Source of the DNA: Rhodospirillaceae bacterium | GTDB lineage: Bacteria > Pseudomonadota > Alphaproteobacteria > JAEUKQ01 | DNA: 64,000 nucleotides | Direction: 5' to 3' | NCBI GenBank assembly: GCA_016722635.1 | Contig: JADKIX010000011.1 | Coordinates: 319,760-383,759 of the forward strand | Shown: piece after piece, positions 1-64,000 of the stretch | Position numbering within the stretch: the first letter of the stretch is position 1 | Layout: the number at the start of each line of letters is the position of its first letter | Made by a program: the position numbers and the translations under genes | The notes under the pieces: model-generated | Databases searched by the model: none | Seen by the model: only the letters and a program-made list of their open reading frames with translations | What the model was told of the DNA's origin: nothing

Positions 1-2120
1 TGGTTACCTGCTTATTTTTTTCAAACCTTCACCCTGCCAAAAATTGGCCTGATATGCTTGGCTGCGGCTTAGGCGGTTGCATCGGTTGGTGGATGAACAC
101 CCAATTGCAGCCAGCAGGGATGGATCATTCTTTCCTGATAATGGGGATATGCCTTGCGATTTTGGCCACTTTATTTATTTATATTGCAGATATACCCTGG
201 GCTACCTACAGGAATTTTATTCAGTTTTTAGCTCGTTTACTGAAAGCATCTCTGAAAACATTATGGGCGTTTGTCGCTTGGATATATAGGAAAATAGCGG
301 CTATTTTCACCCCCCAAACAGCTGATAATAAAGTTGCGGTGAATGATCCTACCATAAATGTTGGGGCACACAATCCGATGCAAAAACCGACAGCCATTCT
401 AAGGAAACCGCTTACCGCAACCCCCATTTTACTAAATCCGGCAACCCGAGCATTGGCAACAGATCAATCGGTATTACCTGTTAGACCTGAAATTTCAGCG
501 CTAGAAAAATCTTTGCCCGAAGCAAGCAGTCCTAAAAAACCGGTCAGAAAACGATTGTTTGATAAAAAACCTTCTCCAGAAAAAGTGGTGGCTGAGCCTG
601 TACGCTCGTCTTTCGAGCTCCCCCCTGTGGAATTAATGGCGCCACCCGCATCAAATGAAAAAATCCAAAAATTGAATGTGGAAGGATTGGAAAAAAACGC
701 CCGTTTACTCGAATCGATTTTAAACGATTTCGGTATCCAGGGGGATGTGGTGAATGTTCGCCCTGGTCCCGTTGTTACCCTGTATGAGCTTGAACCTGCA
801 CCGGGCACTAAGACTAGCCGGGTCATTGGCCTTGCCGATGATATTGCAAGATCGATGAGCGCTGTCTCCGTGCGTATCGCCGTGGTTCCCGGCCGCAGTG
901 TCATTGGCATTGAAATGCCTAACCAAAAACGGGAAATGGTCAGTTTTCGGGAACTGCTTTCGGACGACAGTTACAAAAAAAATACAGCCAGCTTAGCTTT
1001 AGCGTTAGGTAAGGACATTGGCGGCGGCCCTATTGTGGTGGATTTAGCCAAGATGCCGCATTTGTTGATTGCCGGAACCACGGGGTCAGGCAAATCGGTT
1101 GCCATCAATACCATGATCCTATCGCTTTTATATCGACTATCACCGGATCAGTGTAAATTCATCATGATTGACCCTAAAATGCTGGAATTATCTGTTTATG
1201 ATGGCATCCCCCATCTGTTATCCCCGGTGGTGACCGACCCGAAGAAGGCCATCGTTGCCTTAAAATGGACGGTACGGGAAATGGAAACAAGATACAGAGC
1301 CATGTCAAAACTGAGCGTCCGTAACATCGCTGGCTATAATGAGCGGATTGCCACTGCCAAAAAAACCGGCGAAATCTTGATGCACCGGGTTCAAACCGGA
1401 TTTGACCCAGCCACGGGCAAGCCTATCTTCGAAGAAGAACCTTTTGTTCTTGCCCCCCTGCCTTTTATCGTGGTGGTGGTGGATGAGATGGCCGATTTGA
1501 TGCTAGTGGCCGGGAAAGATATTGAAGCAACCATTCAGCGCCTAGCCCAAATGGCCAGGGCTGCCGGTATTCACATTATTATGGCCACCCAACGACCATC
1601 CGTTGATGTTATCACCGGCACCATTAAAGCCAATTTTCCCACCCGGATCAGTTTCCACGTTACCTCAAGAATTGATAGCCGCACTATTCTTAGTGAACAA
1701 GGGGCTGAACAATTATTAGGGCAGGGCGATATGCTGTATATGGGCCAGGGCGGCAAAATAATCCGTGTTCATGGGCCATTTGTTTCTGATCAAGAAGTTG
1801 AAAAAATCGTGCGGTTCCTCAAAGACCAGGGCCAGCCAAATTATATTGAAGAAATTACGGAAGACGAGAATGAAGCGGGTAATACCGACGATGCGGCGGA
1901 AGCGGATAATGGGGGTGACGATTTATATGACCAAGCCGTCTCTATTGTATCTAGGGAAAAGAAAGCTTCCACCAGTTTTATCCAACGCCATTTGCAAATC
2001 GGTTATAACCGGGCCGCAAGGATTATGGAGAAAATGGAAAAAGAAGGTGTGGTTAGTGCGGCGAACCATGTCGGCAAACGCGAAGTTTTGGGACGTCATA
2101 ATCAAGAGGAAATGCCATGA
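1..2120 (+). CDS. ftsK: DNA translocase FtsK; 5' partial, the reading frame is open to the window edge
   Basis: N-terminal TM helices; FtsK/SpoIIIE ATPase with Walker A GTTGSGKS; C-terminal gamma domain; stop overlaps lolA start (ATGA). Confidence 0.9.
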
Positions 2121-2770
2121 GAAAACTATCTGTTTCTTTTATTTTACAGCGATTTATTTTTATCAATTTATTATTGGTAGGCCTTTTCAGCAGTCGGTTT
2201 TCCTTGGCTGCCCCTCCCGCAATCCCTTTGACGGAGCAAGATATAAAAGATTTAAAAAAAGTGGAGGAATATTTTAACAACATCCAAACCTTGCAAGCGA
2301 ATTTTAGCCAATATACCAAGTCAGGAATGTCCACAGGTACAATGTACATACGTAGGCCCAACCAAATGCGGGTGGAATATAACCCACCTATCCCCGTACT
2401 GATTGTCGCCAGCGGCCGGTTGGTTAGTTATTATGACAAAGAATTAAACCAATTAACGGAAGCGCCTTTATCCTCAACCCCATTGGGGTTAATTTTGGCG
2501 CAACCCTTTAGTTTGCAAAAAGGCACAACCATTACGAAAATAGCGCGCTCCCCCCAGGAATTGCAAGTCATCTTATATCAATCAGATGCACCAGATGCGG
2601 GCTTATTAGAGCTGGTTTTTACGACAACCCCTTTCCAGATAAAATATTGGCGAATCATTGATTCGGCAAATCGCGGCACCCAGGTGGTCATTAGTAACAT
2701 CAAGCTGAACAGTCCCTTAAGCAACAACCTGTTTGCTCGCCCCTCTCAGACAGAAAGGGATACCCGGTAA
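2117..2770 (+). CDS. lolA: outer-membrane lipoprotein carrier protein LolA
   Basis: signal peptide, about 200 aa, LolA-like [10 protein letters not shown] region; conserved ftsK-lolA synteny. Confidence 0.8.
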
Positions 2771-2914
2771 CCACTTCAAAGAAAGCGTTATCAAAAAGCG
2801 GCCTCTTTTACTCGGATACCCCAACCTAGTAGAAGAGGATTTGACGAACATTTTGTTTTCCCATAAAATCCTTCCTGTGTGACATCGTTTTAACTTCAAA
2901 TCTTTTGGTCAATC

Positions 2915-3694
2915 ATGGCAAAATTGTCTGTATCTGCCCCTGTTATCGGAATTCCAGCTTGCATTAAGGAACTTGAACTAACCCCTTTTCATGCCGTTAA
3001 CCAAAAATATATTATGGCGGTTATTCAAGGGCTGGATGCTATTCCTATGATCATTCCGGCCATGGGCAGTGTTTTGAATTTTGATGGATTGTTAACCAAA
3101 GTCGACGGGTTGCTTTTCCCCGGCAGTGTTTCCAATATCCAGCCTCATCATTATAAAGGGGATGCAGACAGGCCAGACAGCCCACAAGATCCCGCCCGTG
3201 ATTCGACCACCCTTCCGTTGCTACGTGCAGCCATCCACCAAGCAAAGCCCTTCTTATGTATTTGCCGGGGTATGCAAGAACTGAACGTTTCGTTGGGAGG
3301 CAGTTTATATCAACAAATTCACCAGGTCAGCGGTAAAATGGACCACCGGGAAGTGGGCCATGCGACCGCCAAAGAAAAATATATGCCGCGCCATCCCATC
3401 CATATTCAAGACCATAGTGTACTGTCCAAAATTTATGGCCAACCTACGGCGAAAGTCAATTCGCTGCATTGGCAGGGAATTAACCAGTTGGCAGCAGCCT
3501 TGCAGATTGAGGCCACCGCCCCAGATGGCATTATTGAAGCGGTATCGGTTAAAAATGCCGCAACTTTCATGATGGGGGTACAATGGCATCCCGAATATGA
3601 TCTGGATGACCCCTTATCAAAAGCGATTTTCCAAGCTTTTAAAGCAGCGATCTGGCCAACAGATTCCAAGATGGCCAAGCGGAAGGCTGCGTAA
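2915..3694 (+). CDS. class I glutamine amidotransferase, gamma-glutamyl-GABA hydrolase (PuuD/peptidase C26) family
   Basis: catalytic CICRGMQ cysteine motif and WHPE histidine motif. Confidence 0.75.
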   Translation: MAKLSVSAPVIGIPACIKELELTPFHAVNQKYIMAVIQGLDAIPMIIPAMGSVLNFDGLLTKVDGLLFPGSVSNIQPHHYKGDADRPDSPQDPARDSTTLPLLRAAIHQAKPFLCICRGMQELNVSLGGSLYQQIHQVSGKMDHREVGHATAKEKYMPRHPIHIQDHSVLSKIYGQPTAKVNSLHWQGINQLAAALQIEATAPDGIIEAVSVKNAATFMMGVQWHPEYDLDDPLSKAIFQAFKAAIWPTDSKMAKRKAA

Positions 3695-3712
3695 AATACT
3701 TGACCTGGTCAG

Positions 3713-4549
3713 GTGTGTGAGAAAAGAATTTCCACCATTTCAGAAAGTCTCTTGGCCTTGCGAATTGCTACATGGAATGTCAACTCTGTTCGTTTGCGCC
3801 TGCCATTGTTGGCTGCTTATATCCAGCAATCACAACCTGATGTCATCTGCCTTCAAGAAACCAAAGTGGTTGATCAGGCTTTTCCCCAAGAATTTTTCCG
3901 CCAGTACGGTTATCCCCACCAACTGGTTTCCGGTATGAAAAGCTATAATGGCATGGCCGTCTTATCAAAAATTCCCTTCCATCCTTATCTGAAAAGATCG
4001 TGGTGCGATTTAGAAGATTGCCGGCATATTTCGGTAAAGCTTGAAAATAATAGGATTATTCATAATTTTTATGTCCCCGCAGGCGGCGATATTCCCGATT
4101 CGGCGGTCAATAAAAAATTTGCTCATAAATTGCAGTTTGTCCAGGAAATGGCTAGTTTTTTAAAAACCACCCACCTGCCCAGTGACCCAGTGATTATTTT
4201 GGGAGATTTTAATATTGCCCCCTTGCCCCAAGATGTATGGTCCCATCAACAGCTGCTGGGGGTCGTCAGCCATACTCCGATAGAGACAAATCATTTGGAG
4301 AAAGTCCGGGAGTCCCTTGCTTGGGTTGATGCCGTTCGCCAGTTTTTTCCCGCTGACCAGAAATTATATAGTTGGTGGAGTTACCGGGCGGCTGATTGGC
4401 AAAAAAGCAACCGCGGGCGCCGGTTGGATCATATTTGGGTTACACCGTCTTTAAAGCCTTATCTCCACCATGCTGAAATTATCACCCATGCCCGGGGGTG
4501 GCCCACTCCTTCTGATCATGTGCCCGTCCATATTGATTTGGGGAATTAG
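3713..4549 (+). CDS. xth: exodeoxyribonuclease III
   Basis: IATWNVNS...LQETK motif of the ExoIII/APE family. Confidence 0.85.
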   Translation: MCEKRISTISESLLALRIATWNVNSVRLRLPLLAAYIQQSQPDVICLQETKVVDQAFPQEFFRQYGYPHQLVSGMKSYNGMAVLSKIPFHPYLKRSWCDLEDCRHISVKLENNRIIHNFYVPAGGDIPDSAVNKKFAHKLQFVQEMASFLKTTHLPSDPVIILGDFNIAPLPQDVWSHQQLLGVVSHTPIETNHLEKVRESLAWVDAVRQFFPADQKLYSWWSYRAADWQKSNRGRRLDHIWVTPSLKPYLHHAEIITHARGWPTPSDHVPVHIDLGN

Positions 4550-4559
4550 GACTTGTCAT

Positions 4560-5078
4560 TTATGACGCATCATAGATAAGTTTGTATTTCCGAGACATTC
4601 TATCCATAGTCAAACGCAGGGGGAACCCCCCTTGCAGTTTTTGCCGCAGCCTGTAGATGTGGCTTTCCACCGTTCGGGTTTCAATATTATTGGCATAACC
4701 CCAAATTTCTTTTAGTAAATCCTTGCGGTTCAACCCTTCCGGCCGATGATGCAATGCTTTTAAAATGGCTATTTCTTTTTCCGTTAAATAGACTTTTTTA
4801 TTGTTTTTTTTACAAAATATATATTGCTGCAAAGGATCAAAAAGATAGAGATCTGTTTCAATTGGTTTCCGTTCATTATTTTGCAACAGCAACTGTAAAT
4901 ACTCAACCAACTGCTGCAGACGGAATGGTTTTTGCAGCCATTTGATCCCGCCTTGACGATATTCAGCCTCCCTATCGGTGGCCGCACTCAGGATAAGAAG
5001 TGGTTGATCTGGACTGGCATGTCTAAAATTTGCCAAAAAATCGTCCATAACCCCTTGATCAAAGCCATCAAGATCCAA
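4560..5078 (-). CDS. OmpR-family response regulator, disrupted; the intact gene would span 4560..5214, with a +1 frameshift in the T5 run at 5171-5175
   Basis: C-terminal winged-helix trans_reg_C domain plus the C-terminal two thirds of a receiver (LDLDGF...LSAAT...QKPF); upstream in-frame and -1-frame segments encode the missing beta1-alpha1-beta2 (MVVSHDVFLISIIK / TDLGNKLGIAVDYTQELSDIY). Confidence 0.7.
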   Translation of the reverse strand: MDLDGFDQGVMDDFLANFRHASPDQPLLILSAATDREAEYRQGGIKWLQKPFRLQQLVEYLQLLLQNNERKPIETDLYLFDPLQQYIFCKKNNKKVYLTEKEIAILKALHHRPEGLNRKDLLKEIWGYANNIETRTVESHIYRLRQKLQGGFPLRLTMDRMSRKYKLIYDAS

Positions 5079-5376
5079 AACAATGACAGGCTTATGAGGA
5101 CGTGGTGGGTATATATCAGATAGCTCTTGGGTGTAATCAACAGCAATTCCTAATTTATTACCTAAATCAGTTTTTAATAATTGAGATCAAAAAAACGTCA
5201 TGGCTTACCACCATGATTTGAGCCGGGATAGCTTTGTTATTTTTTAAATGGCCCAAGTTTTCTTCCTTTTGCTCCCTGCAGCTAATTTTTCTTAACCATT
5301 CTCATCGTAATATGTCATATATTATAAAATTGATTATGAAACAGTGCCAACATTTTATTTTAAACGATAAGAACCC

Positions 5377-6495
5377 ATGACTGCGAAAGAACCACAGCCC
5401 TACATCTCAGCCTCTGCCCTAACCTACCGTTGCATCAGCGAAATAAAGCGCGGCAATCCTGTTATTTTGCAGCATCCAGCGGCCGCTTGCTTTTTTATAG
5501 CTTTAGACAGCTTGTCGGCTGCCGGATGGCGCCAATTATCCGCCCAATTTTCCGCAGATTGGCGTTTAGTCATTAGCCAGAACCGGTTATCCAGCCTGGA
5601 ACAACAGCCGCTTCCTCCTCCTGCGTCTAACCAGGCAGTCGTCCGATCCTTACCAACCTGTTCTTATCAACAGCTCCGTGAATTATTATCGCTGGATGCT
5701 TTACCAACAACAGCTTACATTTCATCTAACACTCTTACTGTTGACATAGCCGAGAAAACCGCCCTTGCTTTGTTAAGACAAGCCGGTTTAATGCCCTTGG
5801 GAATCAGCCAATTTTTGCTGGCCGAATCGATTCCTTCTTATACAGGAAAGCATCATATTCTCTCTTTCAGTCTGGATCAATTGCAACCCATAGGCTCACC
5901 CAACAAAGAAGTGGATTTTGTAGTGGAAACCCTACTGCCCCTGACTGCTGCCGAAGAAAGCCGCATTATTTTATTTCGGGAAAAGGGCGCTGAAACAGAA
6001 CATATGGCTGTCATTATCGGTAACCCCGATTTCACCAAACCCGCGCTTACCCGGATTCATTCATCCTGTTTAACGGGTGATGTGCTTGGCAGTTTACGCT
6101 GTGATTGCGGGTCACAACTGCAACAATCAATTGAATATATGGCAAAACACGGGGGCGGGGTTTTAATTTATTTATTACAAGAAGGCCGCAATATCGGTTT
6201 GGCCAACAAACTACGCTCCTATCATTTGCAAAACCAAGGTTTGGATACGTTGGCAGCCAATTGGCATTTAGGGTTTTCGGCGGATGAACGCTCTTTTGAG
6301 CTGGCCACCATTTTGCTAAAACATTTGGGGATTTCGTCTATCCAACTGCTATCTAACAACCCCTTGAAATCACAGGCCCTGCAAGCAGGCGGGATAAAAA
6401 TTGACCGGATGGTGCCGATGCTGGGACGCCGCAATGCTTTTAATCAGGATTATTTAAAAACAAAAAAACAAAAAATGGGACATCATTTGTCATAG
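5377..6495 (+). CDS. ribA: GTP cyclohydrolase II (RibA) with a degenerate DHBP-synthase (RibB)-like N-terminal domain
   Basis: RIHSSCLTGD...RCDCGSQL zinc and GTP-binding motifs; N-domain keeps the RibB-like ALALLRQAGLMPLGISQFLL segment but lacks the NEGDL and HTE catalytic motifs. Confidence 0.75.
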   Translation: MTAKEPQPYISASALTYRCISEIKRGNPVILQHPAAACFFIALDSLSAAGWRQLSAQFSADWRLVISQNRLSSLEQQPLPPPASNQAVVRSLPTCSYQQLRELLSLDALPTTAYISSNTLTVDIAEKTALALLRQAGLMPLGISQFLLAESIPSYTGKHHILSFSLDQLQPIGSPNKEVDFVVETLLPLTAAEESRIILFREKGAETEHMAVIIGNPDFTKPALTRIHSSCLTGDVLGSLRCDCGSQLQQSIEYMAKHGGGVLIYLLQEGRNIGLANKLRSYHLQNQGLDTLAANWHLGFSADERSFELATILLKHLGISSIQLLSNNPLKSQALQAGGIKIDRMVPMLGRRNAFNQDYLKTKKQKMGHHLS

Positions 6496-6589
6496 AAGCT
6501 GACACCTGACCCTTTTTTTTAAGCACTGTAGCCATAAAAACGGTTGGAGGATTTTATTGCTTAGCATCGATTTTGGTGGTTTTTCATCC

Positions 6590-7279
6590 CTAGTTATTTG
6601 GGAGACGGGGGCCAAAAATTTTTGTCCCCAACCTTAATTGAGTGGAACCTAAGCGAATCGCGATTGGGTAATCCTGGCTCATCCCCATGCTTAGTTCTTT
6701 TAAGCCGCAGCGCTGGGCTAAACCATATAACAGGCTGAAATGCGGGGCAGGATGTTGATCTGCGGGCGGGATGGCCATTAATCCTTTAACTTTTAATCCC
6801 AAATTTTGGCAGAAACTAACCAATTCTTGGGTTTTTTGTGGCGCAATCCCGCTTTTTTGGTCTTCATTTCCTGTATTTACTTGCACAAAATATTCTTTTT
6901 GCAGGGATTGTTTCTGTTGTTCTTTGGCTAGCATTTCTGCCAATTTTGGTCGGTCTACACTTTCAATCACATCAAACAAGGATAAAGCAGCAGCAACCTT
7001 ATTGGTTTGTAAAGGGCCAATGATGTGCAGCCGCAATTTAGGACAGGACGAACGCAAAATGGGCCATTTCTCCAACGCTTCCTGCACATAATTTTCCCCA
7101 AACAATTGATGGCCTGCTTCCAATAAGCTCTTTATGAGCTCCGCTGGCTGTTGTTTGCCAACCACCAATATTTCGCACGAATCACTCGATCGACTTGCTT
7201 GCATCAGCAAAGAATGAATTTCTTGTTGGGTTTTTTGGTATGTATCAATCAAGCTATTGTGCATGGCCTGCTTCATCAT
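6590..7279 (-). CDS. yggS: YggS-family pyridoxal-phosphate homeostasis protein; true start is probably a few codons internal, near 7264
   Basis: alanine-racemase-N fold motifs ILVVGKQQP, GENYVQE, IGPLQTNK. Confidence 0.8.
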   Translation of the reverse strand: MMKQAMHNSLIDTYQKTQQEIHSLLMQASRSSDSCEILVVGKQQPAELIKSLLEAGHQLFGENYVQEALEKWPILRSSCPKLRLHIIGPLQTNKVAAALSLFDVIESVDRPKLAEMLAKEQQKQSLQKEYFVQVNTGNEDQKSGIAPQKTQELVSFCQNLGLKVKGLMAIPPADQHPAPHFSLLYGLAQRCGLKELSMGMSQDYPIAIRLGSTQLRLGTKIFGPRLPNN

Positions 7280-7322
7280 TCAAAATGTTTGGATAAAAAC
7301 CTACCTGAGGCCCTTGACCAAT

Positions 7323-7352
7323 AAAAAAGAGGGGACAAACTATGCCCCCTCT
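7323..7352 (-). terminator. rho-independent terminator downstream of the porin gene
   Basis: inverted repeat agaggggac / gccccctct with a 7-nt loop, followed by a T6 run on the minus strand. Confidence 0.55.
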
Positions 7353-7374
7353 TTTCATCCTAACGATATCAAAA

Positions 7375-8484
7375 CTAGAAGCCGATCGTCATACCAAATT
7401 GGAAGGTATACGACTTATAGTTATCATTTCCAGCAATCTTTGCCTTATAAACATCATGGGTAACCGCGCCATCTAAAGTCACGCCAGTTCCTAAAGCATA
7501 AGAGGTGGTGATCATATAAACATCATGGGTATCTTTTTTGGAGACATTGTCCAAGTCATACCAAGCGCGCAGCCAGGTAAAGCCGAACTTGAACGCGTCC
7601 ATTTGCCATGTGCCTGTTAAACCAAAGGTTTTGCTGTCCAAAGTATGAGCGCTACCCAAGTTAAATCCTTGTTGATAGCCCATGCCCAAGCTTAAATTGC
7701 CGAAGGTAACCGCACCACCAAACTGGTAGTAGCTGGCTTTCCCGCTGCCTTTATTGGTTTCAGGGTCAAATGCTTTTTCCCAACCGGCATAGGCGCTAAC
7801 GCCAAAGCTGCCAATGGTCACATCATAGGTGGCCCCTAATGACCATTCCCTGGAATCACCACTATTGCCACCATTCAGACCGCCTGCTGACCCATCCGGG
7901 AAGTTACTGGCATCATCTTCGGTATCATCAATCATGTAAGATGTGGCCACCCGGAACCCACCGAAAGATGGCGAGAAATAGGCAATCTTGGTTCCTTTAT
8001 CGTTAATAGTATTGCAAACGTCTGTTGAGTCACTATTAACTAATTGCAGACCGTCTCTACCCAAATTGCTGAAATTCATGGCGCCAGCAACCGGGAAAGC
8101 ATCGGAAGCTGTGCTTAAACCACCGCACAATAACCCAGCAGCGCTGCCAAAGTTACCAATACGCACTTCACCCAAGCCACTCTTTAAGTAAGCATAGGTG
8201 GCATCGATTTGATCGCCCTTTGTTTGACCTTCCAACTCGAATTTAACGCCAGCTGTGACCCCGATATCCATCGTGAATTCGCCGCTAAAATGAACTTCGG
8301 TATTTTGCTTTAAATTGGCGTTGCGACGGCCATCACCTTCGCTATATTTACTATCAGCGGTAAAACCGAGGGCTGCGTGATAAAAGCCAGAAATACCCAA
8401 TTTTAACGGCTCGCCTGCATTAGCAGCCGAGAAAGAAGCAACACTCATCAGTAATGTGCTACCCAAAAGAATTTTTTTCATCAT
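7375..8484 (-). CDS. outer-membrane porin (Gram-negative beta-barrel porin family)
   Basis: signal peptide, alternating amphipathic beta-strand pattern, Gly/Ser/aromatic rich, C-terminal ...MTIGF with terminal Phe. Confidence 0.7.
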   Translation of the reverse strand: MMKKILLGSTLLMSVASFSAANAGEPLKLGISGFYHAALGFTADSKYSEGDGRRNANLKQNTEVHFSGEFTMDIGVTAGVKFELEGQTKGDQIDATYAYLKSGLGEVRIGNFGSAAGLLCGGLSTASDAFPVAGAMNFSNLGRDGLQLVNSDSTDVCNTINDKGTKIAYFSPSFGGFRVATSYMIDDTEDDASNFPDGSAGGLNGGNSGDSREWSLGATYDVTIGSFGVSAYAGWEKAFDPETNKGSGKASYYQFGGAVTFGNLSLGMGYQQGFNLGSAHTLDSKTFGLTGTWQMDAFKFGFTWLRAWYDLDNVSKKDTHDVYMITTSYALGTGVTLDGAVTHDVYKAKIAGNDNYKSYTFQFGMTIGF

Positions 8485-9132
8485 CTTTGGTTTCCCAAGT
8501 TAAAAGTTAATTAAATACAAAAATTTCACCTGAAAAAGTCTTCCTTAGAAGAAAAACTGTACCCCTGCAAAATTTTTAACAAAACCATAAAGAATATATA
8601 ATATTCTGAAGTCCAGGATACCGCCCTATTTGTTATACTCCAACTTGCCGACACTCGGCATTTTCGAATAAAACGTTAGATGTTTCGTGTAAGCCCCTGA
8701 ACAATAAGAAAAAATATATATTTAATGCTTAACAGTTTTTCATCTTATCTAGGTAACTGGCGTGGTCAAGCGTATTCTATGCTGAATCCCACCAGATTAT
8801 AAGATTTTTTTACTGCTGTTGCAGTTATGCAACATTGGCCTATGCATGCATGACGATTATTTGATTGCACTCGTTCACTGTTGCTGGCCTGAGTGTTTTG
8901 TCCCGTCGAGGCCACCCTGATCTTGATAAGAGGCCATTCCCGAACATTGCGGCCCTTATGTTAGGCCACCTGGTCAATAAAGAATAGTCACTCCTAAAAT
9001 ATTAAGGAAGGCTGACCAAATCGGCCAGTTTGTTTTGTAAATGGATTGATATGTTCCATAAAAAAATGCTACCATTTCCTAATATAATTGTGTATTGTTG
9101 ACCCTATAATATGATTATTTCAGGAGTATCCG

Positions 9133-9718
9133 ATGTTGACCACCCCTTCTGTTCCGAAAAAGCTTTGCTTAAACACCTCTTTTTCATACCGTGTCTGCAC
9201 GAAACTTTTGCTGATTTCCTTCGCCGGTTTTATCCTGGCCAATTGTTCTGCTGGGGATCCCAATGATCCTGGTATCCAAGGGGCGACGGGGGCTGAGCAG
9301 CGGCGCATCCGCAACGGCGGCAATCAAACGGTTTGGGGCGATGGCGGCTTGAACTTATTTGGCAAAAACAATAAGGGGCCGGTCGTGGTTGAAGGGGTTG
9401 GGGTCAACAGCTTTCCTGTGGCGCGCCTCCCTGGATGCTATTTCCTTTATGCCGCTGGTTTCTGCTGATCCTTTTGGCGGTGTCATCATTACCGATTGGT
9501 ATAGCAGTCCGGAACTCCCAAATGAGCGGTTTAAGGTGAATGTACGGATTTTAACCCGTGATCTGCGGGCAGATGGGATTAGCATTTCCTTATTCCGCCA
9601 AACCCGGACAAATGCCAATGCCGCATGGGCAGATGCCATTACCAGCAAAAAGGCTATCCGCGATTTAGAAGATGCGGTTTTGGCCCGCGCCCGCGAATTA
9701 CGAATCGGCGCCCGTTAA
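9133..9718 (+). pseudogene. alphaproteobacterial lipoprotein (DUF3576-like), split by a +1 frameshift at the TTT run 9412-9414
   Basis: ORF 9133-9468 carries a signal peptide/lipobox and ORF 9359-9718 carries the conserved domain (AFLWRASLD...GGVIITDWY); removing one T gives a continuous ...GVNSFLWRASLD... Confidence 0.6.
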
Positions 9719-9903
9719 TTCAAGTCGCCTGAAAAAAGATCAGGGTTTTGATCAATCCCCTCCTTATATTTAAGGCACGGCTTGGATATAATGCTAGGGG
9801 CGAGGATATAGGGAACCTGGTATGAAAGGGTTAGGTGAATTGGCCTTTTGTACCAGAGGGATTCATAGCGATAGAATGGTTTTATTTGAGAGCGATGGGG
9901 CAA

Positions 9904-12438
9904 ATGTCTCGATATAATTTCAAGGAAATTGAATATAAATGGCAACAACGATGGGAAAGTAAGGGAACTTACCATTGCAACCCAGATACTTCCCAGCCAA
10001 AATACTATGTTCTTGGCATGTTCCCATACCCTTCCGGGCGGATCCATATGGGCCATGTCCGCAATTATATGATTACCGATGTCATTGCCCGTTATAAAAG
10101 GGCCTGTGGCTATAATGTGTTACATCCTATGGGTTGGGACGCCTTTGGCTTGCCAGCGGAAAATGCCGCTATCCAACATAACATTCACCCAGCCCGTTGG
10201 ACTTATGAAAATATTGCCTTAATGAAGGAACAATTGAAATCGCTAGGATTTTCGTTCGATTGGTCCCGGGAATTAGTTACTTGCCATCCTGACTATTATC
10301 GGCATGAACAAAAAATGTTTTTGGATTTGTGGAAAAAAGGGCTGGTTTACCGGAAGCAATCGGTCGTTAATTGGGATCCCACCGACCAAACTGTTTTGGC
10401 GAATGAGCAGGTGATTGATGGCCGCGGCTGGCGTTCAGGAGCGTTAGTTGAAAAACGGTATTTGTGGCAATGGTTCTTTAAAATCACCCATTATACCCAA
10501 GAACTTTTGGAAGGCCTGGATACTTTAACCGAATGGCCGGAAAAAGTTCGCACGATGCAGCAAAACTGGATCGGTTTATCGCATGGGGCGCTGGTGCAGT
10601 TTGCCCTGCGGCGGCGCCTGGACGTGATTAATGTTTTTACCACCCGTCCTGATACTTTATTTGGAGCTGCCTTTTGTGCTATCTCCGCGAATCACCCGCT
10701 AGCGCTTGAGTTGGCTAAAAGCAGTCGTAAGATTGCCACATTTTTGGAAGAATGCGGACAATCTGCTGTGAATGAAGCAACATTAGAAAAAATGCCGAAA
10801 AAAGGCGTCGATACAGGTTTGAAGGCTATTCATCCGTTGGATCCCCGCATTGAATTACCGGTTTTCATTGCCAATTTTGTCTATATGGACTACGGCACCG
10901 GCGCCATTTTTGGCTGCCCGGCACATGACCAGCGGGATTTGGAGTTTGCCAGGCAATATCAATTACCAGTAAAACCCGTTGTTACCCCTGCCTCCTATCA
11001 AGCAAACGATTTTCAAATTCAAGATATTGCTTATACAGAAGATGGGATTTTGCAGCATTCCGATTTCCTGAATGGGTTGACGGTGGCAGATGCCCAAAAA
11101 AAGGTGATTGAAAAACTAACCCAAATTGGCAAGGGAAAATCCCTTGATGCTTTCCGGCTGCGTGATTGGGGGGTATCGCGCCAACGGTATTGGGGCTGCC
11201 CTATCCCGGTTATCCATTGCCCTGATTGCGGGGCAGTGCCTATGGCTTTAGAAGATTTGCCTTTGGTGTTGCCGGAAGATGTCAGTTTTGATCAACCTGG
11301 CAATCCGCTTGATCATCATCCTACTTGGAAATATGTGGATTGCCCCCGTTGCGGGAAGTCCGCGCAACGGGAAACCGATACCTTGGATACTTTTGTTGAG
11401 TCTTCGTGGTATTTTGCCCGCTTCTGTTCACCGCAATCCTCCGCTTCTTTTCAAGCCGCCGATGCCCGTTACTGGTTGCCGGTCGATCAATATGTGGGTG
11501 GCGTTGAACATGCGGTATTGCATTTATTATATGCGCGTTTTTTCACTCGGGCGTTGCGTGATTGCGGCTACTTAACGTTAGATGAGCCTTTCAAAGGCTT
11601 ATTTACCCAAGGGATGGTCGTTCACGAAACCTACCGCCATCAGCAGGGCCATTGGCTTTTCCCCCATGAGGTAGAAAAAAAGCCTGCTGGCCAATATGTA
11701 TGCTCAGCAGATCAAACGCCGGTTACGGTGGGTCGGTCTGAAAAAATGAGCAAATCAAAAAAGAATGTGATCGATCCAACCCAAATCATCGAGATGTATG
11801 GGGCAGATACTGCCCGTTGGTTCGTGTTATCCGATAGTCCTCCTGACCGTGATTTTGAATGGACTAATGCTGGTGCCGAAGGAGCTTGGCGTTTTATTCA
11901 GAAAATATGGCGGTTATTATCTTTATTACATAACCCATCCCCGTCGGCAGAGTCGTTGCCATTATTCCGCCGGACAATCCATAAAACGATTGCTGGCGTT
12001 ACGGCTGATATTGAGGCTTTCCGATTTAACCGAGCTATCGCCCGCCTGTATGAATTGGTAAATGCCTTCAGTGACAATATCACTAAAAGCGATTTGCAAG
12101 AAGGGTTAGAGACATTGGCACAACTGATCCAACCTTTTATGCCCCATTTAGCTGAAGAGCTATGGCAGCAACTAGGCCACCGTCAATCCATCATGCAGCA
12201 ACCCTGGCCAAAAGCCGATGAAGCCCTTATCCAGGAAGAGACCCACGTGATTGCCATTCAGATCAATGGTAAGATGCGGGATACTGTCACAGTACCCAAA
12301 GAGGTATCAGAACAAGTATTGAAGGAAAAAGCCCTTCTGCAACCCGCCATACAAAAATTTCTTGCTAATCGGCCGATCAAAAAAATAATTGTTGTGCCGA
12401 ACCGCTTAATTAACATCATGGTAGATGACACCAAATGA
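9904..12438 (+). CDS. leuS: leucine--tRNA ligase; start taken at MSRYNF, and the ORF is open from 9835
   Basis: HMGHVRNY (HIGH) and KMSKS motifs, editing domain, full length. Confidence 0.92.
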
Positions 12439-12953
12439 AGATAGCCCGCCTGCCGCCGTCACGGTTGATCTGTTTCTTGGTTATATCTTTTTTGCTTTCT
12501 TCCTGCGGTTTTCGTCCGCTTTACGCCCCTGCTTTGAGCACCAACAATACGGGCCTTTCCCTATATAATATTGTGGCTATCCAAGGGCTAAAGAATCGCT
12601 TGGGACAAGCGGTGTATACGGAATTATCCAATCAGTTATTATTGGTACCAGCCCCCTCCGACAAACATTATATTTTATCCCTTATATTAAAAGAAACTGA
12701 ATCAGACTTGGTCTTGGATAGGGGGGGGGTGATTATTCGCAAGACATACAAGATAACCGCCGCCTATCAATTGCAGCTCCAAGGCAGCGATCCTATCTTG
12801 CTCAAGGGAGTGGCCCAGTCAGACACCCATTTTAATTATGTCCTTTCCGGTTATGCAGCTTATGTTGCCAAGGAAGAGGCTCAATTGCGCTTAGCGAAAG
12901 AACTTGCCTATCAGATCCATCAACGCGTCAGCATTTTCCTAACTTCCCGCTGA
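12435..12953 (+). CDS. lptE: LPS-assembly lipoprotein LptE
   Basis: lipobox LSSCGF; conserved leuS-lptE-holA operon order; ATGA overlap with leuS. Confidence 0.75.
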
Positions 12954-12956
12954 TTT

Positions 12957-14009
12957 ATGAAGATTTCGCCGCAAAAGTTTGAAAGCCTCTTATCATCCTC
13001 TCAATCACCTTCCCCTTTTTTTGGTTTTGGAACGATCCTTATTTTCGGCCCAGATCACGGCTCGATCAGGAATTATAGTGAACGTTGTATCAAAAAACTG
13101 TTAGGCACTCCTCCTGATCCTTTTCGCTTCAATAGTTTCTTTTGGAATAACGCGCAAGAAACGGGTTTATTAATTGCCGATTGTTTAAACGAGTTTCCTT
13201 TATCCGGTGGCCACCGGGTTGTGCAGGTACGGCAAGTTACGGACAGCTTTTTAGCGCCCTTAAAAGACATTTTAACCCATGGCACCCATCAAAGCTTCCT
13301 GTTATTGGAAGGAGATGATTTGCCTGCCAAATCTACCCTGCGCAAATTTATGGAAGCGCACGGACAAGCAGGGTTATTAGGGTGTTATCCCTTAGATGAG
13401 AAGGAACAAGCGTATTTCATTGAACGCACCTTGACAGCCCATGGCATGAGAGCCGATAGGGACGGGTTGTTGCTATTGCAGCGTTATTTGCCAGCTCATA
13501 AACTGGCTATTGAAAATGAAATTACCAAATTGGCGCTCTATCTTAGCCCTCAACCTACAACATCTTCCTCCAACCTACTGACGGTTGATATCATTTCACT
13601 ATGTTTAGGGGATCAAGGTGAGATATCGCTTCATGATTTGGTTTATAGTTTTGCCGGACAGAAACTAGATGATTTTTCAACTCATTACCCGCGATGTTTG
13701 GCGGAAGGGGAAACTCCGATTTCGATCATCCGGGCAGTTTTGCGGCATCTGCAACAATTTTGGCGCGCCCGGGTGATTATGGATGGGCAACAGCTTTCCC
13801 TTGATCAAGCAGTGATACAATTAAAACCCCCTATATTTTATAAATATCAAGCCGCTTTTTGCCGTCAATTTTCTTTATGGCCGCTTGAGCGCTTAATGGC
13901 TACTTTTCTAGAATTAACTAATTTGGAAATTCGCTGTAAGCAGCCCCATGCACCCGCCTCGGAAATAACTTTTCACCAATTGCTACAAATCATGCAAATA
14001 AATAGTTAA
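12957..14009 (+). CDS. holA: DNA polymerase III subunit delta
   Basis: about 340 aa, position after lptE, delta-subunit N-terminal similarity. Confidence 0.7.
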   Translation: MKISPQKFESLLSSSQSPSPFFGFGTILIFGPDHGSIRNYSERCIKKLLGTPPDPFRFNSFFWNNAQETGLLIADCLNEFPLSGGHRVVQVRQVTDSFLAPLKDILTHGTHQSFLLLEGDDLPAKSTLRKFMEAHGQAGLLGCYPLDEKEQAYFIERTLTAHGMRADRDGLLLLQRYLPAHKLAIENEITKLALYLSPQPTTSSSNLLTVDIISLCLGDQGEISLHDLVYSFAGQKLDDFSTHYPRCLAEGETPISIIRAVLRHLQQFWRARVIMDGQQLSLDQAVIQLKPPIFYKYQAAFCRQFSLWPLERLMATFLELTNLEIRCKQPHAPASEITFHQLLQIMQINS

Positions 14010-14052
14010 ACGCCTACCGCTGGTTTTTGATGCGCCTGGAATGATAAATAAT

Positions 14053-14068
14053 CGTTTCACGTGAAACA
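14053..14068. promoter_or_regulatory. parS: parS centromere-like site, 15/16 match to TGTTTCACGTGAAACA
   Basis: cGTTTCACGTGAAACA palindrome in the holA-parB convergent intergenic region. Confidence 0.7.
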
Positions 14069-14310
14069 AAGAACCTTATATAAGAGTCAAGCAGCTACTG
14101 TTCCGGATTCCCGTTACAAAACAGCGCCAGGAAAAATGTTTAGTTGCCAATTTTCCAGTTGGACGGATTAGCCCTCTATTTTCTTATCACTGCTCTAGGG
14201 AAGACCTAAGGCAATTTCAAGGAAAGTGACTGGTTTTAAAAAATTAAAAAATCCTGCCTATGATCCTGGTGTCAAAAGGCTATCGCCATTCCTTTTAGGT
14301 AGGTGGCAGG

Positions 14311-15177
14311 TTATTTTTTTTGTGCCTGCAACCGATGGAGGATGGCTTCTAATTCCTGCAAGGTTTTATACCGCAATGTCAGCATACCGCCGTTCCCATG
14401 CAGGGTAATGCGTGCTTTTGCCCCAAGCAAGGTTGATAAATCTTTTTCCAAGGCAATAATTTCTGATTGACGGTTTTGCCAACGATTAGCTGCAATGTTT
14501 TTTAAAGCTTTATGGTTTTTGCGGCTTAATTCCTCTGTCTCCCGCACGCTTAAATCTTCCGCAATCACCTGTCTTGCTAAACGCACCGGATCCTTGGCAT
14601 TAAGTAGCGCGCGGGCGTGACCCGCGGATAAATCGCCGCGCGTCAGTAATTCTTTAATTTCCGCGGGTAAATCCAGCAATCGCATCAGGTTGGCAATATG
14701 ACTGCGGCTTTTCCCAACCATTTCTGCAATTTCTTCCTGTTTTTTGCCGAATTCATGGAGCAAGCGGTGATAGGCTTCCGCTTCTTCCAATGGCAGTAAA
14801 TCCTGGCGTTGCAAATTTTCAACCAGAGCAATCTGCAGAACTTCCTGGTCATTCATTTCCTTGATAACAACCGGTACTTCTTTTAAGGCAGCAATTTTTG
14901 CTGCCCGCCACCGGCGCTCACCCGCAATAATTTCATACTGTCCCGCAAGATTGGGGTGCTTCCTGACCAATAAAGGTTGCAAAATCCCATCCTGCCGGAT
15001 GGATCCAGCCAATTCATTCAATTGTTCCGGCAGGAATGTCCGCCTTGGCTGTAAGGTGCTGGGTTGTAGCACATCATGGGCCAGTAGCAGGAATGAAGGG
15101 GATGATGTTTCTTCGCCTTCCACCATATTGCCAAATAAAGCCGCTAACCCGCGCCCTAAATTTCGTTTTTCAACCAT
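14311..15177 (-). CDS. parB: chromosome partitioning protein ParB
   Basis: GERRWRAA ParB box and HTH, N-terminal RGLAAL. Confidence 0.92.
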   Translation of the reverse strand: MVEKRNLGRGLAALFGNMVEGEETSSPSFLLLAHDVLQPSTLQPRRTFLPEQLNELAGSIRQDGILQPLLVRKHPNLAGQYEIIAGERRWRAAKIAALKEVPVVIKEMNDQEVLQIALVENLQRQDLLPLEEAEAYHRLLHEFGKKQEEIAEMVGKSRSHIANLMRLLDLPAEIKELLTRGDLSAGHARALLNAKDPVRLARQVIAEDLSVRETEELSRKNHKALKNIAANRWQNRQSEIIALEKDLSTLLGAKARITLHGNGGMLTLRYKTLQELEAILHRLQAQKK

Positions 15178-15195
15178 GATTTTATACCCCAGAAA

Positions 15196-15978
15196 TTAAA
15201 TAACCAGTTTTTCACGGCGCACCATTTCGGCTGCTAATTGGATGTAAGCTTGGGCCCCAACGCTTTGATGATCATATAATAATACCGGTTTTCCGTGGGA
15301 AGGGGCTTCCGATATTTTCACGTTACGCGGGATAACCGTTTCATATACCTTATCCCCGAAATATTGGCGCGCATCCCCCGCCACTTGATTACATAAATTA
15401 TTGCGCCGATCATACATGGTCAAGACAATGCCTTGGATCTCAAGCCCCGCATTCAATCCCGCCCGTACCCGTTCAATGGTTTTAATCAGCAAGCTAAGGC
15501 CCTCCAAAGCATAAAACTCACATTGTAAAGGCACCAAAACTTGAGCGGCGGCGACAAACGCGTTTAGGGTTAATAAGTTTAAAGAAGGCGGGCAATCAAT
15601 GAAAATAATATCAAAAAGCTTCTTGTCTATTTTTTGCAAAGCCATTTGTAATTTATGTTCACGTTTTGGCATTTCCACCAATTCAATTTCCGCCCCCGCT
15701 AATTTGATCGAGGCTGGAATGATAAAAAGGTCAGGAACCTGGGTGGTTTGGATCAGCGGGGTTGGGTCCTTATCCGCAATCAGCATGTCATAAGTGGACA
15801 ATTGGCGTTTGGTTTGATCAATCGCCAAACCGGTGCTGGCATTCCCCTGGGGATCCAAATCAACCACCAAAATCTTTAACCCATAAGCGGCTAAGGCGGT
15901 TGCCAGATTCACGGCAGTAGTGGTTTTACCAACCCCCCCTTTTTGATTAGCAATCGCAATAATTCTTGGTTTATTCAT
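15196..15978 (-). CDS. parA: chromosome partitioning ATPase ParA/Soj; start at MNKPRII, ORF open to 16017
   Basis: deviant Walker A KGGVGKTT. Confidence 0.92.
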   Translation of the reverse strand: MNKPRIIAIANQKGGVGKTTTAVNLATALAAYGLKILVVDLDPQGNASTGLAIDQTKRQLSTYDMLIADKDPTPLIQTTQVPDLFIIPASIKLAGAEIELVEMPKREHKLQMALQKIDKKLFDIIFIDCPPSLNLLTLNAFVAAAQVLVPLQCEFYALEGLSLLIKTIERVRAGLNAGLEIQGIVLTMYDRRNNLCNQVAGDARQYFGDKVYETVIPRNVKISEAPSHGKPVLLYDHQSVGAQAYIQLAAEMVRREKLVI

Positions 15979-16092
15979 CAGACTGCCTTTACATTCTAGG
16001 GATATTTTGCCAACCACGGCAATGGCTGGCTTACTTTACTTGCTTTGCCTATTTTAGAATTTTTTGAGCCCATCACTGCCTCGGTTTTGGTG

Positions 16093-16728
16093 TTAGGCGA
16101 TTCGCGTTATTTTTTCAATGATTAAAATCTTAGCTTGCAAATCTGTTAAACTAGAGTGGGCTTGATACGAAAAATTCCAGTGCTTTTGCGCCTGTTGGAT
16201 TTCTTCTTTCCATAATTTCCCTTTTAAGAAAACAGCCTTGGCCTGGTCATGCCATTGATGGCGGCAAAGGTTAAATAATTGATCCAATTTTGCCAGCGCC
16301 CTGGATGTTACTATATCAATTTTCAGGAATTCAACTGTTTCCACCCGTTGATTAAGTACGGTTATTTTTTTTGATGCAATAGCTGCAGTTCCAAACAGCT
16401 GATAGGCAACTTCCTCCAAAAAAATCGCTTTGCGCTGGTCTGACTCAACTAAAACAACTTCTGGGACACCCATGATGGCTAAAACTATTCCCGGCAAACC
16501 GGCGCCCGATCCCATATCGATTATCTTTTGGGGAAGCACTGGTAATAAGGTCAGGATTTGGCCGCTATCTAAAATATGACGTTCCCAAATATCCCCAACC
16601 GTTTCCTCCGCAATCAAATTCAACCTTTTTTGCCATTGGCCGAGAAGGGTCACATATAATTGCAGGCGCTGAAATGTTTCACGTGAAACATGTAAAAGGG
16701 CTGCACATTCTTCTGCGGTTTTTGTCAT
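16093..16728 (-). CDS. rsmG: 16S rRNA (guanine527-N7)-methyltransferase RsmG (GidB)
   Basis: SAM motif DMGSGAGLPG; synteny with mnmG and parA. Confidence 0.9.
   Translation of the reverse strand: MTKTAEECAALLHVSRETFQRLQLYVTLLGQWQKRLNLIAEETVGDIWERHILDSGQILTLLPVLPQKIIDMGSGAGLPGIVLAIMGVPEVVLVESDQRKAIFLEEVAYQLFGTAAIASKKITVLNQRVETVEFLKIDIVTSRALAKLDQLFNLCRHQWHDQAKAVFLKGKLWKEEIQQAQKHWNFSYQAHSSLTDLQAKILIIEKITRIA
16675..16690. promoter_or_regulatory. parS: parS centromere-like site, perfect 16/16 TGTTTCACGTGAAACA, inside the rsmG 5' coding region
   Basis: exact palindromic consensus ParB-binding site. Confidence 0.8.
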
Positions 16729-16748
16729 GGGTCCAAGCTTATGATCAA

Positions 16749-18615
16749 TTATGCCGTTTGCTGAACGGGCTTTTTATAGGCATATTTCAATAAAATCGTT
16801 AAAGCAGCTGGGGTGATGCCCGGAATACGGGAGGCGGCCCCAACACTATACGGCTTGGCTTGATTAAGCTTTTTTTGCAGCTCGGCCGACAAACCAGGAA
16901 TACCTGAAAAATCCAATAATGGTGGCAAAAAAAGTTCTTCATCTTGACGGAATAACCGGATATCGGTTTCATGCCTTTTCATATAACCAGAATATTTGGC
17001 TTCAATTTCCAATTGCTCTACAATAGCGTTCGGAACCCCCACTAGATTTGGAAAAATTTTGCATAATTGCTGCCAATCTACTAGTGATGCAGCCAACACA
17101 TCCAACACCGATCGTTTAACCCCGTCCGCATTGACGCCCACACCCAAGCGTTGCCATTCTGTCGGGGTGGCCGACATTTTTTCAAGTGTTTGCTGCGTGG
17201 TTTGTAATTGTTCCATTTTGGTTATGTAATGCTGCTGACGAAGCGCACCCACACACCCTATTTTGATCCCACGCCCAGTTAAACGGCGATCGGCATTATC
17301 ACTGCGCAAATGTAGGCGATATTCTGCCCGTGAGGTAAACATGCGGTAGGGTTCATTTGTTCCCAAAGTAACCAGATCATCGATCATAACCCCGATATAG
17401 GATTCACTGCGGTCAAAAAATCTCGGGTGCCTTTCCACTGGCCTTATAAGCGGCATTCAATCCTGCTACAATCCCTTGCGCTGCAGCCTCTTCATACCCC
17501 GTAGTTCCGTTGATTTGGCCTGCCAAAAACAGGCGGGGCATTTTTTTTGCCTCAAGCCAAGGATATAATTCCTTTGGGTCTACAAAATCATATTCAATGG
17601 CATATCCTGGCCTGATCACTTTCGCATTGGCTAAACCCGGGATGGTTTTCAAAAGTGCTAGCTGCACATCTTCCGGCAGGGACGTGGAAATGCCGTTGGG
17701 ATAAACGGTATCGTCATCCAAACCTTCCGGTTCTAAAAATATCTGGTGCCGGGAACGGTCTGCAAAACGCACGACCTTGTCTTCAATAGAGGGGCAGTAA
17801 CGCGGCCCAATGCCTTCAATTTGGCCAGAATACATGGGGGAGCGATGCAAATTGGTCCGAATAATCGCATGAGTCGCCTCATTCGTGGCGGTTAAATAAC
17901 AAGGGATTTGTGGGGTTGTAATAGCCGTGGTTAGATAGGAAAAAGCCGGGATGGGAAAATCGCCGGGCTGCTTCTCCAAGCCTGACCAATCAATGGTCCG
18001 CCCATCTAGTCTGGGAGGAGTGCCTGTTTTCAAGCGCCGCAATTGAAACCCGATTCGCTCGAGTGAATTTGAAAGCCCTAAAGACGGTTTTTCTCCTACC
18101 CGGCCAGCTGGAACCTTTTTCTCGCCAATATGGATAAGGCCGCGTAAAAACGTACCGGTGGTAATCACCACAGCGCCCGCATAAAGGTTCTTTCCCTCAG
18201 CTGTCTGCACGCCGATGATTTCGTGGCTCTTCTCATCAACCAAAAGATTTTCAACGGATGCCTGGTAAATCTCCAGGTTTACCTGTTCCGCCAAGGCCGC
18301 TTGCATGGCAGCCCGGTATAATTTACGGTCGGCTTGCGCCCGCAACCCTCGCACCGCATGCCCTTTACTGGCGTTTAACATACGGAATTGGATACCTGCT
18401 TTGTCAGCTACCCGTCCCATCAACCCATCTAGCGCATCAATTTCCCTGACCAAATGTCCCTTGCCCAATCCACCAATGGCTGGGTTGCAGGACATCTCCC
18501 CAATCGTTGCCTGTTGGTGGGTCACCAGCAATGTCTTGGCCCCTAAACGAGCCGCCGCCGCCGCCGCTTCACAGCCAGCATGGCCACCCCCAATGACGAT
18601 CACATCTACTTTCAT
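16749..18615 (-). pseudogene. mnmG: tRNA uridine-5-carboxymethylaminomethyl synthesis enzyme MnmG (GidA), split by a +1 frameshift in the A6 run 17415-17420 (may be a sequencing artefact)
   Basis: ORF 17413-18615 is the N-terminal 400 aa ([13 protein letters not shown] motif) and ORF 16749-17456 is the C-terminal 235 aa (YRMFTSRAEYRL); deleting one A joins ...KAPEIF to DRSESYIGV... Confidence 0.85.
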
Positions 18616-18674
18616 CTTATAAACCCTACCGTTCTGAAAATTATTCGCCTTATATTAGATACGGATGAATTTGC

Positions 18675-20063
18675 CTATTTGCCAATGCAAAATTCCCTGA
18701 AAATAACGTCCAACATCTCTTCGATATGGACCCGCCCGGTGATTTCACCCAAGGCCCTTATGGCCAAGCGAAGATCTTCGGCCATTAATTCTATAGATAC
18801 GGTCATATCAGCTTGTGCTAAGCTCAGCAAGCATTTTTCCAATGCTTGGCGGTGGCGGTGGCGGGTAATCAGGGGGGCAGAGCCAATTGCTGTTCCCACC
18901 ATTTCCCCTATTTTCTGTTTCAAGAACTCCATAAAATCCGCTAAGCCCGCACCAGTTTGCAAACTGATAAAAAAGGTATTTGGTGCGGGTGATGCTGCCA
19001 TAGGAACAGAAGGGGATAGATCAATTTTATTGACCAAAAAAATTGTCTCCGAAGTCACTAATTCCCGAATATCATCGGGTATTTTCGGCCAGTCTTGTGC
19101 CGAAACCATCAGTAGCTGGATATCACTTGCCAACGCGTGCTGCCGTGCCCGCCTGACACCTTCCTCTTCAATGCTATCCGTGGTTGGCCGCAACCCCGCC
19201 GTATCGGCAATCGTGACCGGTACCCCCCCGATATTCAAGGTTGTTTCCACAATATCGCGGGTCGTGCCAGCAATAGGGGAGACGATGGCAACATCTCGCC
19301 TTGAAAGCCAGTTAATCAAGCTTGATTTGCCAGCATTTGGTGGCCCTACGATGGTCAGCATCAATCCTTGCCTGATCCGTTGGCCGCGATTGCCGTCTGC
19401 CAGGTGGTTTTTAATCTGGGTTTGCAAATCAGCCAATTTTTGCTTGACCATGTGGTTTAATTCAGCCGGTAATTCTTCATCAGGAAAATCAATATAAGCT
19501 TCGAGATAAGCCGCCAAATGCACTAAAGCATGCCGCCAAATTTCGTATAATTTTCCCAGTTCCCCTTGATATTGGCGCAAGGCTTGGCGACGCTGAGCTT
19601 CCGTTTCTGCCGCAATTAAATCAGCCAATCCTTCAACGGCCGTCAAGTCCAACTTTCCGTGTTGAAAAGCCCGTTTGGTGAATTCGCCAGCTTCCGCAAG
19701 ACGGGTTTCAGGAAACTGCTGTAATTCCTTAATCAATATTTCAACAATGGCGCGGCTGCCATGCACCTGCAATTCTGCCATATCTTCCCCAGTAAAACTG
19801 GCAGGGTTGGGAAACCACAAAACCAACGCTTCATCTAAGATTTTAGCTTGCTGCCCTGCCAGGTTATCGCTGGAGCTGCTGTTGATATATAGTAAATTTC
19901 GCTGAGCCCGCCGAGGCAAAGGCAGTTTTTTTTGGGTGATTTGGGTTAGGATATCGGCAGTTTTTGGGCCAGAAATACGAATAATGGCAATCGCTGCGGG
20001 CAATGACCCGGTCGATAAAGCAAAAATAGTTTCCGTTAGATTGGGATCAGCAGGAAGGGACAA
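18675..20063 (-). CDS. mnmE: tRNA modification GTPase MnmE (TrmE)
   Basis: G-domain GPPNAGKSSL...TTRD, C-terminal CxGK. Confidence 0.92.
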   Translation of the reverse strand: MSLPADPNLTETIFALSTGSLPAAIAIIRISGPKTADILTQITQKKLPLPRRAQRNLLYINSSSSDNLAGQQAKILDEALVLWFPNPASFTGEDMAELQVHGSRAIVEILIKELQQFPETRLAEAGEFTKRAFQHGKLDLTAVEGLADLIAAETEAQRRQALRQYQGELGKLYEIWRHALVHLAAYLEAYIDFPDEELPAELNHMVKQKLADLQTQIKNHLADGNRGQRIRQGLMLTIVGPPNAGKSSLINWLSRRDVAIVSPIAGTTRDIVETTLNIGGVPVTIADTAGLRPTTDSIEEEGVRRARQHALASDIQLLMVSAQDWPKIPDDIRELVTSETIFLVNKIDLSPSVPMAASPAPNTFFISLQTGAGLADFMEFLKQKIGEMVGTAIGSAPLITRHRHRQALEKCLLSLAQADMTVSIELMAEDLRLAIRALGEITGRVHIEEMLDVIFREFCIGK

Positions 20064-20421
20064 GGGGAGCTTTATCCGTTGGTTTTAACATCAATCGATC
20101 GACAATCTTCCCTTGCAGAAGGTGGTTTTGGACGATTTCCTCAGCTTCTGCAACCGTTTGGCAATGATACCAAATGCCTTCGGGATAAATCACCACCACC
20201 GGACCTAATTCACACCGGTCCAAACACCCCGCGCTGTTAATACGCGTATCATCAAGCCCCAATTCTTTGGCACGCGCCTTCATATAATTCCGCAGTTTTT
20301 CAGAACCCTTAACCTTACATGAGCCGCGCGCATGATCGGCAGGACGTTCATTGGTGCAAAAAAACACATGATTGCGATAATAAAGCGGAACGGGAGAATT
20401 TACTTTGGGATGAGTGGTCAT
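20047..20421 (-). CDS. thioredoxin-like [2Fe-2S] ferredoxin
   Basis: four Cys in the FFC...GSC...GCLDRCELGP arrangement typical of thioredoxin-like 2Fe-2S ferredoxins; 17-nt overlap with mnmE. Confidence 0.65.
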   Translation of the reverse strand: MTTHPKVNSPVPLYYRNHVFFCTNERPADHARGSCKVKGSEKLRNYMKARAKELGLDDTRINSAGCLDRCELGPVVVIYPEGIWYHCQTVAEAEEIVQNHLLQGKIVDRLMLKPTDKAPLVPSC

Positions 20422-20669
20422 TTTTTACTGTCTTTTTTCTGAAAACTGCTACTAAAATCGGCGAATTTCTTTTGCCATTCCTGCCAATTTTCGGACATTC
20501 CGCCCATCCAGCTTTTCAGCAATTTTTCAGGACTTGATTCGCTGATGGCTGATAAAAGTTTTTCCTGGATTTCTTTTAAAAGCTCCTGTTGCATAGCACT
20601 CACATCCGGCAATCCGACCAGCCGCCTGATTTCCTCAGGTGGGCATTCAACCTCAATATGAAATTTCAT
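20418..20669 (-). CDS. small conserved hypothetical protein (83 aa, acidic/Trp-rich), coupled to the ferredoxin by an ATGA overlap
   Basis: ORF with 4-nt overlap to the downstream gene; no recognised domain. Confidence 0.4.
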   Translation of the reverse strand: MKFHIEVECPPEEIRRLVGLPDVSAMQQELLKEIQEKLLSAISESSPEKLLKSWMGGMSENWQEWQKKFADFSSSFQKKDSKK

Positions 20670-20882
20670 GTGGCTATTTCCCTTACTGCAAAGGTTATTT
20701 TAGGGGGCTTCATTGGGATGGTACAACTTTTTGGCTTGCCGTCAAATCTTTCGATCAAAGTCTGATGATTCTGTGGGTTTAAGCGAAGAATAATGCGTGC
20801 CAGAAACATAAGCTTGCAAAGACAGCGCGCTTATATTTTGTACAAAGCCCACAAGGATATAACTGCTAGCGTAACCCTATCG

Positions 20883-22139
20883 CTATTGATTCATCGAGGC
20901 AAAAAAGTCGGCATTATTTTTGGTTAAGCGCAGCTTATCTAATAAAAACTCCATGCCATCAATTGCTCCCATCGGCATGAGGATGCGGCGTAAGACCCAC
21001 ATTTTAGAAAGGGTTGCCTTATCCACCAACAACTCTTCCTTACGTGTCCCTGATTTGGTGATGTCAATGGCCGGGAAGGTCCTTTTATCTGAAAGTTTAC
21101 GGTCAAGAATGATTTCTGAATTTCCCGTACCCTTAAATTCCTCAAAAATAACCTCATCCATGCGGCTGCCAGTATCAATCAAGGCGGTCGCGATAATGGT
21201 TAACGACCCACCTTCTTCAATGTTACGTGCGGCGCCGAAAAAGCGTTTGGGGCGTTGCAAGGCATTCGCATCCACACCCCCGGTTAAAACTTTACCCGAA
21301 GATGGCACAACTGTATTATAAGCACGGGCAAGCCTGGTGATCGAATCAAGCAAAATCACCACATCCTTTTTATGTTCAACCAACCTTTTGGCTTTTTCAA
21401 TAACCATTTCAGCAACCTGCACATGCCTTGCCGCCGGTTCATCAAAGGTTGAACTGACCACTTCGCCTTTGACCGATCTGGCCATATCCGTCACTTCTTC
21501 TGGACGTTCATCGATGAGTAAAACGATCAAATAACATTCCGGGTGGTTTTGGGCGATGGCATGGGCAATGTTTTGCAACATAACGGTTTTGCCGGTTCTT
21601 GGTGGGGCAACAATCAGCGCCCGTTGGCCTTTGCCAAGCGGGGCAATCAGATCCGTGATACGGGTGGTTAAATCCTTGCGGTTGGGATTCTCAATTTCGC
21701 ATTTCAACCGCTCATCAGGATAAAGCGGGGTTAAATTGTCGAAATTGATCCGGTGGCGGACTTTTTCCGGCTGATCAAAATTGATGGTATTGATTTTCAG
21801 CATGGCGAAATAACGCTCGCCATCATTGGGGGCGCGAATCTGGCCTTCGACAATGTCGCCAGTCCTTAAAGCAAATCTTTTGATTTGGCTGGGGCTGACA
21901 TAAATGTCGTCAGGCCCTGGCAAGTAATTGGCCTCAGGCGAGCGCAAAAACCCAAAACCATCTTGCAAAACCTCAAGCACGCCGTCGCCGAAAATAGGTG
22001 CGCCATTCTCGGCGGTTTTCTTTAAAATGCCAAACATAATGTCTTGTTTACGCATCGTGCTGGCGTTTTCTATTTGTAATTCTTCAGCAAAAGCTAACAG
22101 CTCTGCCGGTGACTTCTTTTTCAGTTCTTCAAGATTCAT
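20883..22139 (-). CDS. rho: transcription termination factor Rho
   Basis: N-terminal RNA-binding domain, Walker A PRTGKT, full length 418 aa. Confidence 0.95.
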
Positions 22140-22339
22140 GAAATTTTAAACTATAACCATTAAGGTGTGTGAAATGATAATGTCTTGTTTGCCGTTACAA
22201 AGCTCAGATTATTGATCGTATAAATCAACGTAACGCAAGACGTTTTTGATGGGGGATAACAGATGATATATATTCTTCCACTGCTAGTAGCTGAAAAATA
22301 AAGGGATGTCAAAGGGAAAATAAGCTATTGCTTGCAAAA

Positions 22340-22771
22340 TCATGAAAATTTGAAAACGGCGCAAATGACGATGCCAATCAGCAGCAAGGTTGGTATCTCG
22401 TTAACGAGCTTATAGAATCTAGGGTTATGACGATTGCGGTCATGGGCAAAATCACGTTGCCAGCGGATACAAAAGATATGCATCAGCTGCAACCCCATTA
22501 CCAAAGCTAGTTTGACATAAATCCATGATTCGTGCCAATGCTGTCCCAACCATACCAAAGTAAATCCTAAAACCCAAGTCAGGATCATGGCTGGATTGAT
22601 AATCACTTTTAGTAAGCGACGTTCCATCACCTTAAATATCTCAGCGGGTTGGTTGGTTGCAAGCAGCGTGGCGTGATACGCGAAAAGCCTTGGCAGATAC
22701 AACATACCTGCCATCCAAGCAACAACAAAAACCAAATGGAACACTTTCACCCATAAATAAATTTCGTCCAT
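22340..22771 (-). CDS. hemJ: protoporphyrinogen IX oxidase HemJ; start at MDEIYLW, coupled to the hemH stop via TGATG
   Basis: about 143 aa, 4-TM HemJ/UPF0093 pattern (FAGMLYLPRLFAYHA); sits in the heme cluster. Confidence 0.65.
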   Translation of the reverse strand: MDEIYLWVKVFHLVFVVAWMAGMLYLPRLFAYHATLLATNQPAEIFKVMERRLLKVIINPAMILTWVLGFTLVWLGQHWHESWIYVKLALVMGLQLMHIFCIRWQRDFAHDRNRHNPRFYKLVNEIPTLLLIGIVICAVFKFS

Positions 22772-23838
22772 CACGGCTGACCTTTCAACTGGGTACGCTG
22801 ATAGCATCCACTTTTGGAAGACGGGCAGTATCCTTCCAAAGAACAGCTTGTTATAGAGGACTTCGACCGCATGGCCTGTTCCGTTAAATTGGCAAGCCCC
22901 TGGATAAATATCTCATCGATACCCACCGTCGGTAGCCGCCTGTAAAAAGCAGCACCTGCTTCTAAAGCTAAATCCCGGTAAGTGATATCCAGTTCAACCA
23001 GCGTTTCCGAGTGCTCCGACACAAAGGAAATCGGCACAATAATCAGTCCCTGATGCTGGTTGCTAAGCTCGCGGATTACATTCTCGCTATAAGGCTTTAG
23101 CCAAAGCACCGGGCCGACGCGGCTTTGATAGGTGATTTGCCATTGATCTGGTCGCAACCCTGCTTTTTCCGCCACTGCCGCAGCAGACGTGGCAATATGG
23201 ACATCATAGGGGTCACCTTGCTCCACAATTTTTTGAGGTAAGCCGTGGGCAGAAAAAAGGACTCGATAGGGCGTTCCTGGAAAATCCCGCTGCAACTGGA
23301 CCATTTCTTTTTGTAATGATTTTGCCATAACTTCCGTAAAACCAGACAACGTTGGATAACAGCAAACACTGGTTACGGAAGCGAGATGCCCCTGTTTTTT
23401 CCAAGTTTTTTGCCAATTGTCTAAGGAAGAAGCGGTGGTGGTAGTCGAAAATTGGGGGTACAAGGGCAAGGCGATGATTTGGTTTGGGTCGAAGTCCTTG
23501 ACTTGGCTCGCCACCTGCTGGCTGAAGGGATGCCAGTAACGCATGGAGATAAAAACCTTTACGGTATCTTTTAAAAAATTTTGCCTCAGTTTATTTTCCA
23601 GCGCCTCTGCTTGTTCTTGCGTATTTGCCAAAATCGGGCTGCCTCCGCCCAGATAGCTATAAATTTTTTTTGCTTTCTTTTGCCGACGCCAGGTGATGAA
23701 TTTGGCTAATAAAAAGCGAATCGGTTGGGGGGCTTTAATAATCGCTTTGTCCGAAAATAAATTATATAAAAAGCCGGAAACCGCTTTTTGGTTATCTGGC
23801 CCACCTAAATTGAATAAAATAACCGCAATACGCGCCAT
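22771..23838 (-). CDS. hemH: ferrochelatase
   Basis: ferrochelatase motifs (LFSAHGLP, ...ISFVSEHSETL). Confidence 0.9.
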   Translation of the reverse strand: MARIAVILFNLGGPDNQKAVSGFLYNLFSDKAIIKAPQPIRFLLAKFITWRRQKKAKKIYSYLGGGSPILANTQEQAEALENKLRQNFLKDTVKVFISMRYWHPFSQQVASQVKDFDPNQIIALPLYPQFSTTTTASSLDNWQKTWKKQGHLASVTSVCCYPTLSGFTEVMAKSLQKEMVQLQRDFPGTPYRVLFSAHGLPQKIVEQGDPYDVHIATSAAAVAEKAGLRPDQWQITYQSRVGPVLWLKPYSENVIRELSNQHQGLIIVPISFVSEHSETLVELDITYRDLALEAGAAFYRRLPTVGIDEIFIQGLANLTEQAMRSKSSITSCSLEGYCPSSKSGCYQRTQLKGQP

Positions 23839-24869
23839 TACTTTTTTCCTGATTTAACCAGATCAACTAATTGGTATACATTTTCCAATGGCGTTTGCGG
23901 AAGGATGCCGTGGCCTAAATTGAAGATAAACTTTTCCTTACCCATTTTTTGTATAATATTTTGTACATCATTCTTTAAATTCCCTATATCCCCAACTAAG
24001 CTAAACGGATCTAGGTTTCCTTGGATGATATAAGATCGTTTAGCTGCCGCTTGCAGGGATGTTAGCGGAACGGAACTATCGATGCTGATTGCATCGGCCT
24101 TTAATTGTTGCATATGGGGTGAATAATTCCAATAGCCGCCTTTTGGGAAGACAATAACAGGCGTTTTAGGAAACTCCTTTTTTATTTCTTGTATAATGTA
24201 GGAGGTGGGGTTTATTCCCCATTCCTTCATGGCCTCCGCTGAAAGCAGTCCTATCCAGCTATCAAAAAGTTGGACTATTTCAACGCCTGCCCTAATTTGC
24301 TCGGATAAATACCAGATGATTGCTTCCGACAATGTTTTAATTAATTGTTTAAATATCTGAGGTTTTTGGTAAGCAAGCAAGCGCGTATTAAAAAAATCCT
24401 TACTAGAACCTTGATCAATCATATAACAAGCCAAGGTCCACGGACAACCTGAAAACCCTATAAAAGTTGTTTCTGCAGGTAATTGGCTTTTGACAAGCTT
24501 TATGGTATCAAATACGGGACTTAATTTTTCTGTGAATGCCTGTTTTAAAAACGATAGAGGTTTTTCCGCGTTTTCAAGGGGGGAAAGTTTAGGCCCTATG
24601 CCTTCCACAAAAGTCACTTCTTGTCCAAAAGCGTAAGGGATAACCAATATATCAGAAAATAAGATTGCACCATCAAAACCAAATCTTCTAATTGGTTGTA
24701 AGGTTGCTTCCGCCGCAAGTTCTGCGTTTAGGCAAAAATCCATGAAGTTTTTAGCTTGCCCGCGTAATTTTCTATATTCGGGAAGGTATCTGCCAGCTTG
24801 GCGCATTAACCATACAGATGGGCGGGTGTTTTCATTGGTAAAAGTTAAAAGTAATTCTTTTTTCATCAT
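23838..24869 (-). CDS. hemE: uroporphyrinogen decarboxylase
   Basis: N-terminal PxWxMRQAGRYLPEY signature. Confidence 0.92.
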   Translation of the reverse strand: MMKKELLLTFTNENTRPSVWLMRQAGRYLPEYRKLRGQAKNFMDFCLNAELAAEATLQPIRRFGFDGAILFSDILVIPYAFGQEVTFVEGIGPKLSPLENAEKPLSFLKQAFTEKLSPVFDTIKLVKSQLPAETTFIGFSGCPWTLACYMIDQGSSKDFFNTRLLAYQKPQIFKQLIKTLSEAIIWYLSEQIRAGVEIVQLFDSWIGLLSAEAMKEWGINPTSYIIQEIKKEFPKTPVIVFPKGGYWNYSPHMQQLKADAISIDSSVPLTSLQAAAKRSYIIQGNLDPFSLVGDIGNLKNDVQNIIQKMGKEKFIFNLGHGILPQTPLENVYQLVDLVKSGKK

Positions 24870-25005
24870 TAATATTTATATAAATAATATTAGTATTGGT
24901 AGTAGGGGGACATAAAAACGGGAAAAAAATTTTATTAGAATAATATAAACAACCTTATCATTAATTTTTTTTATATAATATAGCTGTTAAACTGCGTTAG
25001 GGAGG

Positions 25006-25024
25006 GTTATCCAACTTATCCACC
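25006..25024 (+). promoter_or_regulatory. tandem DnaA boxes TTATCCAAC and TTATCCACC
   Basis: two 8/9 matches to TTATCCACA, one nucleotide apart. Confidence 0.55.
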
Positions 25025-25105
25025 AGTCTAATAAAAAAATATCCCCTTGTGAATAGATCAATGGATGAAATGTTGATAAAAGGGAAGAGAAAACAACGCG
25101 GGGTA

Positions 25106-25114
25106 TTTATCCAC
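25106..25114 (+). promoter_or_regulatory. DnaA box TTATCCACA (perfect)
   Basis: exact 9-mer consensus. Confidence 0.6.
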
Positions 25115-25165
25115 AGTTTGTTAGAGATGCTAAAAAAGAACGATTTAAAATAACAGGAAAAATAA

Positions 25166-25756
25166 ATGGCTAACATCGTTTTGGCATCAGGCAGCAAGAT
25201 TCGGTCCATTTTGCTTAAAAATGCTGGCGTTAGGTTTAAAGTCCAAGCGGCGGATATTGATGAAAACAAACTTCGCCAGGCAATCGCCACCAAGCCAATC
25301 CACCCTAAAAAAATGTCTTATATACTAGCCTTAGAAAAAGCTTGGAACGTCTCGGCGTTGGTAAAAAACAGCTATGTTATCGGGGCTGACCAATTGCTGG
25401 TTGTCCAAGAAAAGATTTTTGAAAAACCTGGAACTGAGAAAAAGGCCGTGCAACAATTGTTGGAACTTGCGGGTAAAACCCATCAATTGTGGACAAGTTG
25501 TGTTGTTGTTAAAGACGGGAAAGAACGATGGCATTACACCGCCAAAGCCTCGATGAAACTGGCCAGCCTTTCCCCAGCTTTTATAAAGGGTTATATTAAA
25601 CGTAACCCATGGGTGGTTAATTGTGTGGGTTCTTACCAATTGGAAGGAGAGGGGATCCAATTTTTCCAGAAAATTAGGGGTGACTATTTTTCCATTCTCG
25701 GATTACCATTGCATCCTTTGATCCTTTTCTTAAAAAAAGAACTATTACTAAGATAA
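25166..25756 (+). CDS. maf: Maf-like nucleotide pyrophosphatase / septum formation protein
   Basis: N-terminal LASGSKIRS motif, about 196 aa. Confidence 0.85.
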   Translation: MANIVLASGSKIRSILLKNAGVRFKVQAADIDENKLRQAIATKPIHPKKMSYILALEKAWNVSALVKNSYVIGADQLLVVQEKIFEKPGTEKKAVQQLLELAGKTHQLWTSCVVVKDGKERWHYTAKASMKLASLSPAFIKGYIKRNPWVVNCVGSYQLEGEGIQFFQKIRGDYFSILGLPLHPLILFLKKELLLR

Positions 25757-25779
25757 TTAGAGGAAAAAATCGGCAAACT

Positions 25780-26397
25780 ATGAAAATATTTGGGTTAACA
25801 GGAAATATGGCGACCGGCAAAACCACCTTGGCCAAAATCTTACAGCAGAAAAAAATTCCTGTTTTTGAAGCAGACAAACAAGTTAAATTTTTACAAAGCC
25901 AGTCGCAGGCAATTCGGACGCTTTTGGCCAAAAAAGGCTTGGTTGCAGATGCAGAAAAGCCAATCTCTTCTAAACAGATGCGGGAATTAATTTTACAATC
26001 TCCCCACCTTTTAAAGGAGTTGGAAGCCATATATCATCCGGCGGTCCATATTTTGGAAACGAAATTCATTAGGCAAGCGCATCGGCAACGGCGAAAAGTC
26101 ATTTTCCTAGATATCCCGTTGTTGTTTGAGGTGGCAGATTACCAAGGTCGGTTTGATGCTATTTTTTTATCCTATGTCCCACCCTCTATCCAAAAACAAC
26201 GGGCTTTCAAAAGAAAGAATATGACGGCAGAATGGTTCTCATTCATTGACTCCCAGCAATTGCCGTCTAGATGGAAAATGAAACACTCCCAGGCGGTTAT
26301 CACAACTGGCCTGACTTTAAGGAGTAGCCGCTGGCAATTCCTTAGCAAACTAAAAGCCTTTTTAAGCCAGAAATCTTCTTATCAGAAATATCCTTAA
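25780..26397 (+). CDS. coaE: dephospho-CoA kinase
   Basis: P-loop GLTGNMATGKTT. Confidence 0.85.
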   Translation: MKIFGLTGNMATGKTTLAKILQQKKIPVFEADKQVKFLQSQSQAIRTLLAKKGLVADAEKPISSKQMRELILQSPHLLKELEAIYHPAVHILETKFIRQAHRQRRKVIFLDIPLLFEVADYQGRFDAIFLSYVPPSIQKQRAFKRKNMTAEWFSFIDSQQLPSRWKMKHSQAVITTGLTLRSSRWQFLSKLKAFLSQKSSYQKYP

Positions 26398-26407
26398 GGA
26401 ATACAAA

Positions 26408-27091
26408 ATGCGCGAAATTATCTTGGATACCGAAACAACAGGATTGGATCCAGAAAAAGGGGATCGGGTAATTGAAATTGCTTGCCTGGAGTTGCTTAAT
26501 CACTTGCCCACCGGACGGTCCCTGCAATATTATATAAATCCCGAGAGGCTGGTCCCAGCCGATGCAGTGGCTATTCATGGCATTACGAGCGAATTTCTAT
26601 TAGGTAAACCGAAATTTCCCGAAATAATAGGAGGTTTCCTTGAATTTATTGCAGACTCGCCTTTTGTTATCCATAATGCAGACTTTGATATCCGTTTTCT
26701 CAATGCAGAATTGGCCCGGGTTAAACATCCGCCTTTTCCCTTATCCCGCAGCGTGGATACGATCATATTGGCCCGTCAAAAATTTCCAGGTGCCCCGGCA
26801 AGTTTAGACGCTTTATGCAGACGGTTTAATATTGACACAAGTCACCGGGCAAAACATGGAGCATTGGTTGATTGTCAATTATTGGCTCAAGTTTATTTGG
26901 AATTGCGGGGGGGAAGACAAAAAGGTTTTGCCTTGGATTCCCTTGAATCTTCCCATAATTCTTTAGCTAAGCCACAAGCGCGGAAAAATTTTTCAAGGAA
27001 ATTAATCATTCCCTCTTCCCCCCAAGAGGATGCGGATCACCAGCATGTCCTGCAAAAATTGCGTAAGGCACTATGGCTCCAGCTAAAATAA
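26408..27091 (+). CDS. dnaQ: DNA polymerase III subunit epsilon (3'-5' exonuclease)
   Basis: Exo I motif ILDTETTG, Exo III HGALVD. Confidence 0.9.
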   Translation: MREIILDTETTGLDPEKGDRVIEIACLELLNHLPTGRSLQYYINPERLVPADAVAIHGITSEFLLGKPKFPEIIGGFLEFIADSPFVIHNADFDIRFLNAELARVKHPPFPLSRSVDTIILARQKFPGAPASLDALCRRFNIDTSHRAKHGALVDCQLLAQVYLELRGGRQKGFALDSLESSHNSLAKPQARKNFSRKLIIPSSPQEDADHQHVLQKLRKALWLQLK

Positions 27092-27108
27092 TCGTCAATT
27101 CTTAATTT

Positions 27109-27654
27109 TTATTGTATTGAGGCGCTTTCCGCAGAAGGGTTGGTTAGCTGGCGTTGACGTTCCTGGTACAACGCTGCAAAATCAATCGGTTGCAATTGGG
27201 GCAACGGAATGACCCCATCCCTTGAAAGGTTCATGATAATTTGCCTGGCAAAGGGGAATAACATCCGAGGGGCTTCAATCATCAATAAGGGTTCAATTGC
27301 CTCAACTGGCACTGATTGCAAATGGAATAAACCAGCATATTCAATTTCTGCTAAGCATTTGAATTTCTCTTGGACAGTAGATTCAATTAAAATCTTCAAG
27401 ATCACTTCAAAATCGCTAGTGTTAAATTGTGCGACCCGGATATCAAATTTTATATTCCCTTTGGGGGTTTTAACGCCTTGTTGCAGAATTTCAACTGCAT
27501 TTGGATTCTCAAAAGACAAATCTTTCAAATATTGCGAAACTAACGTAAAACTGGGACCCTTCTTTTCCCTATCAACCCCTTCGACCTTCGCCGAAGGTGC
27601 CGGGACTGCTTCTTTATCAACGGCGTTTTTGGGGGCGCGTGCATTTTCTGTCAT
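27109..27654 (-). CDS. secB: protein-export chaperone SecB
   Basis: SecB core (FTLVSQYLKDLSFENP), acidic C-terminus. Confidence 0.85.
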   Translation of the reverse strand: MTENARAPKNAVDKEAVPAPSAKVEGVDREKKGPSFTLVSQYLKDLSFENPNAVEILQQGVKTPKGNIKFDIRVAQFNTSDFEVILKILIESTVQEKFKCLAEIEYAGLFHLQSVPVEAIEPLLMIEAPRMLFPFARQIIMNLSRDGVIPLPQLQPIDFAALYQERQRQLTNPSAESASIQ

Positions 27655-27939
27655 GTACCATATTCCCTAACAATAATAACTTTACAAAAAGAAGTTCAAC
27701 AACCCTTATGCCCGAACCTGTTTTTTTTAGCAAGTATCTTGATATATTAGGCTTTACCCGAGATATTATTCACTGAACTGATGTGGCAAAATACTAAATC
27801 AAGAAATCAATCCATATAATGTGGGCGGATTTTTGAACAATACAATTTGCCTTTTCCGCGGTATTTGCTAAAATCCTCAGAGAAAATTGGGGTGTTTAAA
27901 AGCCCTTTATGTTTAAAATTGTACTGTAGAATCAAACAA

Positions 27940-28623
27940 ATGACAAATACAGATTGGCTTCAAATCATTATTTTCGCTGCTATCGCCCTATTCTTCTTTT
28001 TTCGGCTGCGTAGTGTGTTAGGACAAAAAACCGGCGAAGAACATAAACATGGCAAGATATTGACCCCCAAATCCCTAAGGCCAGTGCCCCTAAGGCCGCA
28101 GGATCAGGTGGCGGTAAAGGATAAAATAGACAGTGATCAAGAAATCGCTTCTTTACTGACGGGGCAAGACCAGGTAGCTGATTTAAAAAAACTGCAAACT
28201 ATTTCCCCTGCTTTTCAGCCTAGTTCCTTTTTAAAAGGTGCTAAAATCGCTTTTGAATCGGTTCTGCATGCCTACGCCGAAGGGGATACTAAAACGCTAA
28301 AATCCTTGGTGGATCAAGAAATTTTTGATGCTTTTGCTGGGTCTATTGCTGAGCGCCAAAATAAAGGCCAGCAACAGCAAACCATGATTGTGGCGATTAA
28401 TGATGCGAAAATCGAATCAATTAAAATTGAAAACGGTCAAGCATTCATCACGGTTTTGATAATTTCGGAGCAAATTAATGTTGTTCGCAACCAAGATGGC
28501 CAAGTGATAGAGGGGGATGCAACGGCTGTCAGGAACATTCGCGACCTTTGGACTTTCCGCAAGGATTTGCGTAATATGGATCCGAATTGGCTGTTGGTGG
28601 CCACCCATAATGCCGAAGATTAG
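27940..28623 (+). CDS. Tim44-like domain membrane protein; start at MTNTDWL, ORF open from 27847
   Basis: N-terminal TM helix plus C-terminal Tim44/NTF2-like region; conserved neighbour of secB in alphaproteobacteria. Confidence 0.65.
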   Translation: MTNTDWLQIIIFAAIALFFFFRLRSVLGQKTGEEHKHGKILTPKSLRPVPLRPQDQVAVKDKIDSDQEIASLLTGQDQVADLKKLQTISPAFQPSSFLKGAKIAFESVLHAYAEGDTKTLKSLVDQEIFDAFAGSIAERQNKGQQQQTMIVAINDAKIESIKIENGQAFITVLIISEQINVVRNQDGQVIEGDATAVRNIRDLWTFRKDLRNMDPNWLLVATHNAED

Positions 28624-29881
28624 ACGCTTTTTATCGCGCCATCCGATTGCCGTCGTCCTTTTTATGTGTCTGCTAGTTTTGGGAACGTGGCTATGGATTA
28701 AAGACCGGCCGTCATCCGTGCCAGTGACTCTTTTACCGCAAAAAATATGGGTAACCCCTATATCATTCCAGCAATTGCCGGGTTGGTCACAAGATAATAT
28801 TAGCGAAATCATTCCGGCTTTAGAGAATTCTTGCGCAAAATATAAAAAACTGGCACCAGAGCGATCAGTAGGCAGTGCCGATTGGCGGATAAAAGTGGCA
28901 GATTGGTTACCGCTTTGCCAAGAATTAGGCCTTATAGGCCCTAGCTTTTCGGATGTCGTAAAGTTTCTTGAAAAATGGTTGCAACCCTTTGCTTTGCAAC
29001 CATTTCAACCTATACCCGGGCTTTTCACCGGTTATTATGAACCAGAAATTCAGGGATCAACGCTTCCCGATGCCAAGCACCAAATTCCCCTTTACCGTGT
29101 CCCCGATGATTTGATTATCGTTGATCTCGGTAAATTTAGGGAAGAATGGCAGAACCAACAAATTATCGGTCGGATTACGGATGGGACGCTTCAGCCTTAT
29201 TATACCCGTGAACAAATCGCCCAAGGTGCCCTAAAAGGCAAAGGGCAAGAAATTATCTGGCTACAGGATAGGATTGATGGGTTTTTCTTGGAAATTCAGG
29301 GATCAGGGGTAATCAGGTTACCCGATAATCAACAGATTCGAGTAGGCTATGCTGGCAAAAACGGCCATCCTTACCGAGCGGTCGGTGCCAAATTCATCCA
29401 AGACGGAATCCTAACCCGGGAACAGGTCAGTTTACAATCCATCCGCGAGTGGCTTAGCCGTCATCCGGAACAGCAGCAAAAGTTCATGGATTTTAACCCG
29501 AGCTATGTTTTTTTCAACCTTCTACCCTCTGATATAAAGGGTGCAATTGGCGCACAAGGGGTGGTTCTGACGGCTGGCCGCAGTATGGCGGTTGATCCGG
29601 TTTATATTCCCTTAGGAACATTGCTTTGGCTTGATAGTACTTGGCCATTTGTCCCAAAGGGGGCGGGCGAGAGCGGTAACCCTGTGCTAGAAAGAAAATT
29701 GCAACGATTGATGATCGCCCAGGATACAGGGGGGGCAATTAAAGGACCGATTCGGGGGGATGTTTTTTGGGGGACGGGTGAGGCTGCAGGGAACATTGCT
29801 GGTTATATGAAACAAAACGGCACCTATTATCTGATTGTCCCTAAAACAATTCCGATCCCAGCTGAATTAACAGTTAAGTAA
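28610..29881 (+). CDS. mltA: membrane-bound lytic murein transglycosylase A; start at MPKIRRF, ORF open from 28517
   Basis: MltA domain and 3D domain; signal/TM N-terminus. Confidence 0.8.
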   Translation: MPKIRRFLSRHPIAVVLFMCLLVLGTWLWIKDRPSSVPVTLLPQKIWVTPISFQQLPGWSQDNISEIIPALENSCAKYKKLAPERSVGSADWRIKVADWLPLCQELGLIGPSFSDVVKFLEKWLQPFALQPFQPIPGLFTGYYEPEIQGSTLPDAKHQIPLYRVPDDLIIVDLGKFREEWQNQQIIGRITDGTLQPYYTREQIAQGALKGKGQEIIWLQDRIDGFFLEIQGSGVIRLPDNQQIRVGYAGKNGHPYRAVGAKFIQDGILTREQVSLQSIREWLSRHPEQQQKFMDFNPSYVFFNLLPSDIKGAIGAQGVVLTAGRSMAVDPVYIPLGTLLWLDSTWPFVPKGAGESGNPVLERKLQRLMIAQDTGGAIKGPIRGDVFWGTGEAAGNIAGYMKQNGTYYLIVPKTIPIPAELTVK

Positions 29882-29934
29882 GCAGATGCCTTGTTACGTA
29901 CTGTGACCCAAAGCAATGAGAATAATTTTTAGAA

Positions 29935-30504
29935 ATGACCCAAAGAAAATCAAGCAAATCGATCGTAGAGCCAGATGGCAAGCTTTGGGAACAGGTTGTT
30001 AAAAATGTCCAGCCCCTTAAAAACAAGGGAATAAAAATTTTGCTAAGCGTTCCCCAAGAAATTCTAGCCCTTCCAATCATTCGTTCCCCAAGAAAAAAAC
30101 CTATTATTGACAGACAACCGGTCGTGCGATCGCAGCCTAACCCTCAACCTTCCTTATCCGTTGGGGATCTGCAGCAATTGGATCGTAGCCTGCAGCAAAA
30201 GATGAAGCGGGGCGAATTAACCATTTCTGCGACCTTGGATTTGCATGGCCTAACCCAGGATAGGGCGATTGCCCGGTTAACCTCCTTTCTTAATCAAGCT
30301 TACGCGCAGCAAAACCGTTGTGTGTTAGTGATTACCGGTAAAGGGGCAGGGGGGTTAAAAGCGGGAGTTTTACAACAGGGTGTACCCAAATGGCTGAATA
30401 CCCAACCCCTTCGTGCCATCATCCTGGCTTTTTGCTACGCCCAGCGGAATCAAGGGGGGCAAGGGGCGTTATATGTTTTACTGAAAAGAAATAAACTTTT
30501 ATAA
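29935..30504 (+). CDS. Smr domain protein (MutS2 C-terminal nuclease-like)
   Basis: Smr motif LDLHGLTQDRA...VITGKG. Confidence 0.75.
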   Translation: MTQRKSSKSIVEPDGKLWEQVVKNVQPLKNKGIKILLSVPQEILALPIIRSPRKKPIIDRQPVVRSQPNPQPSLSVGDLQQLDRSLQQKMKRGELTISATLDLHGLTQDRAIARLTSFLNQAYAQQNRCVLVITGKGAGGLKAGVLQQGVPKWLNTQPLRAIILAFCYAQRNQGGQGALYVLLKRNKLL

Positions 30505-30525
30505 AAAGGTAAGGATGACGAGGAA

Positions 30526-31173
30526 ATGGGTATTCAAAAAAAAATAGATAAACCTGCCAAGCAACATTTGACCCTATATAGCCATCCTGATTCAGGGCAT
30601 TGTTACAAAGTTAAGTTAATGATGGCAATTGCGGGCTTGGCCCATGACTATCAAATCATCGATATTAATATCCCGCGGCCGCAAAGGCCGGAGTCTTTTA
30701 GAAAACTAGCAAAATTCGGGGAAGTGCCTTTACTAACCGCTGGTCAACAAGCTTATGTCCAATCCAATGCGATTTTGATGTTTTTAGCAAATCTCACCAA
30801 AAAATTTGGGGCAGAGAATGAAATATTGCTGTCAAAAGTACGGGAATGGCTGTTCTGGGAGGCTAACCGCTTGGGTTTTAGCCTGCCTAATTTGCGCTAT
30901 GCCCGGCGTTTCGCACCACAAAATTATCCGGCAGGCGCTATTTCTTGGATTGAAGGGCGGTATAAAACAGATATTAGCCGTTTAGAAGAAGAATTGGCGG
31001 ATGGAAGAACTTTTATCACCGGAGAAAAGCTAACAATAGCTGATTTTTCCTTGTGCGGATACTTATTTTGGGCAGAACAAGCCGAGGTTGATGTACCTCG
31101 AAAGGTTCAACAATGGCTGCAACGAATAAGCAAGATTCCAGGTTGGGGACACCCAGACATCTTATTGAAATAA
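30526..31173 (+). CDS. glutathione S-transferase family protein
   Basis: thioredoxin-like N-domain (TLYSHPDSGHCYKV) plus helical C-domain. Confidence 0.75.
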   Translation: MGIQKKIDKPAKQHLTLYSHPDSGHCYKVKLMMAIAGLAHDYQIIDINIPRPQRPESFRKLAKFGEVPLLTAGQQAYVQSNAILMFLANLTKKFGAENEILLSKVREWLFWEANRLGFSLPNLRYARRFAPQNYPAGAISWIEGRYKTDISRLEEELADGRTFITGEKLTIADFSLCGYLFWAEQAEVDVPRKVQQWLQRISKIPGWGHPDILLK

Positions 31174-31233
31174 TAACCAAAAGGCTACACAATCTATAAA
31201 CTCTATTGTCCAGCCTTTATTCTTTTCATTAGC

Positions 31234-32580
31234 CTAAAGAATAAATTTACTGAGATCGGTGTTTTTCGCAAGTCCGGCAATCCGCTCTTGTACATAGGCA
31301 TCATCGATGGTAATCGTCGATCCTGCTTGGTCACTGGCTTGGAAACTGATCTCTTCCAACAGTTTCTCTAAAACCGTATGGAGGCGACGGGCACCGATAT
31401 TTTCAACGGTTGAATTGATCATCGCGGCTAAATCCGATAAACTATCAATGGCTTCTTCCGTAAAGTGCAAGGTAATATCTTCGGTTTTTAACAAAGCTTT
31501 ATATTGTTTGATCAAGCTGGTTTCAGGTTCCCGCAGAATGCGTTTAAAATCATCGCGGCTTAAAGCTTTAAGCTCCACCCGAATCGGCAAACGACCTTGC
31601 AATTCCGGCAATAAATCAGATGGCTTAGCCATATGGAAAGCCCCCGATGCAATAAATAAGATATGATCGGTTTTAACGGTGCCGTATTTCGTGGGGACTT
31701 GCGTACCCTCAATCAATGGCAATAGGTCACGTTGCACGCCCTCACGGCTGACATCCGCTCCCATCCGCTCGGATCTCGCGCAAATTTTGTCAATTTCATC
31801 GATGAAAACAATGCCGTTTTCCTCAACTGTTTTAATGGCTTCTTGAACCATTTTTTCCTGATCCAGCAATTTATCGCTTTCCTCGACAATCAATATTTTA
31901 TAGCTTTCCGCAACAGTTGTACGACGGGTTTTCGTGCGTCCGCCCATGGCCTGCCCAAGCATGTCATTGAGGTTCAGCATGCCCATGCTGGCCCCAGGCA
32001 TCCCCGGGATATCAAAGGTCGGCAAGCGGTTGCCGGTATCCTTCACTTGGATTTCAATTTCTTTTTGGTCGAGTTCGCCTGTCCGTAACATTTTACGGAA
32101 TTTAGCGCGGGTTTCAGGGGTCGATGATTCCCCAACCAAGGCATCCAGAACCCTTTCTTCCGCCATAATTTCAGCTTTACTGTTCACTTCTTTGCGCATG
32201 CGTTCGCGTGTTTGGCTTATGCTGATTTCTATTAAATCACGGATGATTTGCTCGACGTCCCGTCCGACATAACCTATTTCTGTAAATTTGGTTGCCTCAA
32301 CCTTAATAAAAGGGGCTTGTGCGAGTTTAGCCAAGCGGCGGGCAATTTCTGTTTTGCCAACCCCTGTAGGCCCTATCATGAGAATGTTTTTTGGCAAGAC
32401 TTCATCGCGAAGTTCGGCAGGCAATTGTTGGCGCCGCCAGCGATTGCGCAGGGCGACGGCCACTGCCTTCTTGGCTTCATGCTGGCCGATAATATAGCGG
32501 TCTAGTTCCGAGACAATCTCCCGTGGGCTGAAATTGGCAGCGGTGGAGGAGGGATTTGAGGTGGTTAAATGATCGTTCAT
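31234..32580 (-). CDS. hslU: ATP-dependent protease ATPase subunit HslU
   Basis: Walker [16 protein letters not shown]; AAA+ I-domain. Confidence 0.95.
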
Positions 32581-33188
32581 AAGGTTTCAATCGTAATATT
32601 GTTGTTAGTGTAAACACATAATTCAGCGGCAATTTTCATCGATCTTTTGACGATTTCCAAGGCATCCAGATTTTCAATAGGTAGTAAGGCCTTGGCCGCG
32701 GAAATCGCAAAATTTCCGCCTGAGCCGATGCCGATTAACCCGCTATCCGGCTCCAATACATCGCCAGCCCCCGAAATAATAAAGCTGACATTTTTGTCGG
32801 CAACCGCCATCATCGCTTCCAATCTTCTTAAATAGCGGTCGGTGCGCCAATCTTTGGCCAATTCGACACAAGCCCTGGCTAATTGCCCAGGGTGTTTTTC
32901 CAGTTTTGCTTCTAAACGTTCAAAAAGGGTTAAGGCGTCTGCCGTTGAACCAGCAAAGCCTGCAATAATATCACCTTTGCCCAGCCTTCTGACTTTGCGG
33001 GTCGTGGATTTAATGATAGTAGCCCCAAAAGAAACTTGGCCATCACCAGCGATCACCACTTGCTCGCCTTTACGGACACAAAGAATGGTTGTCCCGTGCC
33101 AAGAGGGGGGGTGATTTGATTGTGACCCTAATGTAGGGGATCCATCGTTCAATTTATTTCTCCTGCTTGATTTGACGCTAGAAAGCAT
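32577..33188 (-). CDS. hslV: ATP-dependent protease subunit HslV (alphaproteobacterial form with N-terminal extension)
   Basis: catalytic Thr in the GTTIL motif, GDGQVS; ATGA overlap with hslU. Confidence 0.9.
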
Positions 33189-33301
33189 CTTATATATGGG
33201 ATAGGTTCTTTAAGTAACAAGATCGACCCCCTGATAAAATATTTCAAGCGGGTAAAACAACAGAAGAATAAAATACAAAATAATAAAGATGGGAAGAAAA
33301 A

Positions 33302-33676
33302 ATGGCTTATAACCCAGACAATATTTTTGCGAAAATTTTACGTGGCGAAATTCCTTGCAAAAAAGTCTATGAGAATCAAGATGTGTTGGCATTCTATGAT
33401 ATAAAACCACAGGCCAAAATCCATATCTTGGTGATCCCAAAACAGCCTTATCAATCCTGGGATGATTTTTCAGCCTATGCCACCCCTCACCAAATGGCGG
33501 CGCTGATGCAGGCGGTGGGATTAATCGCTAGGCAATTAGGATTAGACAAGCAAGGATATAGGGTTTTGGTCAATAACGGGCAGAATGCCCATCAGGAAGT
33601 TCCCCATTTTCACCTGCATCTCTTAGGCGGCCATCCCTTGGGGCCTATACTGCAAAAAGGGATAGCAACTAACTAA
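33302..33676 (+). CDS. HIT-family (histidine triad) nucleotide-binding protein
   Basis: HFHLHLLGG histidine triad motif. Confidence 0.85.
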   Translation: MAYNPDNIFAKILRGEIPCKKVYENQDVLAFYDIKPQAKIHILVIPKQPYQSWDDFSAYATPHQMAALMQAVGLIARQLGLDKQGYRVLVNNGQNAHQEVPHFHLHLLGGHPLGPILQKGIATN

Positions 33677-33720
33677 TCATTGAGGGCAACTGTCTGGCCA
33701 ATCAAGACCAACTCGAATGA

Positions 33721-35253
33721 TCAATCAGCTAATTTGGGTTGGATGCGGCGGTAGCTAAGCGCTTCGGCAATATGGGTGCGTTCAATTCTCTCGCATTCCG
33801 CTAAATCAGCAATCGTTCGTGCTACCCGTAAGACACGGTGATACCCACGCGCTGACAAAGCCATTTTTTCGGCAGCTTTTGTCAGCAAACTTTGCCCATC
33901 CGCATCTAAAGCGGCCACTTTCTCTAGGGTATTTAAGTCAAGTTCTGCATTTGATAAAGGAATGGAGGCCATTGATGCGGGCGACTGGCGTTTTGTTTGC
34001 CTTTCCCACGCCTTGGCCACACGCCGACCGATTTGCCCCGAGGATTCCCCCACCCGTTCGCTATGCAGGGTTGCGGGTGGTAGGGCATTGACCTCAATTG
34101 TTAAATCAATTCGGTCCAGAAAAGGCCCCGATATTTTTGACTGATACGATTCGGCGCATTGGGGCTTTTTGCTGCAAGCCAATTGCGGGTGATCAAAATA
34201 TCCGCAACGGCAGGGGTTCATGGCGGCAATTAGTTGGAACCTGGCGGGATAGGTGATGTGGTGGTTGGCACGCGCAATCGTGATGTTTTTTGTCTCCAAG
34301 GGCTGCCTTAAGGAATCCAGAGATTGGCGGGAAAATTCGGGCATTTCATCCAAAAATAAAACCCCGTTATGAGCCAAAGATACCTCCCCTGGTTTTGCCC
34401 GTAAGCCACCGCCCACTAAGGAAGCCATCGATGCGGAATGATGGGGATCGCGGAAAGGGCGTTCCTGAATCAGCGATGTTTCGGGCAATTGCCCAGCCAA
34501 ACTGTAAATAATGGTGGTTTCCAAAGCTTCCTGTGCAGATAAGGGGGGTAATATCCCGGGCAATCTTGCAGCCAACATGGACTTTCCTGCCCCCGGCGGG
34601 CCGATCAACAAAAGGTTATGATGGCCAGCTGCGGCAATTTCCAAGGCCCGTTTTGCCGTTTCTTGGCCGCGGATATCGCGGATATCTTTTAATTCCGGCT
34701 TGCTTTTAAGGATTTTTGCTGTTGGAGGCGATAACGGTCTTTCCCCCTTTAAGTAACTCAGCAAAACAATTAAATTGGGGGCCGCAATAATTTCTGTCGA
34801 TCCTGCCCAGGCAGCCTCCGCCCCCTGCTGTTCGGGGCAAATTAATGTCAAACCGCGCGATGAGGCATGTAAGGCAGCTGCTAAAACACCGTTTATAGGC
34901 GATATACGGCCATCAAGCCCCAATTCCCCGATGGCACAATATTTTTCTAACGAGATAGCAGGTAATCCATCAATAGCTGCCAGCAACCCCAAAGCAATCG
35001 GCAAATCATAGTGGCTACCTTCTTTCATCAAATCGGCAGGTGCCAAGTTAACAGTGATTCTTTTTCCGGGTAATGCCAACCCGATGGCTTGGAAAGCCGC
35101 TCGGACACGCTCACGGCTTTCTGCAATGGCTTTATCGGGTAGGCCTACGATGGTAAAACTGGGCAGGCCATTGGTTAATTGCACCTGCACTTCAACTGCT
35201 TGGGTGTAAAATCCGGAAAAGGCAACTGTTTTAACGGATACACCCATCATCAA
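33721..35253 (-). CDS. YifB/ComM-family Mg-chelatase-like AAA+ ATPase
   Basis: N-terminal ChlI-like domain, Walker A GPPGAGKSMLA, C-terminal Mg-chelatase domain. Confidence 0.85.
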   Translation of the reverse strand: MMMGVSVKTVAFSGFYTQAVEVQVQLTNGLPSFTIVGLPDKAIAESRERVRAAFQAIGLALPGKRITVNLAPADLMKEGSHYDLPIALGLLAAIDGLPAISLEKYCAIGELGLDGRISPINGVLAAALHASSRGLTLICPEQQGAEAAWAGSTEIIAAPNLIVLLSYLKGERPLSPPTAKILKSKPELKDIRDIRGQETAKRALEIAAAGHHNLLLIGPPGAGKSMLAARLPGILPPLSAQEALETTIIYSLAGQLPETSLIQERPFRDPHHSASMASLVGGGLRAKPGEVSLAHNGVLFLDEMPEFSRQSLDSLRQPLETKNITIARANHHITYPARFQLIAAMNPCRCGYFDHPQLACSKKPQCAESYQSKISGPFLDRIDLTIEVNALPPATLHSERVGESSGQIGRRVAKAWERQTKRQSPASMASIPLSNAELDLNTLEKVAALDADGQSLLTKAAEKMALSARGYHRVLRVARTIADLAECERIERTHIAEALSYRRIQPKLAD

Positions 35254-35602
35254 TCCTACAAATTAAGGCATTAAGATAAAAATTCACGAATATATCTTGC
35301 AATATAAATTTTCAAAATCAAGTGCCACATCAATAAAACAGTCAAAATGGTCGATATAAAAATGGCCAATGACTCCAAGTATCCCGGTTAATCGTAAAAC
35401 ATAATTGAAAAATCCCAAAGGATCATATAGCGTTGGTAGGTATAGAAAGGTAATATTTTCCTATATCCGTTAAAGATTAATTTCGTGATCAATTTAATAA
35501 TAAAGATAATAGCTACTCGGTAAATTAAAGCCTAAAACTAAATATTGCTAACTCGTAATACGGTTTAGCCAGAATTTTAAACAAGCTGACTTATATAACA
35601 TA

Positions 35603-36565
35603 ATGACCAATTACGCCTCAAGGCCGCATGACCAGCCATTGAAAGCCATTATTTTGATGGTTGGTGGCGTTTTAATGTTCAGTGTAGCTGACGCTTTGAT
35701 CAAAGCAATGTCGGGTATTTATCCGATTGGGCAAATTATGACTTTCCGCAATATATTTGCTTGTATCCCTATGGCTTTTTATTTTTACCGGACTAGCGGC
35801 TTTGCTTTTTTTAAAACCAAGCGCTTGGGATTACAGTTGTTACGGGGTCTCATCGGCGTTATTTCGATGGCCAGCATCTTTGTGGCCTTCAAGCTGATGC
35901 CTTTGGCGGAAGCGGTGGCATTAACTATGTCTAGCACGATTTTTTTGGCGGCGCTTTCCGGTTTTTTGCTGCGGGAGGCAGTAGGATGGAAAAGATGGAT
36001 TGCTATCTGGGTTGGTTTCATTGGCGTTTTGCTGATTACCCGCCCCGGGAAAAACCTTTTTGACGGTGTTGCCCTTTTTGCCTTGGCCAGCGCTTTTCTA
36101 TTTGCCCTATCAATGATTTGCGTTCGCCATTTAAGCAAAACTGATAGTGGGGCCACCACCATCTTTTATTTTATTTTGGTTTGTTTAATAGGCAGTTTTC
36201 TGACCATTCCCTGGCAGTGGATTTCCCCAGATCATATATGGGTGAAACAAGGAATTATTGGCTGGGCTCCACCCGCTTTAAGGGATGTTGGTATTTTGGC
36301 CCTGATTGGGTGTGTAGGGGGGGCTGCCCAGATTGCGATGACCCAGGCGTTCCGTATTGCCCCAGCTGCGGTGGTAGCGCCCTTTCAATATACCGATATC
36401 CTTTACTCCATCATTTGGGGATATCTTTTTTGGGCGGAGGTGCCTGATTTATATTTGTATGCTGGCGGCGCCTTGATTACGTTAAGCGGGATTTTTATTG
36501 TTAGGCATGAAGTTAAGCGCCGACAGATTAATTCCCAAAAGATCGCTCGCAAAACCAACCATTAG
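35603..36565 (+). CDS. EamA/DMT-family transporter
   Basis: 10 predicted TM helices with duplicated EamA domains. Confidence 0.7.
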   Translation: MTNYASRPHDQPLKAIILMVGGVLMFSVADALIKAMSGIYPIGQIMTFRNIFACIPMAFYFYRTSGFAFFKTKRLGLQLLRGLIGVISMASIFVAFKLMPLAEAVALTMSSTIFLAALSGFLLREAVGWKRWIAIWVGFIGVLLITRPGKNLFDGVALFALASAFLFALSMICVRHLSKTDSGATTIFYFILVCLIGSFLTIPWQWISPDHIWVKQGIIGWAPPALRDVGILALIGCVGGAAQIAMTQAFRIAPAAVVAPFQYTDILYSIIWGYLFWAEVPDLYLYAGGALITLSGIFIVRHEVKRRQINSQKIARKTNH

Positions 36566-37500
36566 CCCTTTTTCTGTTTTTCGAGGGCGTCCCAGAATAT
36601 TCTTTCCAAACAAGTGTTGTTGAGCTGATTAATCTGCTGAAACCCTGTGGGTGAGGTAATGTTAATTTCCGTAAGGTAAGGGCCGATAATATCAATTCCC
36701 GCGAATAGGATGCCTAATTTTTTTAGGGTAGGGCCTATTGCTTGGCAAATTTGCAAATCCCGTGCCGAAAGATCGGTTTTTGCAGCCCTGCCGCCCACAT
36801 GCAGGTTGGAGCGTGCCTCACCTGATTTGGGGATCCGGTTAACCGCCCCAACTGCTTGGCCATCGATCAGGATAACCCTTTTGTCGCCCTGCCTAACTTC
36901 AGGGATATAGCGTTGGATCACCAGTGGTTCCCTTGATGTGCGTTGATGGACTTCCAACAAAGCATGCAAATTTTCATCATCCGCCTTTACGTGGAAAACG
37001 CCATATCCTCCATTGCCGTAAAGGGGCTTTATCACAATGTCTTGGTGTTTTTGACGAAAAGCCACGATTTCTGCGGCATCTGCCGTAATCAGGGTGGGTG
37101 GGATAAGATCGGGAAATTGCAATAAAAATAATTTTTCCGGGGCATTACGGACAGTTCTTGGGTGATTCAGGATCAGCACAGAGGAGGGCAAAAGCTCTAA
37201 TAAGTGCGTGTTGGTTATGTAGGCCATATCGAAGGGTGGATCTTGGCGGATCAGGACAACGTCAAAATCTTTTAAGGACAATTTCTGCTTTTTGCCCAAT
37301 TGGGCATGGGCCCCTTTTTGACGTTGTAAGGTTATCGCATGGCCAAAGGCATAGATTTCACCATCCAGGAAATGTAAGTTGTTAGGGGTGTAATAATACA
37401 ATTCATGGTTGCGCCGCTGGGCCTCTAAGGCGATAACAAAGCTTGTGTCTGTGTCGATGTTAATCGTTTCAATGGGATCCATTTGAATGGCGATACGCAA
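36562..37500 (-). CDS. gshB: glutathione synthetase (ATP-grasp)
   Basis: prokaryotic GshB N-domain plus ATP-grasp, about 312 aa. Confidence 0.85.
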   Translation of the reverse strand: MRIAIQMDPIETINIDTDTSFVIALEAQRRNHELYYYTPNNLHFLDGEIYAFGHAITLQRQKGAHAQLGKKQKLSLKDFDVVLIRQDPPFDMAYITNTHLLELLPSSVLILNHPRTVRNAPEKLFLLQFPDLIPPTLITADAAEIVAFRQKHQDIVIKPLYGNGGYGVFHVKADDENLHALLEVHQRTSREPLVIQRYIPEVRQGDKRVILIDGQAVGAVNRIPKSGEARSNLHVGGRAAKTDLSARDLQICQAIGPTLKKLGILFAGIDIIGPYLTEINITSPTGFQQINQLNNTCLERIFWDALEKQKKG

Positions 37501-37539
37501 CGCAATGATATCCTCCTGGGTTAACGAAATTTTACGGTC

Positions 37540-38061
37540 TTACATCCGTTGCAGCAAATTTATTTTGCCGACCAACCGGTGTTTGACGAAAGCAAGCAGA
37601 TGAAGGCCGACCAGGCCTATGAAGCAAAAGGCCAGCAAAGCATGGGCATTGCCAAGCTGCTTTATGGTGGTGGTGACAGCTGGAAAGGGAAGGGGAAAAT
37701 TAAACCATTGCGGGGAAGCTCCATCCCCTACAAGGGCCAAATATCCAGATATTGGTACAATAATCATAAAAATATAGAAAAGAATGTGAACTGCAAGCGA
37801 CAGGTATTTTTCCCCATTGCTAAAGCTTGCAACCGGTGCAGGTCTTGCAAAAGACCAGCGAACAAGGAGGCGCAGCCAAATTAATGCAAAAATACTAATG
37901 CCAAAAGACTGGTGCCAGAAAATAATTGGGTATCCTGCAACCACTAGTTTTTCTTCCAGCATAAAACCTGTACCGATCATGGCGACAACCAAAATAGCCA
38001 TAAACCAATGTATTAGGCGTAATAAAGGATGATAGCGAAGAACAGATGACGACATGATCAT
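37540..38061 (-). CDS. cytochrome b561 family membrane protein
   Basis: 4 TM helices with conserved His residues (PF01292-like). Confidence 0.65.
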   Translation of the reverse strand: MIMSSSVLRYHPLLRLIHWFMAILVVAMIGTGFMLEEKLVVAGYPIIFWHQSFGISIFALIWLRLLVRWSFARPAPVASFSNGEKYLSLAVHILFYIFMIIVPISGYLALVGDGASPQWFNFPLPFPAVTTTIKQLGNAHALLAFCFIGLVGLHLLAFVKHRLVGKINLLQRM

Positions 38062-38100
38062 AACCTTATTTTTAAGGAATCGGGATGATTAGATTTAACA

Positions 38101-38484
38101 TTAAGAATATATCACTAATTTGGGTATCTGCAAGGGTTGAACAATCGCCAAAACCAGATAAACGGGATAATTTTGGTATCGAGGGTGCTTTACTAAAAAA
38201 AACTGTAATTGCCTTAATTGTCGTTGGCGTTGCAAGGGGTGGTAAGGCCAATGGGTTTTGGCTAGAGACCCTCGATATTTAACCTCAATAACATATAAAT
38301 TGTGGTTCTTCGTTGCCAATAAATCAATTTCACCTAAACTCGACTGATAGTTGCGGCGGATGATCCGATACCCGCTGCCCCATAAATACAGGCAAGTCAA
38401 AAACTCGCCATATTGGCCAACCCAGGCTTTTTTCGGCCGTCTGATAAAGCGACGCAGTTTTTGGTAAAGATAAAAAGATAGCAT
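38101..38484 (-). CDS. yraN: YraN-family endonuclease (UPF0102); start at MLSFYLY, one nucleotide after the rsmI stop
   Basis: GE.DLLA...VIEVKYR motif; rsmI-yraN synteny. Confidence 0.7.
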   Translation of the reverse strand: MLSFYLYQKLRRFIRRPKKAWVGQYGEFLTCLYLWGSGYRIIRRNYQSSLGEIDLLATKNHNLYVIEVKYRGSLAKTHWPYHPLQRQRQLRQLQFFLVKHPRYQNYPVYLVLAIVQPLQIPKLVIYS

Positions 38485-38485
38485 A

Positions 38486-39370
38486 CTATTTCTTTTGTAG
38501 AACAAGGGCTTGATTATAAACAATTTTTTTAGAGATATCCAATTCATCGGATATTTTTTTAGCGGCTTCTTTGACCGACATTAAAGGTAGGTATTGTTGC
38601 AGCAAGCTTGCGGCCATGTCTTCTTTTTCTTCTGGGGAAAGGATTAAAGGTTTGGTTAAGTCAATCATCACCACAATCTCCCCTTTTACCAAGGGATTTC
38701 GTTGGTAATAATCAACTAAGTCCTGCAAATCACCCCTTCTTATTTCTTCAAACATTTTGGTTAATTCTCGCCCGACCGCTGCCGGTTTATTGCCAAAAAC
38801 CGTTAAACAATCCTTTAAACTATCTTGCAACCGTTGCGGCGATTCAAAAAAAACCAACGTCGCGCAGATAGAGGAAAAAGCCTGCAGGAATTTTTGTCTG
38901 GCTGCCGATCGAGGAGGAGGGAACCCTGCAAAAAGAAACTGGTGGGTAGGCAATCCAGAAATGACCAAACCGGTCAGCAGCGCTGAAGCACCTGGGATTG
39001 TCTGGACGCTAATGCCTTCCATGATGGCTGCCTGGACCAATTTATAGCCTGGGTCAGAAATAAGGGGGGTTCCCGAATCACATACGAGCGCCAGCGAATG
39101 GCCTTGTTTTAAATGATGGATTAAAAGGGGCTGTATTTTTGCAGCATTATGGTCATGATAAGATTGTAATTTCGCCTGTATCCCATAATGCTCGAGAAGC
39201 TTGCGCGTAACCCTTGTATCTTCGCAGGCAATCATGTCAGCCTGCTGCAAGGTTAGTAGGCCTCGCAAACTGATATCGCTCAAATTACCAATGGGGGTTG
39301 CCACCAGGATCAGCCCCTGCATACTGGTTTTAATTGAATCAAGACAATTGGGCGGAAGCGATAAAGTCAT
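38486..39370 (-). CDS. rsmI: 16S rRNA 2'-O-methyltransferase RsmI; true start possibly the internal MQGLILVATP near 39322
   Basis: tetrapyrrole-methylase fold, LILVATPIGNLSDIS. Confidence 0.85.
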   Translation of the reverse strand: MTLSLPPNCLDSIKTSMQGLILVATPIGNLSDISLRGLLTLQQADMIACEDTRVTRKLLEHYGIQAKLQSYHDHNAAKIQPLLIHHLKQGHSLALVCDSGTPLISDPGYKLVQAAIMEGISVQTIPGASALLTGLVISGLPTHQFLFAGFPPPRSAARQKFLQAFSSICATLVFFESPQRLQDSLKDCLTVFGNKPAAVGRELTKMFEEIRRGDLQDLVDYYQRNPLVKGEIVVMIDLTKPLILSPEEKEDMAASLLQQYLPLMSVKEAAKKISDELDISKKIVYNQALVLQKK

Positions 39371-39500
39371 TTGCCAGACGGATGAAAATCGTTTAAAGTG
39401 CGTGAAAATTTAGAGGTAGTGAAGATTATGGATTGTTTAATCTTTTGCTCATATTTTTTCACAATTGCCTGGATCCTACATGAAAGATTGAAATTGTCCC

Positions 39501-40775
39501 ATGAAAATTTTTAGCCTGGCTGCTCTTTTCGGATTATCCCTTGCCTTAATAAGCTGTCAAACAACCGATTCCCAGCGTTCTGCGGCACGCAGCGGATCAC
39601 CTAAAGTGGCTATTTTGCTGCCCCTTACGGGCAAAGATGCGGTTTTGGGTAAAGCGCTTCTCAATGCTGCCCAGATGGCTGTTTTAGATGAGGGTGGTGC
39701 TGATTTTGAACTTATTATTAAAGACACTAATCAGACAGGTGGTGCAGCGCAGGCATTGCAAGATGCCATGAAAGATGGGGCCAGATTGGTGGTAGGGCCT
39801 GTTTTTGCAGCCCAAGTGCGCGAAATTGCCCCTATTGCCCAAGCTAAGGGTGTCCAGATAATTAGTTTCTCAAATGATGAAACCCTGACTAGTCAGGGCG
39901 TATTTGTTGGTGGGTTAACCTTGCCGCAACAAATCAACCGGGTTATTTCTTATTCATCAACCCAAGGGATCAAAAGGATTGCCTTGTTATTGCCCGACAA
40001 TGCGTATGGCCGGGTAGTTGAAAGTTCGGCCAAACAATCAGCTGACGCAAACGAAGTGGAGATTTTCCAGACAGAATTTTATAACCCGGCAAATACCAAT
40101 CTTTCAGAAACGGTTAAAAGGTTAGGGCCAGGTGACCCGGTGCCGTTACTCGACGAAAATCCCGAAACCGATCCAGAAAGTTCAGAAAGTGACTTAACTG
40201 AAAATCTGGACAATACCGATATCATTGAAGGGCAACAGATCACTGCCAATAATCCGCCGCCAGCTTGGATGCCGCCTTATAAACCCGTGAAAGTGGTAAA
40301 TTATCAAGCGCTGCTGATTGCGGAAGGAGGGGAAAAGTTAATCACCCTGTCATCATTGGCTCCTTACCATGGTATCGATACGACCCAAGTCAGGCTTTTG
40401 GGTACCAACCTTTGGGACGCGCCAGCTTTAAGAAAAGAGGCAAGTTTGTTAGGGGGGTGGTATCCCAGTTATTCTTCGGAAGGGCGCGATGATTTTGAAA
40501 AAAGGTACCGTGAAAATTTTGCCGAATCCCCTAATCGCCTGGCAGCTACCGTTTATGACATGGTGGTATTTGCCACTCGTTTAGGTGGAAAACCAGGGGC
40601 TGATTTTAGCCGGAATGCGATTGTTGGTTTTGGTGAAATGAAGGGTATAAATGGCATTTTCAGATTTCTGCCGGACGGTATTGCAGAATACGGCCTGACG
40701 GTTTATGAAATTCAACGGCAACGGCTGTTGGTTAAAGATCCAGCCCCCTCCACCCTGATGCCATTAACCAACTAA
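39501..40775 (+). CDS. LpoA-like penicillin-binding-protein activator / type I periplasmic binding-protein lipoprotein
   Basis: lipobox LISC; PBP1 fold; divergent from rsmI as lpoA is in E. coli; contains an acidic low-complexity insert. Confidence 0.55.
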   Translation: MKIFSLAALFGLSLALISCQTTDSQRSAARSGSPKVAILLPLTGKDAVLGKALLNAAQMAVLDEGGADFELIIKDTNQTGGAAQALQDAMKDGARLVVGPVFAAQVREIAPIAQAKGVQIISFSNDETLTSQGVFVGGLTLPQQINRVISYSSTQGIKRIALLLPDNAYGRVVESSAKQSADANEVEIFQTEFYNPANTNLSETVKRLGPGDPVPLLDENPETDPESSESDLTENLDNTDIIEGQQITANNPPPAWMPPYKPVKVVNYQALLIAEGGEKLITLSSLAPYHGIDTTQVRLLGTNLWDAPALRKEASLLGGWYPSYSSEGRDDFEKRYRENFAESPNRLAATVYDMVVFATRLGGKPGADFSRNAIVGFGEMKGINGIFRFLPDGIAEYGLTVYEIQRQRLLVKDPAPSTLMPLTN

Positions 40776-41950
40776 GCAGTTAAAAGATAATCAATCAAGG
40801 CATTTAACTTCAAACGGCCAAGTTCTGTTGCTTGAATTTTGGTAGCGGTGACAGTTAACAATTGCTGTGCTTGCAATTCGCGCAAAGCTTTATCTGACAG
40901 TGAAGCCAACAAATTAATCCCAGTTTCATGGGCGGCTAAAGCCACATTAATCCCGTCTTCTAGGCGTAACCCCATCAACACTGCTTCTGTACGCCGTTCA
41001 AGCGGCGATAAAGGATAGAAGTCTTTGGTTCCATGACCATGTAGTAACAGATACTGCTGCCAGGTTTCAGGAATTTTCAGTTGGAAAGACGCATATTTTT
41101 GTTGGTTGAGTTTGAACCTGCCATGGGCGCCGGGGCCGATACCTATATAATCTTGATAACGCCAATAGGTTAAATTATGCCGACATTGGGCGTTAGGTTT
41201 TGCATAGTTGGAAATTTCATAGTGATGGAACCCTTTCCCCTTCATAAAGTTATTGGTCCATTGATAAAAATCTGCCGATAATTCCTGGTCAGGCATTGGC
41301 CATAGGCCTTCCTTATAATTTTTTTCAAAAACGGTTCCCTGCTCAATAGTTAATTGATACAGGGAAAGATGCGATCCAGCTAAAGACATGGCTTGGTTCA
41401 GTTCTTGTTGCCAATCACCTAGTGTTTGATGGGGAAGGGCATAGATTAAATCAAAGGAATATTTCTCGAAATGGTTGGCAGCTATTTCAATAGCTTGAAT
41501 GGCTTGCCGACTGTCATGATGACGGCCCAGAAATTTTAAATCCCGATCGTTTAATGATTGGATACCTATGGAAAGACGGTTGATCCCGCTTTGGCGGTAA
41601 TCGGCGAATTTTTGGCTTTCAACACTAGAGGGATTGGCTTCCAAGGTAATTTCAATCCCCTGGTCAAACGCCCAATATTTTTGGGCGGTAGCAATTAGTC
41701 CCTCAATCATTACCGCGGGCATTAAAGACGGGGTGCCGCCACCAAAAAAAATACTGGTTAACCGTCGTCCCCATGTCCGCTTGCCATAAAAATCTATTTC
41801 GGCCTTAAGGCAGGCAAACCATTCTTGCCAATCAACCGCGGCTCTAACATGACTGTTAAAATCACAATAAGGGCATTTTGATACACAAAAGGGCCAGTGG
41901 ATATAAAGCCCAAAATCTGTGTCTTGTGGGTTAATAGGGTAATTATTCAT
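40772..41950 (-). CDS. hemW: radical SAM heme chaperone HemW (coproporphyrinogen-III-oxidase-like)
   Basis: CxxxCxxC radical SAM motif (CVSKCPYCDF) plus HemN C-domain. Confidence 0.85.
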   Translation of the reverse strand: MNNYPINPQDTDFGLYIHWPFCVSKCPYCDFNSHVRAAVDWQEWFACLKAEIDFYGKRTWGRRLTSIFFGGGTPSLMPAVMIEGLIATAQKYWAFDQGIEITLEANPSSVESQKFADYRQSGINRLSIGIQSLNDRDLKFLGRHHDSRQAIQAIEIAANHFEKYSFDLIYALPHQTLGDWQQELNQAMSLAGSHLSLYQLTIEQGTVFEKNYKEGLWPMPDQELSADFYQWTNNFMKGKGFHHYEISNYAKPNAQCRHNLTYWRYQDYIGIGPGAHGRFKLNQQKYASFQLKIPETWQQYLLLHGHGTKDFYPLSPLERRTEAVLMGLRLEDGINVALAAHETGINLLASLSDKALRELQAQQLLTVTATKIQATELGRLKLNALIDYLLTA

Positions 41951-41953
41951 TGA

Positions 41954-42589
41954 TTACCCTGATACATGCAGGCAAAATTCTTTAAATTTTGCAAAAGCCT
42001 TTGCGCGGTGGCTGATCCTGTTTTTTTGGCTAGGATCCATTTCCCCAAAAGTTTGGGTGTAGTCATCCGGCACAAACATTGCATCATAGCCGAAACCCTT
42101 TGTTCCACGGGGAGGCCAGGCCAATGTCCCGTCAATCCGGCCCTCAAAGCTTTGATGATGTCCATCCGGCCAGGCAATCGCCAAAACCGAAATAAAAAAA
42201 GCCGGGCAACCCGTGATTGCCGTGATGCCTTTTTTCCCCAATTCTTGGTAAACTTTATGCATCGCCACCTTAAAATCACGCTTTTCGCCTGCCCACCTGG
42301 CAGACACGACACCAGGGGCGCCGTCAAGTGCTGGAATCACGATCCCTGAATCATCCGCTAAAGAAGGTAATTTGGAAAGGATGGCTGCTTGTTTTGCTTT
42401 GATTAGAGCATTTTCCTCAAAAGTTACCCCTGTTTCTTCTGGTTCCGGCAGGCCCAAATCCTTAATCGAATAGAGCGGACGGATGGAGGGGGGAAGAATT
42501 GCCTGTAGTTCGGCAATTTTCCCTTGGTTATGACTTGCTAAAACCAAAGGGCCTTGCAGCAAATAACGGGAATGGGAAGACCGTTGCAT
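41954..42589 (-). CDS. rdgB: non-canonical purine NTP pyrophosphatase RdgB/Ham1
   Basis: Ham1 motifs (LASHNQGK, FGYDAMF). Confidence 0.88.
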   Translation of the reverse strand: MQRSSHSRYLLQGPLVLASHNQGKIAELQAILPPSIRPLYSIKDLGLPEPEETGVTFEENALIKAKQAAILSKLPSLADDSGIVIPALDGAPGVVSARWAGEKRDFKVAMHKVYQELGKKGITAITGCPAFFISVLAIAWPDGHHQSFEGRIDGTLAWPPRGTKGFGYDAMFVPDDYTQTFGEMDPSQKNRISHRAKAFAKFKEFCLHVSG

Positions 42590-42597
42590 GACTGCTG

Positions 42598-43338
42598 TTA
42601 TGCTGCCAAAGTTGCCAAAAGTTGTTTTTGTTGTTCCACTAAAGAGCGGGTTGCCTTCTGGGCCAAATCAAGCATTTGGATCAGTTGTGGTTGGGTAAAC
42701 GAATTTTTCTCGGCTGTAGATTGGATTTCAATGATATCCCCCTTACCATTCAACACAAAATTCGAATCAACTTCGGCATTGCTGTCTTCCATATATTCTA
42801 AATCCAGAATGGGTGTATTCCGGTAAATACCACAGGAGATGGCTGCAACATAATCTTGCAAAGGGAATTGCTTGATCACACCAGTTTTGACCAAACGGGC
42901 TAAAGCCTGATGTAAGGCAACATAACCGCCAGTAATAGCTGCCGTACGGGTGCCCCCATCCGCTTGAATAACATCACAGTCAATAAAAATTTGCCGTTCG
43001 CCCAAGGCAACCAAATTGGTAACAGCCCGTAGAGATCGGCCAATCAGCCGTTGAATTTCCTGCGTGCGTCCGGTTAATTTACCACGGCTGGCTTCCCGTT
43101 CGCTGCGCGTCGCAGTTGCCCGCGGTAACATACCATACTCCCCTGTTACCCAACCCTTGCCGGTATTCCGCAAAAAACCTGGCAATTGGTTGTCGACAGA
43201 AGCAGTACAGAGAAGATGCGTATTGCCCAATTGGATAAAACAAGATCCTTCTGCATATTTATTGACGCCCATTTCCATTTTAACGACGCGCATTTGATCG
43301 GGTTGGCGGCCAGAGGGACGAAGGGGGGTATTAACCAT
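42598..43338 (-). CDS. rph: ribonuclease PH
   Basis: RNase PH domain, RPSGRQPDQMR N-terminus, GGTRTA motif. Confidence 0.92.
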   Translation of the reverse strand: MVNTPLRPSGRQPDQMRVVKMEMGVNKYAEGSCFIQLGNTHLLCTASVDNQLPGFLRNTGKGWVTGEYGMLPRATATRSEREASRGKLTGRTQEIQRLIGRSLRAVTNLVALGERQIFIDCDVIQADGGTRTAAITGGYVALHQALARLVKTGVIKQFPLQDYVAAISCGIYRNTPILDLEYMEDSNAEVDSNFVLNGKGDIIEIQSTAEKNSFTQPQLIQMLDLAQKATRSLVEQQKQLLATLAA

Positions 43339-43518
43339 TATAAATAACTTTCATTGCTTAAAATGCCTGAATATTATCACTTTATTCATAAACGATATGA
43401 AAATAAAATGATAGAGAAGTGTTGAGAAGTTGCGAAATAATTCCTATTTACTAGAAACGCATAAGCAAATTAATTTTGATTGGGACTATCCTCAAGAAGG
43501 GTTGATACAGTTGAAACG

Positions 43519-44580
43519 ATGGTGATAAAAAGCAAAGCCAGTATCCAAGAGCTTAGCCTGAGGTCACGGGAAATTTTCCGTCATATTGTGGATACGTACC
43601 TTGAAACGGGCGAACCGATCGGCTCAAAGGTTATTTCGAAGCGGGCGAACCTGAATTTGTCACCGGCTACTATCCGAAATGTGATGGCAGATTTAGAGGA
43701 AGCTGGGTTACTTTTTGCCCCCCATATTTCTGCGGGTCGTATGCCTACGGAATTAGGGTTACGATTATTTGTCGATGGGTTACTCGAAATTGGGTATTTG
43801 GGGGAAGATGAACGACGCAATATGGAGGAAAAATGCCAAGTGGGGGGTCATCATTTCCCTGTTATGCTCGAACAAGCCATCCAAGCCTTGTCAGGACTTT
43901 CCCGTTGCGCCGGATTGGTTGTGGCACCCACCACCGAATATAGGTTGAAGCACATGGAATTCCTAAAGCTTGGGCCTGATCGTGCCTTGGTGGTCATGGT
44001 ATCGGAGGACGGGCTAATCGAGAACCGCCTGATTGATTTACCTAAAGGATTACCGCCAGCTGCACTGGTGGAAGCGGGAAATTATTTGACTGCGCGATTG
44101 ATTAATAAAACGTTGGCTGAAGCAACGGTTGAAATTACCAAAGAATTGGATGATCATCGGACGGAATTGAATTTATTGACAGAAAAGGTTATCAAAACGG
44201 GGTTAGCTACCTGGGCAGGGACAAAAAATGAGCGTATCCTTATTTTGACCGGGCAAAGCCATTTACTAGAGGAAGTGAAAGAATTAGAAGATTTGGAACG
44301 GGTCCGCATTTTATTTCAAATGCTTGAGAATAAAGAATCAATGATTCGTTTGCTCGAAGAATCAAAAAAGGCTAAAGATGTCCAGATTTTTATAGGCTCT
44401 CAAAATGAATTATTTAATTTGACCGGTTGTTCTTTAATTATCGCCCCTTACCAGAATAACCGGCAACAGGTGATCGGGGCGGTAGGTGTGATTGGCCCTA
44501 GCCGGATAGATTATGCAAAGATTATCCCTATGGTCAATTACACAGCCCAACTGATTGGGCGGTTTTTAACCAAAAAATAA
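43519..44580 (+). CDS. hrcA: heat-inducible transcription repressor HrcA; ORF open from 43480
   Basis: N-terminal wHTH (LSLRSREIFRHIV...GEPIGSK); conserved hrcA-grpE pairing. Confidence 0.88.
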   Translation: MVIKSKASIQELSLRSREIFRHIVDTYLETGEPIGSKVISKRANLNLSPATIRNVMADLEEAGLLFAPHISAGRMPTELGLRLFVDGLLEIGYLGEDERRNMEEKCQVGGHHFPVMLEQAIQALSGLSRCAGLVVAPTTEYRLKHMEFLKLGPDRALVVMVSEDGLIENRLIDLPKGLPPAALVEAGNYLTARLINKTLAEATVEITKELDDHRTELNLLTEKVIKTGLATWAGTKNERILILTGQSHLLEEVKELEDLERVRILFQMLENKESMIRLLEESKKAKDVQIFIGSQNELFNLTGCSLIIAPYQNNRQQVIGAVGVIGPSRIDYAKIIPMVNYTAQLIGRFLTKK

Positions 44581-44610
44581 GATATTTTTTATGATGCGAA
44601 GGTAGAAAAA

Positions 44611-45268
44611 ATGACAAAGCCTCAACATACAAAATCTTCCGATCAGCAGATGTCAAAGCCTGCCGAGGAAGTGGAACAACCTCTTCCTGATTCACACCAT
44701 AAGAGTGAACAGGCAACATCCGTAGCTGCAGACGAATCAGTCTCTAAAGCAGCGGAAAAAATAGGTATTTTTGGAGCAAAAATTATCTGAAGCAGGTCAA
44801 GAGATTGGCCAATTAAAAGACCAGTTATTACGGACATTGGCGGAAAGCGATAATATCCGCAAAAGGATGCAGCGCGAAAAAGAGGATAGCCAAAAATTTG
44901 CGGTCAGCAATTTTGCAAAGGATTTGATTGCGGTTTATGATAATTTGGAAAGGGCCCTTAAAAACCCCATTGCCACGGAAGATCCATTGATCAAGAATTT
45001 CATTGAAGGGGTGACCATGACGGAGCGCCAATTGGCGGCAGTTTTTGAAAAACACCAGTTGAAACGAATTGTACCAATAGGTGAAAAATTTGACGGCAAT
45101 CAGCATCAATCCGTGATGGAAGTGCCGTCATCTACCCAACCTCCCGGAACGGTAGCAGATGTTTTCCAGGCGGGGTTTTCCCTTCATGATCGCTTGTTAC
45201 GACCAGCAATTGTTACCGTGGTCAAAGCTGCTTCAAAAGAGGAGGAGGCAGCTCGTAAAAACCAATAA
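44611..45268 (+). CDS. grpE: nucleotide exchange factor GrpE; the N-terminal 53 codons lie in a different frame from the core ORF (44771-45268), with a +1 frameshift in the T5 run 44768-44772
   Basis: core GrpE ORF LEQKLSEAGQEIGQLKDQLLR...; upstream -1-frame ORF from an ATG (44611) with an RBS encodes an acidic Ser/Glu-rich GrpE-like N-terminus; removing one T joins them. Confidence 0.75.
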
Positions 45269-45302
45269 GCAAAGATTGCCAAATAATTTTTGTTGCAGAT
45301 AA

Positions 45303-45333
45303 CTTGTAGATTGGCGTAATCATTCTTATATCT
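45303..45333 (+). promoter_or_regulatory. possible sigma-32 (RpoH)-type heat-shock promoter upstream of dnaK
   Basis: CTTGTAG - 15 nt - CTTATATCT resembles CTTGAAA-N13-15-CCCCATNT. Confidence 0.25.
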
Positions 45334-45448
45334 CAACATGTTCACCAATATCTAGTAACTATTTAACCATTTATAAATTTATGGGGATTGCCACGAATGC
45401 TTCAGATGTTAAAGGTTGTGGCTGTAATCTGCCGAGAAGAGAGGAATC

Positions 45449-47368
45449 ATGAGTAAAGTTATCGGAATTGATTTAGGAACCACCAATTCCTGCGTTGCTA
45501 TTATGGAAGGCAAAGACACGAAAGTTATTGAAAATGCCGAGGGGTTACGGACAACCCCCTCAATTGTTGCTTTTACCGATACAGATGAACGGTTGGTTGG
45601 CCAGGCCGCGAAGCGGCAAGCGGTAACCAATCCGGAAAATACATTATTTGCGATTAAGCGGCTTATTGGCCGGCGTTATGATGACGCGATGGTTAAAAAA
45701 GATAAGGGATTAGTTCCTTACAAAATTATTGCTGGGGATAATGGGGATGCTTGGGTTGAAGCCCGTGGCAAAAAATATTCGCCTTCCCAAGTCAGTGCTT
45801 TCATTTTACAAAAAATGAAAGAAACCGCAGAAAATTATTTGGGTGAAAAAGTCACCCAAGCCGTGATTACGGTGCCTGCTTATTTCAATGATTCGCAACG
45901 CCAAGCTACCAAAGATGCTGGTCGGATTGCCGGTTTAGAGGTTTTGCGTATTATTAACGAACCCACTGCGGCAGCTTTAGCTTACGGGCTTGAGAAAAAA
46001 GGCAGCGGCATTATTGCTGTTTATGATTTGGGTGGTGGTACCTTTGATATTTCTGTACTTGAAATTGGTGATGGTGTATTCGAGGTCAAGTCAACCAATG
46101 GCGATACCTTCCTTGGGGGTGAAGACTTTGACAACCGCATTATGGATTATTTGGCCGAAGAATTCCGCAAAGAAAATGGGATTGACCTGCGCAAAGACAA
46201 GCTGGCTTTGCAGCGCCTGAAAGAGGCTTCTGAGAAAGCCAAGATTGAGCTTTCCAGTGCGATGCAAACGGAGGTCAATCTACCTTTCATTACGGCGGAC
46301 AAGAATGGGCCCAAGCATATGAATATCCGTTTAACAAGGGCAAAGCTTGAATCCTTGGTGGATGAATTTATCCAACGTACTCTGGAGCCTTGCCGGGCTG
46401 CTTTAAAAGATGCTGGTTTGAAAGCTTCCGAAATCAATGAGGTTGTTTTGGTCGGCGGTATGACGCGTATGCCTAAGGTGATTGAAACAGTCCGCAGCTT
46501 TTTTGGCCGTGAACCTCACCGAGGTGTTAACCCTGATGAAGTAGTGGCAGTTGGGGCTGCTATCCAGGGGGCGGTTTTGAAAGGTGAAGTGAAAGATGTC
46601 TTGTTACTCGATGTCACGCCCCTTTCTTTAGGGATTGAGACATTAGGTGGGGTTTTCACCCGGTTAATTGACCGCAATACCACTGTTCCTACCAAAAGAA
46701 GTCAGATTTTCTCAACGGCAGATGACAGCCAAACCGCTGTTACCATCCGCGTTTTCCAAGGGGAGCGCGAAATGGCGGCTGACAACAAGCTACTGGGCCA
46801 ATTTGATTTGTTAGGGCTGCCAGCGGCACCAAGGGGCGTTCCGCAGATTGAGGTAACATTCGATATTGATGCAAACGGCATTGTCAGCGTTTCTGCAAAA
46901 GATAAGGCAACCAATAAAGAGCAGCAAATCCGCATCCAGGCTTCCGGCGGGTTAAATGAGCAAGATATTAAGAAAATGGTTAAAGACGCCGAGGCTAATG
47001 CCAGTGAGGATAAGAAAAAACGGGCGTTAGTGGAAGCCCGCAACCAAGCCGAGTCACTGGTTCATGCCAATGAAAAAATGATCAAGGATAATGAGGGCAA
47101 AATCAGTGCAACCGATAAGGATTCCATCCAAAAAGCCATTGGTTCCTTAAAGGAAGTGTTGTCAGGGACGGATATCGAAGCGATTAAGTCCCGGTCCGAA
47201 TCGTTGGCGCAATTAGCGATGAAAATGGGGGAAGCAATGTATCGCTCCCAGCAGCAAACATCCGCACCTCAAGGCGACAATCAAGGTGAAGGCAAGACAG
47301 AAAATGAAGAAAAAGTTGTTGATGCTGATTTTCAAGAAGTCAACAATAACAAACGTAAAAAACCATAG
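45449..47368 (+). CDS. dnaK: molecular chaperone DnaK (Hsp70)
   Basis: [10 protein letters not shown] and DLGGGTFD signatures; full length 639 aa. Confidence 0.97.
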
Positions 47369-47382
47369 AGATGTTTCTTCCG

Positions 47383-47414
47383 CCAGCCTTAAATCTTTTT
47401 AAGGCTGGTTTTGG
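47383..47414 (+). terminator. rho-independent terminator/attenuator between dnaK and dnaJ
   Basis: 8-bp stem ccagcctt / aaggctgg, 10-nt loop, followed by ttttgg. Confidence 0.55.
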
Positions 47415-47429
47415 ATTTTAGGGTAGAAA

Positions 47430-48587
47430 ATGGCCGCAGCTAAACAAGATTATTATGAAATGCTTGGGGTATCCAAAACGGCAAGCGGCGAGGATTTGAA
47501 AAAAGCTTACCGTGCGTTGGCGATGAAACACCATCCGGATCGCAATCCGGGTAATCAGGCATCAGAACAAAAATTTAAAGAAATCAACGAAGCCTACGAT
47601 GTTCTAAAAGATGAGCAGAAAAGGGCAGCCTATGACCAATTTGGTCATGCGGCCTTCCAAAGTGGGGGGGGGCGTTCAGGGCGGCCTAACGGGCAGGGGG
47701 CAGAGGGATTTGGTTTTGCCGGGGGTGGTTTTGCCGATATTTTTAATGAAATGTTTGGTGATTTTACGGATTCGCGTACCGGTGGTCGCCAAGCCCGTGG
47801 TACGGATCTGCGCTATAATATGGAAATAAGCTTAGAGGAGGCTTTTTCGGGTAAGCAAGTGACGATCCGCGTGCCGGGGTCATCTGCTTGCGATGCTTGC
47901 CACGGTTCTGGCAGCGAGCAGGGTAGCCAGCCTATTAACTGCCCTACCTGTCGCGGTAGCGGCAAGCAACGGGCAGCCCAAGGGTTTTTTACCATTGAGC
48001 GTACCTGCCAACAATGTGCGGGCTTAGGAAAGATTATTGAAAAACCATGCCGGGTTTGCCGGGGCAGCGGTACCGTTAAACGTGAAAAAACCTTGGAAGT
48101 CAATATTCCCGCAGGGGTTGAAGACGGCTCCCGTATACGCTTATCAGGACAGGGGGAAGCTGGTATGCGCGGCTCACCTGCAGGGGATCTTTATATTTTT
48201 GTGAGTATCCGGCAACATCCGATTTTCCAGCGGGAGGGGGCAACCATTGAATGCCAGATTCCTATCCCGCTGGTAACAGCTGTTCTAGGTGGATCGGTAG
48301 ATGTGCCAACGGTTGAAGGAAATTGGGGTAAAGTCACCATTCCTGCGGGTACCCAAAGCGGACAAAAATTTCGTTTGAAAAGCAAAGGAATGAGTGTCTT
48401 GCGCTCCTCCAACCGTGGGGATATGTATTGTACCGTGGTGACTGAAACGCCCGTCAATCTCACCAAGCGCCAGCAAGAGCTTTTAAAAGAATTTACGGAA
48501 ATTTCTGAAGGTAATCCAAAAAACTATCCAATTATGGAAAAATTTTTAACCAAAGTGAAAGAATTTTGGAAAAATTTGCGACCGTAG
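47430..48587 (+). CDS. dnaJ: molecular chaperone DnaJ
   Basis: J-domain HPD, G/F region, four CxxCxGxG zinc-finger repeats. Confidence 0.95.
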
Positions 48588-48613
48588 CTTTTTCCCCCAC
48601 ATGATGTGAGCTG

Positions 48614-49273
48614 ATGACAATCCAGGCCAAGCGGTTATTAACAGCACTCGAAATAAAAGAAATTTTTAAAATATTTTCTGTGGCTAATCCGAAGCCGAAG
48701 GGGGAATTAATATATCAAAACCCCTACACCTTGCTGGTTGCAGTCGTTTTGTCTGCCCAATCAACCGATAAAGGCGTTAATAAGGCAACATCTGCTTTAT
48801 TTGCGGTCGCAAGCAGCCCCCAGGCCATGGTTGCATTAGGTGAGGAGAAACTACGGGAATATATCAAAACAATTGGCCTTTATAACAGTAAAGCTAAAAA
48901 CATCTTGTTGCTGAGCCAAAAATTGCTGACGGATTTTCAAGGGCAAGTGCCCGCAAACCGGCAACAGCTAGAGGAACTGCCAGGTGTTGGTCGGAAGACC
49001 GCTAATGTGGTTCTAAATATTGTTTTTGGCGAACCGACGATTGCTGTTGATACCCACGTTTTTCGGGTGGCCAATCGCACAGGACTGGCACTGGCAGCCA
49101 CGCCATCCTTGGTTGAAAAAATGCTTGGGGAAAGGGTTCCACACGCTTACCAACAATCTGCCCATCATTGGCTTATTTTACATGGGCGATATGTTTGTAA
49201 AGCCCGCAAGCCAGATTGTCAGCGTTGTTGTATTAAAGATATTTGCGAATATCCTGAAAAAACTGCTAGCTAA
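48614..49273 (+). CDS. nth: endonuclease III
   Basis: HhH-GPD motif plus C-terminal 4Fe-4S Cys cluster CKARKPDCQRCC...C. Confidence 0.9.
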   Translation: MTIQAKRLLTALEIKEIFKIFSVANPKPKGELIYQNPYTLLVAVVLSAQSTDKGVNKATSALFAVASSPQAMVALGEEKLREYIKTIGLYNSKAKNILLLSQKLLTDFQGQVPANRQQLEELPGVGRKTANVVLNIVFGEPTIAVDTHVFRVANRTGLALAATPSLVEKMLGERVPHAYQQSAHHWLILHGRYVCKARKPDCQRCCIKDICEYPEKTAS

Positions 49274-49314
49274 TCCCGTTCGGCGGATTCTAAAAGACAT
49301 TGTTTCTTAGTTTC

Positions 49315-49692
49315 TTAAATTTTTACTAAGTGCGATAAGCATAAATCCGTGTCTGTTGCAATACCTGCGCGAGAACGGGCGATCACATGAGTGGCCCGCA
49401 AAGACTGTTGATGGGCGCGGGAGTAAAAAAATATGTCAACCACACAATCTGCTTGCTGGAATTGCCATAATTCAGCTGGGGGATCGGACCTTTTTAAAAC
49501 GGGGCTGCCGAATAACGCCATAATCTCCTGTGGCGATTTATTAATGATAGCAGCAGAAGTAACTAAAGCTCGGTTGGGCAAGGAGCTATCTAGGTTTTTG
49601 CTCCCTGACTGACAGGCAGAAACGGACAACCAGCTAGCTAACAGAAAAACTGCCCGCAACCAGTTTGGAAATAGGGGACAACCAGCGATCAT
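49315..49692 (-). CDS. hypothetical small lipoprotein
   Basis: signal peptide with lipobox LSVSAC; 125 aa; no confidently recognised domain. Confidence 0.4.
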   Translation of the reverse strand: MIAGCPLFPNWLRAVFLLASWLSVSACQSGSKNLDSSLPNRALVTSAAIINKSPQEIMALFGSPVLKRSDPPAELWQFQQADCVVDIFFYSRAHQQSLRATHVIARSRAGIATDTDLCLSHLVKI

Positions 49693-49707
49693 TACCAGTT
49701 GCTTAAA

Positions 49708-50382
49708 CTATTGGCCAGACGGTGTTTCATCAATTTGATAAGTTGGTTGGGTATTAGTTGAGCTAACCGAAACATGCTCATACCCATGATGCGGGTTATC
49801 ATGTAAATCAGAAAGAAGCTCAAGCTGGCCAGATAATGCCCCTCCTTTTTCTACCTCTAGCTGGGCATAGCGGATGGAACCCACAACTTTGCCAGTGGAA
49901 CGCACAGTTAAACGGCCGTGGACAGTAATGTCACCTTCAAACCGCCCACTAATGTCAGCTGTTTCGATGTGGGCCGAACCTTTGAAAACCCCAAATTCAG
50001 AAATTTCAATACTGCGGCTATCGGTTAAGGAAGCTTCCACGCGACCTTCCACGATCAACCTTTGGCAAGCCCGGATTTCCCCAGTCAAAACGATATCGCG
50101 ACCGACGATTAAGCGTTTGCCCTCCGAGTCGGAATTCGTTTTTGCTTCATTACGGCGCACGGAGATAGAGGAAGATATATTTTCGGTATGGATGCCGGAA
50201 GCAGGCCTTGCCATCGGGGCAACAGGACGGTTATTCAAGGGGGTAGCATTTGGCTCGCTACGGTGCACCGGGCGATTACTGGTCAGCACGGAGGGTTCTG
50301 GTGAATTTTCCCGTGATGGGGAAGAAGAAACTGTTTCTTTTAAGGGCATTTCACGCTCTTTCTTTTTTCCGAACATGGCCAA
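49708..50382 (-). CDS. bactofilin-family cytoskeletal protein with a disordered N-terminal region
   Basis: beta-helical bactofilin repeat pattern (IVLTGEIRACQRLIVEGRVEASL...ISGRFEGDITVHGRLTV); Ser/Pro-rich N-terminus. Confidence 0.7.
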   Translation of the reverse strand: MAMFGKKKEREMPLKETVSSSPSRENSPEPSVLTSNRPVHRSEPNATPLNNRPVAPMARPASGIHTENISSSISVRRNEAKTNSDSEGKRLIVGRDIVLTGEIRACQRLIVEGRVEASLTDSRSIEISEFGVFKGSAHIETADISGRFEGDITVHGRLTVRSTGKVVGSIRYAQLEVEKGGALSGQLELLSDLHDNPHHGYEHVSVSSTNTQPTYQIDETPSGQ

Positions 50383-50543
50383 ATCCTTATACTGTACCTG
50401 AAAATAAATATATGTATTATTCTCTACATACCATAATTATATAAATTGCAACAGAAGTTTTTTAAAGAAAACAGCAGCGCCATAGCCTTTCTTCGAATCA
50501 TCGCTTTTCAGCCTTGTGTTCAGGCACTGTGTGTAGCAACCCG

Positions 50544-50993
50544 TCATGATCTTCTATAACTGATCATGGCAACCCCTATCATCGATAAAATAATACCGGC
50601 GATATTAATCAGGTTTAGCTGTTCCTTAAGAACCAGCAAGCCAACCGCCATTAATATGATATTGATCACCACCCCGGTTACAACATTTCCCACACTTAAA
50701 TCCCAGCCCTGGCGATACATCAGTAAAAATCCCAATTCCATCAAAATAACAGCCCCGGCAATTCCTAACTGAACCCAGCCTAACTGTTTCATATGGGTGA
50801 CAAGCCCTCCTTGGATGGGGAAAAGCAATAAAATGGGGATACAAATCGCGAGTACAGCCATATAAATAGCTGTAATCGAGACAAGCGGGTTAATGGTTGG
50901 CGATATTTTTTTAACCAAGAAATGATATCCAACCGTGCCAAAAATGGCTACGGCAGCTGATAAATAATATAAAATGCTACCTTTTTCTGACAT
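50544..50993 (-). CDS. small DMT/EamA-like integral membrane protein; start at MSEKGS
   Basis: about 149 aa with 4-5 predicted TM helices; weak EamA-like pattern. Confidence 0.4.
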   Translation of the reverse strand: MSEKGSILYYLSAAVAIFGTVGYHFLVKKISPTINPLVSITAIYMAVLAICIPILLLFPIQGGLVTHMKQLGWVQLGIAGAVILMELGFLLMYRQGWDLSVGNVVTGVVINIILMAVGLLVLKEQLNLINIAGIILSMIGVAMISYRRS

Positions 50994-51169
50994 GGGTAAT
51001 ATCCTTAAAAGCAGAATAAGCATGAGATAATAGGGAGAATGAATGGCATGACAGCATAGCCAAAATCAATCAACCTAAAAAGGTCTTTTTTGCATCGGTC
51101 ACGAAAATAACTTGTACAAGTTTATAATTGATGGCAGAACAAGGGAAGTTTAAGGGGATGGATGAAATG

Positions 51170-52162
51170 GCTAACCACCAATATGATGTTGTGGCGATTG
51201 GCAATGCTATCGTTGATATTTTGGCGCATGTTGAAAGTGTTTTTCTGGATAAAGCGGGACTTAAAAAAGGGGCAATGACCCTGATTAATGAAGCCCAATC
51301 GGATAAATTATATGAATTGATGGGCCCAGCCACCGAAGTTTCCGGCGGTTCTGCCGCCAATACGGCAGCGGGTTTAGCATCGCTTGGGGTTCGGACTGCT
51401 TTCATTGGCAAGGTACGCAATGACCAGCTTGGCAATATTTTTCGCCATGATATTCAAGCCGCTGGCGTTCATTTCGATAGTCAAGCGTTGGTCAAGGGGC
51501 CATCAACAGCCAGATGTATGGTTTTTGTGACCCCCGATTCCCACCGTACGTTGCAAACTTATTTGGGGGCCTGCGTAACCCTTTCAACTAAAGATGTGCC
51601 GAAAACTTTAATTGAATCTGCGGCGATCACCTATCTCGAGGGATATTTATGGGATTCCCCTTCGGCCGCTGCCGCCTGCGAGCAGGCTATTGATTATGCC
51701 AAGAAGAAAGGTAAAAAAGTTTCCATCAGCCTTTCCGACCCTTATTGCGTTGATAGGCACCGGCAAAAATTCCAAAAATTGTGCGAGGTTACGGATATCC
51801 TTTTTGCCAATGATGCCGAGATCATGGCTTTATGGCAAACAGATCAGTTGGCGTCTGCGGTTGAGCAAACCAGGCAACAGGTGCCTTTGGCAGCTGTTAC
51901 CCAAGGGGCTGCAGGTTCTTTGATCATTACCAAGCAAGAAACCATCCTTGTTAAAGCTGTCCCTGTTCGGGATATTGTTGACACCACCGGTGCAGGTGAC
52001 TTATATGCAGCAGGATTTTTATATGGTTTTGTTCGAGGATATCCATTAAAAGATTGTGGGGCAATTGCATCCCTTGCCGCCGCAGAAATTATCAGCCATT
52101 TGGGTGCTAGGCCAGCTGTTTCTCTATCAAAGCTTTTAGAAGGTTCGCGTATTATTTTATAA
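51170..52162 (+). CDS. PfkB-family carbohydrate/nucleoside kinase, probably adenosine kinase; ORF open from 51128
   Basis: PfkB N-terminal GNAIVD and C-terminal DTTGAGD motifs. Confidence 0.75.
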   Translation, partial: ANHQYDVVAIGNAIVDILAHVESVFLDKAGLKKGAMTLINEAQSDKLYELMGPATEVSGGSAANTAAGLASLGVRTAFIGKVRNDQLGNIFRHDIQAAGVHFDSQALVKGPSTARCMVFVTPDSHRTLQTYLGACVTLSTKDVPKTLIESAAITYLEGYLWDSPSAAAACEQAIDYAKKKGKKVSISLSDPYCVDRHRQKFQKLCEVTDILFANDAEIMALWQTDQLASAVEQTRQQVPLAAVTQGAAGSLIITKQETILVKAVPVRDIVDTTGAGDLYAAGFLYGFVRGYPLKDCGAIASLAAAEIISHLGARPAVSLSKLLEGSRIIL

Positions 52163-52180
52163 CTAACGATTGGAAAGTGT

Positions 52181-54001
52181 ATGTTACTCAGAAATTTAGC
52201 AATTATTGCCCACGTCGATCACGGTAAGACAACCTTAGTTGATCAGTTGTTACGCCAAAGCGGAACATTTCGCGCCAACCAGCAAATGGTGGAAAGGGTG
52301 ATGGATTCGAATGAGCTTGAAAAGGAACGCGGTATCACTATTTTGGCCAAATGCACGTCGGTTACGTGGAAAGGCATTAAGCTGAATATTGTGGATACGC
52401 CGGGGCACGCCGATTTCGGCGGAGAAGTTGAGCGTATTTTAAACATGGTGGATGGGGTCGTGGTGTTGGTGGATGCAGCTGAAGGGCCTATGCCGCAAAC
52501 CAAATTTGTGACCATGAAAGCTTTAAAACAAGGGTTGAAGCCGATTGTGGTCATTAACAAGGTGGATCGTCCTGATGCCCGAGCCCAAGAGGTACAAAAT
52601 CTGGTTTTTGATTTGTTTGCCTTATTGGGTGCTACCGATGAGCAACTTGATTTTCCAACCCTTTTCGCATCTTCCAAGCAGGGATGGGCCGCACATTCCT
52701 TAGATGCCCCCCGCCTAAATCTAGAGCCGCTTTTTGATTTGATTGTCAAACACGTGGCGCCGCCGACATGCAACCCCGATGAAAAATTCGCTATGCTTGC
52801 TACCATTATCGAATCAGATCCCTATTTGGGGCGTATTTTAACAGGGCGTATCAATACGGGAAAAGCAAAAGTCAATATGCCAGTCAAGGCACTAAGCCCC
52901 GATGGAAAGGTCATCGAACAAGGACGTCTAACCAAATTATTGGCTTTCCGCGGTGTGGAACGGATCCCAGTTGAGCAAGCAGTTGCAGGTGATATTATAG
53001 CCATTGCGGGGTTAGGGGCACCCACCGTGGCCGATACCATTTGCGATCCCGCTGTCATGACCCCCATTCCAGCCCAACCCATTGATCCGCCAACCCTGTC
53101 CATTAATATCAGCGTGAATGATTCACCCCTAGCTGGACGGGAAGGTAATAAAGTTACCAGCCGAGAAATTCGCGCCAGGCTTTGGAAGGAAGGCGAGGGG
53201 AACGTCGCCATTCGCGTCAAGGAATCGGATCAGAAGGATTCGTTTGAGGTTTCTGGACGGGGTGAATTGCAATTGGGTGTGTTGATTGAAACCATGCGGC
53301 GGGAAGGCTTTGAATTGTCCATCAGCCGACCGAAGGTGATTTATCAGCAAGATCCCGTAACTTCACAACGCTTGGAACCGTTCGAGGAGGTATTGGTTGA
53401 CGTGGACGAAGAGTATGCGGGCGTTGTGGTTGAAAAAATTGGCATGCGTCGGGGGGAAATGTCTGACATGCAGCCATCCGGCAGCGGCAAAACCCGTGTC
53501 ACTTTCATTGTGCCGTCTCGCGGATTGATCGGTTATCATGGCGAATTTATGACGGATACCCGGGGTACAGGTGTTATGAACAGGTTGTTCCACGGTTATG
53601 CGCCTTATAAAGGAGCCATTGGCGGCCGACGTAATGGCGTATTGATTTCTACTTCCAACGGTAAAGCTGTAACCTATGCTTTATGGTATTTGGAAGAACG
53701 GGGTATTTTGATGGTTCCCCCCGGCGTTGATGTGTATGAAGGGATGATCCTCGGCGAGCATTCGCGTGAGAATGATTTGGACGTGAATCCGATTAAGGAA
53801 AAGCATCTCAGCAACGTTCGGACAACGGCGAAAGAAGAGGCTATCCGCCTGACTCCACCGCTGATCATGACGTTAGAAAAAGCGATGTCTTATATCCAAG
53901 AAGATGAATTGGTTGAAGTCACGCCCAAGAACATCCGCCTACGCAAGAAATACTTAAACCCTAATGAGCGCAAGAGATTCAACAAACAAAATTCGGATTA
54001 A
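52181..54001 (+). CDS. typA: translational GTPase TypA/BipA
   Basis: G1 AHVDHGKTTL, EF-G-like domains, 606 aa. Confidence 0.95.
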   Translation: MLLRNLAIIAHVDHGKTTLVDQLLRQSGTFRANQQMVERVMDSNELEKERGITILAKCTSVTWKGIKLNIVDTPGHADFGGEVERILNMVDGVVVLVDAAEGPMPQTKFVTMKALKQGLKPIVVINKVDRPDARAQEVQNLVFDLFALLGATDEQLDFPTLFASSKQGWAAHSLDAPRLNLEPLFDLIVKHVAPPTCNPDEKFAMLATIIESDPYLGRILTGRINTGKAKVNMPVKALSPDGKVIEQGRLTKLLAFRGVERIPVEQAVAGDIIAIAGLGAPTVADTICDPAVMTPIPAQPIDPPTLSINISVNDSPLAGREGNKVTSREIRARLWKEGEGNVAIRVKESDQKDSFEVSGRGELQLGVLIETMRREGFELSISRPKVIYQQDPVTSQRLEPFEEVLVDVDEEYAGVVVEKIGMRRGEMSDMQPSGSGKTRVTFIVPSRGLIGYHGEFMTDTRGTGVMNRLFHGYAPYKGAIGGRRNGVLISTSNGKAVTYALWYLEERGILMVPPGVDVYEGMILGEHSRENDLDVNPIKEKHLSNVRTTAKEEAIRLTPPLIMTLEKAMSYIQEDELVEVTPKNIRLRKKYLNPNERKRFNKQNSD

Positions 54002-55379
54002 TAGCATATTGGGACAAAACCAACATTTAGGTTCACCTAAAAAATCTTGGTGGTTGAGAGCGGTCGGTCTGTATACAGACCGCCGCAGTTTTGCCTTGTT
54101 ATTGCTGGGGATATCTGCAGGCATGCCGTATTTCCTGTTGCATGGATCCTTAACCGCTTGGTTGCGTGAGGGTGGCGTGGATCGAGCAATGATAGGCTAT
54201 ATCAGTTGGGTTGGAGTTTTCTACGGGGTGAAAGTTTTATGGGCCCCCTTGGTAGATCAAATAAAAATCCCCCTTCTTACCCGGTTCTTGGGAAAGCGGC
54301 GCGGCTGGATTTTGCTGTCCCAGATAGGGATTGTCAGTGGATTATTATTGATGGTTTGGGGAGCACCTGTTTTTCCTGACCCTATACTTGATCAGCCTAA
54401 AGGCCTTGGAAATTTAACATATCTTGGGAATATGGGGATGTTTATCCTGGCGATTTTGTGGGTGGCCTTTTGGTCGGCAACCCAGGATATTGCCATTGAT
54501 GCCTACCGGATCGAGGTGGCTGGGGAAGAGTTCCAAGGAGCTATGGTTTCCAATTACATTTTGGGCTATCGCATCGCCGGATCTTTGGTGGTAGGGGTGG
54601 GGGCTTTTTATTTGGCGGATTTATTGTCGTGGCCAGATGCCTATTTATTGATGGCTGCTTGTTTCCTGCCACTTATCCTGGTGGTTTTGCTGTCTCATGA
54701 ACCTCAAGCTTACTCAACATCTCCTGCAAGGGGGTTTCTTGCACACATCCAACAAGCTGTTTTAAGGCCCTTTATTGAGTTTTTTCAACGCCAATCTTGG
54801 AGTAGCGCTCTTGTTATTTTGGGGTTTATCGCTCTTTGCAAAGTCAGTGATATTGTCATGGGGCCAATGGTCAACCCTCTTTACAAAGATTTGGGGTTTA
54901 CGAATATCGAAATTGCCAATATTACCAAGGTTTATGGATTTGCGATCACTATATTAGGGGGGTTCATAGCAGGAATTTTAGTTGCCCGCTATTCTGCTAA
55001 GAGGTTGTTGTTGCCTGCTATCATTTTACTAGCTGTGCCTAACCTGATGTTTATGGTGCTGGCAGACCATCCAAAAGATATCCTATTATTGGCTTCAGCC
55101 ATCAGTGCCGATAATTTTGGCAATGGCTTGGCGGCTACAATTTTAGTTGCTTATTTCTCGGGCTTGGCCAATAAGGCCTATACGGCTACGCAATATGCTT
55201 TATTCAGTTCTTTAATGAACTTACCAGGCACCATCTTGGGCGGATTTTCAGGCTGGATAACCGAGCAGGTTGGCTATAGCAATTTCTTTTTGATCAGTGC
55301 GTGCTTGGCATTGCCAGCTCTTTCCTTGGCCTTTATCCTGCAATGGCGCCCAGGGGTTAAATCGCAGGGGAAGACCTAA
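53964..55379 (+). CDS. ampG: muropeptide MFS permease AmpG; start uncertain, the called ATG overlaps typA by 38 nt
   Basis: MFS 12-14 TM topology; AmpG-like N-terminal LLLLGISAG... Confidence 0.75.
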   Translation: MSARDSTNKIRINSILGQNQHLGSPKKSWWLRAVGLYTDRRSFALLLLGISAGMPYFLLHGSLTAWLREGGVDRAMIGYISWVGVFYGVKVLWAPLVDQIKIPLLTRFLGKRRGWILLSQIGIVSGLLLMVWGAPVFPDPILDQPKGLGNLTYLGNMGMFILAILWVAFWSATQDIAIDAYRIEVAGEEFQGAMVSNYILGYRIAGSLVVGVGAFYLADLLSWPDAYLLMAACFLPLILVVLLSHEPQAYSTSPARGFLAHIQQAVLRPFIEFFQRQSWSSALVILGFIALCKVSDIVMGPMVNPLYKDLGFTNIEIANITKVYGFAITILGGFIAGILVARYSAKRLLLPAIILLAVPNLMFMVLADHPKDILLLASAISADNFGNGLAATILVAYFSGLANKAYTATQYALFSSLMNLPGTILGGFSGWITEQVGYSNFFLISACLALPALSLAFILQWRPGVKSQGKT

Positions 55380-56064
55380 GTTTATCAACCATATACCCAA
55401 CGGATCGGACGGTACGGATTATATCGGGGTCGTTGGGCTTCTTAGGATTATATAGGGCCTGCCGCAAGCGCCCGATGTGGACATCAACTGTTCGAAGATC
55501 AATATAGTGACCTTGGCCCCACACTGCATCCAGCAATTGTTCCCTGGTTAACGGACGGCCTTGGTTTAGCAGCAAATGCCTTAATAGTTTAAATTCTGTT
55601 GGGCTTAATAAAATCAACTCTTGTTCCTGATAAACTTGGTGATGGTCAAGATCAACGGTTAAATTGGCATAAAGCAATTGGCTGTTTGAGGTTAACTGCA
55701 AACTACGCCGCAGCAGGCTTTTCACCCGGGCCAGCAATTCCTTGGTGCTGAACGGTTTGGTCATATAATCATCAGCGCCTGTTTCCAGCCCGCGCAGCTT
55801 GTCATCTTCCTCCGTACGGGCTGTCAAAATAAGGATGGGCAATAAATAAAATTGTGGGGAACGTCTTAAGATCCGGCAAAGTTCTATGCCAGAAATTTTA
55901 GGCACCATCCAATCGGCAATCACCAAGTCGGGTTTCTGTTCCCGGATCAATGTTAAGGCAATCTCACCATCTTTAGCCAGGATCGCCTGGTAACCTGCAC
56001 ACTCTAAGTTATATTCCAGGATAGCCATCAGGGCTGGATCATCTTCAACAATCAAAATTGTCAT
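55357..56064 (-). CDS. phoB: phosphate regulon response regulator PhoB
   Basis: receiver (ILIVEDD...D...KPF) plus OmpR wHTH; operon position after phoU. Confidence 0.9.
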   Translation of the reverse strand: MTILIVEDDPALMAILEYNLECAGYQAILAKDGEIALTLIREQKPDLVIADWMVPKISGIELCRILRRSPQFYLLPILILTARTEEDDKLRGLETGADDYMTKPFSTKELLARVKSLLRRSLQLTSNSQLLYANLTVDLDHHQVYQEQELILLSPTEFKLLRHLLLNQGRPLTREQLLDAVWGQGHYIDLRTVDVHIGRLRQALYNPKKPNDPDIIRTVRSVGYMVDKLRSSPAI

Positions 56065-56078
56065 CGAAACAGGCTGGA

Positions 56079-56837
56079 CTATTTGGGCGATTCCTTCTTA
56101 GGAAGAGCAGATGGGGTGGGAGTTAGGTAAGAATTGGTAATCGTGTGATCGCTTTTGGGACGGTCCCCTTTAATTGGGGAGCCATGCACCATAAAATAAA
56201 TGGTTTCCGCAATATTGGTGGCGTGGTCGCCGATCCGCTCAATATTCTTGGCAATAAACAATAGATGGATACACCCACCGATGGTGCGTACATCTTCCAT
56301 CATATAGGTCAGAAGCTCCCGGAAGACGCTGGTATAAAGGGCGTCCACTTCTTCATCCTGCCGCCAGGCTTGCAGGGCTTGATCTATATTTTTATTGATA
56401 TAGGCATCCAACACATTTTTAACAATTTGTTGCACGGCTTTGCCCATCCGGGCAATACCTGTCATAAACTGTCCGTTCATCATGGTTTCGGGTAATGCTG
56501 GGACACGTTTGGCAACGTTGGCGGCATAATCGCCCATGCGCTCCAAATCACTGGAAATTCTTAAAGAGGAGACAACTTCTCGTAAATCTTGGGCCATCGG
56601 TTGCCTGAGTGCCAGGATTTTGACAACTAAATTACTGACCATTTGATCGCGCGAGTCAATTTTTTGGTCTTGCTCAACCACTTCTTTCGCTTGTTTCAAA
56701 TCATGGGACGCCAAGGCTTCGACCGCCTGTTGTAGTTGCGATTCGACCAAAGCACCCATTTCAACAAGGATATTGCCTAATTGTTTTAATTGGTCATCAA
56801 ATGATTTCACAATATGTTCGGGTAAATTTACCATCAT
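56079..56837 (-). CDS. phoU: phosphate signalling protein PhoU
   Basis: duplicated PhoU domain, about 250 aa; follows pstB. Confidence 0.9.
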   Translation of the reverse strand: MMVNLPEHIVKSFDDQLKQLGNILVEMGALVESQLQQAVEALASHDLKQAKEVVEQDQKIDSRDQMVSNLVVKILALRQPMAQDLREVVSSLRISSDLERMGDYAANVAKRVPALPETMMNGQFMTGIARMGKAVQQIVKNVLDAYINKNIDQALQAWRQDEEVDALYTSVFRELLTYMMEDVRTIGGCIHLLFIAKNIERIGDHATNIAETIYFMVHGSPIKGDRPKSDHTITNSYLTPTPSALPKKESPK

Positions 56838-56857
56838 CTTTTCCTTTTTTTATTTTT

Positions 56858-57622
56858 TTAGCCGAAACGTCCGGTGATATATCCTTGGGTGCGCTGATCC
56901 TGAGGGCTGGTAAAAATTTCGTCGGTTGCGCCACTTTCAATCAATTCACCCAGATGGAAAAAAGCAGTTTTTTGAGAAACGCGGGCCGCTTGCTGCATGG
57001 AATGGGTCACGATGACAATCGTGAAATTGTGGCATAACTCATCAATCAATTCCTCAACCTTAGCGGTCGCAATGGGGTCAAGTGCTGAACAGGGTTCATC
57101 CATCAAAATAACATTGGGATTGATAGCAATTGCCCGGGCAATGCAAAGCCGCTGTTGTTGGCCGCCAGACAGCGATAAAGCTGGTTCCTTCAAACGGTCT
57201 TTGACTTCTTTCCATAACCCTGCTTTTTCTAGGCTGTTCGTAACAATGGCATCCAGTTGCTGCCGGTTATTGGCTAATCCATGCAATTTAGGAGCGTAGG
57301 CAATATTTTCATAAATTGATTTGGGAAAAGGGTTCGGTTTTTGGAAAACCATCCCAACTTTGGCACGCAAGGTGACTACATCAATTTGGGGATCATAAAT
57401 GTTGTGGCCATCTAAAAGGATTTCGCCTTGGATACGGCAACTGGCGATCACATCATTCATCCGGTTTAAGCACCGCAGGAAAGTAGATTTACCGCAGCCG
57501 GATGGGCCAATTAAAGCGGTTACTTGGGACGACAGGATGTCCAAGGTCACAGACTTGAGGGCCTGTTTTTCCCCATAATAAACATTTAAGTCTTTAACAG
57601 TTATCTTCGCTTGGGTTGTCAT
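56858..57622 (-). CDS. pstB: phosphate ABC transporter ATP-binding protein PstB
   Basis: Walker [13 protein letters not shown] signature LSGGQQQR. Confidence 0.95.
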
Positions 57623-57680
57623 AGGTTTCTACTAAACGCCTTATTGTTTTTAATAAAAAGCAAAAAATTCTAGCTTGGTT

Positions 57681-58925
57681 TTACCATTTTTTTTCCACCC
57701 GTTGCCGGATGATAATGGCAACCGAGTTCATTAACACCAAAAATAATAACAACACAAAAATAGCTGCATAGGTTTTTTCAACAAAAGCAGTCTCCTGCAG
57801 ATCAGACCACATATAAATTTGTGCCGGTAAAACGGTTGCGGGATCGGTGAATTTTGCTGGGATATCCACCACAAAAGCGATCATGCCGACCATCATTAAA
57901 GGTGCCGTTTCACCTAATGCACGCGCCATCCCTAGAATCGTTCCCGTTAAAACTCCGGGTAACGCCAAAGGAAAAACATGATGCCAAACAACTTGGGCTG
58001 GGGAAGCACCGACCGCCAGGGCTGCTTGCCTCACGGAATCGGGTACCGAACGTAGCGCAGCCCGCGCTGCGATAATAATAACCGGTAGGGTCATTAAGGC
58101 AAGCACCATTCCCCCAACCATTGGGGAAGAACGGGGCAGATCAAAAAATCCCAAAAATACGACAATTCCCAATAACCCGAATATGATGGAGGGAATGGCT
58201 GCCAAATTATTAATATTAATTTCGATTAAACGGCTTAAGAAATTTTTCTTGGAAAATTCTTCCAAATATAAAGCTGCCGCCGCCCCAAAAGGCAAAGATA
58301 ATAATAAAGTAATAACCATGGTTAGGAAAGTGCCTGTAATACTGCCCAAAATACCAGCTTCTTCCGGCTCACGGCTATCGCCTTTGCTCCAAAACAATTT
58401 ATCAAGAGAGGTTTTGATCTGTTGCTGTTGTTCCAGTTGTTCCACCCATTGGCGTTGGTTATCGCTAAGTTTTGAATCTTTTTGGCCGGTTGTTTGATAT
58501 TCGTCAACCAAGCTTGACGTGCGCACGTCAATGAAAAAAGAAGATGGCTGGCCTATGGGGGGTGGAAGGTCGCGCAGTTCGTCTGCAGCATGCGGGGATA
58601 ACAGTTTCATGAGTTCCCGGCGTTCTGAAGACGTTGGGTTGATGGCAAGGTTCTTTTCCAACAGCTGGCGGATCATGACCCGGTAATCCGGTCCGGTCCC
58701 ATCATTGCTGGCTAAGGGCGCTATATCCGTTGTTGTGGCCTCAAGGCTAATATAGGTGTGAAAAAAAGCTGGCCACGCATGATACATAATATAAGTGAGC
58801 AGGAAAAATAAAAAACTGCTGGGTATTGCCAAGCTAACCAACGCCATTATCCTGAAACGGCGTTCACCTTTCAAGCGTTGCCGCAATTTTTTCGGGGTTT
58901 GGGTCAAGGACAGGGTATTATTCAT
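57681..58925 (-). CDS. pstA: phosphate ABC transporter permease PstA (long form)
   Basis: ABC TM permease with EAA-like ARALGETAPL; follows pstC. Confidence 0.88.
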   Translation of the reverse strand: MNNTLSLTQTPKKLRQRLKGERRFRIMALVSLAIPSSFLFFLLTYIMYHAWPAFFHTYISLEATTTDIAPLASNDGTGPDYRVMIRQLLEKNLAINPTSSERRELMKLLSPHAADELRDLPPPIGQPSSFFIDVRTSSLVDEYQTTGQKDSKLSDNQRQWVEQLEQQQQIKTSLDKLFWSKGDSREPEEAGILGSITGTFLTMVITLLLSLPFGAAAALYLEEFSKKNFLSRLIEININNLAAIPSIIFGLLGIVVFLGFFDLPRSSPMVGGMVLALMTLPVIIIAARAALRSVPDSVRQAALAVGASPAQVVWHHVFPLALPGVLTGTILGMARALGETAPLMMVGMIAFVVDIPAKFTDPATVLPAQIYMWSDLQETAFVEKTYAAIFVLLLFLVLMNSVAIIIRQRVEKKW

Positions 58926-60300
58926 ATTTTTGCCGGTAGCGCGATAAAATCCATAAAGATATAATGTTTAAACTCAACGTAATCACAAACAGCAGTAAAC
59001 CAAGGGCAAAAGCTGCCAAAGTTTTAGAACTGTTAAATTCTTGATCACCTGTTAAAAGGGTCGTGATCTGGACGGTGACGGTGGTGACAGATTGGAGAGG
59101 GTTAATACTTAAATTGGCAGCTAAGCCAGCGGCCATTACTACGATCATGGTTTCGCCGATCGCGCGTGATACCGCGAGCAATATTCCCCCGATAATTCCC
59201 GGCAAAGCAGCGGGGACCAAAACCCGGCAAATGGTTTCTGATTTTGTAGCGCCTAATGCGTAAGAACCATCGCGCAGTGAGCTGGGGACTGCTTTTAAAG
59301 CATCATCGCTTAGGGAGGCTACGAAGGGTATAATCATCATTCCCATCACCAATCCAGCTGCTAAGGCGCTTTCAGCGGCGACGTCCAAACCTAAGCTTTC
59401 CCCCAATTTACGGATAAGGGGGGCCAGCACGATGGCTGCAAAATACCCGTAAACGACGGTAGGGATCCCTGCCAATAATTCAAGCACTGGTTTCAGGATT
59501 GAGCGCTGCCGCGGCGATAAATATTCGGCCATATAGATAGCAGACATTAAACCCAAGGGGGCAGCGATAGTGATGGCTATCACTGTGATTAAAGCGGTGC
59601 CCAAGATAACAGGAATGACCCCGAAGCTGCCTGAACTTCCGGTTTGATCTGCTCGAATGGCGGTTTGTGGGCTCCATTCCGTACCAAACAGGAATTCACC
59701 TAAGGGCACACGATCGAAAAACCGCCAAGCTTCCATTAATAGAGACAAAACAATCCCTAGGGTAATGGCAATCGCGATGCTGGCGCAAGCTGCCAGAAAT
59801 ATTTTAACCAGGCTTTCAACAGCTGGGCGGGCCCGGAAATCTGTTCTGATATAGTGTTTTGACCACCAGCCGCCAATTATTGTGCCAATCAACAGAATCA
59901 TTATGTAGGCATAATATTCTATCTCCTGCCATTTTTGCAGCAAATGCTGGAATTTATCCCAAATATCCTGCGGCACAATGGGCGATATCTGTGAAAAAGG
60001 ATTGGTTAAGCTTGCTTGCAGAAGGGAATAAAAATCTTGGGGGGTAAGGTTGCTGTCCCTAAAAATGTTTTCAGGGATACCAGCAATTGTTTGATGATAG
60101 GTGAAATAAGGTAGGAAAATGGCACTAGCCAAGAGGCACAGAAGACCAATACCGCCTGCCCACACTGCAGAATAGAAACCATAATAGGCGGGGCGTGCAG
60201 CCAGAACCAGGCCAGTTTTTCGCTGGATTAGGGAAGCTTTTCGGCTTCCCCAATAATAAGAAGTAAGAGCGAGAAAAGCCAGCATCAAGAAAAACAGCAC
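58918..60300 (-). CDS. pstC: phosphate ABC transporter permease PstC (long form)
   Basis: permease EAA-like SRAIGETM motif; follows pstS. Confidence 0.88.
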   Translation of the reverse strand: MLFFLMLAFLALTSYYWGSRKASLIQRKTGLVLAARPAYYGFYSAVWAGGIGLLCLLASAIFLPYFTYHQTIAGIPENIFRDSNLTPQDFYSLLQASLTNPFSQISPIVPQDIWDKFQHLLQKWQEIEYYAYIMILLIGTIIGGWWSKHYIRTDFRARPAVESLVKIFLAACASIAIAITLGIVLSLLMEAWRFFDRVPLGEFLFGTEWSPQTAIRADQTGSSGSFGVIPVILGTALITVIAITIAAPLGLMSAIYMAEYLSPRQRSILKPVLELLAGIPTVVYGYFAAIVLAPLIRKLGESLGLDVAAESALAAGLVMGMMIIPFVASLSDDALKAVPSSLRDGSYALGATKSETICRVLVPAALPGIIGGILLAVSRAIGETMIVVMAAGLAANLSINPLQSVTTVTVQITTLLTGDQEFNSSKTLAAFALGLLLFVITLSLNIISLWILSRYRQKYE

Positions 60301-60336
60301 GCCATTCCCTCCATTTTAGGGCCAATATCTTAATCG

Positions 60337-61350
60337 TTAAGGCCGATAAACCTTCAACTGCCGGATATTTTGCAATTGTTGGGCATGATCCGATGCAGGT
60401 AAGGGAACTAAACCTTTATCAGCTAAATATCCATCTTGCCCGCTCGATTGGTCGCTAGCATATTCCAGCATAAATTCTTTTAATCCTGGCACAAGGTCAA
60501 AATGACCTTTTTTGAAATAAACATACAAAGGGCGGGCAATCTTGTAACGCCCTGTGGCAATGCTATCAAAATCTGGTTTTACCGCATCAATCGCCAAACC
60601 ATATAAAATATTCCCATTCTCCTCAAGGAAACTATAGCCGAAAATGCCCACAGATTTAGGGTTGGCCTGCAATTTCCGAACGATAAGGTTATCGTTCTCG
60701 CCTGCTTCAATGAAAGCGCCGTCTTCCCGCATGGTTTGGCAAATATTTTGCCGTTGGTCGGCCGCTAGAGAAGCAACTTCCTGAAATTGCATACATCCCT
60801 TATCCATTACCAATTCGACAAAAGAATCACGGGTACCGGAAGTTGGCGGGGGCCCCAAAACCTCAATTTTATCATTGGGTAATTGCGGGTTAATATCCTT
60901 CCAGGTTTTATAGGGATTAGCCACTAATTTCCCGTTGACTGGAACGGTTTTTGCCAGCGCCAGCCATAATTCCTTGGTAGTCAGGTTGAAAGGCTGATGT
61001 TGGTTGGATTGTGCAATAACAATACCATCAAACCCTATTTTCAACTCGATGATTTCGGTGACGCCATTTTTGGTGCAAAGCTCGATTTCCGAATCTTTGA
61101 TCCGTCTTGAGGCATTAACGACGTCGGGATAAGATTCACCAAAACCTGAACACCATAATTTGATTCCACCCCCTGTGCCAGTTGATTCAACAATAGGGGT
61201 ACGAAATTTTGTATTTCGGCCAAAATTTTCGGCAACATTTGTGGTAAAAGGAAAAACGGTGCTGGAGCCTACAACACGGATCTGATCCCGTGCTTCGGCG
61301 ATGGTTGCCCAGGATAATAAAGTTATCCCAAGGGCAGTTGATAATATTTT
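60337..61350 (-). CDS. pstS: phosphate ABC transporter substrate-binding protein PstS; start at MKILSTALG, ORF open to 61416
   Basis: signal peptide; PstS/PBP-like fold (VVGSSTVFPF, STGTGGG); operon context. Confidence 0.88.
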   Translation of the reverse strand, partial: KILSTALGITLLSWATIAEARDQIRVVGSSTVFPFTTNVAENFGRNTKFRTPIVESTGTGGGIKLWCSGFGESYPDVVNASRRIKDSEIELCTKNGVTEIIELKIGFDGIVIAQSNQHQPFNLTTKELWLALAKTVPVNGKLVANPYKTWKDINPQLPNDKIEVLGPPPTSGTRDSFVELVMDKGCMQFQEVASLAADQRQNICQTMREDGAFIEAGENDNLIVRKLQANPKSVGIFGYSFLEENGNILYGLAIDAVKPDFDSIATGRYKIARPLYVYFKKGHFDLVPGLKEFMLEYASDQSSGQDGYLADKGLVPLPASDHAQQLQNIRQLKVYRP

Positions 61351-61466
61351 CATGAGCTTAGTCCTAATTTTGATAGGGGTTGCAAATATCATTATCAATT
61401 CAAATGATAATATCAATCATATTGGCAAATGATTATGACAACTTCATGACAAACGGATTGATTATA

Positions 61467-62870
61467 TTAAACAGCTAATTCGTTATGGACAGGTAGCGAA
61501 ACGACAAAGCAGCTTCCTTGTTTGGGGCGGCTATATATCTTTAACCGGCCACGATGGCGCTGAATGATATGTGAAGCTATCGCTAATCCCAAACCTGTTC
61601 CTTGTGTATTAGGATTATTATCGGCGCGATAAAAACGTTCGGTAATCCTTGCAAGATCTTCTTCCGCAATCCCCATTCCTGAATCCACCACTAAGATTTC
61701 TAACTCTTTTCCCCCGGCGTCCAATTGGCGATACCTGAAAACCAACCAGATTTTATTGCCAGGCATACTGTATCTAACGGCGTTATCCAGCAAATTTTCA
61801 AACAGGATGTATAATTGTTGACTATCACCGGATAAGGTAGGTAAATCATCCGTTTTTTCTAAAAATCCCTCCCCAGGAGGAATAAAATCAAATGAGGTGG
61901 GCTCACCCCCCAATTGCAGATCAATGGAATATTTATTTAACAATGGTTGCAGATCACCTTGCACTGTTTCCAGGATAGATGCCAAGGAAACAATGTTTTC
62001 TGGATAGCTACTTTCCAGCTGTTCAATCTTGGACAGGAGGAGCAGATCTTTGACTAATTGGCCCATGCGCCGGACTTGTTGTTGAAATAAAGAAAGAAAA
62101 AGCTCTCTTTTTTTAAGATCTTCGGGGAAGTGATCTTGAAGTGTTTCTGTAAGACTAGAAATAACGGCTAAAGGCGTTTGTAGTTGATGGCTGGCGTTCG
62201 CAACAAAATCTTGATTCTTTTGGATCATTTTTTTAGCAAAAGTCTGATCACGTAAAACAATAACGGTGGCCAGAAACTCTGCTAAGGGCAAGGATAATTG
62301 TTGTAAGGTAATATTCCAATGCCTAGTTACCGGGATTGTTAAAGAAAATTCCAGGTTTAAAAATTCGCATTGCTGTTGATTGATTTGATTGATCCCATTT
62401 AACAAATCGGGATGACGGATCAGGCCCGCTAACTCAACTCCTACCAAAGATCCGGTGTATCCCAATGATTTATTAACTTCTGCATTGCTGTAAATGATTT
62501 TTTGCTGGGTATTTATGATTAATACTGCCTCTGGCCAGTTCTCAAACAAACGGGTCAAAAGATCCAGCAAAAATTTGGCTGTTGGGGAAACAAAAAAGGT
62601 ATTTGATAAAGATTCAGGATGGTGTGCAGGGGAAGGGGATAAATCTAAAATATCATTTCCCTGTCTTTCTCCTGGTCTATGTTCCCTAGCTGTGGTCTTC
62701 CGACTCAATTGAAAATAGCCAAAGGCAATGATTACGCAATGGCTTAACAGGCAAACGAAAAATCCCCAGATCTCTAACAATCCTAACCCACTCAGTAACC
62801 CTGTTAACAAAACACTGAAAACAAAACTGCGTACGATAAAGGCTAGGGGAAATGCTTTTGATGGTATCAT
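61467..62870 (-). CDS. phoR: phosphate regulon sensor histidine kinase PhoR
   Basis: 2 TM helices, PAS, HisKA H-box ASHQLQTPL, HATPase G-box GTGLGLAI; heads the pst operon. Confidence 0.88.
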   Translation of the reverse strand: MIPSKAFPLAFIVRSFVFSVLLTGLLSGLGLLEIWGFFVCLLSHCVIIAFGYFQLSRKTTAREHRPGERQGNDILDLSPSPAHHPESLSNTFFVSPTAKFLLDLLTRLFENWPEAVLIINTQQKIIYSNAEVNKSLGYTGSLVGVELAGLIRHPDLLNGINQINQQQCEFLNLEFSLTIPVTRHWNITLQQLSLPLAEFLATVIVLRDQTFAKKMIQKNQDFVANASHQLQTPLAVISSLTETLQDHFPEDLKKRELFLSLFQQQVRRMGQLVKDLLLLSKIEQLESSYPENIVSLASILETVQGDLQPLLNKYSIDLQLGGEPTSFDFIPPGEGFLEKTDDLPTLSGDSQQLYILFENLLDNAVRYSMPGNKIWLVFRYRQLDAGGKELEILVVDSGMGIAEEDLARITERFYRADNNPNTQGTGLGLAIASHIIQRHRGRLKIYSRPKQGSCFVVSLPVHNELAV

Positions 62871-63074
62871 GCCAATCCATTACCTATTTAACATAATTAT
62901 CCGTAGCCACATTTGGGCAACGGCGATTGGAAAAGTCCGTTTTTTTAAAGGACTCAAAATAGTGTTTTTCACACATAACATACAAATATTGTTTTGTTGA
63001 TGTAAATATAGTACAACCAGACAGGCTTTACTTGTTCCGAATGTAGCGACAACCAATTAAAAAGGATCTGATCC

Positions 63075-63989
63075 ATGAATTTCTTCCATAACCGCTTCAC
63101 ACAAGCCCTGATGGGTGCAACTTTGTTATCTGGCGTTGCCTTGTCCCAGCTTTCAGCTCAACAATATCGCCCTTGGGATGGAAATGCGAACAACCTACAA
63201 GGAATGTTTAACGAACTGAAGCAAATGATCCGGGAAGCGGACCGGGCCGAGGCAGCTGACCCCGCTTTCTTAGATGATTTGAATGATTTTGTGCAACGCT
63301 ACGAAAGATTGTCAACAGGTAATAATGACAATAATAATCCGCCTGCCTCAGGTTGGTCGCGCATTATTTTGTCGGATAATTTCCGTGATGGCGACTACAC
63401 CCGAAATCCAGCTTGGACTGTCAAATCAGGCAATTGGCGGATTGATACCGGCGGTAGTAATCTTGGCCTGCGTTCATCGGTTTATTCAGCTTATGCTGGT
63501 AACAGCCAGAATGTAGCACAAGCTTTATTAGGCGCCTTATTCCAACAACCGGGCCAGCAAAATGTGGCCGCACAAGTTGCCCAAATTGGGATTTTCTTAA
63601 AGATCCCCAATAGTTTCCAATTAAAAGTGGAATTTAACTCACGTGCTGCAGGTGGCAGGGTCGATTTTGTTGTCACCAATGCTCAAAGTTTCGCTTCCTA
63701 CGTTGTATCCTACACACCTGGTTCTAATAACGGGATACAATTGCTGAAGGTTACCAACAGGGGTACGACTATTCTGGCTTCATCCAGCAGCAATATTGGG
63801 TTTGAAGATGGTAAGTACCATGTCATTGAATTGAACCGCGATGGGCGTGGGGCTATGAATCTGCTGGTTGACAACAGGGTAGTGGCGCGTAGCAACGATA
63901 ATAGTTTGAACCGCGGTTTCGATAATTTTACGGTGGTTAACGGTGGTGGTACGTACTGGATTAAATCCGTTACCATTAATGGACAGTAA
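63075..63989 (+). CDS. secreted hypothetical protein with a probable ConA/LamG-like jelly-roll C-terminal region
   Basis: N-terminal signal peptide (LLSGVALSQLSAQQ), Asn/Gly/Ser-rich beta-rich composition, motifs YHVIELNRDGRG and GGTYWIKS. Confidence 0.5.
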   Translation: MNFFHNRFTQALMGATLLSGVALSQLSAQQYRPWDGNANNLQGMFNELKQMIREADRAEAADPAFLDDLNDFVQRYERLSTGNNDNNNPPASGWSRIILSDNFRDGDYTRNPAWTVKSGNWRIDTGGSNLGLRSSVYSAYAGNSQNVAQALLGALFQQPGQQNVAAQVAQIGIFLKIPNSFQLKVEFNSRAAGGRVDFVVTNAQSFASYVVSYTPGSNNGIQLLKVTNRGTTILASSSSNIGFEDGKYHVIELNRDGRGAMNLLVDNRVVARSNDNSLNRGFDNFTVVNGGGTYWIKSVTINGQ

Positions 63990-64000
63990 GATTGAAAATT

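Follow-up and report, generated by a model that had tools for sequence, protein, structure and literature searches.

Does a response regulator gene that is split between two reading frames represent a decaying gene, a functional arrangement or an error in the deposited record, and what kind of receiver domain does it encode? The locus lies in a stretch of 64,000 nucleotides, referred to here in its entirety as the window, that was taken from a metagenome-assembled genome (NCBI MAG 'Rhodospirillaceae bacterium') with proteins MBL0339264-316, those of the window including MBL0339264.1, MBL0339267.1, MBL0339269.1 and MBL0339316.1. The initial annotation described an OmpR-family regulator interrupted by one extra base in a T5 homopolymer, with an atypical acidic pocket in the receiver. 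We re-examined the reading frames, the site and origin of the extra base, and the family and probable mode of action of the encoded protein.

The two-frame arrangement is as described. The 172-residue ORF starts at a TTG in the middle of the receiver domain, at the sequence LDLD, its first residue being the leucine directly before the acceptor aspartate (VIVL-DLDGF). Reading 5' from this TTG (5078), the same frame has no stop before the TGA at 5189-5187; it encodes QLLKTDLGNKLGIAVDYTQELSDIY, the beta2-alpha2 part that had been placed there; from the TGA onward it translates as SQLLKTDLGNKLGIAVDYTQELSDIYPPRPHKPVIVLDLD. The beta1-alpha1 part is found in the second frame, which reads M-VVSHDVFLI from ATG 5214 and ends as LGHLKNNKAIPAQIMVVSHDVFLISIIKN at the stop at 5169-5167. 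The two frames overlap at 5186-5170, approximately 20 nt, so that a one-base deletion there rejoins them. The deposited annotation contains only MBL0339266.1, a 158-residue 'winged helix-turn-helix domain-containing protein' that starts at TTG 5036, is identical to the window sequence from that codon and is a remnant of the 231-residue regulator.

A one-base deletion does restore a full-length OmpR-type regulator, as had been proposed, but the base to be removed is not in the homopolymer at 5171-5175. In the DNA alignment, position 5184 is the only column with a base in the window and a gap in all six comparators. The window reads GATCTCAATTATT at 5181-5188, corresponding on the minus strand to GATCTCAA, versus GATCCAA or AACTCAA in the relatives; over a shorter span, the window has TTGATCTCAATT where L001 and L014 have TTGATC-CAATT and L002 and L013 have TTAA-CTCAATT (the longer rows are given in Table 1). 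This site is about 10 nt farther 5' in the gene than the T5 run and lies outside any homopolymer. The run itself is AAAAA on the coding strand and does not differ in length between the window and L001-L005, L010, L013 and L014 (in L010 it is broken by substitutions); since it is equally long in all the aligned orthologous DNAs, it was ruled out as the lesion. Deletion of the base at 5184 yields an intact product of 231 residues in which the repaired segment reads VFLIQLLKTDLG, not VFLISIIKTDLG. The length of about 218 residues suggested earlier is close to the 217 residues counted from ATG 5214; from the likelier TTG 5256 the protein has 231.

Table 1. Coordinates of the regulator gene, its signals and domains, the lesion and other features discussed in the text (window numbering).
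Feature	Position	Strand	Remark
Regulator gene in the window	4560..5256	minus	697 nt: 231 codons, stop and one extra base
Ends of the regulator gene	TTG start 5256; TAA stop 4562-4560		TTG conserved; also the start of P0001-P0003, each 231 aa
-35 element TTGGCA	5350-5345	minus	promoter scan
-10 element TATAAT	5326-5321	minus	promoter scan; 18-nt spacer to -35
Shine-Dalgarno AGGAAG	5267-5262	minus	5 nt before TTG 5256
5' fragment from the frameshift	5167..5256	minus	MGHLKNNKAIPAQIMVVSHDVFLI, then out-of-frame SIIKN and stop (three-frame translation)
Downstream ORF	4560..5078	minus	172 aa; its TTG is the earliest start in this frame
Extra base, T on the coding strand	5184 (5186 if the L002 haplotype is the reference)	minus	DNA alignment
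Lesion alignment row, window			TTTGATCTCAATT
Lesion alignment row, L001/L014			TTTGATC-CAATT
Lesion alignment row, L002/L013			TTTAA-CTCAATT
T5/A5 run	5171..5175		not the lesion
Receiver-like (beta-alpha)5 domain	4872..5220	minus	residues 13-128 of the repaired protein
S18-H19-D20 codons	5197..5205	minus	S and H at acidic metal-ligand positions DD1 and DD2
Retained active-site positions	4929..5075	minus	invariant in 15 orthologues
D61	5075-5073	minus	aligns with the acceptor Asp
S90	4988-4986	minus	aligns with the canonical T position
W106	4940-4938	minus	aligns with the aromatic switch residue
K109-P110	4931-4926	minus	aligns with the canonical K
Winged helix-turn-helix (Trans_reg_C)	4572..4865	minus	residues 131-228; PF00486
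DUF3576 gene with second frameshift	9133..9718	plus	extra C at 9411
PhoB, canonical, same genome	55357-56064	minus	277 bits on the PhoB model
phoR-pstSCAB-phoU-phoB cluster	55.4-62.9 kb

The start codon is most likely TTG 5256, giving a product of 231 residues, because the TTG, the AGGAAG before it, the open frame that follows and a near-consensus promoter are all conserved. This TTG is present in every lineage, including L010 at 70% identity, and the frame between it and ATG 5214 is open everywhere; the ATG itself is ATT in three lineages (L001, L004 and L014). The predicted promoter matches 11 of 12 positions in the promoter scan, and the alignment shows its elements and the Shine-Dalgarno sequence to be conserved in all lineages. 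The first 10 residues of the protein are predicted to be disordered in an AlphaFold2 model and have a dN/dS of about 0.75-1.4. The 120-nt region shared with a divergent ribA-like gene is almost invariant even in L010, for which the coding dS exceeds 1.3 (saturated). A search of the whole window against Rfam at gathering thresholds gave no match, hence no riboswitch or other known RNA in this conserved intergenic region, and a search there for direct repeats of the OmpR type gave only one weak A/T-rich pair of 10 nt. Within the first codons, at 5216-5198, lies a terminator-like hairpin, which was treated as a chance structure since its stem is not kept in L001 or L004.

The repaired protein was used as the query in a search of 5.8 billion proteins, which returned four close clusters, P0001, P0002, P0003 and P0004, with 94%, 92%, 86% and 70% identity, 100% query coverage and lengths of 231 or 216 residues. 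The protein is intact, with 216-231 residues, and has the same gene neighbourhood in more than 20 independent assemblies, none of which carries the insertion. Two clusters at 90% identity have 10 and 12 members, almost all of 217-231 residues, and P0003 is encoded on 12 contigs. Synteny is identical: porin, YggS, GTP cyclohydrolase II, the regulator, exonuclease III, glutamine amidotransferase, LolA and FtsK. Rather than starting at the equivalent of 5078 with a truncated receiver, the orthologues encode the whole receiver-like domain. An exhaustive profile search of 1.84 billion representatives gave only one cluster, that of the protein itself, below 1e-30; after it comes a match at 3.5e-23, followed by 8,382 generic OmpR-family matches. 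The orthologous group is therefore narrow, comprising uncultured Alphaproteobacteria from activated-sludge and wastewater metagenomes. In comparisons among orthologues, dN/dS is 0.06-0.36 in the DNA-binding part and 0.09-0.26 in the receiver part, the latter range indicating that the receiver-like domain is maintained by purifying selection.

These intact relatives permit an assessment of how the extra base arose. It is probably an artefact of a consensus drawn from mixed strains and not the mark of a dead gene; this is the best reading because the insertion falls on a single-nucleotide polymorphism (SNP), a second frameshift in the window bears the same signature, and the window, which comes from a MAG, is a mosaic of two known haplotypes. 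The MAG would have been assembled from co-occurring strains, and a consensus error at a strain SNP would have left both alleles written in tandem, the L001-type GAT and then the L002-type CTCAA. The underlying strain alleles would be GATCCAA and AACTCAA at 5184, and CAGCTTCC and CAGTTTCC at the second frameshift. Apart from the insertion, the 696-nt gene contains no base unique to the window: five intact relatives together account for every nucleotide. Along the window, L001-type and L002-type alleles alternate in blocks, as in a mosaic. The second frameshift disrupts a DUF3576 gene, of which two window frames match the N- and C-terminal halves of intact 194-residue orthologues. At 9411 the window has CAGCTTTCC, where L014 has CAG-CTTCC and L004 has CAG-TTTCC, and the local background is L004-type; on an L014 background, a slip from TT to TTT would be another way to read the event. 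A third window-unique insertion, intergenic, at 9721, falls on a C/A SNP. At all three positions (5184, 9411 and 9721) the inserted base is the alternative allele of the adjacent SNP. For single-base insertions at random sites, this tandem-allele pattern is expected in 7.4% of cases within the regulator gene and in 3.4% of those within the DUF3576 region. With three of three insertions fitting against 3-7% for each, a chance origin is unlikely (roughly 1e-4), although the signature count is small, two or three insertions only.

The case for an artefact rests on such signatures in the sequence, and the comparison contigs are metagenomic as well and may themselves be mosaics. Also counting against it, GATCTCA is a new k-mer, of a kind that short-read assemblers of the de Bruijn type do not usually create. 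The assembly is not generally error-ridden, as only two frameshifts occur in about 62 genes; at five other places where ORFs overlap on the same strand, the two ORFs are distinct intact genes, each fully covered in Pfam, and ten further large ORFs are likewise fully covered by profiles. In long-read metagenome assemblies, consensus indels leading to frameshift errors are a recognised problem (PMC9262707).

The main alternative is that the frameshift is real and very recent in this strain, the gene being a fresh null allele with intact copies in sister strains. We consider this possible but doubtful. The deposited sequence does carry the insertion, and its annotation has only the 158-residue remnant; a second gene 4 kb away is frameshifted too, and a pseudogene share of about 3% is normal for a bacterial genome. 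Furthermore, in two other assemblies (P0159 and P0169) the frame of this gene changes in another way, near its 3' end, on the basis of which the gene may be dispensable. Against a real lesion stand the mosaic haplotype of the window in a MAG, the identity of the inserted base with the other allele of the adjacent SNP at every insertion, and the purifying selection acting on the gene in relatives. The insertion is confined to this record and shared with none of the more than 20 other assemblies, although confinement alone does not show it to be false. Neither the products of 172, 162 and 158 residues nor the repaired protein gave an exact match on contigs, and a metagenome scan with a pattern accepting either allele found two JGI contigs, both intact. 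The earlier description of the gene as disrupted, if taken to mean a decaying pseudogene, is thus doubtful: the frame is interrupted relative to intact orthologues, but the further decay expected of a pseudogene, in the form of extra substitutions or relaxed constraint, is absent, and the sole unique base is an insertion written as two alleles in tandem. That the split is functional, through programmed ribosomal frameshifting or translation of the downstream ORF (172 or 158 residues) alone as an N-truncated regulator, is extremely improbable: a +1 shift within the frame overlap would restore the protein, but the overlap has no slippery motif, neither TTG 5078 nor TTG 5036 is preceded by a Shine-Dalgarno sequence, truncation would deprive the domain core of strands beta1 to beta3, and all orthologues are single-frame, so the site is not a conserved recoding site.

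With the extra base treated as a probable consensus artefact, the locus encodes a predicted orphan OmpR/PhoB-family transcription factor of 231 residues, in keeping with the family assignment made initially. The sole Pfam match of the protein is the winged helix-turn-helix, PF00486 (E = 2e-13; 50.6 bits versus a cut-off of 26.2); with the correct repair, the receiver model PF00072 still finds no match in the protein at E <= 10. The AlphaFold2 model of the orthologue P0001 (pLDDT 84) contains both a receiver fold and a winged helix-turn-helix, with strands at 13-17, 38-42, 57-61, 86-90 and 105-108 and helices between them, followed in the C-terminal part by a four-stranded sheet, three helices and a hairpin. 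In the orthologue profile, residues 12-210 align colinearly to residues 6-208 of MtrA, and DrrD and PrrA align likewise; the full-length NCBIfam models PmrA, MtrA, NblR, PhoB and QseB align from residue 13 to about 208. Assignment to a named equivalog was rejected, every NCBIfam match being far under its cut-off. The top structural matches in Foldseek are KdpE, PrrA, RpaA, VanR, CosR, PhoP, RitR, HP1043 and GlnR, with a probability of 1.0 for full-length KdpE, PrrA and PhoP. Thus, of the features of the OmpR/PhoB family, the winged helix-turn-helix and, in the model, the (beta-alpha)5 receiver fold are present; recognition by PF00072 and the complete quintet (DD, D, T/S, K) are absent, with D61, S90 and K109 in place.

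The missing members of the quintet are the acidic pair. The sequence VVSHD aligns over the canonical VVDDD, which places serine and histidine at the pair positions and makes D20 the third, non-ligand acidic residue of the motif (VVDDD/VVEDE), in agreement with the degenerate pocket, reading SHD, reported in the initial annotation. Whether SHD is conserved can be answered only in part affirmatively: both ligand positions are replaced in all orthologues, but the exact residues vary, position 18 being S or T and position 19 H, Q or R among 15 orthologues (SHD, SQD, TRD). The same 15 sequences are invariant at D20, D61, S90, A91, W106 and K109-P110. Downstream of the acceptor, position D+4 is Phe instead of Pro and position D+8 is Val instead of Gly. 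The pockets of several of the nearest relatives are degenerate too (P0010, GTD; P0012, SPD; P0016, SSD).

On the basis of the alignments and the model, the N-terminal domain is a predicted pseudo-receiver in which both Mg2+-coordinating acidic residues have been replaced and the fold has been kept, and the suspicion that the receiver is atypical is borne out by the loss of both metal ligands across the orthologues. A pseudo-receiver is defined as a receiver fold without at least one of the phosphotransfer residues (PMC12632262); the domain has this character, which is conserved at orthologue identities of 70-94%. It does not belong to the aspartate-less receiver (ALR) class, as D61 is invariant and aligned with the acceptor Asp. 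In a survey of pseudo-receivers (PsR) by Bourret, Kennedy, Tamayo and Foster in 2025, DD2 is non-acidic in about 80% and DD1 sometimes; D, T and K are each still present in about 65%, while canonical receivers are 100% acidic at both DD positions (PMC12632262). The pocket of the regulator matches the commonest PsR pattern of that survey, and it shares with PsR regulators the (beta-alpha)5 fold, the missing catalytic residues, the non-acidic DD2 and the loss of D+4 Pro and D+8 Gly. The difference is that the PsR census starts from domains recognised by PF00072 (PMC12632262), whereas this domain lies below PF00072 detection and would be uncounted.

The regulator is an orphan. Neither in the window nor in L004, L010, L012 or L014 does the gene have a histidine kinase in its vicinity. 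Motif scans and Pfam over the 64 kb give a single kinase, PhoR, which lies at a distance of 56 kb and forms a pair with PhoB, so the cognate orphan kinase for which a search had been suggested was not found. This PhoB is a member of the same two-domain family but has the full pocket (IVEDD, VIAD, LTAR, TKPF) and sits within a phoR-pstSCAB-phoU-phoB cluster.

Several known regulators combine an OmpR/PhoB architecture with an incomplete pocket. GlnR of actinomycetes and NblR of cyanobacteria are atypical OmpR/PhoB regulators that keep the Asp and act without phosphorylation. Like the protein described here, they are orphans of this architecture in which the Asp is kept but the acidic pocket is incomplete; a GlnR structure (8hih) is among the Foldseek matches, and the NblR model is the third-best NCBIfam match, but with 46 bits versus a cut-off of 300. 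The regulator nevertheless belongs to neither of these families. Its phylum is a different one, and the GlnR_1st HMM (PF21695) has no match at E <= 10 to the repaired protein or P0004, and only a weak one to the distant P0016. HP1043/HsrA of Helicobacter pylori, ChxR of Chlamydia, CosR of Campylobacter and RitR of Streptococcus are likewise orphan OmpR-family regulators with a degenerate receiver. In several of them the acceptor Asp itself is missing; the present regulator has retained Asp61 and lost the metal ligands instead. The Foldseek neighbours in this group are 2hqr, 8uvk/8uvx and 5u8k, with a sequence identity of only 18-20%. Regulators of the HP1043, ChxR, CosR and RitR type activate without phosphorylation (PMC3960148, PMC8345958).

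By analogy, the regulator most likely acts without Asp phosphorylation, as a dimeric DNA-binding protein, with expression level or a non-phosphoryl input of some kind determining how active it would be. A candidate target is its own highly conserved promoter region, shared with the divergent ribA-like gene, to which it may bind. Within this 120-bp region (5257-5376), the palindrome TAATAT-N5-ATATTA at 5324-5308 and the promoter are candidate operators. The retention of D61, S90, W106 and K109-P110 would also be expected of a receiver that can still be phosphorylated, and as the orthologues span only 70-94% identity, conservation of the active site is weak evidence either way. The principal alternative on mechanism is that the domain remains a functional phospho-receiver, with D61 phosphorylated by an unlinked histidine kinase or a small phosphodonor and phosphorylation-driven dimerisation activating DNA binding. 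The invariance of D61, S90, A91 (the small residue at T+1), W106 (the aromatic residue at K-3) and K109-P110 would fit such a role, and D20 and D63, which lie near the pocket, might replace the ligands. We regard this as unlikely, given that both metal-ligand positions, invariably acidic in canonical receivers, are non-acidic here, that position 19 varies among H, Q and R, that Pro at D+4 and Gly at D+8 have been lost, that PF00072 fails to recognise the domain, and that a partner kinase is absent from the locus in all relatives examined. There is also a slight chance that the domain is a switchable receiver with non-canonical chemistry, either metal-independent or alternative-ligand phosphorylation or a remodelled pocket that senses pH or a ligand. 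The basis for this suggestion is the single cluster at 50% identity in 1.8 billion representatives, invisible to PF00072, in which D61, S90, W106 and K109 are under purifying selection. Such a switch, if true, would differ from a constitutively active pseudo-receiver.

The significance of the locus is mainly one of quality control. MBL0339266.1, with 158 residues, under-reports a regulator of 231, and a one-base consensus error is the likely cause; two SNP alleles in tandem constitute a signature that could serve as a cheap, read-free flag for consensus errors in MAGs. For biology, the protein adds one more orphan pseudo-receiver regulator to the known pseudo-receiver class. As its receiver-like domain has diverged past PF00072 detection, censuses of pseudo-receivers that are based on PF00072 would undercount such proteins; the current understanding of two-component signalling is unchallenged by this regulator.

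The 120-nt region that separates the regulator from the divergent 'GTP cyclohydrolase II' gene contains the regulator's promoter and is near-invariant, even in the lineage at 70% identity (L010), with no match in Rfam. The region also contains an A/T-rich direct repeat and a palindrome, the latter overlapping the -10 element and the likely transcription start. The adjoining 372-aa cyclohydrolase carries an N-terminal extension of ~180 aa ahead of the RibA domain and scores 268 bits against the long PRK08815 form, under the model cut-off of 464.

At the opposite end of the gene, the regulator orthologues P0159 (HPI63112.1) and P0169 (JGI) are 227 aa long and terminate in MENVSE-IQTDL in place of MDRTSRKYKLIYDAS. 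This altered ending agrees with what the same DNA encodes in another frame, suggesting a separate frame change near the regulator 3' end in two further assemblies; the last β-hairpin strand of the winged helix would thereby be lost. The 3' end of the coding region also includes a GC-rich hairpin with a T run after it, apparently serving the convergent exonuclease III gene as its intrinsic terminator; the hairpin overlaps the regulator codons for LQGGFPL, a stretch that reads LKKDFPL in L010.

Coordinates of the features discussed (window positions)
Feature	Position	Strand	Remark
Exonuclease III gene	3713-4549		convergent with regulator
GC-rich hairpin (GCAGGGGGAACCCCCCTTGC), then T run	4616-4635	+	within 3' end of regulator coding region
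Intergenic region	5257-5376		regulator to GTP cyclohydrolase II
Direct repeat, 10 nt	5264-5255 and 5293-5284		A/T-rich
Palindrome TAATAT-N5-ATATTA	5324-5308		overlaps -10 and likely transcription start
'GTP cyclohydrolase II'	5377-6495	+	adjoins regulator
DUF3576-family gene	9133-9718	+	split
Phosphate-sensing cluster	55357-62870	-	complete
PhoB	55357-56064	-	phosphate-sensing cluster
PhoR	61467-62870	-	phosphate-sensing cluster
ORF, 304 aa	63075-63989	+	

Elsewhere, the window encodes a complete canonical phosphate-sensing cluster (PhoR, PstS, PstC, PstA, PstB, PhoU, PhoB), in which the acidic pocket of PhoB is intact, as well as a 304-aa ORF with no match in Pfam or NCBIfam.

The DUF3576-family gene, unbroken in its orthologues (194 aa), is split by one extra base at 9411, located at a C/T strain SNP of which both alleles appear in tandem. 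Since the resulting 111-aa 5' fragment is absent from the protein collection, it may have been annotated as a pseudogene or with another start. The third single-base insertion unique to the window, at 9721, is intergenic, 3 nt past the DUF3576 stop, and falls again on a column that differs between two related contigs (C in L014, A in L004); because of additional substitutions close by, this case is less clean than the others.

Between 3400 and 5475, alleles of the types found in two other related contigs, L001 and L002, form a block mosaic that switches every 50–500 bp, and a protein of another assembly (P0162) combines these two types in a different mosaic. These mosaics reflect either frequent recombination among co-occurring strains or chimeric consensus assemblies.

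Follow-up and report, generated by a model that had tools for sequence, protein, structure and literature searches.

Single-base frameshifts in four conserved genes of a Rhodospirillaceae metagenome-assembled genome are very probably consensus errors from mixed strains

Several described systems provide precedents for conserved bacterial genes that appear broken by a single-base frameshift. The programmed +1 frameshift of prfB (RF2) occurs at CUU UGA C, where a slippery codon precedes a weak stop, and in Buchnera and Blochmannia poly(A) frameshifts in conserved genes are rescued by transcriptional slippage, which needs a tract of roughly nine or more bases to be efficient. Frameshifts can also enter a sequence as it is produced. 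Indels in Nanopore consensus sequences cause frameshifts, and the homopolymer errors of Nanopore R9, 454 and Ion Torrent data take the form of single-base indels that cut gene calls short (PMC9262707), while long-read pipelines for metagenome-assembled genomes (MAGs), in work on activated sludge, are described as yielding chimeric population genomes that carry platform errors (PMC8012365).

Against this background we compared the reading frames of the window, the whole 64,000-nucleotide stretch of Rhodospirillaceae DNA that was analysed, with those of related loci. Four of its about 64 genes, encoding a winged-helix regulator, a DUF3576 lipoprotein, MnmG and GrpE, are split by single-base breaks, and removal of one base restores a full-length protein in each (Table 1). 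That these conserved genes carry one extra base apiece had been claimed in a first-pass annotation of this DNA and is borne out, as is the claim that all events share one direction, four of four being +1. Once repaired, the proteins are as long as their intact orthologues: 218 aa for GrpE (nine intact same-species variants), 621 aa for MnmG, 231 or 217 aa for the regulator (P0266-P0294) and 194 aa for the lipoprotein (L086 and L089). In the repaired proteins, the Pfam domain GrpE extends over residues 42-205 and DUF3576 over residues 89-191 (profile positions 1-101 of 101), both across the junction; Trans_reg_C matches regulator residues 139-195. The Pfam matches of mnmG are divided between its fragments, with GIDA on the 400-aa N-terminal and GIDA_C_1st plus SAM_GIDA_C on the 235-aa C-terminal portion, and APEIFDRSES occurs in all site-spanning members of the MnmG cluster among the matches listed. 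None of the four frameshifts was present in any independent assembly compared, the intact set comprising nine GrpE, 16 site-spanning MnmG, 21 regulator and four DUF3576 loci together with ten of ten motif matches from JGI.

The breaks stand in an otherwise undamaged setting. No further frame-breaking indels were found in the ~49 kb of the window alignable to relatives, and the ~64 window genes showed neither nonsense mutations nor deletions nor any second lesion. Outside the aligned regions, ten ORFs were scanned with NCBIfam and the profile reached the C-terminal end of the protein in eight, the exceptions being a GST-like ORF without a match and a PstS-family match that ends ~29 residues early; thus, no additional break is evident there. 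An Rfam scan of the entire window gave no match. Downstream of the breaks, synonymous codon differences outnumber non-synonymous ones by 12:2 in mnmG, 8:1 in the DUF3576 gene and 3:2 in grpE.

Table 1. Positions of the split genes, their junctions and related features in the window.
Feature	Position	Strand	Description
Winged-helix regulator gene, OmpR-type C-terminal domain	4560..5256	-	231 codons after repair; split at 5184
T5 run blamed earlier for the regulator frameshift	5171..5175		Not the site
Regulator extra base	5184	-	A on + strand, T on gene strand, between two Cs: GATC[T]CAATT
Regulator frameshift forms	5184		GATCTCAATT, GATCTCAATTATT; intact alternatives GATCCAATT / AACTCAATT
DUF3576 lipoprotein gene	9133..9718	+	194 codons after repair; split near 9411
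Lipoprotein junction CAG[C]TTTCC	9411..9414	+	Extra base is C at 9411 or one T of 9412-9414
Lipoprotein frameshift forms	9411		CAACAGCTTTCC, GTCAACAGCTTTCCTG; intact alternatives CAGTTTCC / CAGCTTCC
mnmG	16749..18615	-	621 codons after repair; split after residue 400 (...APEIF/DRSES...)
A6 run (T6 on gene strand)	17415..17420	-	Sole true homopolymer-length change of the four sites
mnmG frameshift forms	17415-17420		GAGATTTTTTGACC, CCCGAGATTTTTTGACC; intact alternative GAGATTTTTGAC
Intergenic extra T, rph-hrcA	43477		T4 in window vs T3 in L075, L076
grpE	44611..45268	+	218 codons after repair; split at 44767
grpE junction ATAGGT[A]TTTTTG	44763..44773	+	Extra A at 44767
grpE frameshift forms	44767		ATAGGTATTTTTGG, AATAGGTATTTTTGGAG; intact alternatives ATAGGTTTTTT / ATGGTATTTTT

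The sequences around the regulator and grpE junctions are unions of two intact haplotypes. For the regulator, one intact haplotype (L092) reads TTG ATC CAA and a second (L090 and L091) reads TTA ACT CAA; the window, with TTG ATC T CAA, equals the merger of ATC-CAA and A-CTCAA into ATCTCAA. An initial placement of this base as a G/A directly after a T7 run, taken from the 92% relative L001, was dropped because the closer haplotype L092 puts a T in GATC[T]CAA. For grpE, the first haplotype (L088) is ATAGGT-TTTTTAGAG, the second (L075) is AT-GGTATTTTTGGAG and the union found in the window is ATAGGTATTTTTGGAG, so that, as a merger of columns, ATAGGT-TTTTT and AT-GGTATTTTT give ATAGGTATTTTT. Written without gaps, the alleles are ATAGGTTTTTTAG in the intact L088, ATGGTATTTTTGG in the intact L075 and ATAGGTATTTTTGG in the window. 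When each haplotype pair was aligned with linear-gap scoring (3/-5/-4 or unit cost), the optimum for both genes contained two compensating gaps, and keeping all columns reproduced the window exactly. Random non-duplicative insertions would mimic the second haplotype in 1.07% of cases for one of these genes and 1.34% for the other, a joint frequency of ~1e-4. Moreover, the paired haplotypes are collinear and of equal length (231 aa for the regulator, 218 aa for GrpE); between such sequences no real crossover gains a base, and these blends are not products of in-register recombination and are unlikely products of random insertion. Only a gapped read alignment in which both columns are retained yields such a union.

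It is very probable, judging from these sequence comparisons, that the four frameshifts are consensus-building errors in a MAG derived from reads of co-occurring related strains. At the regulator and grpE, the two intact strain haplotypes are separated by two or three neighbouring substitutions. Where gaps cost little, an aligner would render that difference as one insertion and one compensating deletion, and the consensus would keep the insertion and refuse the deletion, so that the output would hold the bases of both haplotypes and be one base too long. The exact software step is inferred; polishing of a long-read draft by partial-order alignment or from a pileup (e.g. with Racon or Medaka) would fit. 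The four reference haplotypes (L075, L088, L090 and L092) come from other samples, and their co-occurrence in the source sample is assumed. The surrounding sequence is itself mosaic. The regulator consensus alternates between its two haplotypes SNP by SNP, as expected of a chimeric population bin, and grpE carries alleles of the first haplotype on both sides of the junction, except for three alleles of the second at the 3' end. Natural recombinants between these lineages exist, for example P0287, so mosaicism alone is no proof. Under a majority vote, 'intersection' (-1) and 'union' (+1) errors should be equally frequent, and no intersection error was seen; with only two or three union events, this absence is uninformative.

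The remaining two sites behave differently from this pair. In the lipoprotein gene, comparison with the 99%-identical L089 makes the extra base the C at 9411, since placement as a T of the T3 run costs one more substitution. The intact form CAG-TTTCC (AGT TTC) is found in L001, L086 and L089, the sister-species locus L101 has CAGCTTCC (AGC TTC), and the junction in the window consists of the AGT and AGC alleles side by side. The AGC allele was seen only in this 93%-identical sister species, and the site is a single SNP that standard scoring aligns without gaps. A 28-base form of the frameshift junction was carried by none of ten public matches in a JGI motif scan, which came mainly from distant taxa containing the motif, with L101 as the sole close relative. 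The lipoprotein insertion is probably, on these alignments, either of the same union type or a base inserted at random by the consensus in a codon that varies between strains. An earlier formulation, in which a third-codon-position SNP had kept both of its alleles, was replaced, because the regulator and grpE sites are multi-nucleotide differences with compensating gaps and the lipoprotein site is unsupported under standard scoring. At mnmG, the blend of two intact haplotypes seen for the regulator (L092 with L090) and grpE (L088 with L075) does not fit: haplotype mixing was considered, two L089 SNPs lying within 10 bases, and was ruled out as no union reproduces the window. Four relatives (L001, L086, L087 and L089) have A5 where the window has A6, and the mnmG event is, on this reading, a leftover homopolymer miscall of the ordinary kind, in which A5 became A6 and for which no strain mixture accounts.

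Alternatively, all four frameshifts could reflect a platform or an unpolished assembly that adds a base to T/A runs, the systematic over-calling that the first-pass annotation had proposed when it placed every event in a T/A homopolymer. That placement holds for mnmG, is ambiguous for the lipoprotein and fails for the regulator and grpE. The run blamed in the regulator, AAAAA on the gene strand, is identical in length and sequence in the intact L001, L090, L091 and L092, the T5 (44768-44772) and A5 (44778-44782) runs of grpE are unchanged in length in the intact L075, and the bases at 5184 and 44767 duplicate no neighbour. Homopolymer length is thus altered in only one of the four events. The mnmG change does suit over-calling, the intergenic change from T3 to T4 at 43477 may belong here too, and homopolymer indels of this kind are established for Nanopore consensus sequences; the truncation of gene calls by single-base indels is likewise shared with the errors of Nanopore R9, 454 and Ion Torrent. 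In contrast to those errors, however, three of four events here leave run lengths untouched and long runs are called correctly. When the window is set against L089, a 98-99% identical same-species short-read scaffold, 96 of the 97 A/T runs of at least 5 bases have equal length, and this includes every run of at least 7 bases (16/16), which argues that there is no systematic over-calling. Intergenic run lengths relative to the sister species differ in both directions. Two events are instead haplotype blends. The run-length comparison with L089 refutes over-calling as a general mechanism, and as the cause of all four frameshifts it is very unlikely.

The events could instead be real. Under one such reading, recent mutations in the dominant strain of the community have left the four genes as young pseudogenes or as split genes, with a truncated GrpE possibly translated from a TTG start at 44771. 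The sequence alone does not speak against this for the lipoprotein and mnmG, mnmG is dispensable in model bacteria, and a TTG with a weak AGG upstream lies exactly at the grpE junction, where PGAP has called a protein. This reading is nevertheless unlikely, as the bases at the regulator and grpE copy a second haplotype out of register in a way that neither mutation nor crossover produces, and as the direction is +1 throughout and two or more of the inserted bases duplicate no neighbour (the lipoprotein base being ambiguous), unlike slippage. The lesion of a genuine pseudogene would be expected to recur in independent sequence, with relaxed constraint or further lesions, and here each gene has one lesion, the downstream differences are mostly synonymous and no independent assembly shares a break. 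The pattern of indels points the same way: the window and the same-species L089 differ by three indels in 13.6 kb, two of which break conserved genes, indicating an indel pattern unfiltered by selection. A further reading keeps the frameshifts and has them read through by +1 ribosomal frameshifting or by transcriptional slippage on A/T tracts. Every junction does contain a codon that allows tRNA re-pairing in the +1 frame, and the mnmG shift codon is followed by UGA-C (UUU UGA C), resembling prfB in its slippery codon before a weak stop. In contrast to prfB, the mnmG site is not conserved among orthologues and no Shine-Dalgarno-like stimulator was seen at the right distance; the motif is an automatic by-product of a T added to ATT TTT GAC. 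Orthologues at 92-99% nucleotide identity are all in a single frame, with no conserved two-frame arrangement. The tolerated slippage tracts that the first-pass annotation had offered as an alternative, by analogy with AT-rich endosymbionts, find no support either. While Buchnera and Blochmannia also have frameshifts at A/T runs in conserved genes, the tracts here are 3-6 rather than ~9 or more bases long, GC content is about 45% (range 0.40-0.475), not that of an AT-rich reduced genome, and same- and sister-species orthologues are intact at all four sites. Recoding is thus extremely improbable. It is also highly improbable that the population truly carries all four +1 alleles and that the cell copes, for example by low-level +1 frameshifting at the mnmG UUU UGA C and re-initiation at the grpE TTG; were this so, a free-living-type alphaproteobacterium would be tolerating broken core genes.

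The reading as consensus errors from mixed strains retains the preference of the earlier work for an assembly artefact over biology, a choice supported by the intact relatives and the haplotype unions. The closest parallel is with the chimeric-population long-read MAGs of activated sludge, polished with Racon, Medaka and short reads (PMC8012365), which this assembly resembles in its MAG origin, its long contig (447,538 bases), the activated-sludge metagenomes from which the relatives L001 and L091 derive, the SNP-by-SNP mosaic and the single-base indels in otherwise intact genes. The link to that pipeline is one of resemblance, and the signature itself, a gapped multi-nucleotide polymorphism with each of its two columns kept, was read from the present sequences and not from PMC8012365 or PMC9262707.

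The errors have already reached the databases, and the claim that gene calls from this assembly under-report intact genes proved correct. On one 447,538-base contig, titled 'MAG: Rhodospirillaceae bacterium', the grpE ORF at 44771-45268 is deposited as a 165-aa protein (P0242, MBL0339306.1) and the regulator ORF as its C-terminal 158 aa, read from an internal TTG (P0275, MBL0339266.1); both truncated products are in nr. The mnmG and lipoprotein genes are probably flagged as pseudogenes. In the organism, grpE, mnmG, the DUF3576 lipoprotein gene and the regulator gene are almost certainly intact, and fragment proteins or pseudogene flags from such MAGs bias statistics on gene content and 'pseudogenisation'. 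The haplotype-union signature provides a way to spot this class of error that requires no reads, by asking whether the extra base, compared with intact alleles elsewhere, equals the allele of another strain one position out of register. Between rph and hrcA, the extra intergenic T may have arisen in the same way, as a fifth insertion of a single base.

Removal of a single base restored a full-length protein from each of the four broken genes. Pfam DUF3576 spans the junction of the repaired lipoprotein (profile positions 1-101 of 101), Pfam GrpE likewise crosses that of the repaired GrpE (residues 42-205), and the two mnmG fragments carry GIDA on one and GIDA_C_1st with SAM_GIDA_C on the other. 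These repairs and domain matches confirm that four conserved genes each hold one extra base, as the first-pass annotation had reported. Counted from the upstream TTG of its 231-aa orthologues, the first-frame part of the regulator amounts to 31 codons.

Window genes interrupted by one extra base
Gene	Position	Strand	Break
Regulator	4560-5256	-	17 codons in one frame from ATG, remainder in another frame
DUF3576 lipoprotein	9133-9718		frame change near 9411
mnmG	16749-18615	-	split past residue 400
grpE	44611-45268		split past ~52 residues

A LeuS-based scan of species-representative genomes identified L001 (MAG_MBR_AS.64, assembled with SPAdes), a sister species with shared synteny and 92% nucleotide identity. 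Protein searches and look-ups of contigs contributed more loci: L076, which belongs to the L001 MAG and spans window 34.5-55.3 kb; L086 (93% identical), taken from a Logan assembly; L089, an ENA scaffold whose 98.2-99.1% identity across 8441-22911 places it in the same species as the window; the same-species grpE haplotypes L075 and L088 (gene identity ~96% and ~99%, respectively); and two regulator haplotypes, L090/L091 and L092. All are intact at every site they cover. The 361-aa MnmG call of L089 is explained by a 100-N gap, not a frameshift; the scaffold has two such gaps (4437-4536 and 7640-7739), inside mnmG and parB. The sister-species grpE on L076 (~10030-10050, against window ~44648) contains an 18-base direct duplication that lengthens the disordered N-terminal region by six residues, a KSSDQP-type repeat (224 versus 218 aa).

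The four +1 breaks had been attributed to T/A homopolymers, a description that holds for mnmG only, where the window reads GAG ATT TTT TGA and all relatives ...ATT TTT GA(C/T), a true A5-to-A6 change on the + strand. The T5 of the regulator (5171-5175) is the same in all intact relatives and the extra base, at 5184, is the bracketed T of GATC[T]CAATT (gene strand). In grpE, intact L075 has the same T5 and A5 runs, and the A at 44767 is the extra base. Against the 99%-identical L089, the lipoprotein gene carries an extra C (CAG[C]TTTCC). Moreover, 96 of the 97 A/T runs of at least 5 bases are equal in length in the window and L089, including all 16 of at least 7, which excludes the systematic over-calling previously proposed. 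In the rph-hrcA spacer, an extra T at 43477 (T4, versus T3 in both L075 and L076) may be a further single-base insertion error, in non-coding DNA. Ahead of the DUF3576 gene lies a ~650-base spacer (8485-9132), devoid of ORFs and Rfam matches. It shows numerous small indels relative to L001 and L086 (92-93%), and a window-specific extra A at 9101 turns the TTGCCC of both relatives into TTGACC just upstream of a TATAAT.

The origin of the extra base is clearest at the regulator and grpE, each represented in public assemblies by two intact haplotypes. For the regulator these read TTG ATC CAA (L-I-Q; L092) and TTA ACT CAA (L-T-Q; L090/L091), and the window TTG ATC T CAA; for grpE they read ATA GGT TTT TTA (I-G-F-L; L088) and ATG GTA TTT TTG (M-V-F-L; L075), and the window ATA GGT A TTT TTG G. 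We aligned each pair under linear gap penalties, using either the Racon default scores (match 3, mismatch -5, gap -4) or unit costs, and with both the optimum has two compensating gaps, placing ATC-CAA against A-CTCAA and ATAGGT-TTTTT against AT-GGTATTTTT. Keeping all alignment columns, a union of the two haplotypes, yields the exact window sequence in both genes. Random non-duplicative insertions would mimic the other haplotype in this manner at rates of only 1.07% and 1.34% for the two genes. Their combined probability is about 1e-4, to which a modest correction for the choice among a few available haplotypes would apply. Because the paired haplotypes are collinear and of equal length, a genuine crossover cannot add a base, and only an alignment-and-vote procedure would produce such an out-of-register blend. 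At both sites one haplotype's allele set flanks the extra base on either side, which leaves the intruder as a single isolated column. The regulator consensus alternates between haplotypes SNP by SNP, with a full switch at ~nucleotide 240, giving it the look of a chimeric population consensus, although natural recombinants, P0287 among them, exist too.

At the lipoprotein junction the window reads AG-C-T-TTC, relatives L001, L086 and L089 AGT TTC, and L101, a 93%-identical sister from the JGI scan, AGC TTC. Since a single SNP aligns gap-free under normal scoring and the AGC allele, seen in L101, was found in no sequence within the species, this base is compatible with the same union origin rather than demonstrative of it. 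The 28-base frameshifted form of the motif occurred in none of ten public matches.

Several observations speak against real mutations. The four alleles are absent from every independent assembly; intact sequences number nine for GrpE (full-length variants), 16 for MnmG (spanning the junction), 21 for the regulator and four for the lipoprotein locus. All four events are +1, and in at least two the added base copies no neighbour (the lipoprotein base is ambiguous in this respect). Across the ~64 genes, nonsense mutations, larger deletions and second lesions are all absent. Two of the three indels relative to L089 in 13.6 kb break conserved genes, the opposite of selection's outcome, and downstream of the breaks most of the codon changes are synonymous (synonymous to non-synonymous 12:2 in mnmG, 8:1 in DUF3576, 3:2 in grpE). 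Tolerance through recoding, also raised earlier, fares no better: none of the frameshift sites is conserved, and the mnmG motif UUU UGA C follows automatically once a T is added. Transcriptional slippage would require much longer tracts than these, and at ~45% GC the genome cannot be called AT-rich. We consider it very probable that all four frameshifts are artefacts, and still more probable for the regulator and grpE taken alone. The earlier reading as assembly artefact thus stands, with a different mechanism: the cause is mostly consensus error over a strain mixture, not homopolymer over-calling. Their biological interest is low.

The predicted effect on gene calls is already public. One short NCBI member occurs in the 90% cluster of GrpE and one in that of the regulator: P0242 (MBL0339306.1, 165 aa, 'MAG: nucleotide exchange factor GrpE [Rhodospirillaceae bacterium]'), identical to window ORF 44771-45268, and P0275 (MBL0339266.1, 158 aa), identical to the C-terminus of the window's mosaic regulator. 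Both lie on a 447,538-base contig, and their identity shows the window to be part of this MAG. Their accessions are 40 apart and we count 39 intact genes over that interval; mnmG and the lipoprotein were therefore probably given no protein accession. The contig's length and the presence of alleles with k-mers expected in no read argue for a long-read draft with polishing. The accession range is presumably that of a Danish activated-sludge MAG set, a candidate link. That set was built with CANU, Racon, two rounds of Medaka and then Illumina Racon, and its bins are described as chimeric populations with up to 7.7% polymorphic sites (PMC8012365).

The regulator, considered together with proteins P0266-P0274, seems to be an atypical response regulator restricted to its lineage. 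Its C-terminus is an OmpR-type winged helix; the receiver-like N-terminal half has no match to Pfam Response_reg and carries SHD in place of the expected acidic pocket. A search of a 5.8-billion-protein set gave only nine matches, four of them close relatives. Two orthologues known from other assemblies, P0284 (HPI63112.1) and P0294, are 227 aa long and end in ...TMENVSEIQTDL instead of ...TMDRTSRKYKLIYDAS, suggesting that the reading frame shifts close to the 3' end in these entries, through genuine variation or a further assembly error.

This 64-kb alphaproteobacterial chromosome segment (~45% GC) holds an origin-proximal gene set of the usual type, parB-parA-rsmG-mnmG-mnmE-rho-hemH-hemE followed by maf-coaE-dnaQ-secB, with rph-hrcA-grpE-dnaK-dnaJ and a pst/pho cluster farther along; tRNA and Rfam scans of the window returned zero tRNAs and zero Rfam families. 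Replication probably starts in the hemE-maf spacer (24870-25165). GC content reaches its window minimum (0.399) in the 24-28 kb block, where cumulative GC skew also has its turning point. Positions 25016-25115 contain a cluster of three DnaA-box-like 9-mers, among them the window's sole perfect TGTGGATAA (25107-25115); window-wide, such matches are not above chance (19 observed, 15.5 expected). The parA-rsmG spacer carries a 12-base insertion (TGAGCCCATCAC) at 16065-16076 relative to L001.

Follow-up and report, generated by a model that had tools for sequence, protein, structure and literature searches.

The mnmG (gidA) gene lies on the minus strand of the window, by which we mean the whole 64-kb stretch of DNA analysed here, directly upstream of rsmG and next to mnmE, the gene of its partner GTPase (Table 1). 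In the window the gene lacks a single uninterrupted reading frame: a TGA codon follows codon 400 and the rest is read in the +1 frame. The minus strand reads GGA AAG GCA CCC GAG ATT TTT TGA CCG CAG TGA ATC C at this place, and the last T of the T6 run (17420-17415) is at the same time the first base of the TGA stop (17415-17413). A first, sequence-only reading of this DNA had described two halves out of frame with each other, one of 400 aa (17413-18615) ending in KAPEIF followed by the stop, the other of 235 aa (16749-17456), and both stand as described in the list of open reading frames. The second was delimited mechanically and reaches upstream to an ATG at 17456.

Removal of one T gives a 621-aa MnmG which matches the MnmG equivalog model of NCBIfam, TIGR00136, from profile position 2 to 614 of 616 with 839.8 bits (cut-off 524.85 bits). 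Taken separately, the N-terminal open reading frame covers profile positions 2-394 (626.6 bits) and the C-terminal one positions 391-614. The full-length junction of the in-frame (T5) protein reads KAPEIFDRSESY. Pfam assigns to the repaired protein the GIDA FAD/catalytic domain PF01134 (residues 4-395), followed by the C-terminal helical domains PF21680 (459-548) and PF13932 (555-609), which together span residues 459-609. The break between codons 400 and 401 therefore falls at a domain boundary, five residues past the end of the GIDA domain (395) and before the helical domains (459). In its three-domain layout the repaired protein resembles the known MnmG/GidA, the FAD-dependent enzyme of tRNA uridine-5-carboxymethylaminomethyl(34) synthesis that acts as partner of MnmE, and the neighbourhood mnmE-mnmG-rsmG-parAB is also common to the two. 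Unlike in the intact homologs, however, the open reading frame of the window sequence, and of this sequence alone, is split by one extra base.

Table 1. Positions in the window of the features at the mnmG locus and of the two other split genes
Feature	Position	Strand	Remarks
mnmG	16749-18615	-	1,867 nt; interrupted by one additional T (A on the plus strand) at 17415-17420
mnmG 5' segment	17413-18615	-	codons 1-400; PF01134; premature TGA at 17415-17413
T6 run (A6 on the plus strand) with one extra base	17415-17420	-	T5 in relatives, GAR ATT TTT GAY, 7/7 contigs
mnmG 3' segment	16749-17414	-	codons 401-621; PF21680 and PF13932; +1 frame; intact to TAA
mnmE, partner GTPase of MnmG	18675-20063	-	intact, 462 aa, all three domains
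rsmG (gidB)	16093-16728	-	intact; directly downstream of mnmG
164-nt patch of L010-type haplotype	17251-17414	-	adjoins 192 nt of L021-type
DUF3576 gene	9133-9718	+	frame interrupted by one private extra base within 9411-9416
OmpR-like regulator	4560-5256	-	frame interrupted by one private extra T at 5184; 231 aa in relatives

The site was compared with seven independent contigs from different samples. Two are Logan contigs (L001, L002), one belongs to the activated-sludge MAG JBGAWJ010000001.1 (L003) and one to ERZ795056 (L010); these four are 93-95% identical to the window at mnmG. The remaining three, ERZ28613422 (L020), ERZ27275390 (L021) and JGI 3300012956 (L022), are conspecific with the window and 97.8-98.2% identical to it. 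Each of the seven carries T5, and the DNA alignments with them show the extra T as the only indel in the gene, so that the lesion is private to one assembly. Since the relatives all read T5 and the repaired protein is a full-length TIGR00136 match, the splitting of mnmG by one extra A in an A6 run, as first proposed, is confirmed. The sequence-only reading had further held that A5 restores read-through at a conserved MnmG junction and that neither half has other lesions. The former is borne out by the profile match of the repaired protein and by the same junction in the seven contigs, and the latter was correct, as the extra T is the sole indel against them. The gene order hemE-hemH-rho-mnmE-mnmG-rsmG-parA-parB...leuS is likewise that of the relatives (L001, L003 and L020 checked).

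The same picture emerged at the protein level. A protein search retrieved intact 621-aa MnmG homologs of sister lineages that are 96-98% identical to the repaired protein. The 90%-identity MnmG cluster has 16 members, and 12 of the 15 listed are full-length at 621 aa; ten members of this length, in addition to the seven contigs, cross the junction in frame at the protein level. The other three (263, 263 and 361 aa) lack nothing but the N-terminus, the 361-aa one starting behind a stretch of Ns in scaffold L020, and the junction is read through in all 15. A 400-aa MnmG product was found neither among the 15 listed members of this cluster nor by exact look-up, and no relative searched has a split mnmG. 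Exact look-up of the 235-aa and of the repaired 621-aa product likewise gave no record, nor did that of RNase PH. A phase-variable contingency locus was rejected because the tract length is constant, with exactly T5 in every other sequence.

We then considered the substitutions that surround the insertion. Against L010, pairwise dN/dS was 0.060 for the part upstream of the frameshift and 0.056 for the part beyond it. In a comparison of five sequences, the terminal branch of the window carried 31 synonymous changes and 7 nonsynonymous ones, and that of the intact L010 had 30 and 5, respectively. When four relatives were required to agree, three substitutions in mnmG were unique to the window (two synonymous, one nonsynonymous), and the 663 nt that follow the stop contained none of them. 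Compared with the conspecific L021, the downstream part of the gene shows 12 synonymous and 2 nonsynonymous codon changes. Apart from the insertion, mnmG is thus under strong purifying selection. A decaying pseudogene was rejected on these grounds, selection being relaxed in neither half and no lesion being present beyond the one indel. The lack of decay implies that the frameshift is either evolutionarily instantaneous or not real.

A general weakness of the assembly in homopolymers does not account for the T6. The window contains 585 homopolymers of at least 5 nt, among them 67 of at least 7 nt, and 540 are covered by relatives of at least 95% identity. Only 3 of these 540 are discordant in length; two are intergenic, and the mnmG run is the only one in a gene. 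This indicates that homopolymer calling in the assembly is good, and systematic homopolymer error was accordingly discarded. Because the assembly is otherwise accurate in homopolymers, the T6 cannot be ascribed to a high background error rate. The proposal of a homopolymer sequencing error, made in the sequence-only reading, therefore stands in part: an error is favoured, but generic homopolymer miscalling is not its source, with one discordant run in a gene out of 540, and the wording should be refined to a rare consensus error at a strain-polymorphic site.

The mnmG insertion is not the only lesion of its kind in the window. About 59 kb were aligned to relatives of at least 95% identity and surveyed for frame breaks, and the remaining open reading frames were checked for full profile coverage. 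The frame-breaking differences in the surveyed part number three, each an insertion of one base in the window (5184, 9411-9416 and 17415-17420); all other surveyed genes are full length. The first two lie outside homopolymers, in an OmpR-like regulator and in a DUF3576 gene, and both are at strain-polymorphic sites. Between 23 and 64 kb a dozen independent contigs match the window with 98.4-99.9% identity, and no coding indel occurs there. Public short-read runs contain the strain of the window at 99.6-100% identity (SRR11673995, SRR11674002, SRR28161539, SRR28161541 and those underlying ERZ28613422, ERZ27275293, ERZ27275390, ERZ15185498 and JGI 3300012956). In multi-way alignments the singleton indel is borne by the window, while the conspecific short-read contigs, except one Logan contig, have none.

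At the regulator site, L019 reads TTG ATC CAA, L017 reads TTA ACT CAA and the window reads TTG ATC T CAA. The allele of the window thus consists of the ATC of L019 and the T of the ACT of L017, placed in tandem. Over 4.9 kb, L017 and the window share 98.3% identity, and the extra base of the regulator is the sole indel between them. We rejected a location of this base in the A5 run at 5171-5175, as the alignment with relatives places it at 5184. The DUF3576 gene shows the same pattern: AAC AGT TTC CTG is the sequence of the known relatives, and the window has AAC AGC TTT C CTG, that is, its own T and the C of the other haplotype in tandem. Here the existence of an AGC haplotype was predicted before it was seen. 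It was then found by exact look-up of the repaired protein (P0139), whose contig (L035, Logan SRR11673995) is the same as the window at 1,399/1,399 aligned bases minus the extra base, and reads AGC TTT CTG.

Several other apparent lesions were discarded in this survey. A 1-nt deletion at 37539 is located just past the TAA of cytochrome b561 and leaves the protein unchanged. FtsK appears shortened relative to its relatives because it runs off the start of the window, and it has no indel against L014 or L017. The adjacent open reading frames at 38101/38486, 50544/51070, 49315/49708, 2915/3713, 41954/42598 and 52181/53964, among others, are separate complete genes according to Pfam and NCBIfam. 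The single-domain EamA open reading frame at 50544-51023 is not part of a split gene either, since the open reading frame upstream is antisense to pfkB and the relatives call a protein of 149 aa.

The T-run of mnmG coincides with a change of haplotype. Upstream of it, 192 nt of the window are identical to the haplotype of L020, L021 and L022; downstream, 164 nt are identical to that of L010; and on each side the window differs from the other haplotype at 11 positions or more. The crossover from the L021-type to the L010-type is confined to 10 nt (17412-17422), with the T-run inside; the SNPs that flank it are, on the coding strand, C or T at 17412 (GAC/GAT) and GAG/GAA at 17422. At the junction the two haplotypes have in common only ATTTTTGA, that is, 8 identical bases, and for this reason a path switch in a de Bruijn graph was rejected as the origin of the mosaic. 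The extra T does not have the tandem-allele form, since the haplotypes on both sides carry T5, and it is tied to the other two lesions by association only. From the observed density of SNPs and switch points we roughly estimate that three insertions would all fall at such sites with a probability of the order of 1e-4 or less.

Taken with the T5 of all relatives, the two nearby insertions that resemble strain-merging errors indicate that the lesion in mnmG is most likely an assembly artefact, and we consider it probable, from the sequence comparisons, that the extra T is a consensus artefact of a strain-mixed assembly. The source community would comprise several close strains of one uncultured activated-sludge alphaproteobacterium. 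If the reads of two haplotypes disagree at adjacent positions, the aligner may write an insertion and a deletion, and a pile-up or partial-order consensus that retains the insertion only would carry bases of both haplotypes and gain one base. The extra T is probably such a consensus or polishing error and absent from the DNA of the organism. Most likely it was introduced by the assembly process and not by mutation, and the true mnmG most likely has T5 and would encode a normal 621-aa MnmG working with the intact adjoining MnmE. A recombination heteroduplex, patchily repaired in vivo, could in principle yield the same tandem-allele products.

Residual frameshifting indels in long-read metagenome assemblies, those of activated sludge included, are well documented (PMC9262707; PMC12007338). 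As in the long-read or strain-mixed assemblies from which such indels are known (IDEEL test; Kastor correction), the window has private single-base indels in conserved genes, it comes from an activated-sludge organism with co-existing strains, and intact versions of the genes are present in short-read assemblies. It differs from the classical case of nanopore homopolymer error in the high accuracy of its homopolymers and in the location of two of the three lesions, which are found at SNP clusters. These two properties point to consensus effects of a strain mixture rather than to homopolymer error of the nanopore type.

The main alternative is a real T6, produced very recently by a +1 slippage mutation private to the sequenced strain or population. 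MnmG would then be cut short after the GIDA domain by an allele not yet removed by selection. Several observations agree with it. A change of a T-run from five to six is a common spontaneous mutation, the other homopolymer calls of the assembly are reliable (1 of 540 discordant inside a gene), and no contig with exactly the mnmG haplotype of the window was found to contradict it. The window also differs from its conspecifics by about 2% in mnmG, and thus represents a distinct strain there. Mutants of gidA/mnmG are viable in many bacteria. The truncation itself would amount to a loss of function, as the C-terminal region of MnmG (residues 550-629 in E. coli) is required for MnmE binding (PMC4027165). 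However, the substitutions in the gene are under strong purifying selection (dN/dS 0.06) with no private change downstream of the stop, and the neighbouring mnmE is fully intact. Furthermore, three frame-breaking insertions per about 60 genes would mean that far more than a hundred conserved genes are broken in the whole genome. The same strain (1399/1399) is present in an independent data set, where its DUF3576 gene has no insertion. Two of the three insertions also copy the alternative allele of an adjacent SNP, which would be rare by random mutation (a few percent per site, as a rough estimate). We therefore regard a real mutation as unlikely. Its predicted consequence, a 400-aa MnmG without the MnmE-binding C-terminal helical domain, with formation of (c)mnm5U34 lost or strongly reduced in a viable but impaired cell, is unlikely to the same degree.

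A real T6 could also be compatible with full-length MnmG if the frame were restored by recoding, either +1 ribosomal frameshifting or slippage of RNA polymerase; this is very improbable. In the ribosomal route the site would act as a shifty stop, A_UUU_UGA_C, where the peptidyl-tRNA-Phe re-pairs from UUU to the overlapping UUU in front of a weak UGA-C stop. The site shares with the RF2 gene (prfB), whose autoregulatory +1 frameshift takes place at CUU_UGA_C with an internal Shine-Dalgarno sequence, the +1 shift and a functional part downstream. UUU_UGA_C contains three core features of the RF2 signal, namely a P-site codon that can re-pair, a UGA stop and a 3' C, which after UGA weakens termination (PMC5009743). 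The UUU codon is preceded, 3 nt away, by a GAG triplet, which is the distance at which RF2 has its internal Shine-Dalgarno sequence; UUU_U replaces CUU_U in a minority of RF2 genes (PMC5009743); and both halves of mnmG are intact and constrained. Nevertheless, UUU_U is far less efficient than CUU_U, and an efficient RF2 shift requires a proper internal Shine-Dalgarno sequence (PMC5009743). By inspection, the window has just the GAG at about 3 nt, and a GGAAAGG about 10 nt upstream which has the wrong spacing for a +1 shift. The frameshift is also not conserved: with T5 the gene is simply in frame in all seven contigs, and the three conspecific ones share the GAG ATT TTT context with the window. 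Without a conserved frameshift or a real Shine-Dalgarno stimulator, and with the less efficient UUU_U, the likeness to RF2 is a resemblance only.

In the transcriptional route RNA polymerase would slip on the T6 tract and delete one U. Rescue thus requires a 1-nt deletion in the transcript from a tract of 6 nt, in a gene whose relatives have T5. Transcriptional slippage grows exponentially with run length and is mostly by insertion, deletions being rare at runs, and restoration of the frame by slippage was not observed even in Buchnera (PMC5574713). The window shares with the genes with long poly(A/T) tracts that are discussed as slippage-rescued in the AT-rich endosymbionts Buchnera and Blochmannia a frameshift in an A/T homopolymer of an otherwise intact gene. 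It differs from them in its tract of 6 nt, compared with about 9 or more, in its gene-dense genome of 45% GC and in relatives that keep the in-frame length; runs of 9 nt occur only three times in the 64 kb. A slippage-rescued homopolymer frameshift was rejected for these reasons. Moreover, the other two frameshifts in the window have no slippery context, hence a recoding device specific to this locus does not explain the pattern. Of the three explanations offered by the sequence-only reading, sequencing error and very recent pseudogenisation fit the evidence, with the first favoured, and rescue by slippage is the weakest.

That the two open reading frames are made as separate polypeptides, GIDA and helical domain, which reassemble into a functional enzyme is scarcely credible: the break does fall at a domain boundary and the ATG at 17456 has an AGGA four nucleotides upstream, but this AGGA-ATG is ordinary coding sequence that also occurs in the intact mnmG of the conspecific L021 and L022 and so was not selected for restart, no relative has a split mnmG, and the arguments against a real allele apply here too. 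Even when recoding and a split protein are taken together, they remain highly improbable.

Were the T6 true, a housekeeping tRNA-modification gene would have been caught just after its inactivation, at a site resembling the RF2 signal. We give very little credence to the variant that the T6 is genuine and that some full-length MnmG would be made by RF2-like +1 frameshifting, a leaky frameshift of recent origin in a tRNA-modification gene. Reading-frame maintenance is altered when the U34 modification made by MnmEG is lost, and such a leaky frameshift, if true, could be self-referential through this effect of the modification on the reading frame.

Under the reading that we favour, a consensus artefact of a strain-mixed assembly, the biological weight of the split is small and its practical value lies in curation. 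The window contains at least three private single-base insertions that make conserved genes look like pseudogenes. In two of them the assembly's own allele and the alternative allele stand in tandem at a strain-polymorphic site. Strain-mixed metagenome assemblies can be screened for this signature, which cautions against scoring such pseudogenes as genome decay. It is most likely that the split of mnmG represents no new biological feature and that the organism has a normal mnmE-mnmG-rsmG operon.

The DUF3576 gene is represented in the window by two open reading frames (9133..9468 and 9359..9718), while the protein of relatives is a single chain of 194 aa. An independent contig (L035, from Logan SRR11673995) agrees with the window at every one of 1,399 bases at this locus and differs only by the extra base. 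At the site itself the window reads AGC TTT C CTG, that is, its own allele and the alternative allele placed in tandem. A second gene split by an inserted base encodes an OmpR-like regulator of 231 aa in relatives. Here the window reads ATC T CAA, and relatives carry either ATC CAA (L019) or ACT CAA (L017). The regulator contains a Trans_reg_C domain. In the receiver-like region at its N-terminus, SHD stands in place of the acidic motif of typical receivers. Pfam detects no Response_reg domain in the regulator, and repairing the frame does not change this result; its N-terminal domain may therefore be a pseudo-receiver that has degenerated.

Coordinates of the features in the window ("private": seen in the window sequence only).
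Feature	Position	Strand	Detail
OmpR-like regulator, split	4560-5256	-	private +1 T at 5184
DUF3576 gene, split	9133-9718	+	private +1 base within 9411-9416
mnmG divergent patches	17251-17414 and ~18016-18215 (second: mnmG positions 400-600)		~94% identical to L021
Intergenic region with indels	31180-31236		between GST (30526-31173) and hslU (31234-32580)
Small single-EamA protein, ~149 aa	50544-51023	-	one EamA domain

Other length differences were also found. Set against five conspecific contigs, the window lacks 2 nt at 31180 and carries 17 additional nucleotides (TTCTTTTCATTAGCCTA) at ~31220; both differences are intergenic. A private 1-nt deletion at 37539 lies directly 3′ of the cytochrome b561 stop codon and leaves the protein unaltered; where four conspecific contigs have TAA A on the coding strand, the window has TAA G. 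ParB ends five residues sooner than in the sister species (288 aa versus 293 aa in the Logan contig L001), the A8 run adjoining the stop codon being different (window 14311-14320). Because the end of ParB in the conspecific contig L020 is the same as in the window, this difference is natural variation. DMT transporters usually possess two EamA domains; for the small EamA protein, a split gene was ruled out because its counterpart in the conspecific contig L023 is of equal size, which indicates a genuine half-size protein.

The same population, with 98.4-99.9% nucleotide identity over positions 46913-64000 and 23285-43675, turns up in numerous public metagenome assemblies that are unrelated to one another, several of them labeled activated sludge (ERZ28613422, ERZ27275293, ERZ27275390, ERZ15185498, JGI 3300012956, SRR11674002, SRR28161539, SRR28161541, and GCA_020051655.1 in all). 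It is an uncultured alphaproteobacterium, whose nearest species representative is the MAG JBGAWJ01 (~92% identity). One short-read contig of this population (L027, Logan SRR28161541) carries its own private indels in its region 1106-1862, which divide phoU into ORFs of 67 and 187 aa. Singleton frameshifts therefore arise in other public assemblies of the population as well.

The mnmG gene is 99-100% identical to that of the conspecific contig L021 over most of its length, except for two patches of ~200 nt each that are only ~94% identical. One of these patches is identical to the lineage of L010 (ERZ795056), which carries the other mnmG haplotype. This mosaic either arose in nature, by recombination between sister populations, or is a strain-chimeric consensus.

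Follow-up and report, generated by a model that had tools for sequence, protein, structure and literature searches.

The hemE-maf intergenic region as the probable chromosomal replication origin of an uncultured alphaproteobacterium

The 296 bp that separate hemE from maf are very probably the chromosomal origin of replication (oriC) of this uncultured alphaproteobacterium, a reading to which we give a probability of about 0.9. Judged from its sequence and gene neighborhood, the gap appears to be the local version of the hemE-linked origin of Caulobacter, Rickettsia, Azospirillum, Sphingopyxis and others. The reading is based on six features: a cluster of DnaA boxes, an AT-rich segment, a switch in GC skew, the parS sites and parAB genes, purifying selection on the gap, and the presence of DnaA boxes in the equivalent gaps of seven lineages. 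A preliminary description had already put the gap forward as a candidate oriC, and all the lines of evidence that can be tested on the window (the whole 64,000-nucleotide stretch of DNA analyzed here) and on related loci agree with that interpretation. In the mechanism we propose, DnaA-ATP would bind boxes B1, B2, C, D, and E (25007-25115; orientations + + - - +) and probably also the degenerate boxes A and A′ (24943-24963). The protein would then oligomerise and melt the adjoining unstable AT-rich DNA at the left (24870-24985), and the opened DNA would give access to helicase loading and bidirectional replication.

The gap is non-coding, exactly as first delimited, and its GC content is 27.7% (0.277 vs. 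0.45 for the whole window). The gene order in the left part of the window is leuS, holA, parS, parB, parA, rsmG (with a parS inside), mnmG, and mnmE, followed by genes for a ferredoxin and a DUF6489 protein, rho, hemJ, hemH, and hemE, and then the gap (Table 1). To the right lie maf, coaE, dnaQ, secB, tim44, mltA, smr, and hslUV; the flanking order hemE / maf-coaE-dnaQ-secB had been described correctly. Both hemE and maf belong to the indicator genes of Ori-Finder (PMC3794950). The surroundings thus combine the indicator genes hemE, maf, and gidA/gidB with parS and parAB in a position proximal to the proposed origin: the two parS sites and parAB, previously placed within 11 kb, are found 8.2-10.8 kb from the gap. 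No dnaA occurs among the 60 window proteins scanned with NCBIfam. The whole 64 kb contains neither a tRNA gene nor an Rfam family at the gathering threshold, and a search for RNA elements in the gap itself found no Rfam family, the sole hit being at chance level (E = 0.39).

Table 1. Positions of the proposed origin, its sequence elements, and the flanking genes and par loci in the window.
Feature	Position	Strand	Remarks
parS, one mismatch	14053-14068		downstream of parB; 10.8 kb from gap
parB	14311-15177	-	
parA	15196-16017	-	
parS, perfect TGTTTCACGTGAAACA	16675-16690		within rsmG; 8.2 kb from gap
hemE (uroporphyrinogen decarboxylase)	23838-24869	-	TIGR01464, 383 bits; left boundary of gap; origin indicator gene
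AT-rich direct repeat, copy 1 (ATCATTAAT...TTTATATAA)	24860-24883	+	overlaps hemE start codon
hemE-maf intergenic gap, proposed oriC	24870-25165		296 bp, non-coding, 27.7% GC
AT-rich segment, candidate DNA unwinding region	24870-24985		
TAG TAT TGG TAG TAG + GGGGG, DnaA-trio-like run with GC cluster	24891-24909	+	
Box A, degenerate ATATAAACA (6/9)	24943-24951	+	
Box A′, degenerate TTATCATTA (6/9)	24955-24963	+	3 bp after box A
AT-rich direct repeat, copy 2	24955-24978	+	holds degenerate box A′ and a TATAAT hexamer
Box B1, TTATCCAAC (7/9)	25007-25015	+	
Box B2, TTATCCACC (8/9)	25016-25024	+	abuts B1
Box C, CTATTCACA (plus strand tgtgaatag)	25048-25056	-	7/9 strict; 8/9 vs. TTATNCACA
Box D, TTATCAACA (8/9)	25071-25079	-	inverted
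Box E, perfect TTATCCACA	25107-25115	+	
maf	25166-25756	+	right boundary of gap; divergent from hemE
coaE	25780-26397		after maf
dnaQ	26408-27091		after coaE

Some other genes of the window show irregularities of their own. mnmG (gidA) is represented by two ORFs that overlap (16749-18615, minus strand): ORF 17413-18615 covers HMM positions 2-394 and ORF 16749-17456 covers positions 391-614. Dropping one T from the T6 run at 17415-17420 restores the reading frame, and the split is either a homopolymer error of sequencing or assembly or a very recent pseudogene. The 1.35 kb between a porin-like gene and leuS (8485-9834) contains no ORF of at least 120 aa. The ORFs 9133-9468 (with a lipoprotein-like signal) and 9359-9718 overlap in different frames and resemble a single frameshifted gene; besides mnmG, this would be another hint that the assembly contains frameshift errors. 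An OmpR-type response regulator of 172 aa (4560-5078, minus strand) matches family profiles from about position 60 onward only, so that its receiver domain is incomplete at the N-terminus; it has a 298-bp gap upstream and may be truncated or frameshifted. The DUF6489 gene (83 aa, 20418-20669, minus strand), situated between rho and ferredoxin/mnmE, has no NCBIfam match, and its position is kept in three related loci (L010, L011, L012).

Five clear DnaA boxes (B1, B2, C, D, and E) lie inside the gap on a stretch of 109 bp, one of them perfect, two matching at 8/9 positions and two at 7/9. Box E is the only perfect TTATCCACA in the 64 kb; at box C, the minus strand continues with AGGGG and then a T-run. 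All the boxes listed in the preliminary description exist, but every coordinate was one base low and the 8/9 box D had been missed. The perfect box had been placed at 25106-25114 and the weaker inverted box tgtgaatag, a 7/9 match by the strict consensus, at 25047-25055. The tandem pair, described as two 8/9 boxes at 25006-25024, occupies 25007-25024, and only TTATCCACC matches at 8/9 whereas TTATCCAAC matches at 7/9.

Counted over the whole window, boxes with no more than one mismatch are not enriched (19 vs. 17.3 expected), so the claim of an oriC from its boxes rests on their clustering. When sequences were shuffled with their dinucleotides preserved, three such boxes inside 100 bp were reached by 3/300 shuffles of the window and by 0/3000 shuffles of the gap itself, which retain the AT-richness of the gap. 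A comparison of the 19 intergenic gaps longer than 80 bp in the window singles out the same region. The hemE-maf gap holds one perfect box, three with at most one mismatch, five with at most two mismatches, and four matches to TTATNCACA with at most one mismatch, compared with 0, 0-1, 0-3, and 0-1, respectively, in the other 18; it is the sole gap with more than one box at one mismatch or better. These counts bear directly on the reading that box-like words came together by chance in what is simply an AT-rich region of divergent promoters, as the AT-leaning DnaA box, the 72% AT of the gap, and the window-wide count at expectation might suggest. Against it, the composition-preserving shuffles of the gap never reach three boxes, and three equally AT-rich gaps (33189-33301, 35254-35602, 43339-43479) hold none. 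Independent lineages, including the GC-rich Aliidongia and Nisaea, are equally enriched, with only the box core in common. The probability that we allow to chance is next to negligible: the gap shuffles, the enrichment in seven lineages, and the k-mer test described below effectively refute it.

The AT-rich stretch originally noted at 24870-24960 is real, reaches about 24985, and contains the least stable DNA of the window. By nearest-neighbor free energy, the two least stable 40-mers of the 64 kb are 24852-24892 and 24940-24980, the two least stable 60-mers are 24923-24983 and 24838-24898, and the least stable 100-mer is 24877-24977. By predicted duplex stability, a candidate AT-rich unwinding element lies adjacent to the boxes. 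Inside this putative unwinding region, a 24-nt AT-rich direct repeat occurs in two copies 95 bp apart; copy 1 is kept in 5/5 members of the clade, and copy 2 falls within the invariant block 24954-24983. Three places are candidates for the unwinding site: the block nearest to hemE, where conservation in the clade is highest, the segment 24923-24983 (with repeat copy 2), and the A-run beside box C.

The basal unwinding system (BUS) of the Bacillus subtilis type consists of DnaA boxes, a GC spacer, and DnaA-trios. The origin of B. subtilis has an arrangement of GC cluster, trio, and AT-rich DNA, and in both E. coli and BUS origins the box next to the unwinding element is oriented towards it. In the gap, B1 and B2, the strong boxes closest to the AT-rich region, are oriented away from it. 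The hemE strand of 24870-24909 resembles the BUS in having a GC cluster followed by CTA CTA CCA ATA CTA and then AT-rich DNA, but differs in that the CTA run (the TAG run of the plus strand at 24891-24909) has no DnaA box within 16 bp. A further likeness to the BUS is the AGGGG and T-run that come after box C. The GTAGTAG core of this run is invariant in 5/5 clade members, down to 61% HemE identity; as GTAGTRG it also occurs on the same strand in Nisaea and Aliidongia, and in all lineages examined it lies 27-85 nt from the hemE start. In the unbiased k-mer test, the TAG-run motif is common only at k=5. The BUS rule calls for a DnaA box and, after a spacer of no more than 16 bp, three or more trios that have an A in the middle, on the opposite strand (PMC8287927). 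One formal match was found in the gap (box C, AGGGGAT, and four trios), and 25% of the shuffled gaps do equally well. A BUS or DnaA-trio module is retained as a lead only, the formal match being at chance level and the TAG run having no nearby box. It is rather unlikely, though conceivable, that the gap represents a minimal, CtrA-free 296-bp origin in which unwinding depends on the TAG repeat and GC cluster at 24891-24909 with no adjacent DnaA box. The distance from this element to the start codon of hemE is only about 22-40 bp and, if such a reading were true, it would act as a DnaA-trio-like module, and origin melting and the initiation of hemE transcription/translation would use the same DNA.

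GC skew amounts to -0.040 left of the gap and +0.043 right of it, and the cumulative G-C curve has its minimum within the 64-kb window at 23179. Because gene orientation influences skew, the skew of each gene was regressed on replication side and gene strand. With gene strand controlled, the effect of side was 0.042 ± 0.007 for all positions and 0.051 ± 0.013 for third codon positions. The sign of the skew fits an origin rather than a terminus, the leading strand being G-rich on both sides. The gene-strand bias right of the gap is weak, with 19/40 genes co-oriented. The position of the switch is known no more closely than about 22-34 kb: splits across this interval fit almost equally, and the best one (33.5-34 kb) is marginally ahead of 23 kb. 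This resolution would accommodate an origin in another gap of the neighborhood, for example secB-tim44 (27655-27846), hslV-hit (33189-33301), or yifB-transporter (35254-35602), the last of which is 71% AT and contains the 100-mer that ranks second in instability in the window. Yet these candidate gaps hold no perfect box, no one-mismatch box, and 0-2 two-mismatch boxes, and none of them adjoins an origin indicator gene of the canonical cluster, whereas the box cluster tracks hemE in 7/7 lineages. We regard a location in one of these gaps as highly improbable.

The lineage is isolated: the nearest HemE relatives share 90, 78, and about 62% identity, and the following ones 50% or less. The closely related loci compared were that of an activated-sludge MAG (L001, HemE 90%) and those of three metagenome contigs (L004, 100%; L005, 93%; L006, 92%). 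Further loci (L011, 78%; L012, 62%; L002, 61%) and the distant ones of Aliidongia dinghuensis (L013, 48%) and Nisaea nitritireducens (L014, 45%) were included as well. Four loci with HemE identities of 36-43% (L003, L007-L009), which have no box cluster upstream of hemE, were left out as too distant. The gap is shown to be under purifying selection: in L001 it is also 296 bp long, with zero indels relative to the window, and it diverges by 12.8% vs. 29.5% at four-fold degenerate sites taken from hemE, hemH, maf, and coaE (Fisher p = 1.6e-7). Blocks unchanged between the window and L001 are 24870-24909, 24954-24983, box C with its flanks, and box E with its flanks; the last of these (25104-25136) is invariant in L001, L004, L005, L006, and L011.

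A DnaA-box cluster is found in the hemE-adjacent gaps of 7/7 lineages. Each gap holds 2-5 boxes with at most one mismatch (P ≤ 0.006 for each against shuffles of the same gap), in a set that extends from 90% down to 45% HemE identity and includes the GC-rich Aliidongia and Nisaea. The degenerate boxes also have counterparts: at the position of box A, L001 has GTATCAACA and L011 has TTATAAACA, whereas L012 and L002 both have a perfect TTATCCACA, and at that of box A′, L002 has TTAACCACA and L012 has TTAATCACA. Box B1 reads TTTTCCAAC in L001 and TTATCCTAC in L011, while the position of B2 is kept as TTATCCACT in L001 and TTATCCACC in L011. The position aligned with box C is CTATCCACA (8/9) in L011, L012, and L002, and box D is represented at the same position by ATATCCACA in L011 and TTATTAACA in L001. 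Box positions that are kept while their mismatches vary would be expected if selection acts on the binding of DnaA and not on one exact sequence. The unbiased k-mer test was applied to four independent gaps (window, L002, Aliidongia, and Nisaea). The only 6- and 7-mers common to all four on the same strand are ATCCAC, TCCACA, CCACAG, ATCCACA, and TCCACAG; shuffles gave a mean of 0.01 common 7-mers (P < 0.0005 at k=7). Outside the gap, a TTGTCCACA box (8/9; 25488-25496, minus strand) lies about 320 bp into maf. It is kept in L001, L004, L005, and L006 and not in L002, and could represent either coding constraint or an outlying DnaA site.

The boxes could instead be regulatory, serving the hemE and maf promoters, or form a titration or reactivation site (as datA and DARS), with the origin elsewhere. 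The gap must hold the promoters of both genes, a TATAAT occurs in the invariant block 24954-24983, and promoters could account for part of the conservation seen in the gap; moreover, dnaA and its surroundings are outside the window, where a second box cluster is possible. Promoter-like sites, however, are not enriched in the gap (3 vs. 2.3 expected), and in Caulobacter the hemE promoters sit inside the origin (PMC6393856), so promoters and an origin are compatible. A purely regulatory role also leaves aside that the skew switches in the direction of an origin independently of gene strand, that parS and parAB lie 8-11 kb away, that the gap has the least stable DNA of the window, and that its synteny is homologous to that of the experimentally mapped Cori (PMC1914354). 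We consider such a role very unlikely and retain the assignment of the gap as oriC.

As an origin, the locus would anchor replication in a poorly sampled, uncultured alphaproteobacterial lineage. It could be used to rotate and orient MAGs, to estimate growth rate from metagenomic read depth (peak-to-trough ratio), and to compare origin architecture across the class. It also offers a clear case of a trimmed hemE / DUF299-maf-aroE-coaE-dnaQ cluster without CtrA, IHF, or CcrM motifs. The understanding of origins is unchanged; the hemE-linked type is already well known.

Among origins of this type, that of Caulobacter has been mapped experimentally beside hemE (PMC1914354, PMC6393856), hemE-adjacent origins have been predicted in Rickettsiales (PMC1914354), and the Sphingopyxis origins are predicted at hemE (PMC4741004). 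Like the Caulobacter Cori and the Rickettsia prowazekii origin, the gap lies directly upstream of hemE, is divergent from the maf-coaE-dnaQ block, and combines several DnaA boxes with an AT-rich region. In Caulobacter and Rickettsia, the gene opposite hemE across the origin is COG1806/DUF299 and not maf (PMC1914354). The preliminary description, which held that the gene order matches these two genera, was right in substance but overlooked that the gene across the origin there is DUF299 and that this gene is deleted here.

Aliidongia and Nisaea carry the order hemE / Kinase-PPPase (PF03618 = DUF299 = COG1806)-maf-(aroE)-coaE-dnaQ. Both DUF299 and aroE are missing in the window, L001, L002, L011, and L012, and no remnant of either was found in the gap or the window; the stretches set against the window gap were 2736-3560 of L013 and 2770-3675 of L014. 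The arrangement described here is the canonical origin cluster after loss of DUF299 and aroE, the hemE and COG1806/DUF299-maf-aroE-coaE-dnaQ block being present in reduced form; because the two genes were lost without remnant, hemE adjoins maf directly. Since Aliidongia and Nisaea carry the intermediate cluster, the gap is homologous by synteny to Cori.

Besides lacking the DUF299/COG1806 gene and aroE, the gap differs from Cori in its binding sites. The boxes are near the E. coli consensus, whereas Caulobacter has weak W boxes and moderate G boxes. With 296 bp, the gap is also shorter than the origins listed in PMC1914354 (>380 bp). No CtrA site (TTAA-N7-TTAA) was found in the gap, either strict or with one mismatch, and no strict site occurs in the gaps of the six relatives examined. 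Matches to a loose TTWW-N7-TTWW pattern were discarded as evidence of CtrA control, as they represent compositional T-runs (P = 0.05). The gap likewise contains no IHF site by two versions of the consensus (WATCAANNNNTTR and WATCAN5WTR) and no GANTC (CcrM) site. Unlike Cori, the putative origin has no motifs that would point to regulation through CtrA, IHF, or CcrM.

The chromosomal origin of Sinorhizobium meliloti is reportedly hemE-adjacent too. Like the gap, it is alphaproteobacterial and without CtrA-binding motifs (PMC4433202). In Azospirillum, oriC is flanked by yqfL (DUF299) and hemE, and the distances to its two parS sites are 9.9 and 11.8 kb; in Azospirillum baldaniorum it contains six DnaA boxes in mixed orientation, parS consists of two 16-bp palindromes, and parAB is about 12 kb away (bioRxiv 10.64898/2026.09.14.751567). 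The gap is also hemE-adjacent, with five to seven boxes and parS at 8.2 and 10.8 kb, and differs in that the neighbor there is yqfL (DUF299) and here maf. Judged by these distances and counts, the geometry of parS sites and boxes is nearly identical to that of Azospirillum.

Follow-up and report, generated by a model that had tools for sequence, protein, structure and literature searches.

Is the grpE gene of the window (the whole stretch of 64,000 nucleotides analyzed here) genuinely broken into two overlapping reading frames in the organism it comes from, or was the break introduced after the DNA had left the cell; which of its bases is the superfluous one; and does the same kind of lesion recur elsewhere in the window?

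The grpE locus

The elements of the locus on which these questions turn are the following.

43480–44580, plus strand: hrcA, the upstream neighbour (from the ORF list)
44599–44605, plus strand: Shine–Dalgarno-like AAGGTAG, 5 nt before the true grpE start codon, ATG 44611
44611–44790, plus strand: ORF1, the 5' part of grpE (acidic N-terminal tail), 59 aa followed by TGA
44771–45268, plus strand: ORF2, the 3' part of grpE with the entire folded GrpE, 165 aa, TTG start

The original prediction had described a GrpE core ORF with a TTG start and, upstream of it, an ATG with a Shine–Dalgarno sequence opening an acidic ORF in another frame, and all of these could be reproduced, including the coordinates and content of ORF2, the end of hrcA at 44580, the Shine–Dalgarno-like motif and the peptide quoted for ORF1. 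The frame of ORF2 is +1 relative to that of ORF1, which follows the correct frame until ~44766 and thereafter runs out of frame to its TGA; on the upstream side, the frame of ORF2 is blocked by a TAG at 44762–44764. A T5 run occupies 44768–44772, and the motif AGGT (44763–44766) is found 4 nt upstream of the TTG at 44771. In the public record, ORF1 is deposited as “hypothetical protein IPP67_09150” (MBL0339305.1), and ORF2 as a GrpE of 165 aa (MBL0339306.1).

ORF2 matches the Pfam GrpE family (PF01025) with 171.8 bits (gathering cut-off 25.8; E = 1.2e-50) over profile positions 17–165 of 165, and no match was returned for ORF1 by the Pfam search. Homology of ORF2 to solved GrpE structures, namely those of human GRPEL1 (9bls, 9qid), G. 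kaustophilus (4ani), E. coli (1dkg) and T. thermophilus (3a6m), extends across the helix, bundle and beta domains (E from 1e-30 to 2e-17), so that the entire folded part of the protein (long helix, four-helix bundle and beta domain) is within ORF2, the first residue of which is equivalent to the one at which the crystallized GrpE/GRPEL1 constructs begin.

The surroundings of the gene are likewise conventional. The order rph (on the minus strand), hrcA, grpE, dnaK, dnaJ is common to the window and its relatives (genes called in contigs L003, L010 and L014), the HrcA proteins of the relatives (353–354 aa, Pfam HrcA) are encoded at the equivalent position, and the AAGGTAG motif is kept in L001, L002 and L008. 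When set against an ordinary bacterial GrpE (PF01025, the nucleotide-exchange factor of DnaK, encoded within an hrcA-grpE-dnaK-dnaJ cluster), the window is the same in domain content and in gene order, with hrcA upstream and dnaK-dnaJ downstream, matches the length of 218 aa once a single base is removed, and has an acidic low-complexity N-terminal tail that is 95–100% identical to that of the relatives; it differs in that the gene, as deposited, consists of two overlapping ORFs through one extra base.

Intact grpE genes of the relatives

All of the close relatives (60–99.5% identity) have one uninterrupted GrpE of 218–224 aa. A search with the repaired protein returned P0001–P0004 at 95, 87, 74 and 60% identity, respectively (218–224 aa, 95–100% query coverage), and each of these is one polypeptide whose N-terminal tail corresponds to the peptide of ORF1, which means that the grpE of the window is frame-disrupted. 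Another intact GrpE, P0129, has the same residues 1–52 as ORF1 (up to ...AAEKIG) and stays in frame beyond them, and P0122 is identical to ORF2. The alignment to relatives that had been suggested along with the original prediction has therefore returned proteins of normal length (218 aa, in some cases 224 aa) with the upstream ORF as their conserved tail (95–100% identity to the first 52 residues of the intact 218-aa GrpE), rather than short GrpE proteins accompanied by an unconserved upstream ORF. The core of that prediction is confirmed: the observation is real and goes beyond coincidence, and ORF1 and ORF2 represent one gene, the N-terminus of which was put into a different frame by a single extra nucleotide.

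The relatives themselves come from activated-sludge and wastewater-type samples (e.g., MAG_MBR_AS.64). The frameshifted allele was seen neither in ~20 independent contigs nor among the 27 cluster members listed, where the truncated 165-aa copy is represented solely by the entry of the source metagenome-assembled genome (MAG) itself. A search of genome contigs for relatives returned one (L001), and exact-product look-ups in the contig index (ORF1, ORF2, DnaK and P0122) yielded no independent contig with the frameshift.

As a side observation, L001 and L007 (a lineage at 93% identity) carry, at the equivalent of window position ~44640, an 18-nt in-frame insertion resembling a duplication (GATCAGCCAAAATCTTCG), which adds KSSDQP to the low-complexity tail of what is a 224-aa GrpE and shows that the N-terminal tail tolerates changes in length.

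Position of the extra base and the allele junction

Removing any one base within 44763–44787 fuses ORF1 and ORF2 into a frame of 218 codons, and, as so many single-base deletions restore the frame, arithmetic alone cannot place the extra base. What does place it is a comparison with two intact alleles of equal length that co-circulate among the relatives. Allele X (ATAGGTTTTTTAGAG, IGFLE; codons GCA GCG GAA AAA ATA GGT TTT TTA GAG, peptide AAEKIGFLE) is carried by five independent contigs (L009–L013), and allele Y (ATGGTATTTTTGGAG, MVFLE; codons GAA GCG GAA CAA ATG GTA TTT TTG GAG, peptide EAEQMVFLE) by six (L002, L008 and L014–L017, at 97–99.5% nucleotide identity). The corresponding region of the window (ATAGGTATTTTTGGAG; codons GCA GCG GAA AAA ATA GGT ATT TTT GGA G) is X on its left and Y on its right, the two parts being out of register by one base where they meet.

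44762–44773, plus strand: junction TAGGTATTTTTG, composed of X-left (ATAGGT) and Y-right (GGTATTTTTGG)
44650–44766, plus strand: patch in the X state (44650 A, 44750 C, 44758 A, 44763 A), from the table of variable sites as differences from L008

The TAG at 44762–44764 arises from this X/Y junction itself, the hybrid 19-mer of the window being AAAATAGGTATTTTTGGAG. In the alignments, the extra base appears as a single gap, at A44763 when the window is compared with the Y allele and its contigs and at A44767 when it is compared with the X allele and its contigs; with either of the two removed, the overlapping ORFs become a single GrpE ORF. Outside of the X patch, the window has the Y/L008 state at every variable site of 44519–45445, and the right edge of the patch is the frameshift, located inside the GGT triplet that separates the two register differences. 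Over 13.4 kb, the window and L008 are 99.46% identical, with 72 mismatches and one gap, which is the grpE base; the same lone gap in grpE is seen against five further contigs with the Y allele from different samples.

No in-register single or double recombinant of X and Y matches the 49-nt string of the window, which is, however, exactly regenerated, with its one additional base, when an X/Y alignment with two compensating gap columns (the arrangement favoured by gap-tolerant scoring) is followed along X as far as the interval separating these columns and along Y thereafter. Both homologous recombination and mismatch repair depend on long flanks and work in register, for which reason neither should add a base.

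Differences between the window and the contigs of 99.5% identity cluster within stretches of ~20–170 bp, often at third codon positions (e.g., 45634–45679), as judged over 42806–56219 against L008 and over 44000–45700 against L002 and L009–L013. The same two haplotype states also occur in changing combinations across independent Illumina contigs, as would result either from a highly recombining natural population or from many of its assemblies being mosaics.

Other frame-broken genes in the window

Two more conserved genes of the window are interrupted by a +1 indel.

9133–9718, plus strand: gene of a DUF3576 lipoprotein, split by an extra base in AGCTTTCCTG (9411–9415)
16749–18615, minus strand: mnmG/gidA, divided into two ORFs, one of 400 aa with the GIDA domain and one of 235 aa with the C-terminal domains, as assigned by Pfam

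The DUF3576 protein is intact in the relatives (194 aa), one of which (P0274) is identical to the repaired protein of the window. Its alleles read AACAGCTTTCTG (allele a; L021 and L023) and AACAGTTTCCTG (allele b; L019, L020 and L022), and the window reads AACAGCTTTCCTG; at the break itself, pure alleles would read AGCTTTCTG and AGTTTCCTG, as opposed to AGCTTTCCTG in the window. The window is thus the left part of allele a joined out of register to the right part of allele b, which is the same type of signature as that of grpE, and the break (~9415) coincides with the change of the window from L021-like to L018-like sequence. An out-of-register union that in-register recombination of the alleles could not reach is, then, found at both grpE and DUF3576. 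In mnmG, the window has A6 at 17415–17420 and the sole comparator, L019, has A5; removal of one A gives an ORF of 621 aa, and the indel closes a divergent patch of 11 SNPs (17256–17412).

All three coding indels (grpE, DUF3576 and mnmG) are therefore at the edges of divergent SNP patches, and, with a chance of 0.02–0.05 per site for a random position to be such an edge, this placement is non-random. The other indels relative to near-identical contigs are all intergenic (8592, 8602, 8714, 9781 and 37539). The one at 37539/37540, a T2/T3 difference from L014, is one base past the stop of a cytochrome-b-like gene (37540–38061, minus strand) and is harmless.

Origin of the frameshift

The frameshift in grpE is probably an artefact of a consensus or polishing step applied to mixed strains, the real cells carrying either allele X or allele Y; most likely, it is not real biology, and the organism itself carries a conventional, unbroken grpE of 218 codons. 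Sequence reads from two or more co-existing strains would have been merged into one consensus, in the course of which X (…AAAATAGGTTTTTTAGAG…) and Y (…ACAAATGGTATTTTTGGAG…) may have been aligned gap-tolerantly with two compensating 1-nt gaps, one column holding an additional A after AAAT in X and the other an additional A following the GGT of Y. If the consensus, whether column-wise or built on a partial-order graph, followed the X reads up to “GGT” and the Y reads beyond it, both of the extra bases would have been retained, with a net gain of one and the creation of the TAG at 44762. On this reading, the hybrid would be a product of software rather than of a cell.

The source is an NCBI MAG named “Rhodospirillaceae bacterium” (locus tag IPP67_), and the length of the contig in question (447,538 bp) is suggestive of a long-read assembly. 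The accession and locus-tag style of this MAG are presumably those of the long-read activated-sludge MAG set, although a search of the supplement did not connect the locus tag IPP67 with that work. A plausible history is assembly of the MAG from long reads, with subsequent polishing by short reads of the mixed community. The published pipeline behind that set consisted of CANU, Racon and two rounds of Medaka, followed by Racon with Illumina reads, and its authors caution that the resulting MAGs are chimeric population bins subject to platform errors (PMC8012365). With the indel errors of long-read or hybrid-polished MAGs from strain-heterogeneous populations, the present case shares both the isolated 1-nt insertions breaking conserved genes and an origin in a MAG whose contig is very long; it differs in that two of the three insertions go beyond a simple miscount of a homopolymer, being out-of-register joins of equal-length alleles where the haplotype switches, and this signature is more specific than that of the usual homopolymer error.

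Some observations, however, count against a consensus artefact. The assembly is otherwise clean, with 1 indel in the 13.4 kb compared with L008 and 2 in the 20.6 kb compared with L014; the natural contigs of the population are themselves mosaic, which implies that real recombination is frequent here; and the mnmG lesion is a plain A5/A6 homopolymer difference from a single comparator. Furthermore, ORF2 has a usable start (AGGT-N4-TTG) and encodes the whole of the folded GrpE, which could make a frameshifted allele tolerable if it were real.

Alternative explanations

The last of these points leads to the explanation that survives next best, though it is still unlikely: that the frameshift is real, the grpE of the strain being a hybrid or an evolutionary intermediate of X and Y, with the core of the protein made from the TTG at 44771. 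Initiation at this codon could proceed via the AGGT at 44763–44766 or by termination–reinitiation from ORF1 (the stop of which is 17 nt downstream), and the disordered N-terminal tail would be either lost or made as a separate peptide of 59 aa. Apart from the Shine–Dalgarno-like AGGT 4 nt before the TTG, and a start of ORF2 at the same place as that of the crystallized GrpE/GRPEL1 constructs, which keeps the entire folded protein, a real allele would be in line with the very low number of other indels relative to the relatives of 99.5% identity and with the relationship between the two alleles, which can be read as IG recoded to MV by a compensated frameshift, with the window one indel away from each. 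The likeness to compensated frameshift evolution goes as far as X (ATA GGT TTT) and Y (ATG GTA TTT) being linked by a +1 and a −1 indel 4 nt apart, and the window being equal to the +1 intermediate, but X and Y are explained equally well by three substitutions. The more specific proposal, namely that the window has captured a natural allele that is a live compensated-frameshift intermediate between X (IGF) and Y (MVF), with the N-terminal tail dispensable here, is quite improbable. Cells would tolerate such an allele in that the internal TTG permits separate translation of the complete folded GrpE; if real, it would amount to a natural experiment on the dispensability of the GrpE N-terminal tail. 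What weighs against a real allele is its absence from the ~20 independent contigs and the 27 listed cluster members, the fact that in-register recombination of X and Y cannot reach it, and the two other conserved genes within the same 64 kb that have +1 indels at haplotype switch points (one of them with an identical “union” signature), as a repeated coincidence of +1 indels with haplotype switches would be unexpected for real mutations.

The original prediction had put the extra base into the T5 run at 44768–44772, i.e., a T4 to T5 insertion by homopolymer sequencing error or slippage, with ...AAEKIGILEQKL... as the resulting protein after correction. Its arithmetic is right, as deletion of one T does restore an ORF of 218 aa, and an Ile would be plausible at this position (the outgroup L003 has I-P-I-L-E here); the relatives, however, do not support the T run as the site of the extra base, and an insertion within it is very improbable. 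T5 is native to the intact Y allele and present in every intact contig with it, X reads GGT TTT TTA, and the flanks switch from X to Y exactly at the site of the T run. In the nucleotide alignment of intact relatives, T4 at the run was seen in none of them, neither as GGTATTTTGG nor in the form ATAGGTATTTTGGAG, and the T4-repaired protein (“...EKIGILEQ...”, with IGILE) is missing from a collection of 15 billion proteins, as is the protein obtained by deleting A44763. A run length differing from that of the relatives, which homopolymer slippage would produce, is found only at mnmG (A6 as opposed to A5).

Two other single-base repairs were considered and rejected. Removal of a base from the A5 run at 44778–44782 (leaving A4) would give IFGAKLSEA, which is absent from the relatives, and an insertion of A44763 alone into allele Y is insufficient to produce the window, which also has the X states at 44750 and 44758, A44763 being an X state as well.

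Programmed +1 frameshifting of the prfB type, in which tRNA-Phe would slip from UUU (44770–44772) to UUG with the aid of AGGU and full-length GrpE would be produced, has a next to negligible probability: a +1 shift would indeed be needed, and the Shine–Dalgarno-like AGGT is 3 nt before a U-rich codon (the same spacing from the Shine–Dalgarno sequence to the slip codon as in prfB), but the motif simply belongs to the coding sequence of allele X, re-pairing from UUU to UUG looks poor on inspection (a G:G wobble clash), and grpE is rejected as a member of this class because the frameshift is unconserved (every orthologue at 60–99.5% identity is a single ORF) and the A-site codon, GGA (AUU UUU GGA), is neither a stop nor a rare codon and, hence, not a slow one.

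Implications for the deposited genome

With the mixed-strain consensus as the preferred explanation, the GrpE of the organism is almost certainly normal, and the biological consequences of the split are small. The consequences for the public record are more tangible, as three probable errors can be flagged in a public MAG: grpE (MBL0339305.1 and the truncated MBL0339306.1), the DUF3576 gene at ~9415, and mnmG at 17415. The signature documented here, that is, a gain of one base at a haplotype switch where alleles of equal length align with compensating gaps, would be missed by ordinary homopolymer filters, and can lead to spurious short proteins and “hypothetical” ORFs in the databases.

Further observations in the window

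Although hrcA is present, no CIRCE operator (TTAGCACTC-N9-GAGTGCTAA, with at most 3 mismatches) was found in the whole 64 kb window; the target of HrcA, probably groESL, must be outside of it. Several neighbouring genes that might be taken for split ones, namely Tim44/MltA, UPF0102/RsmI, MnmE and a 124-aa ORF, ferrochelatase/UPF0093, C26 peptidase/EEP, and ParA/ParB, are, according to Pfam, complete genes in their own right. At 50544–51435 (minus strand), there are two adjacent ORFs, one of 159 aa with a borderline EamA match and the other of 121 aa with no Pfam match; since EamA transporters usually have ~300 aa, this pair might be a fourth split gene, and the equivalent region of L014 is occupied by a scaffold gap (a run of N).
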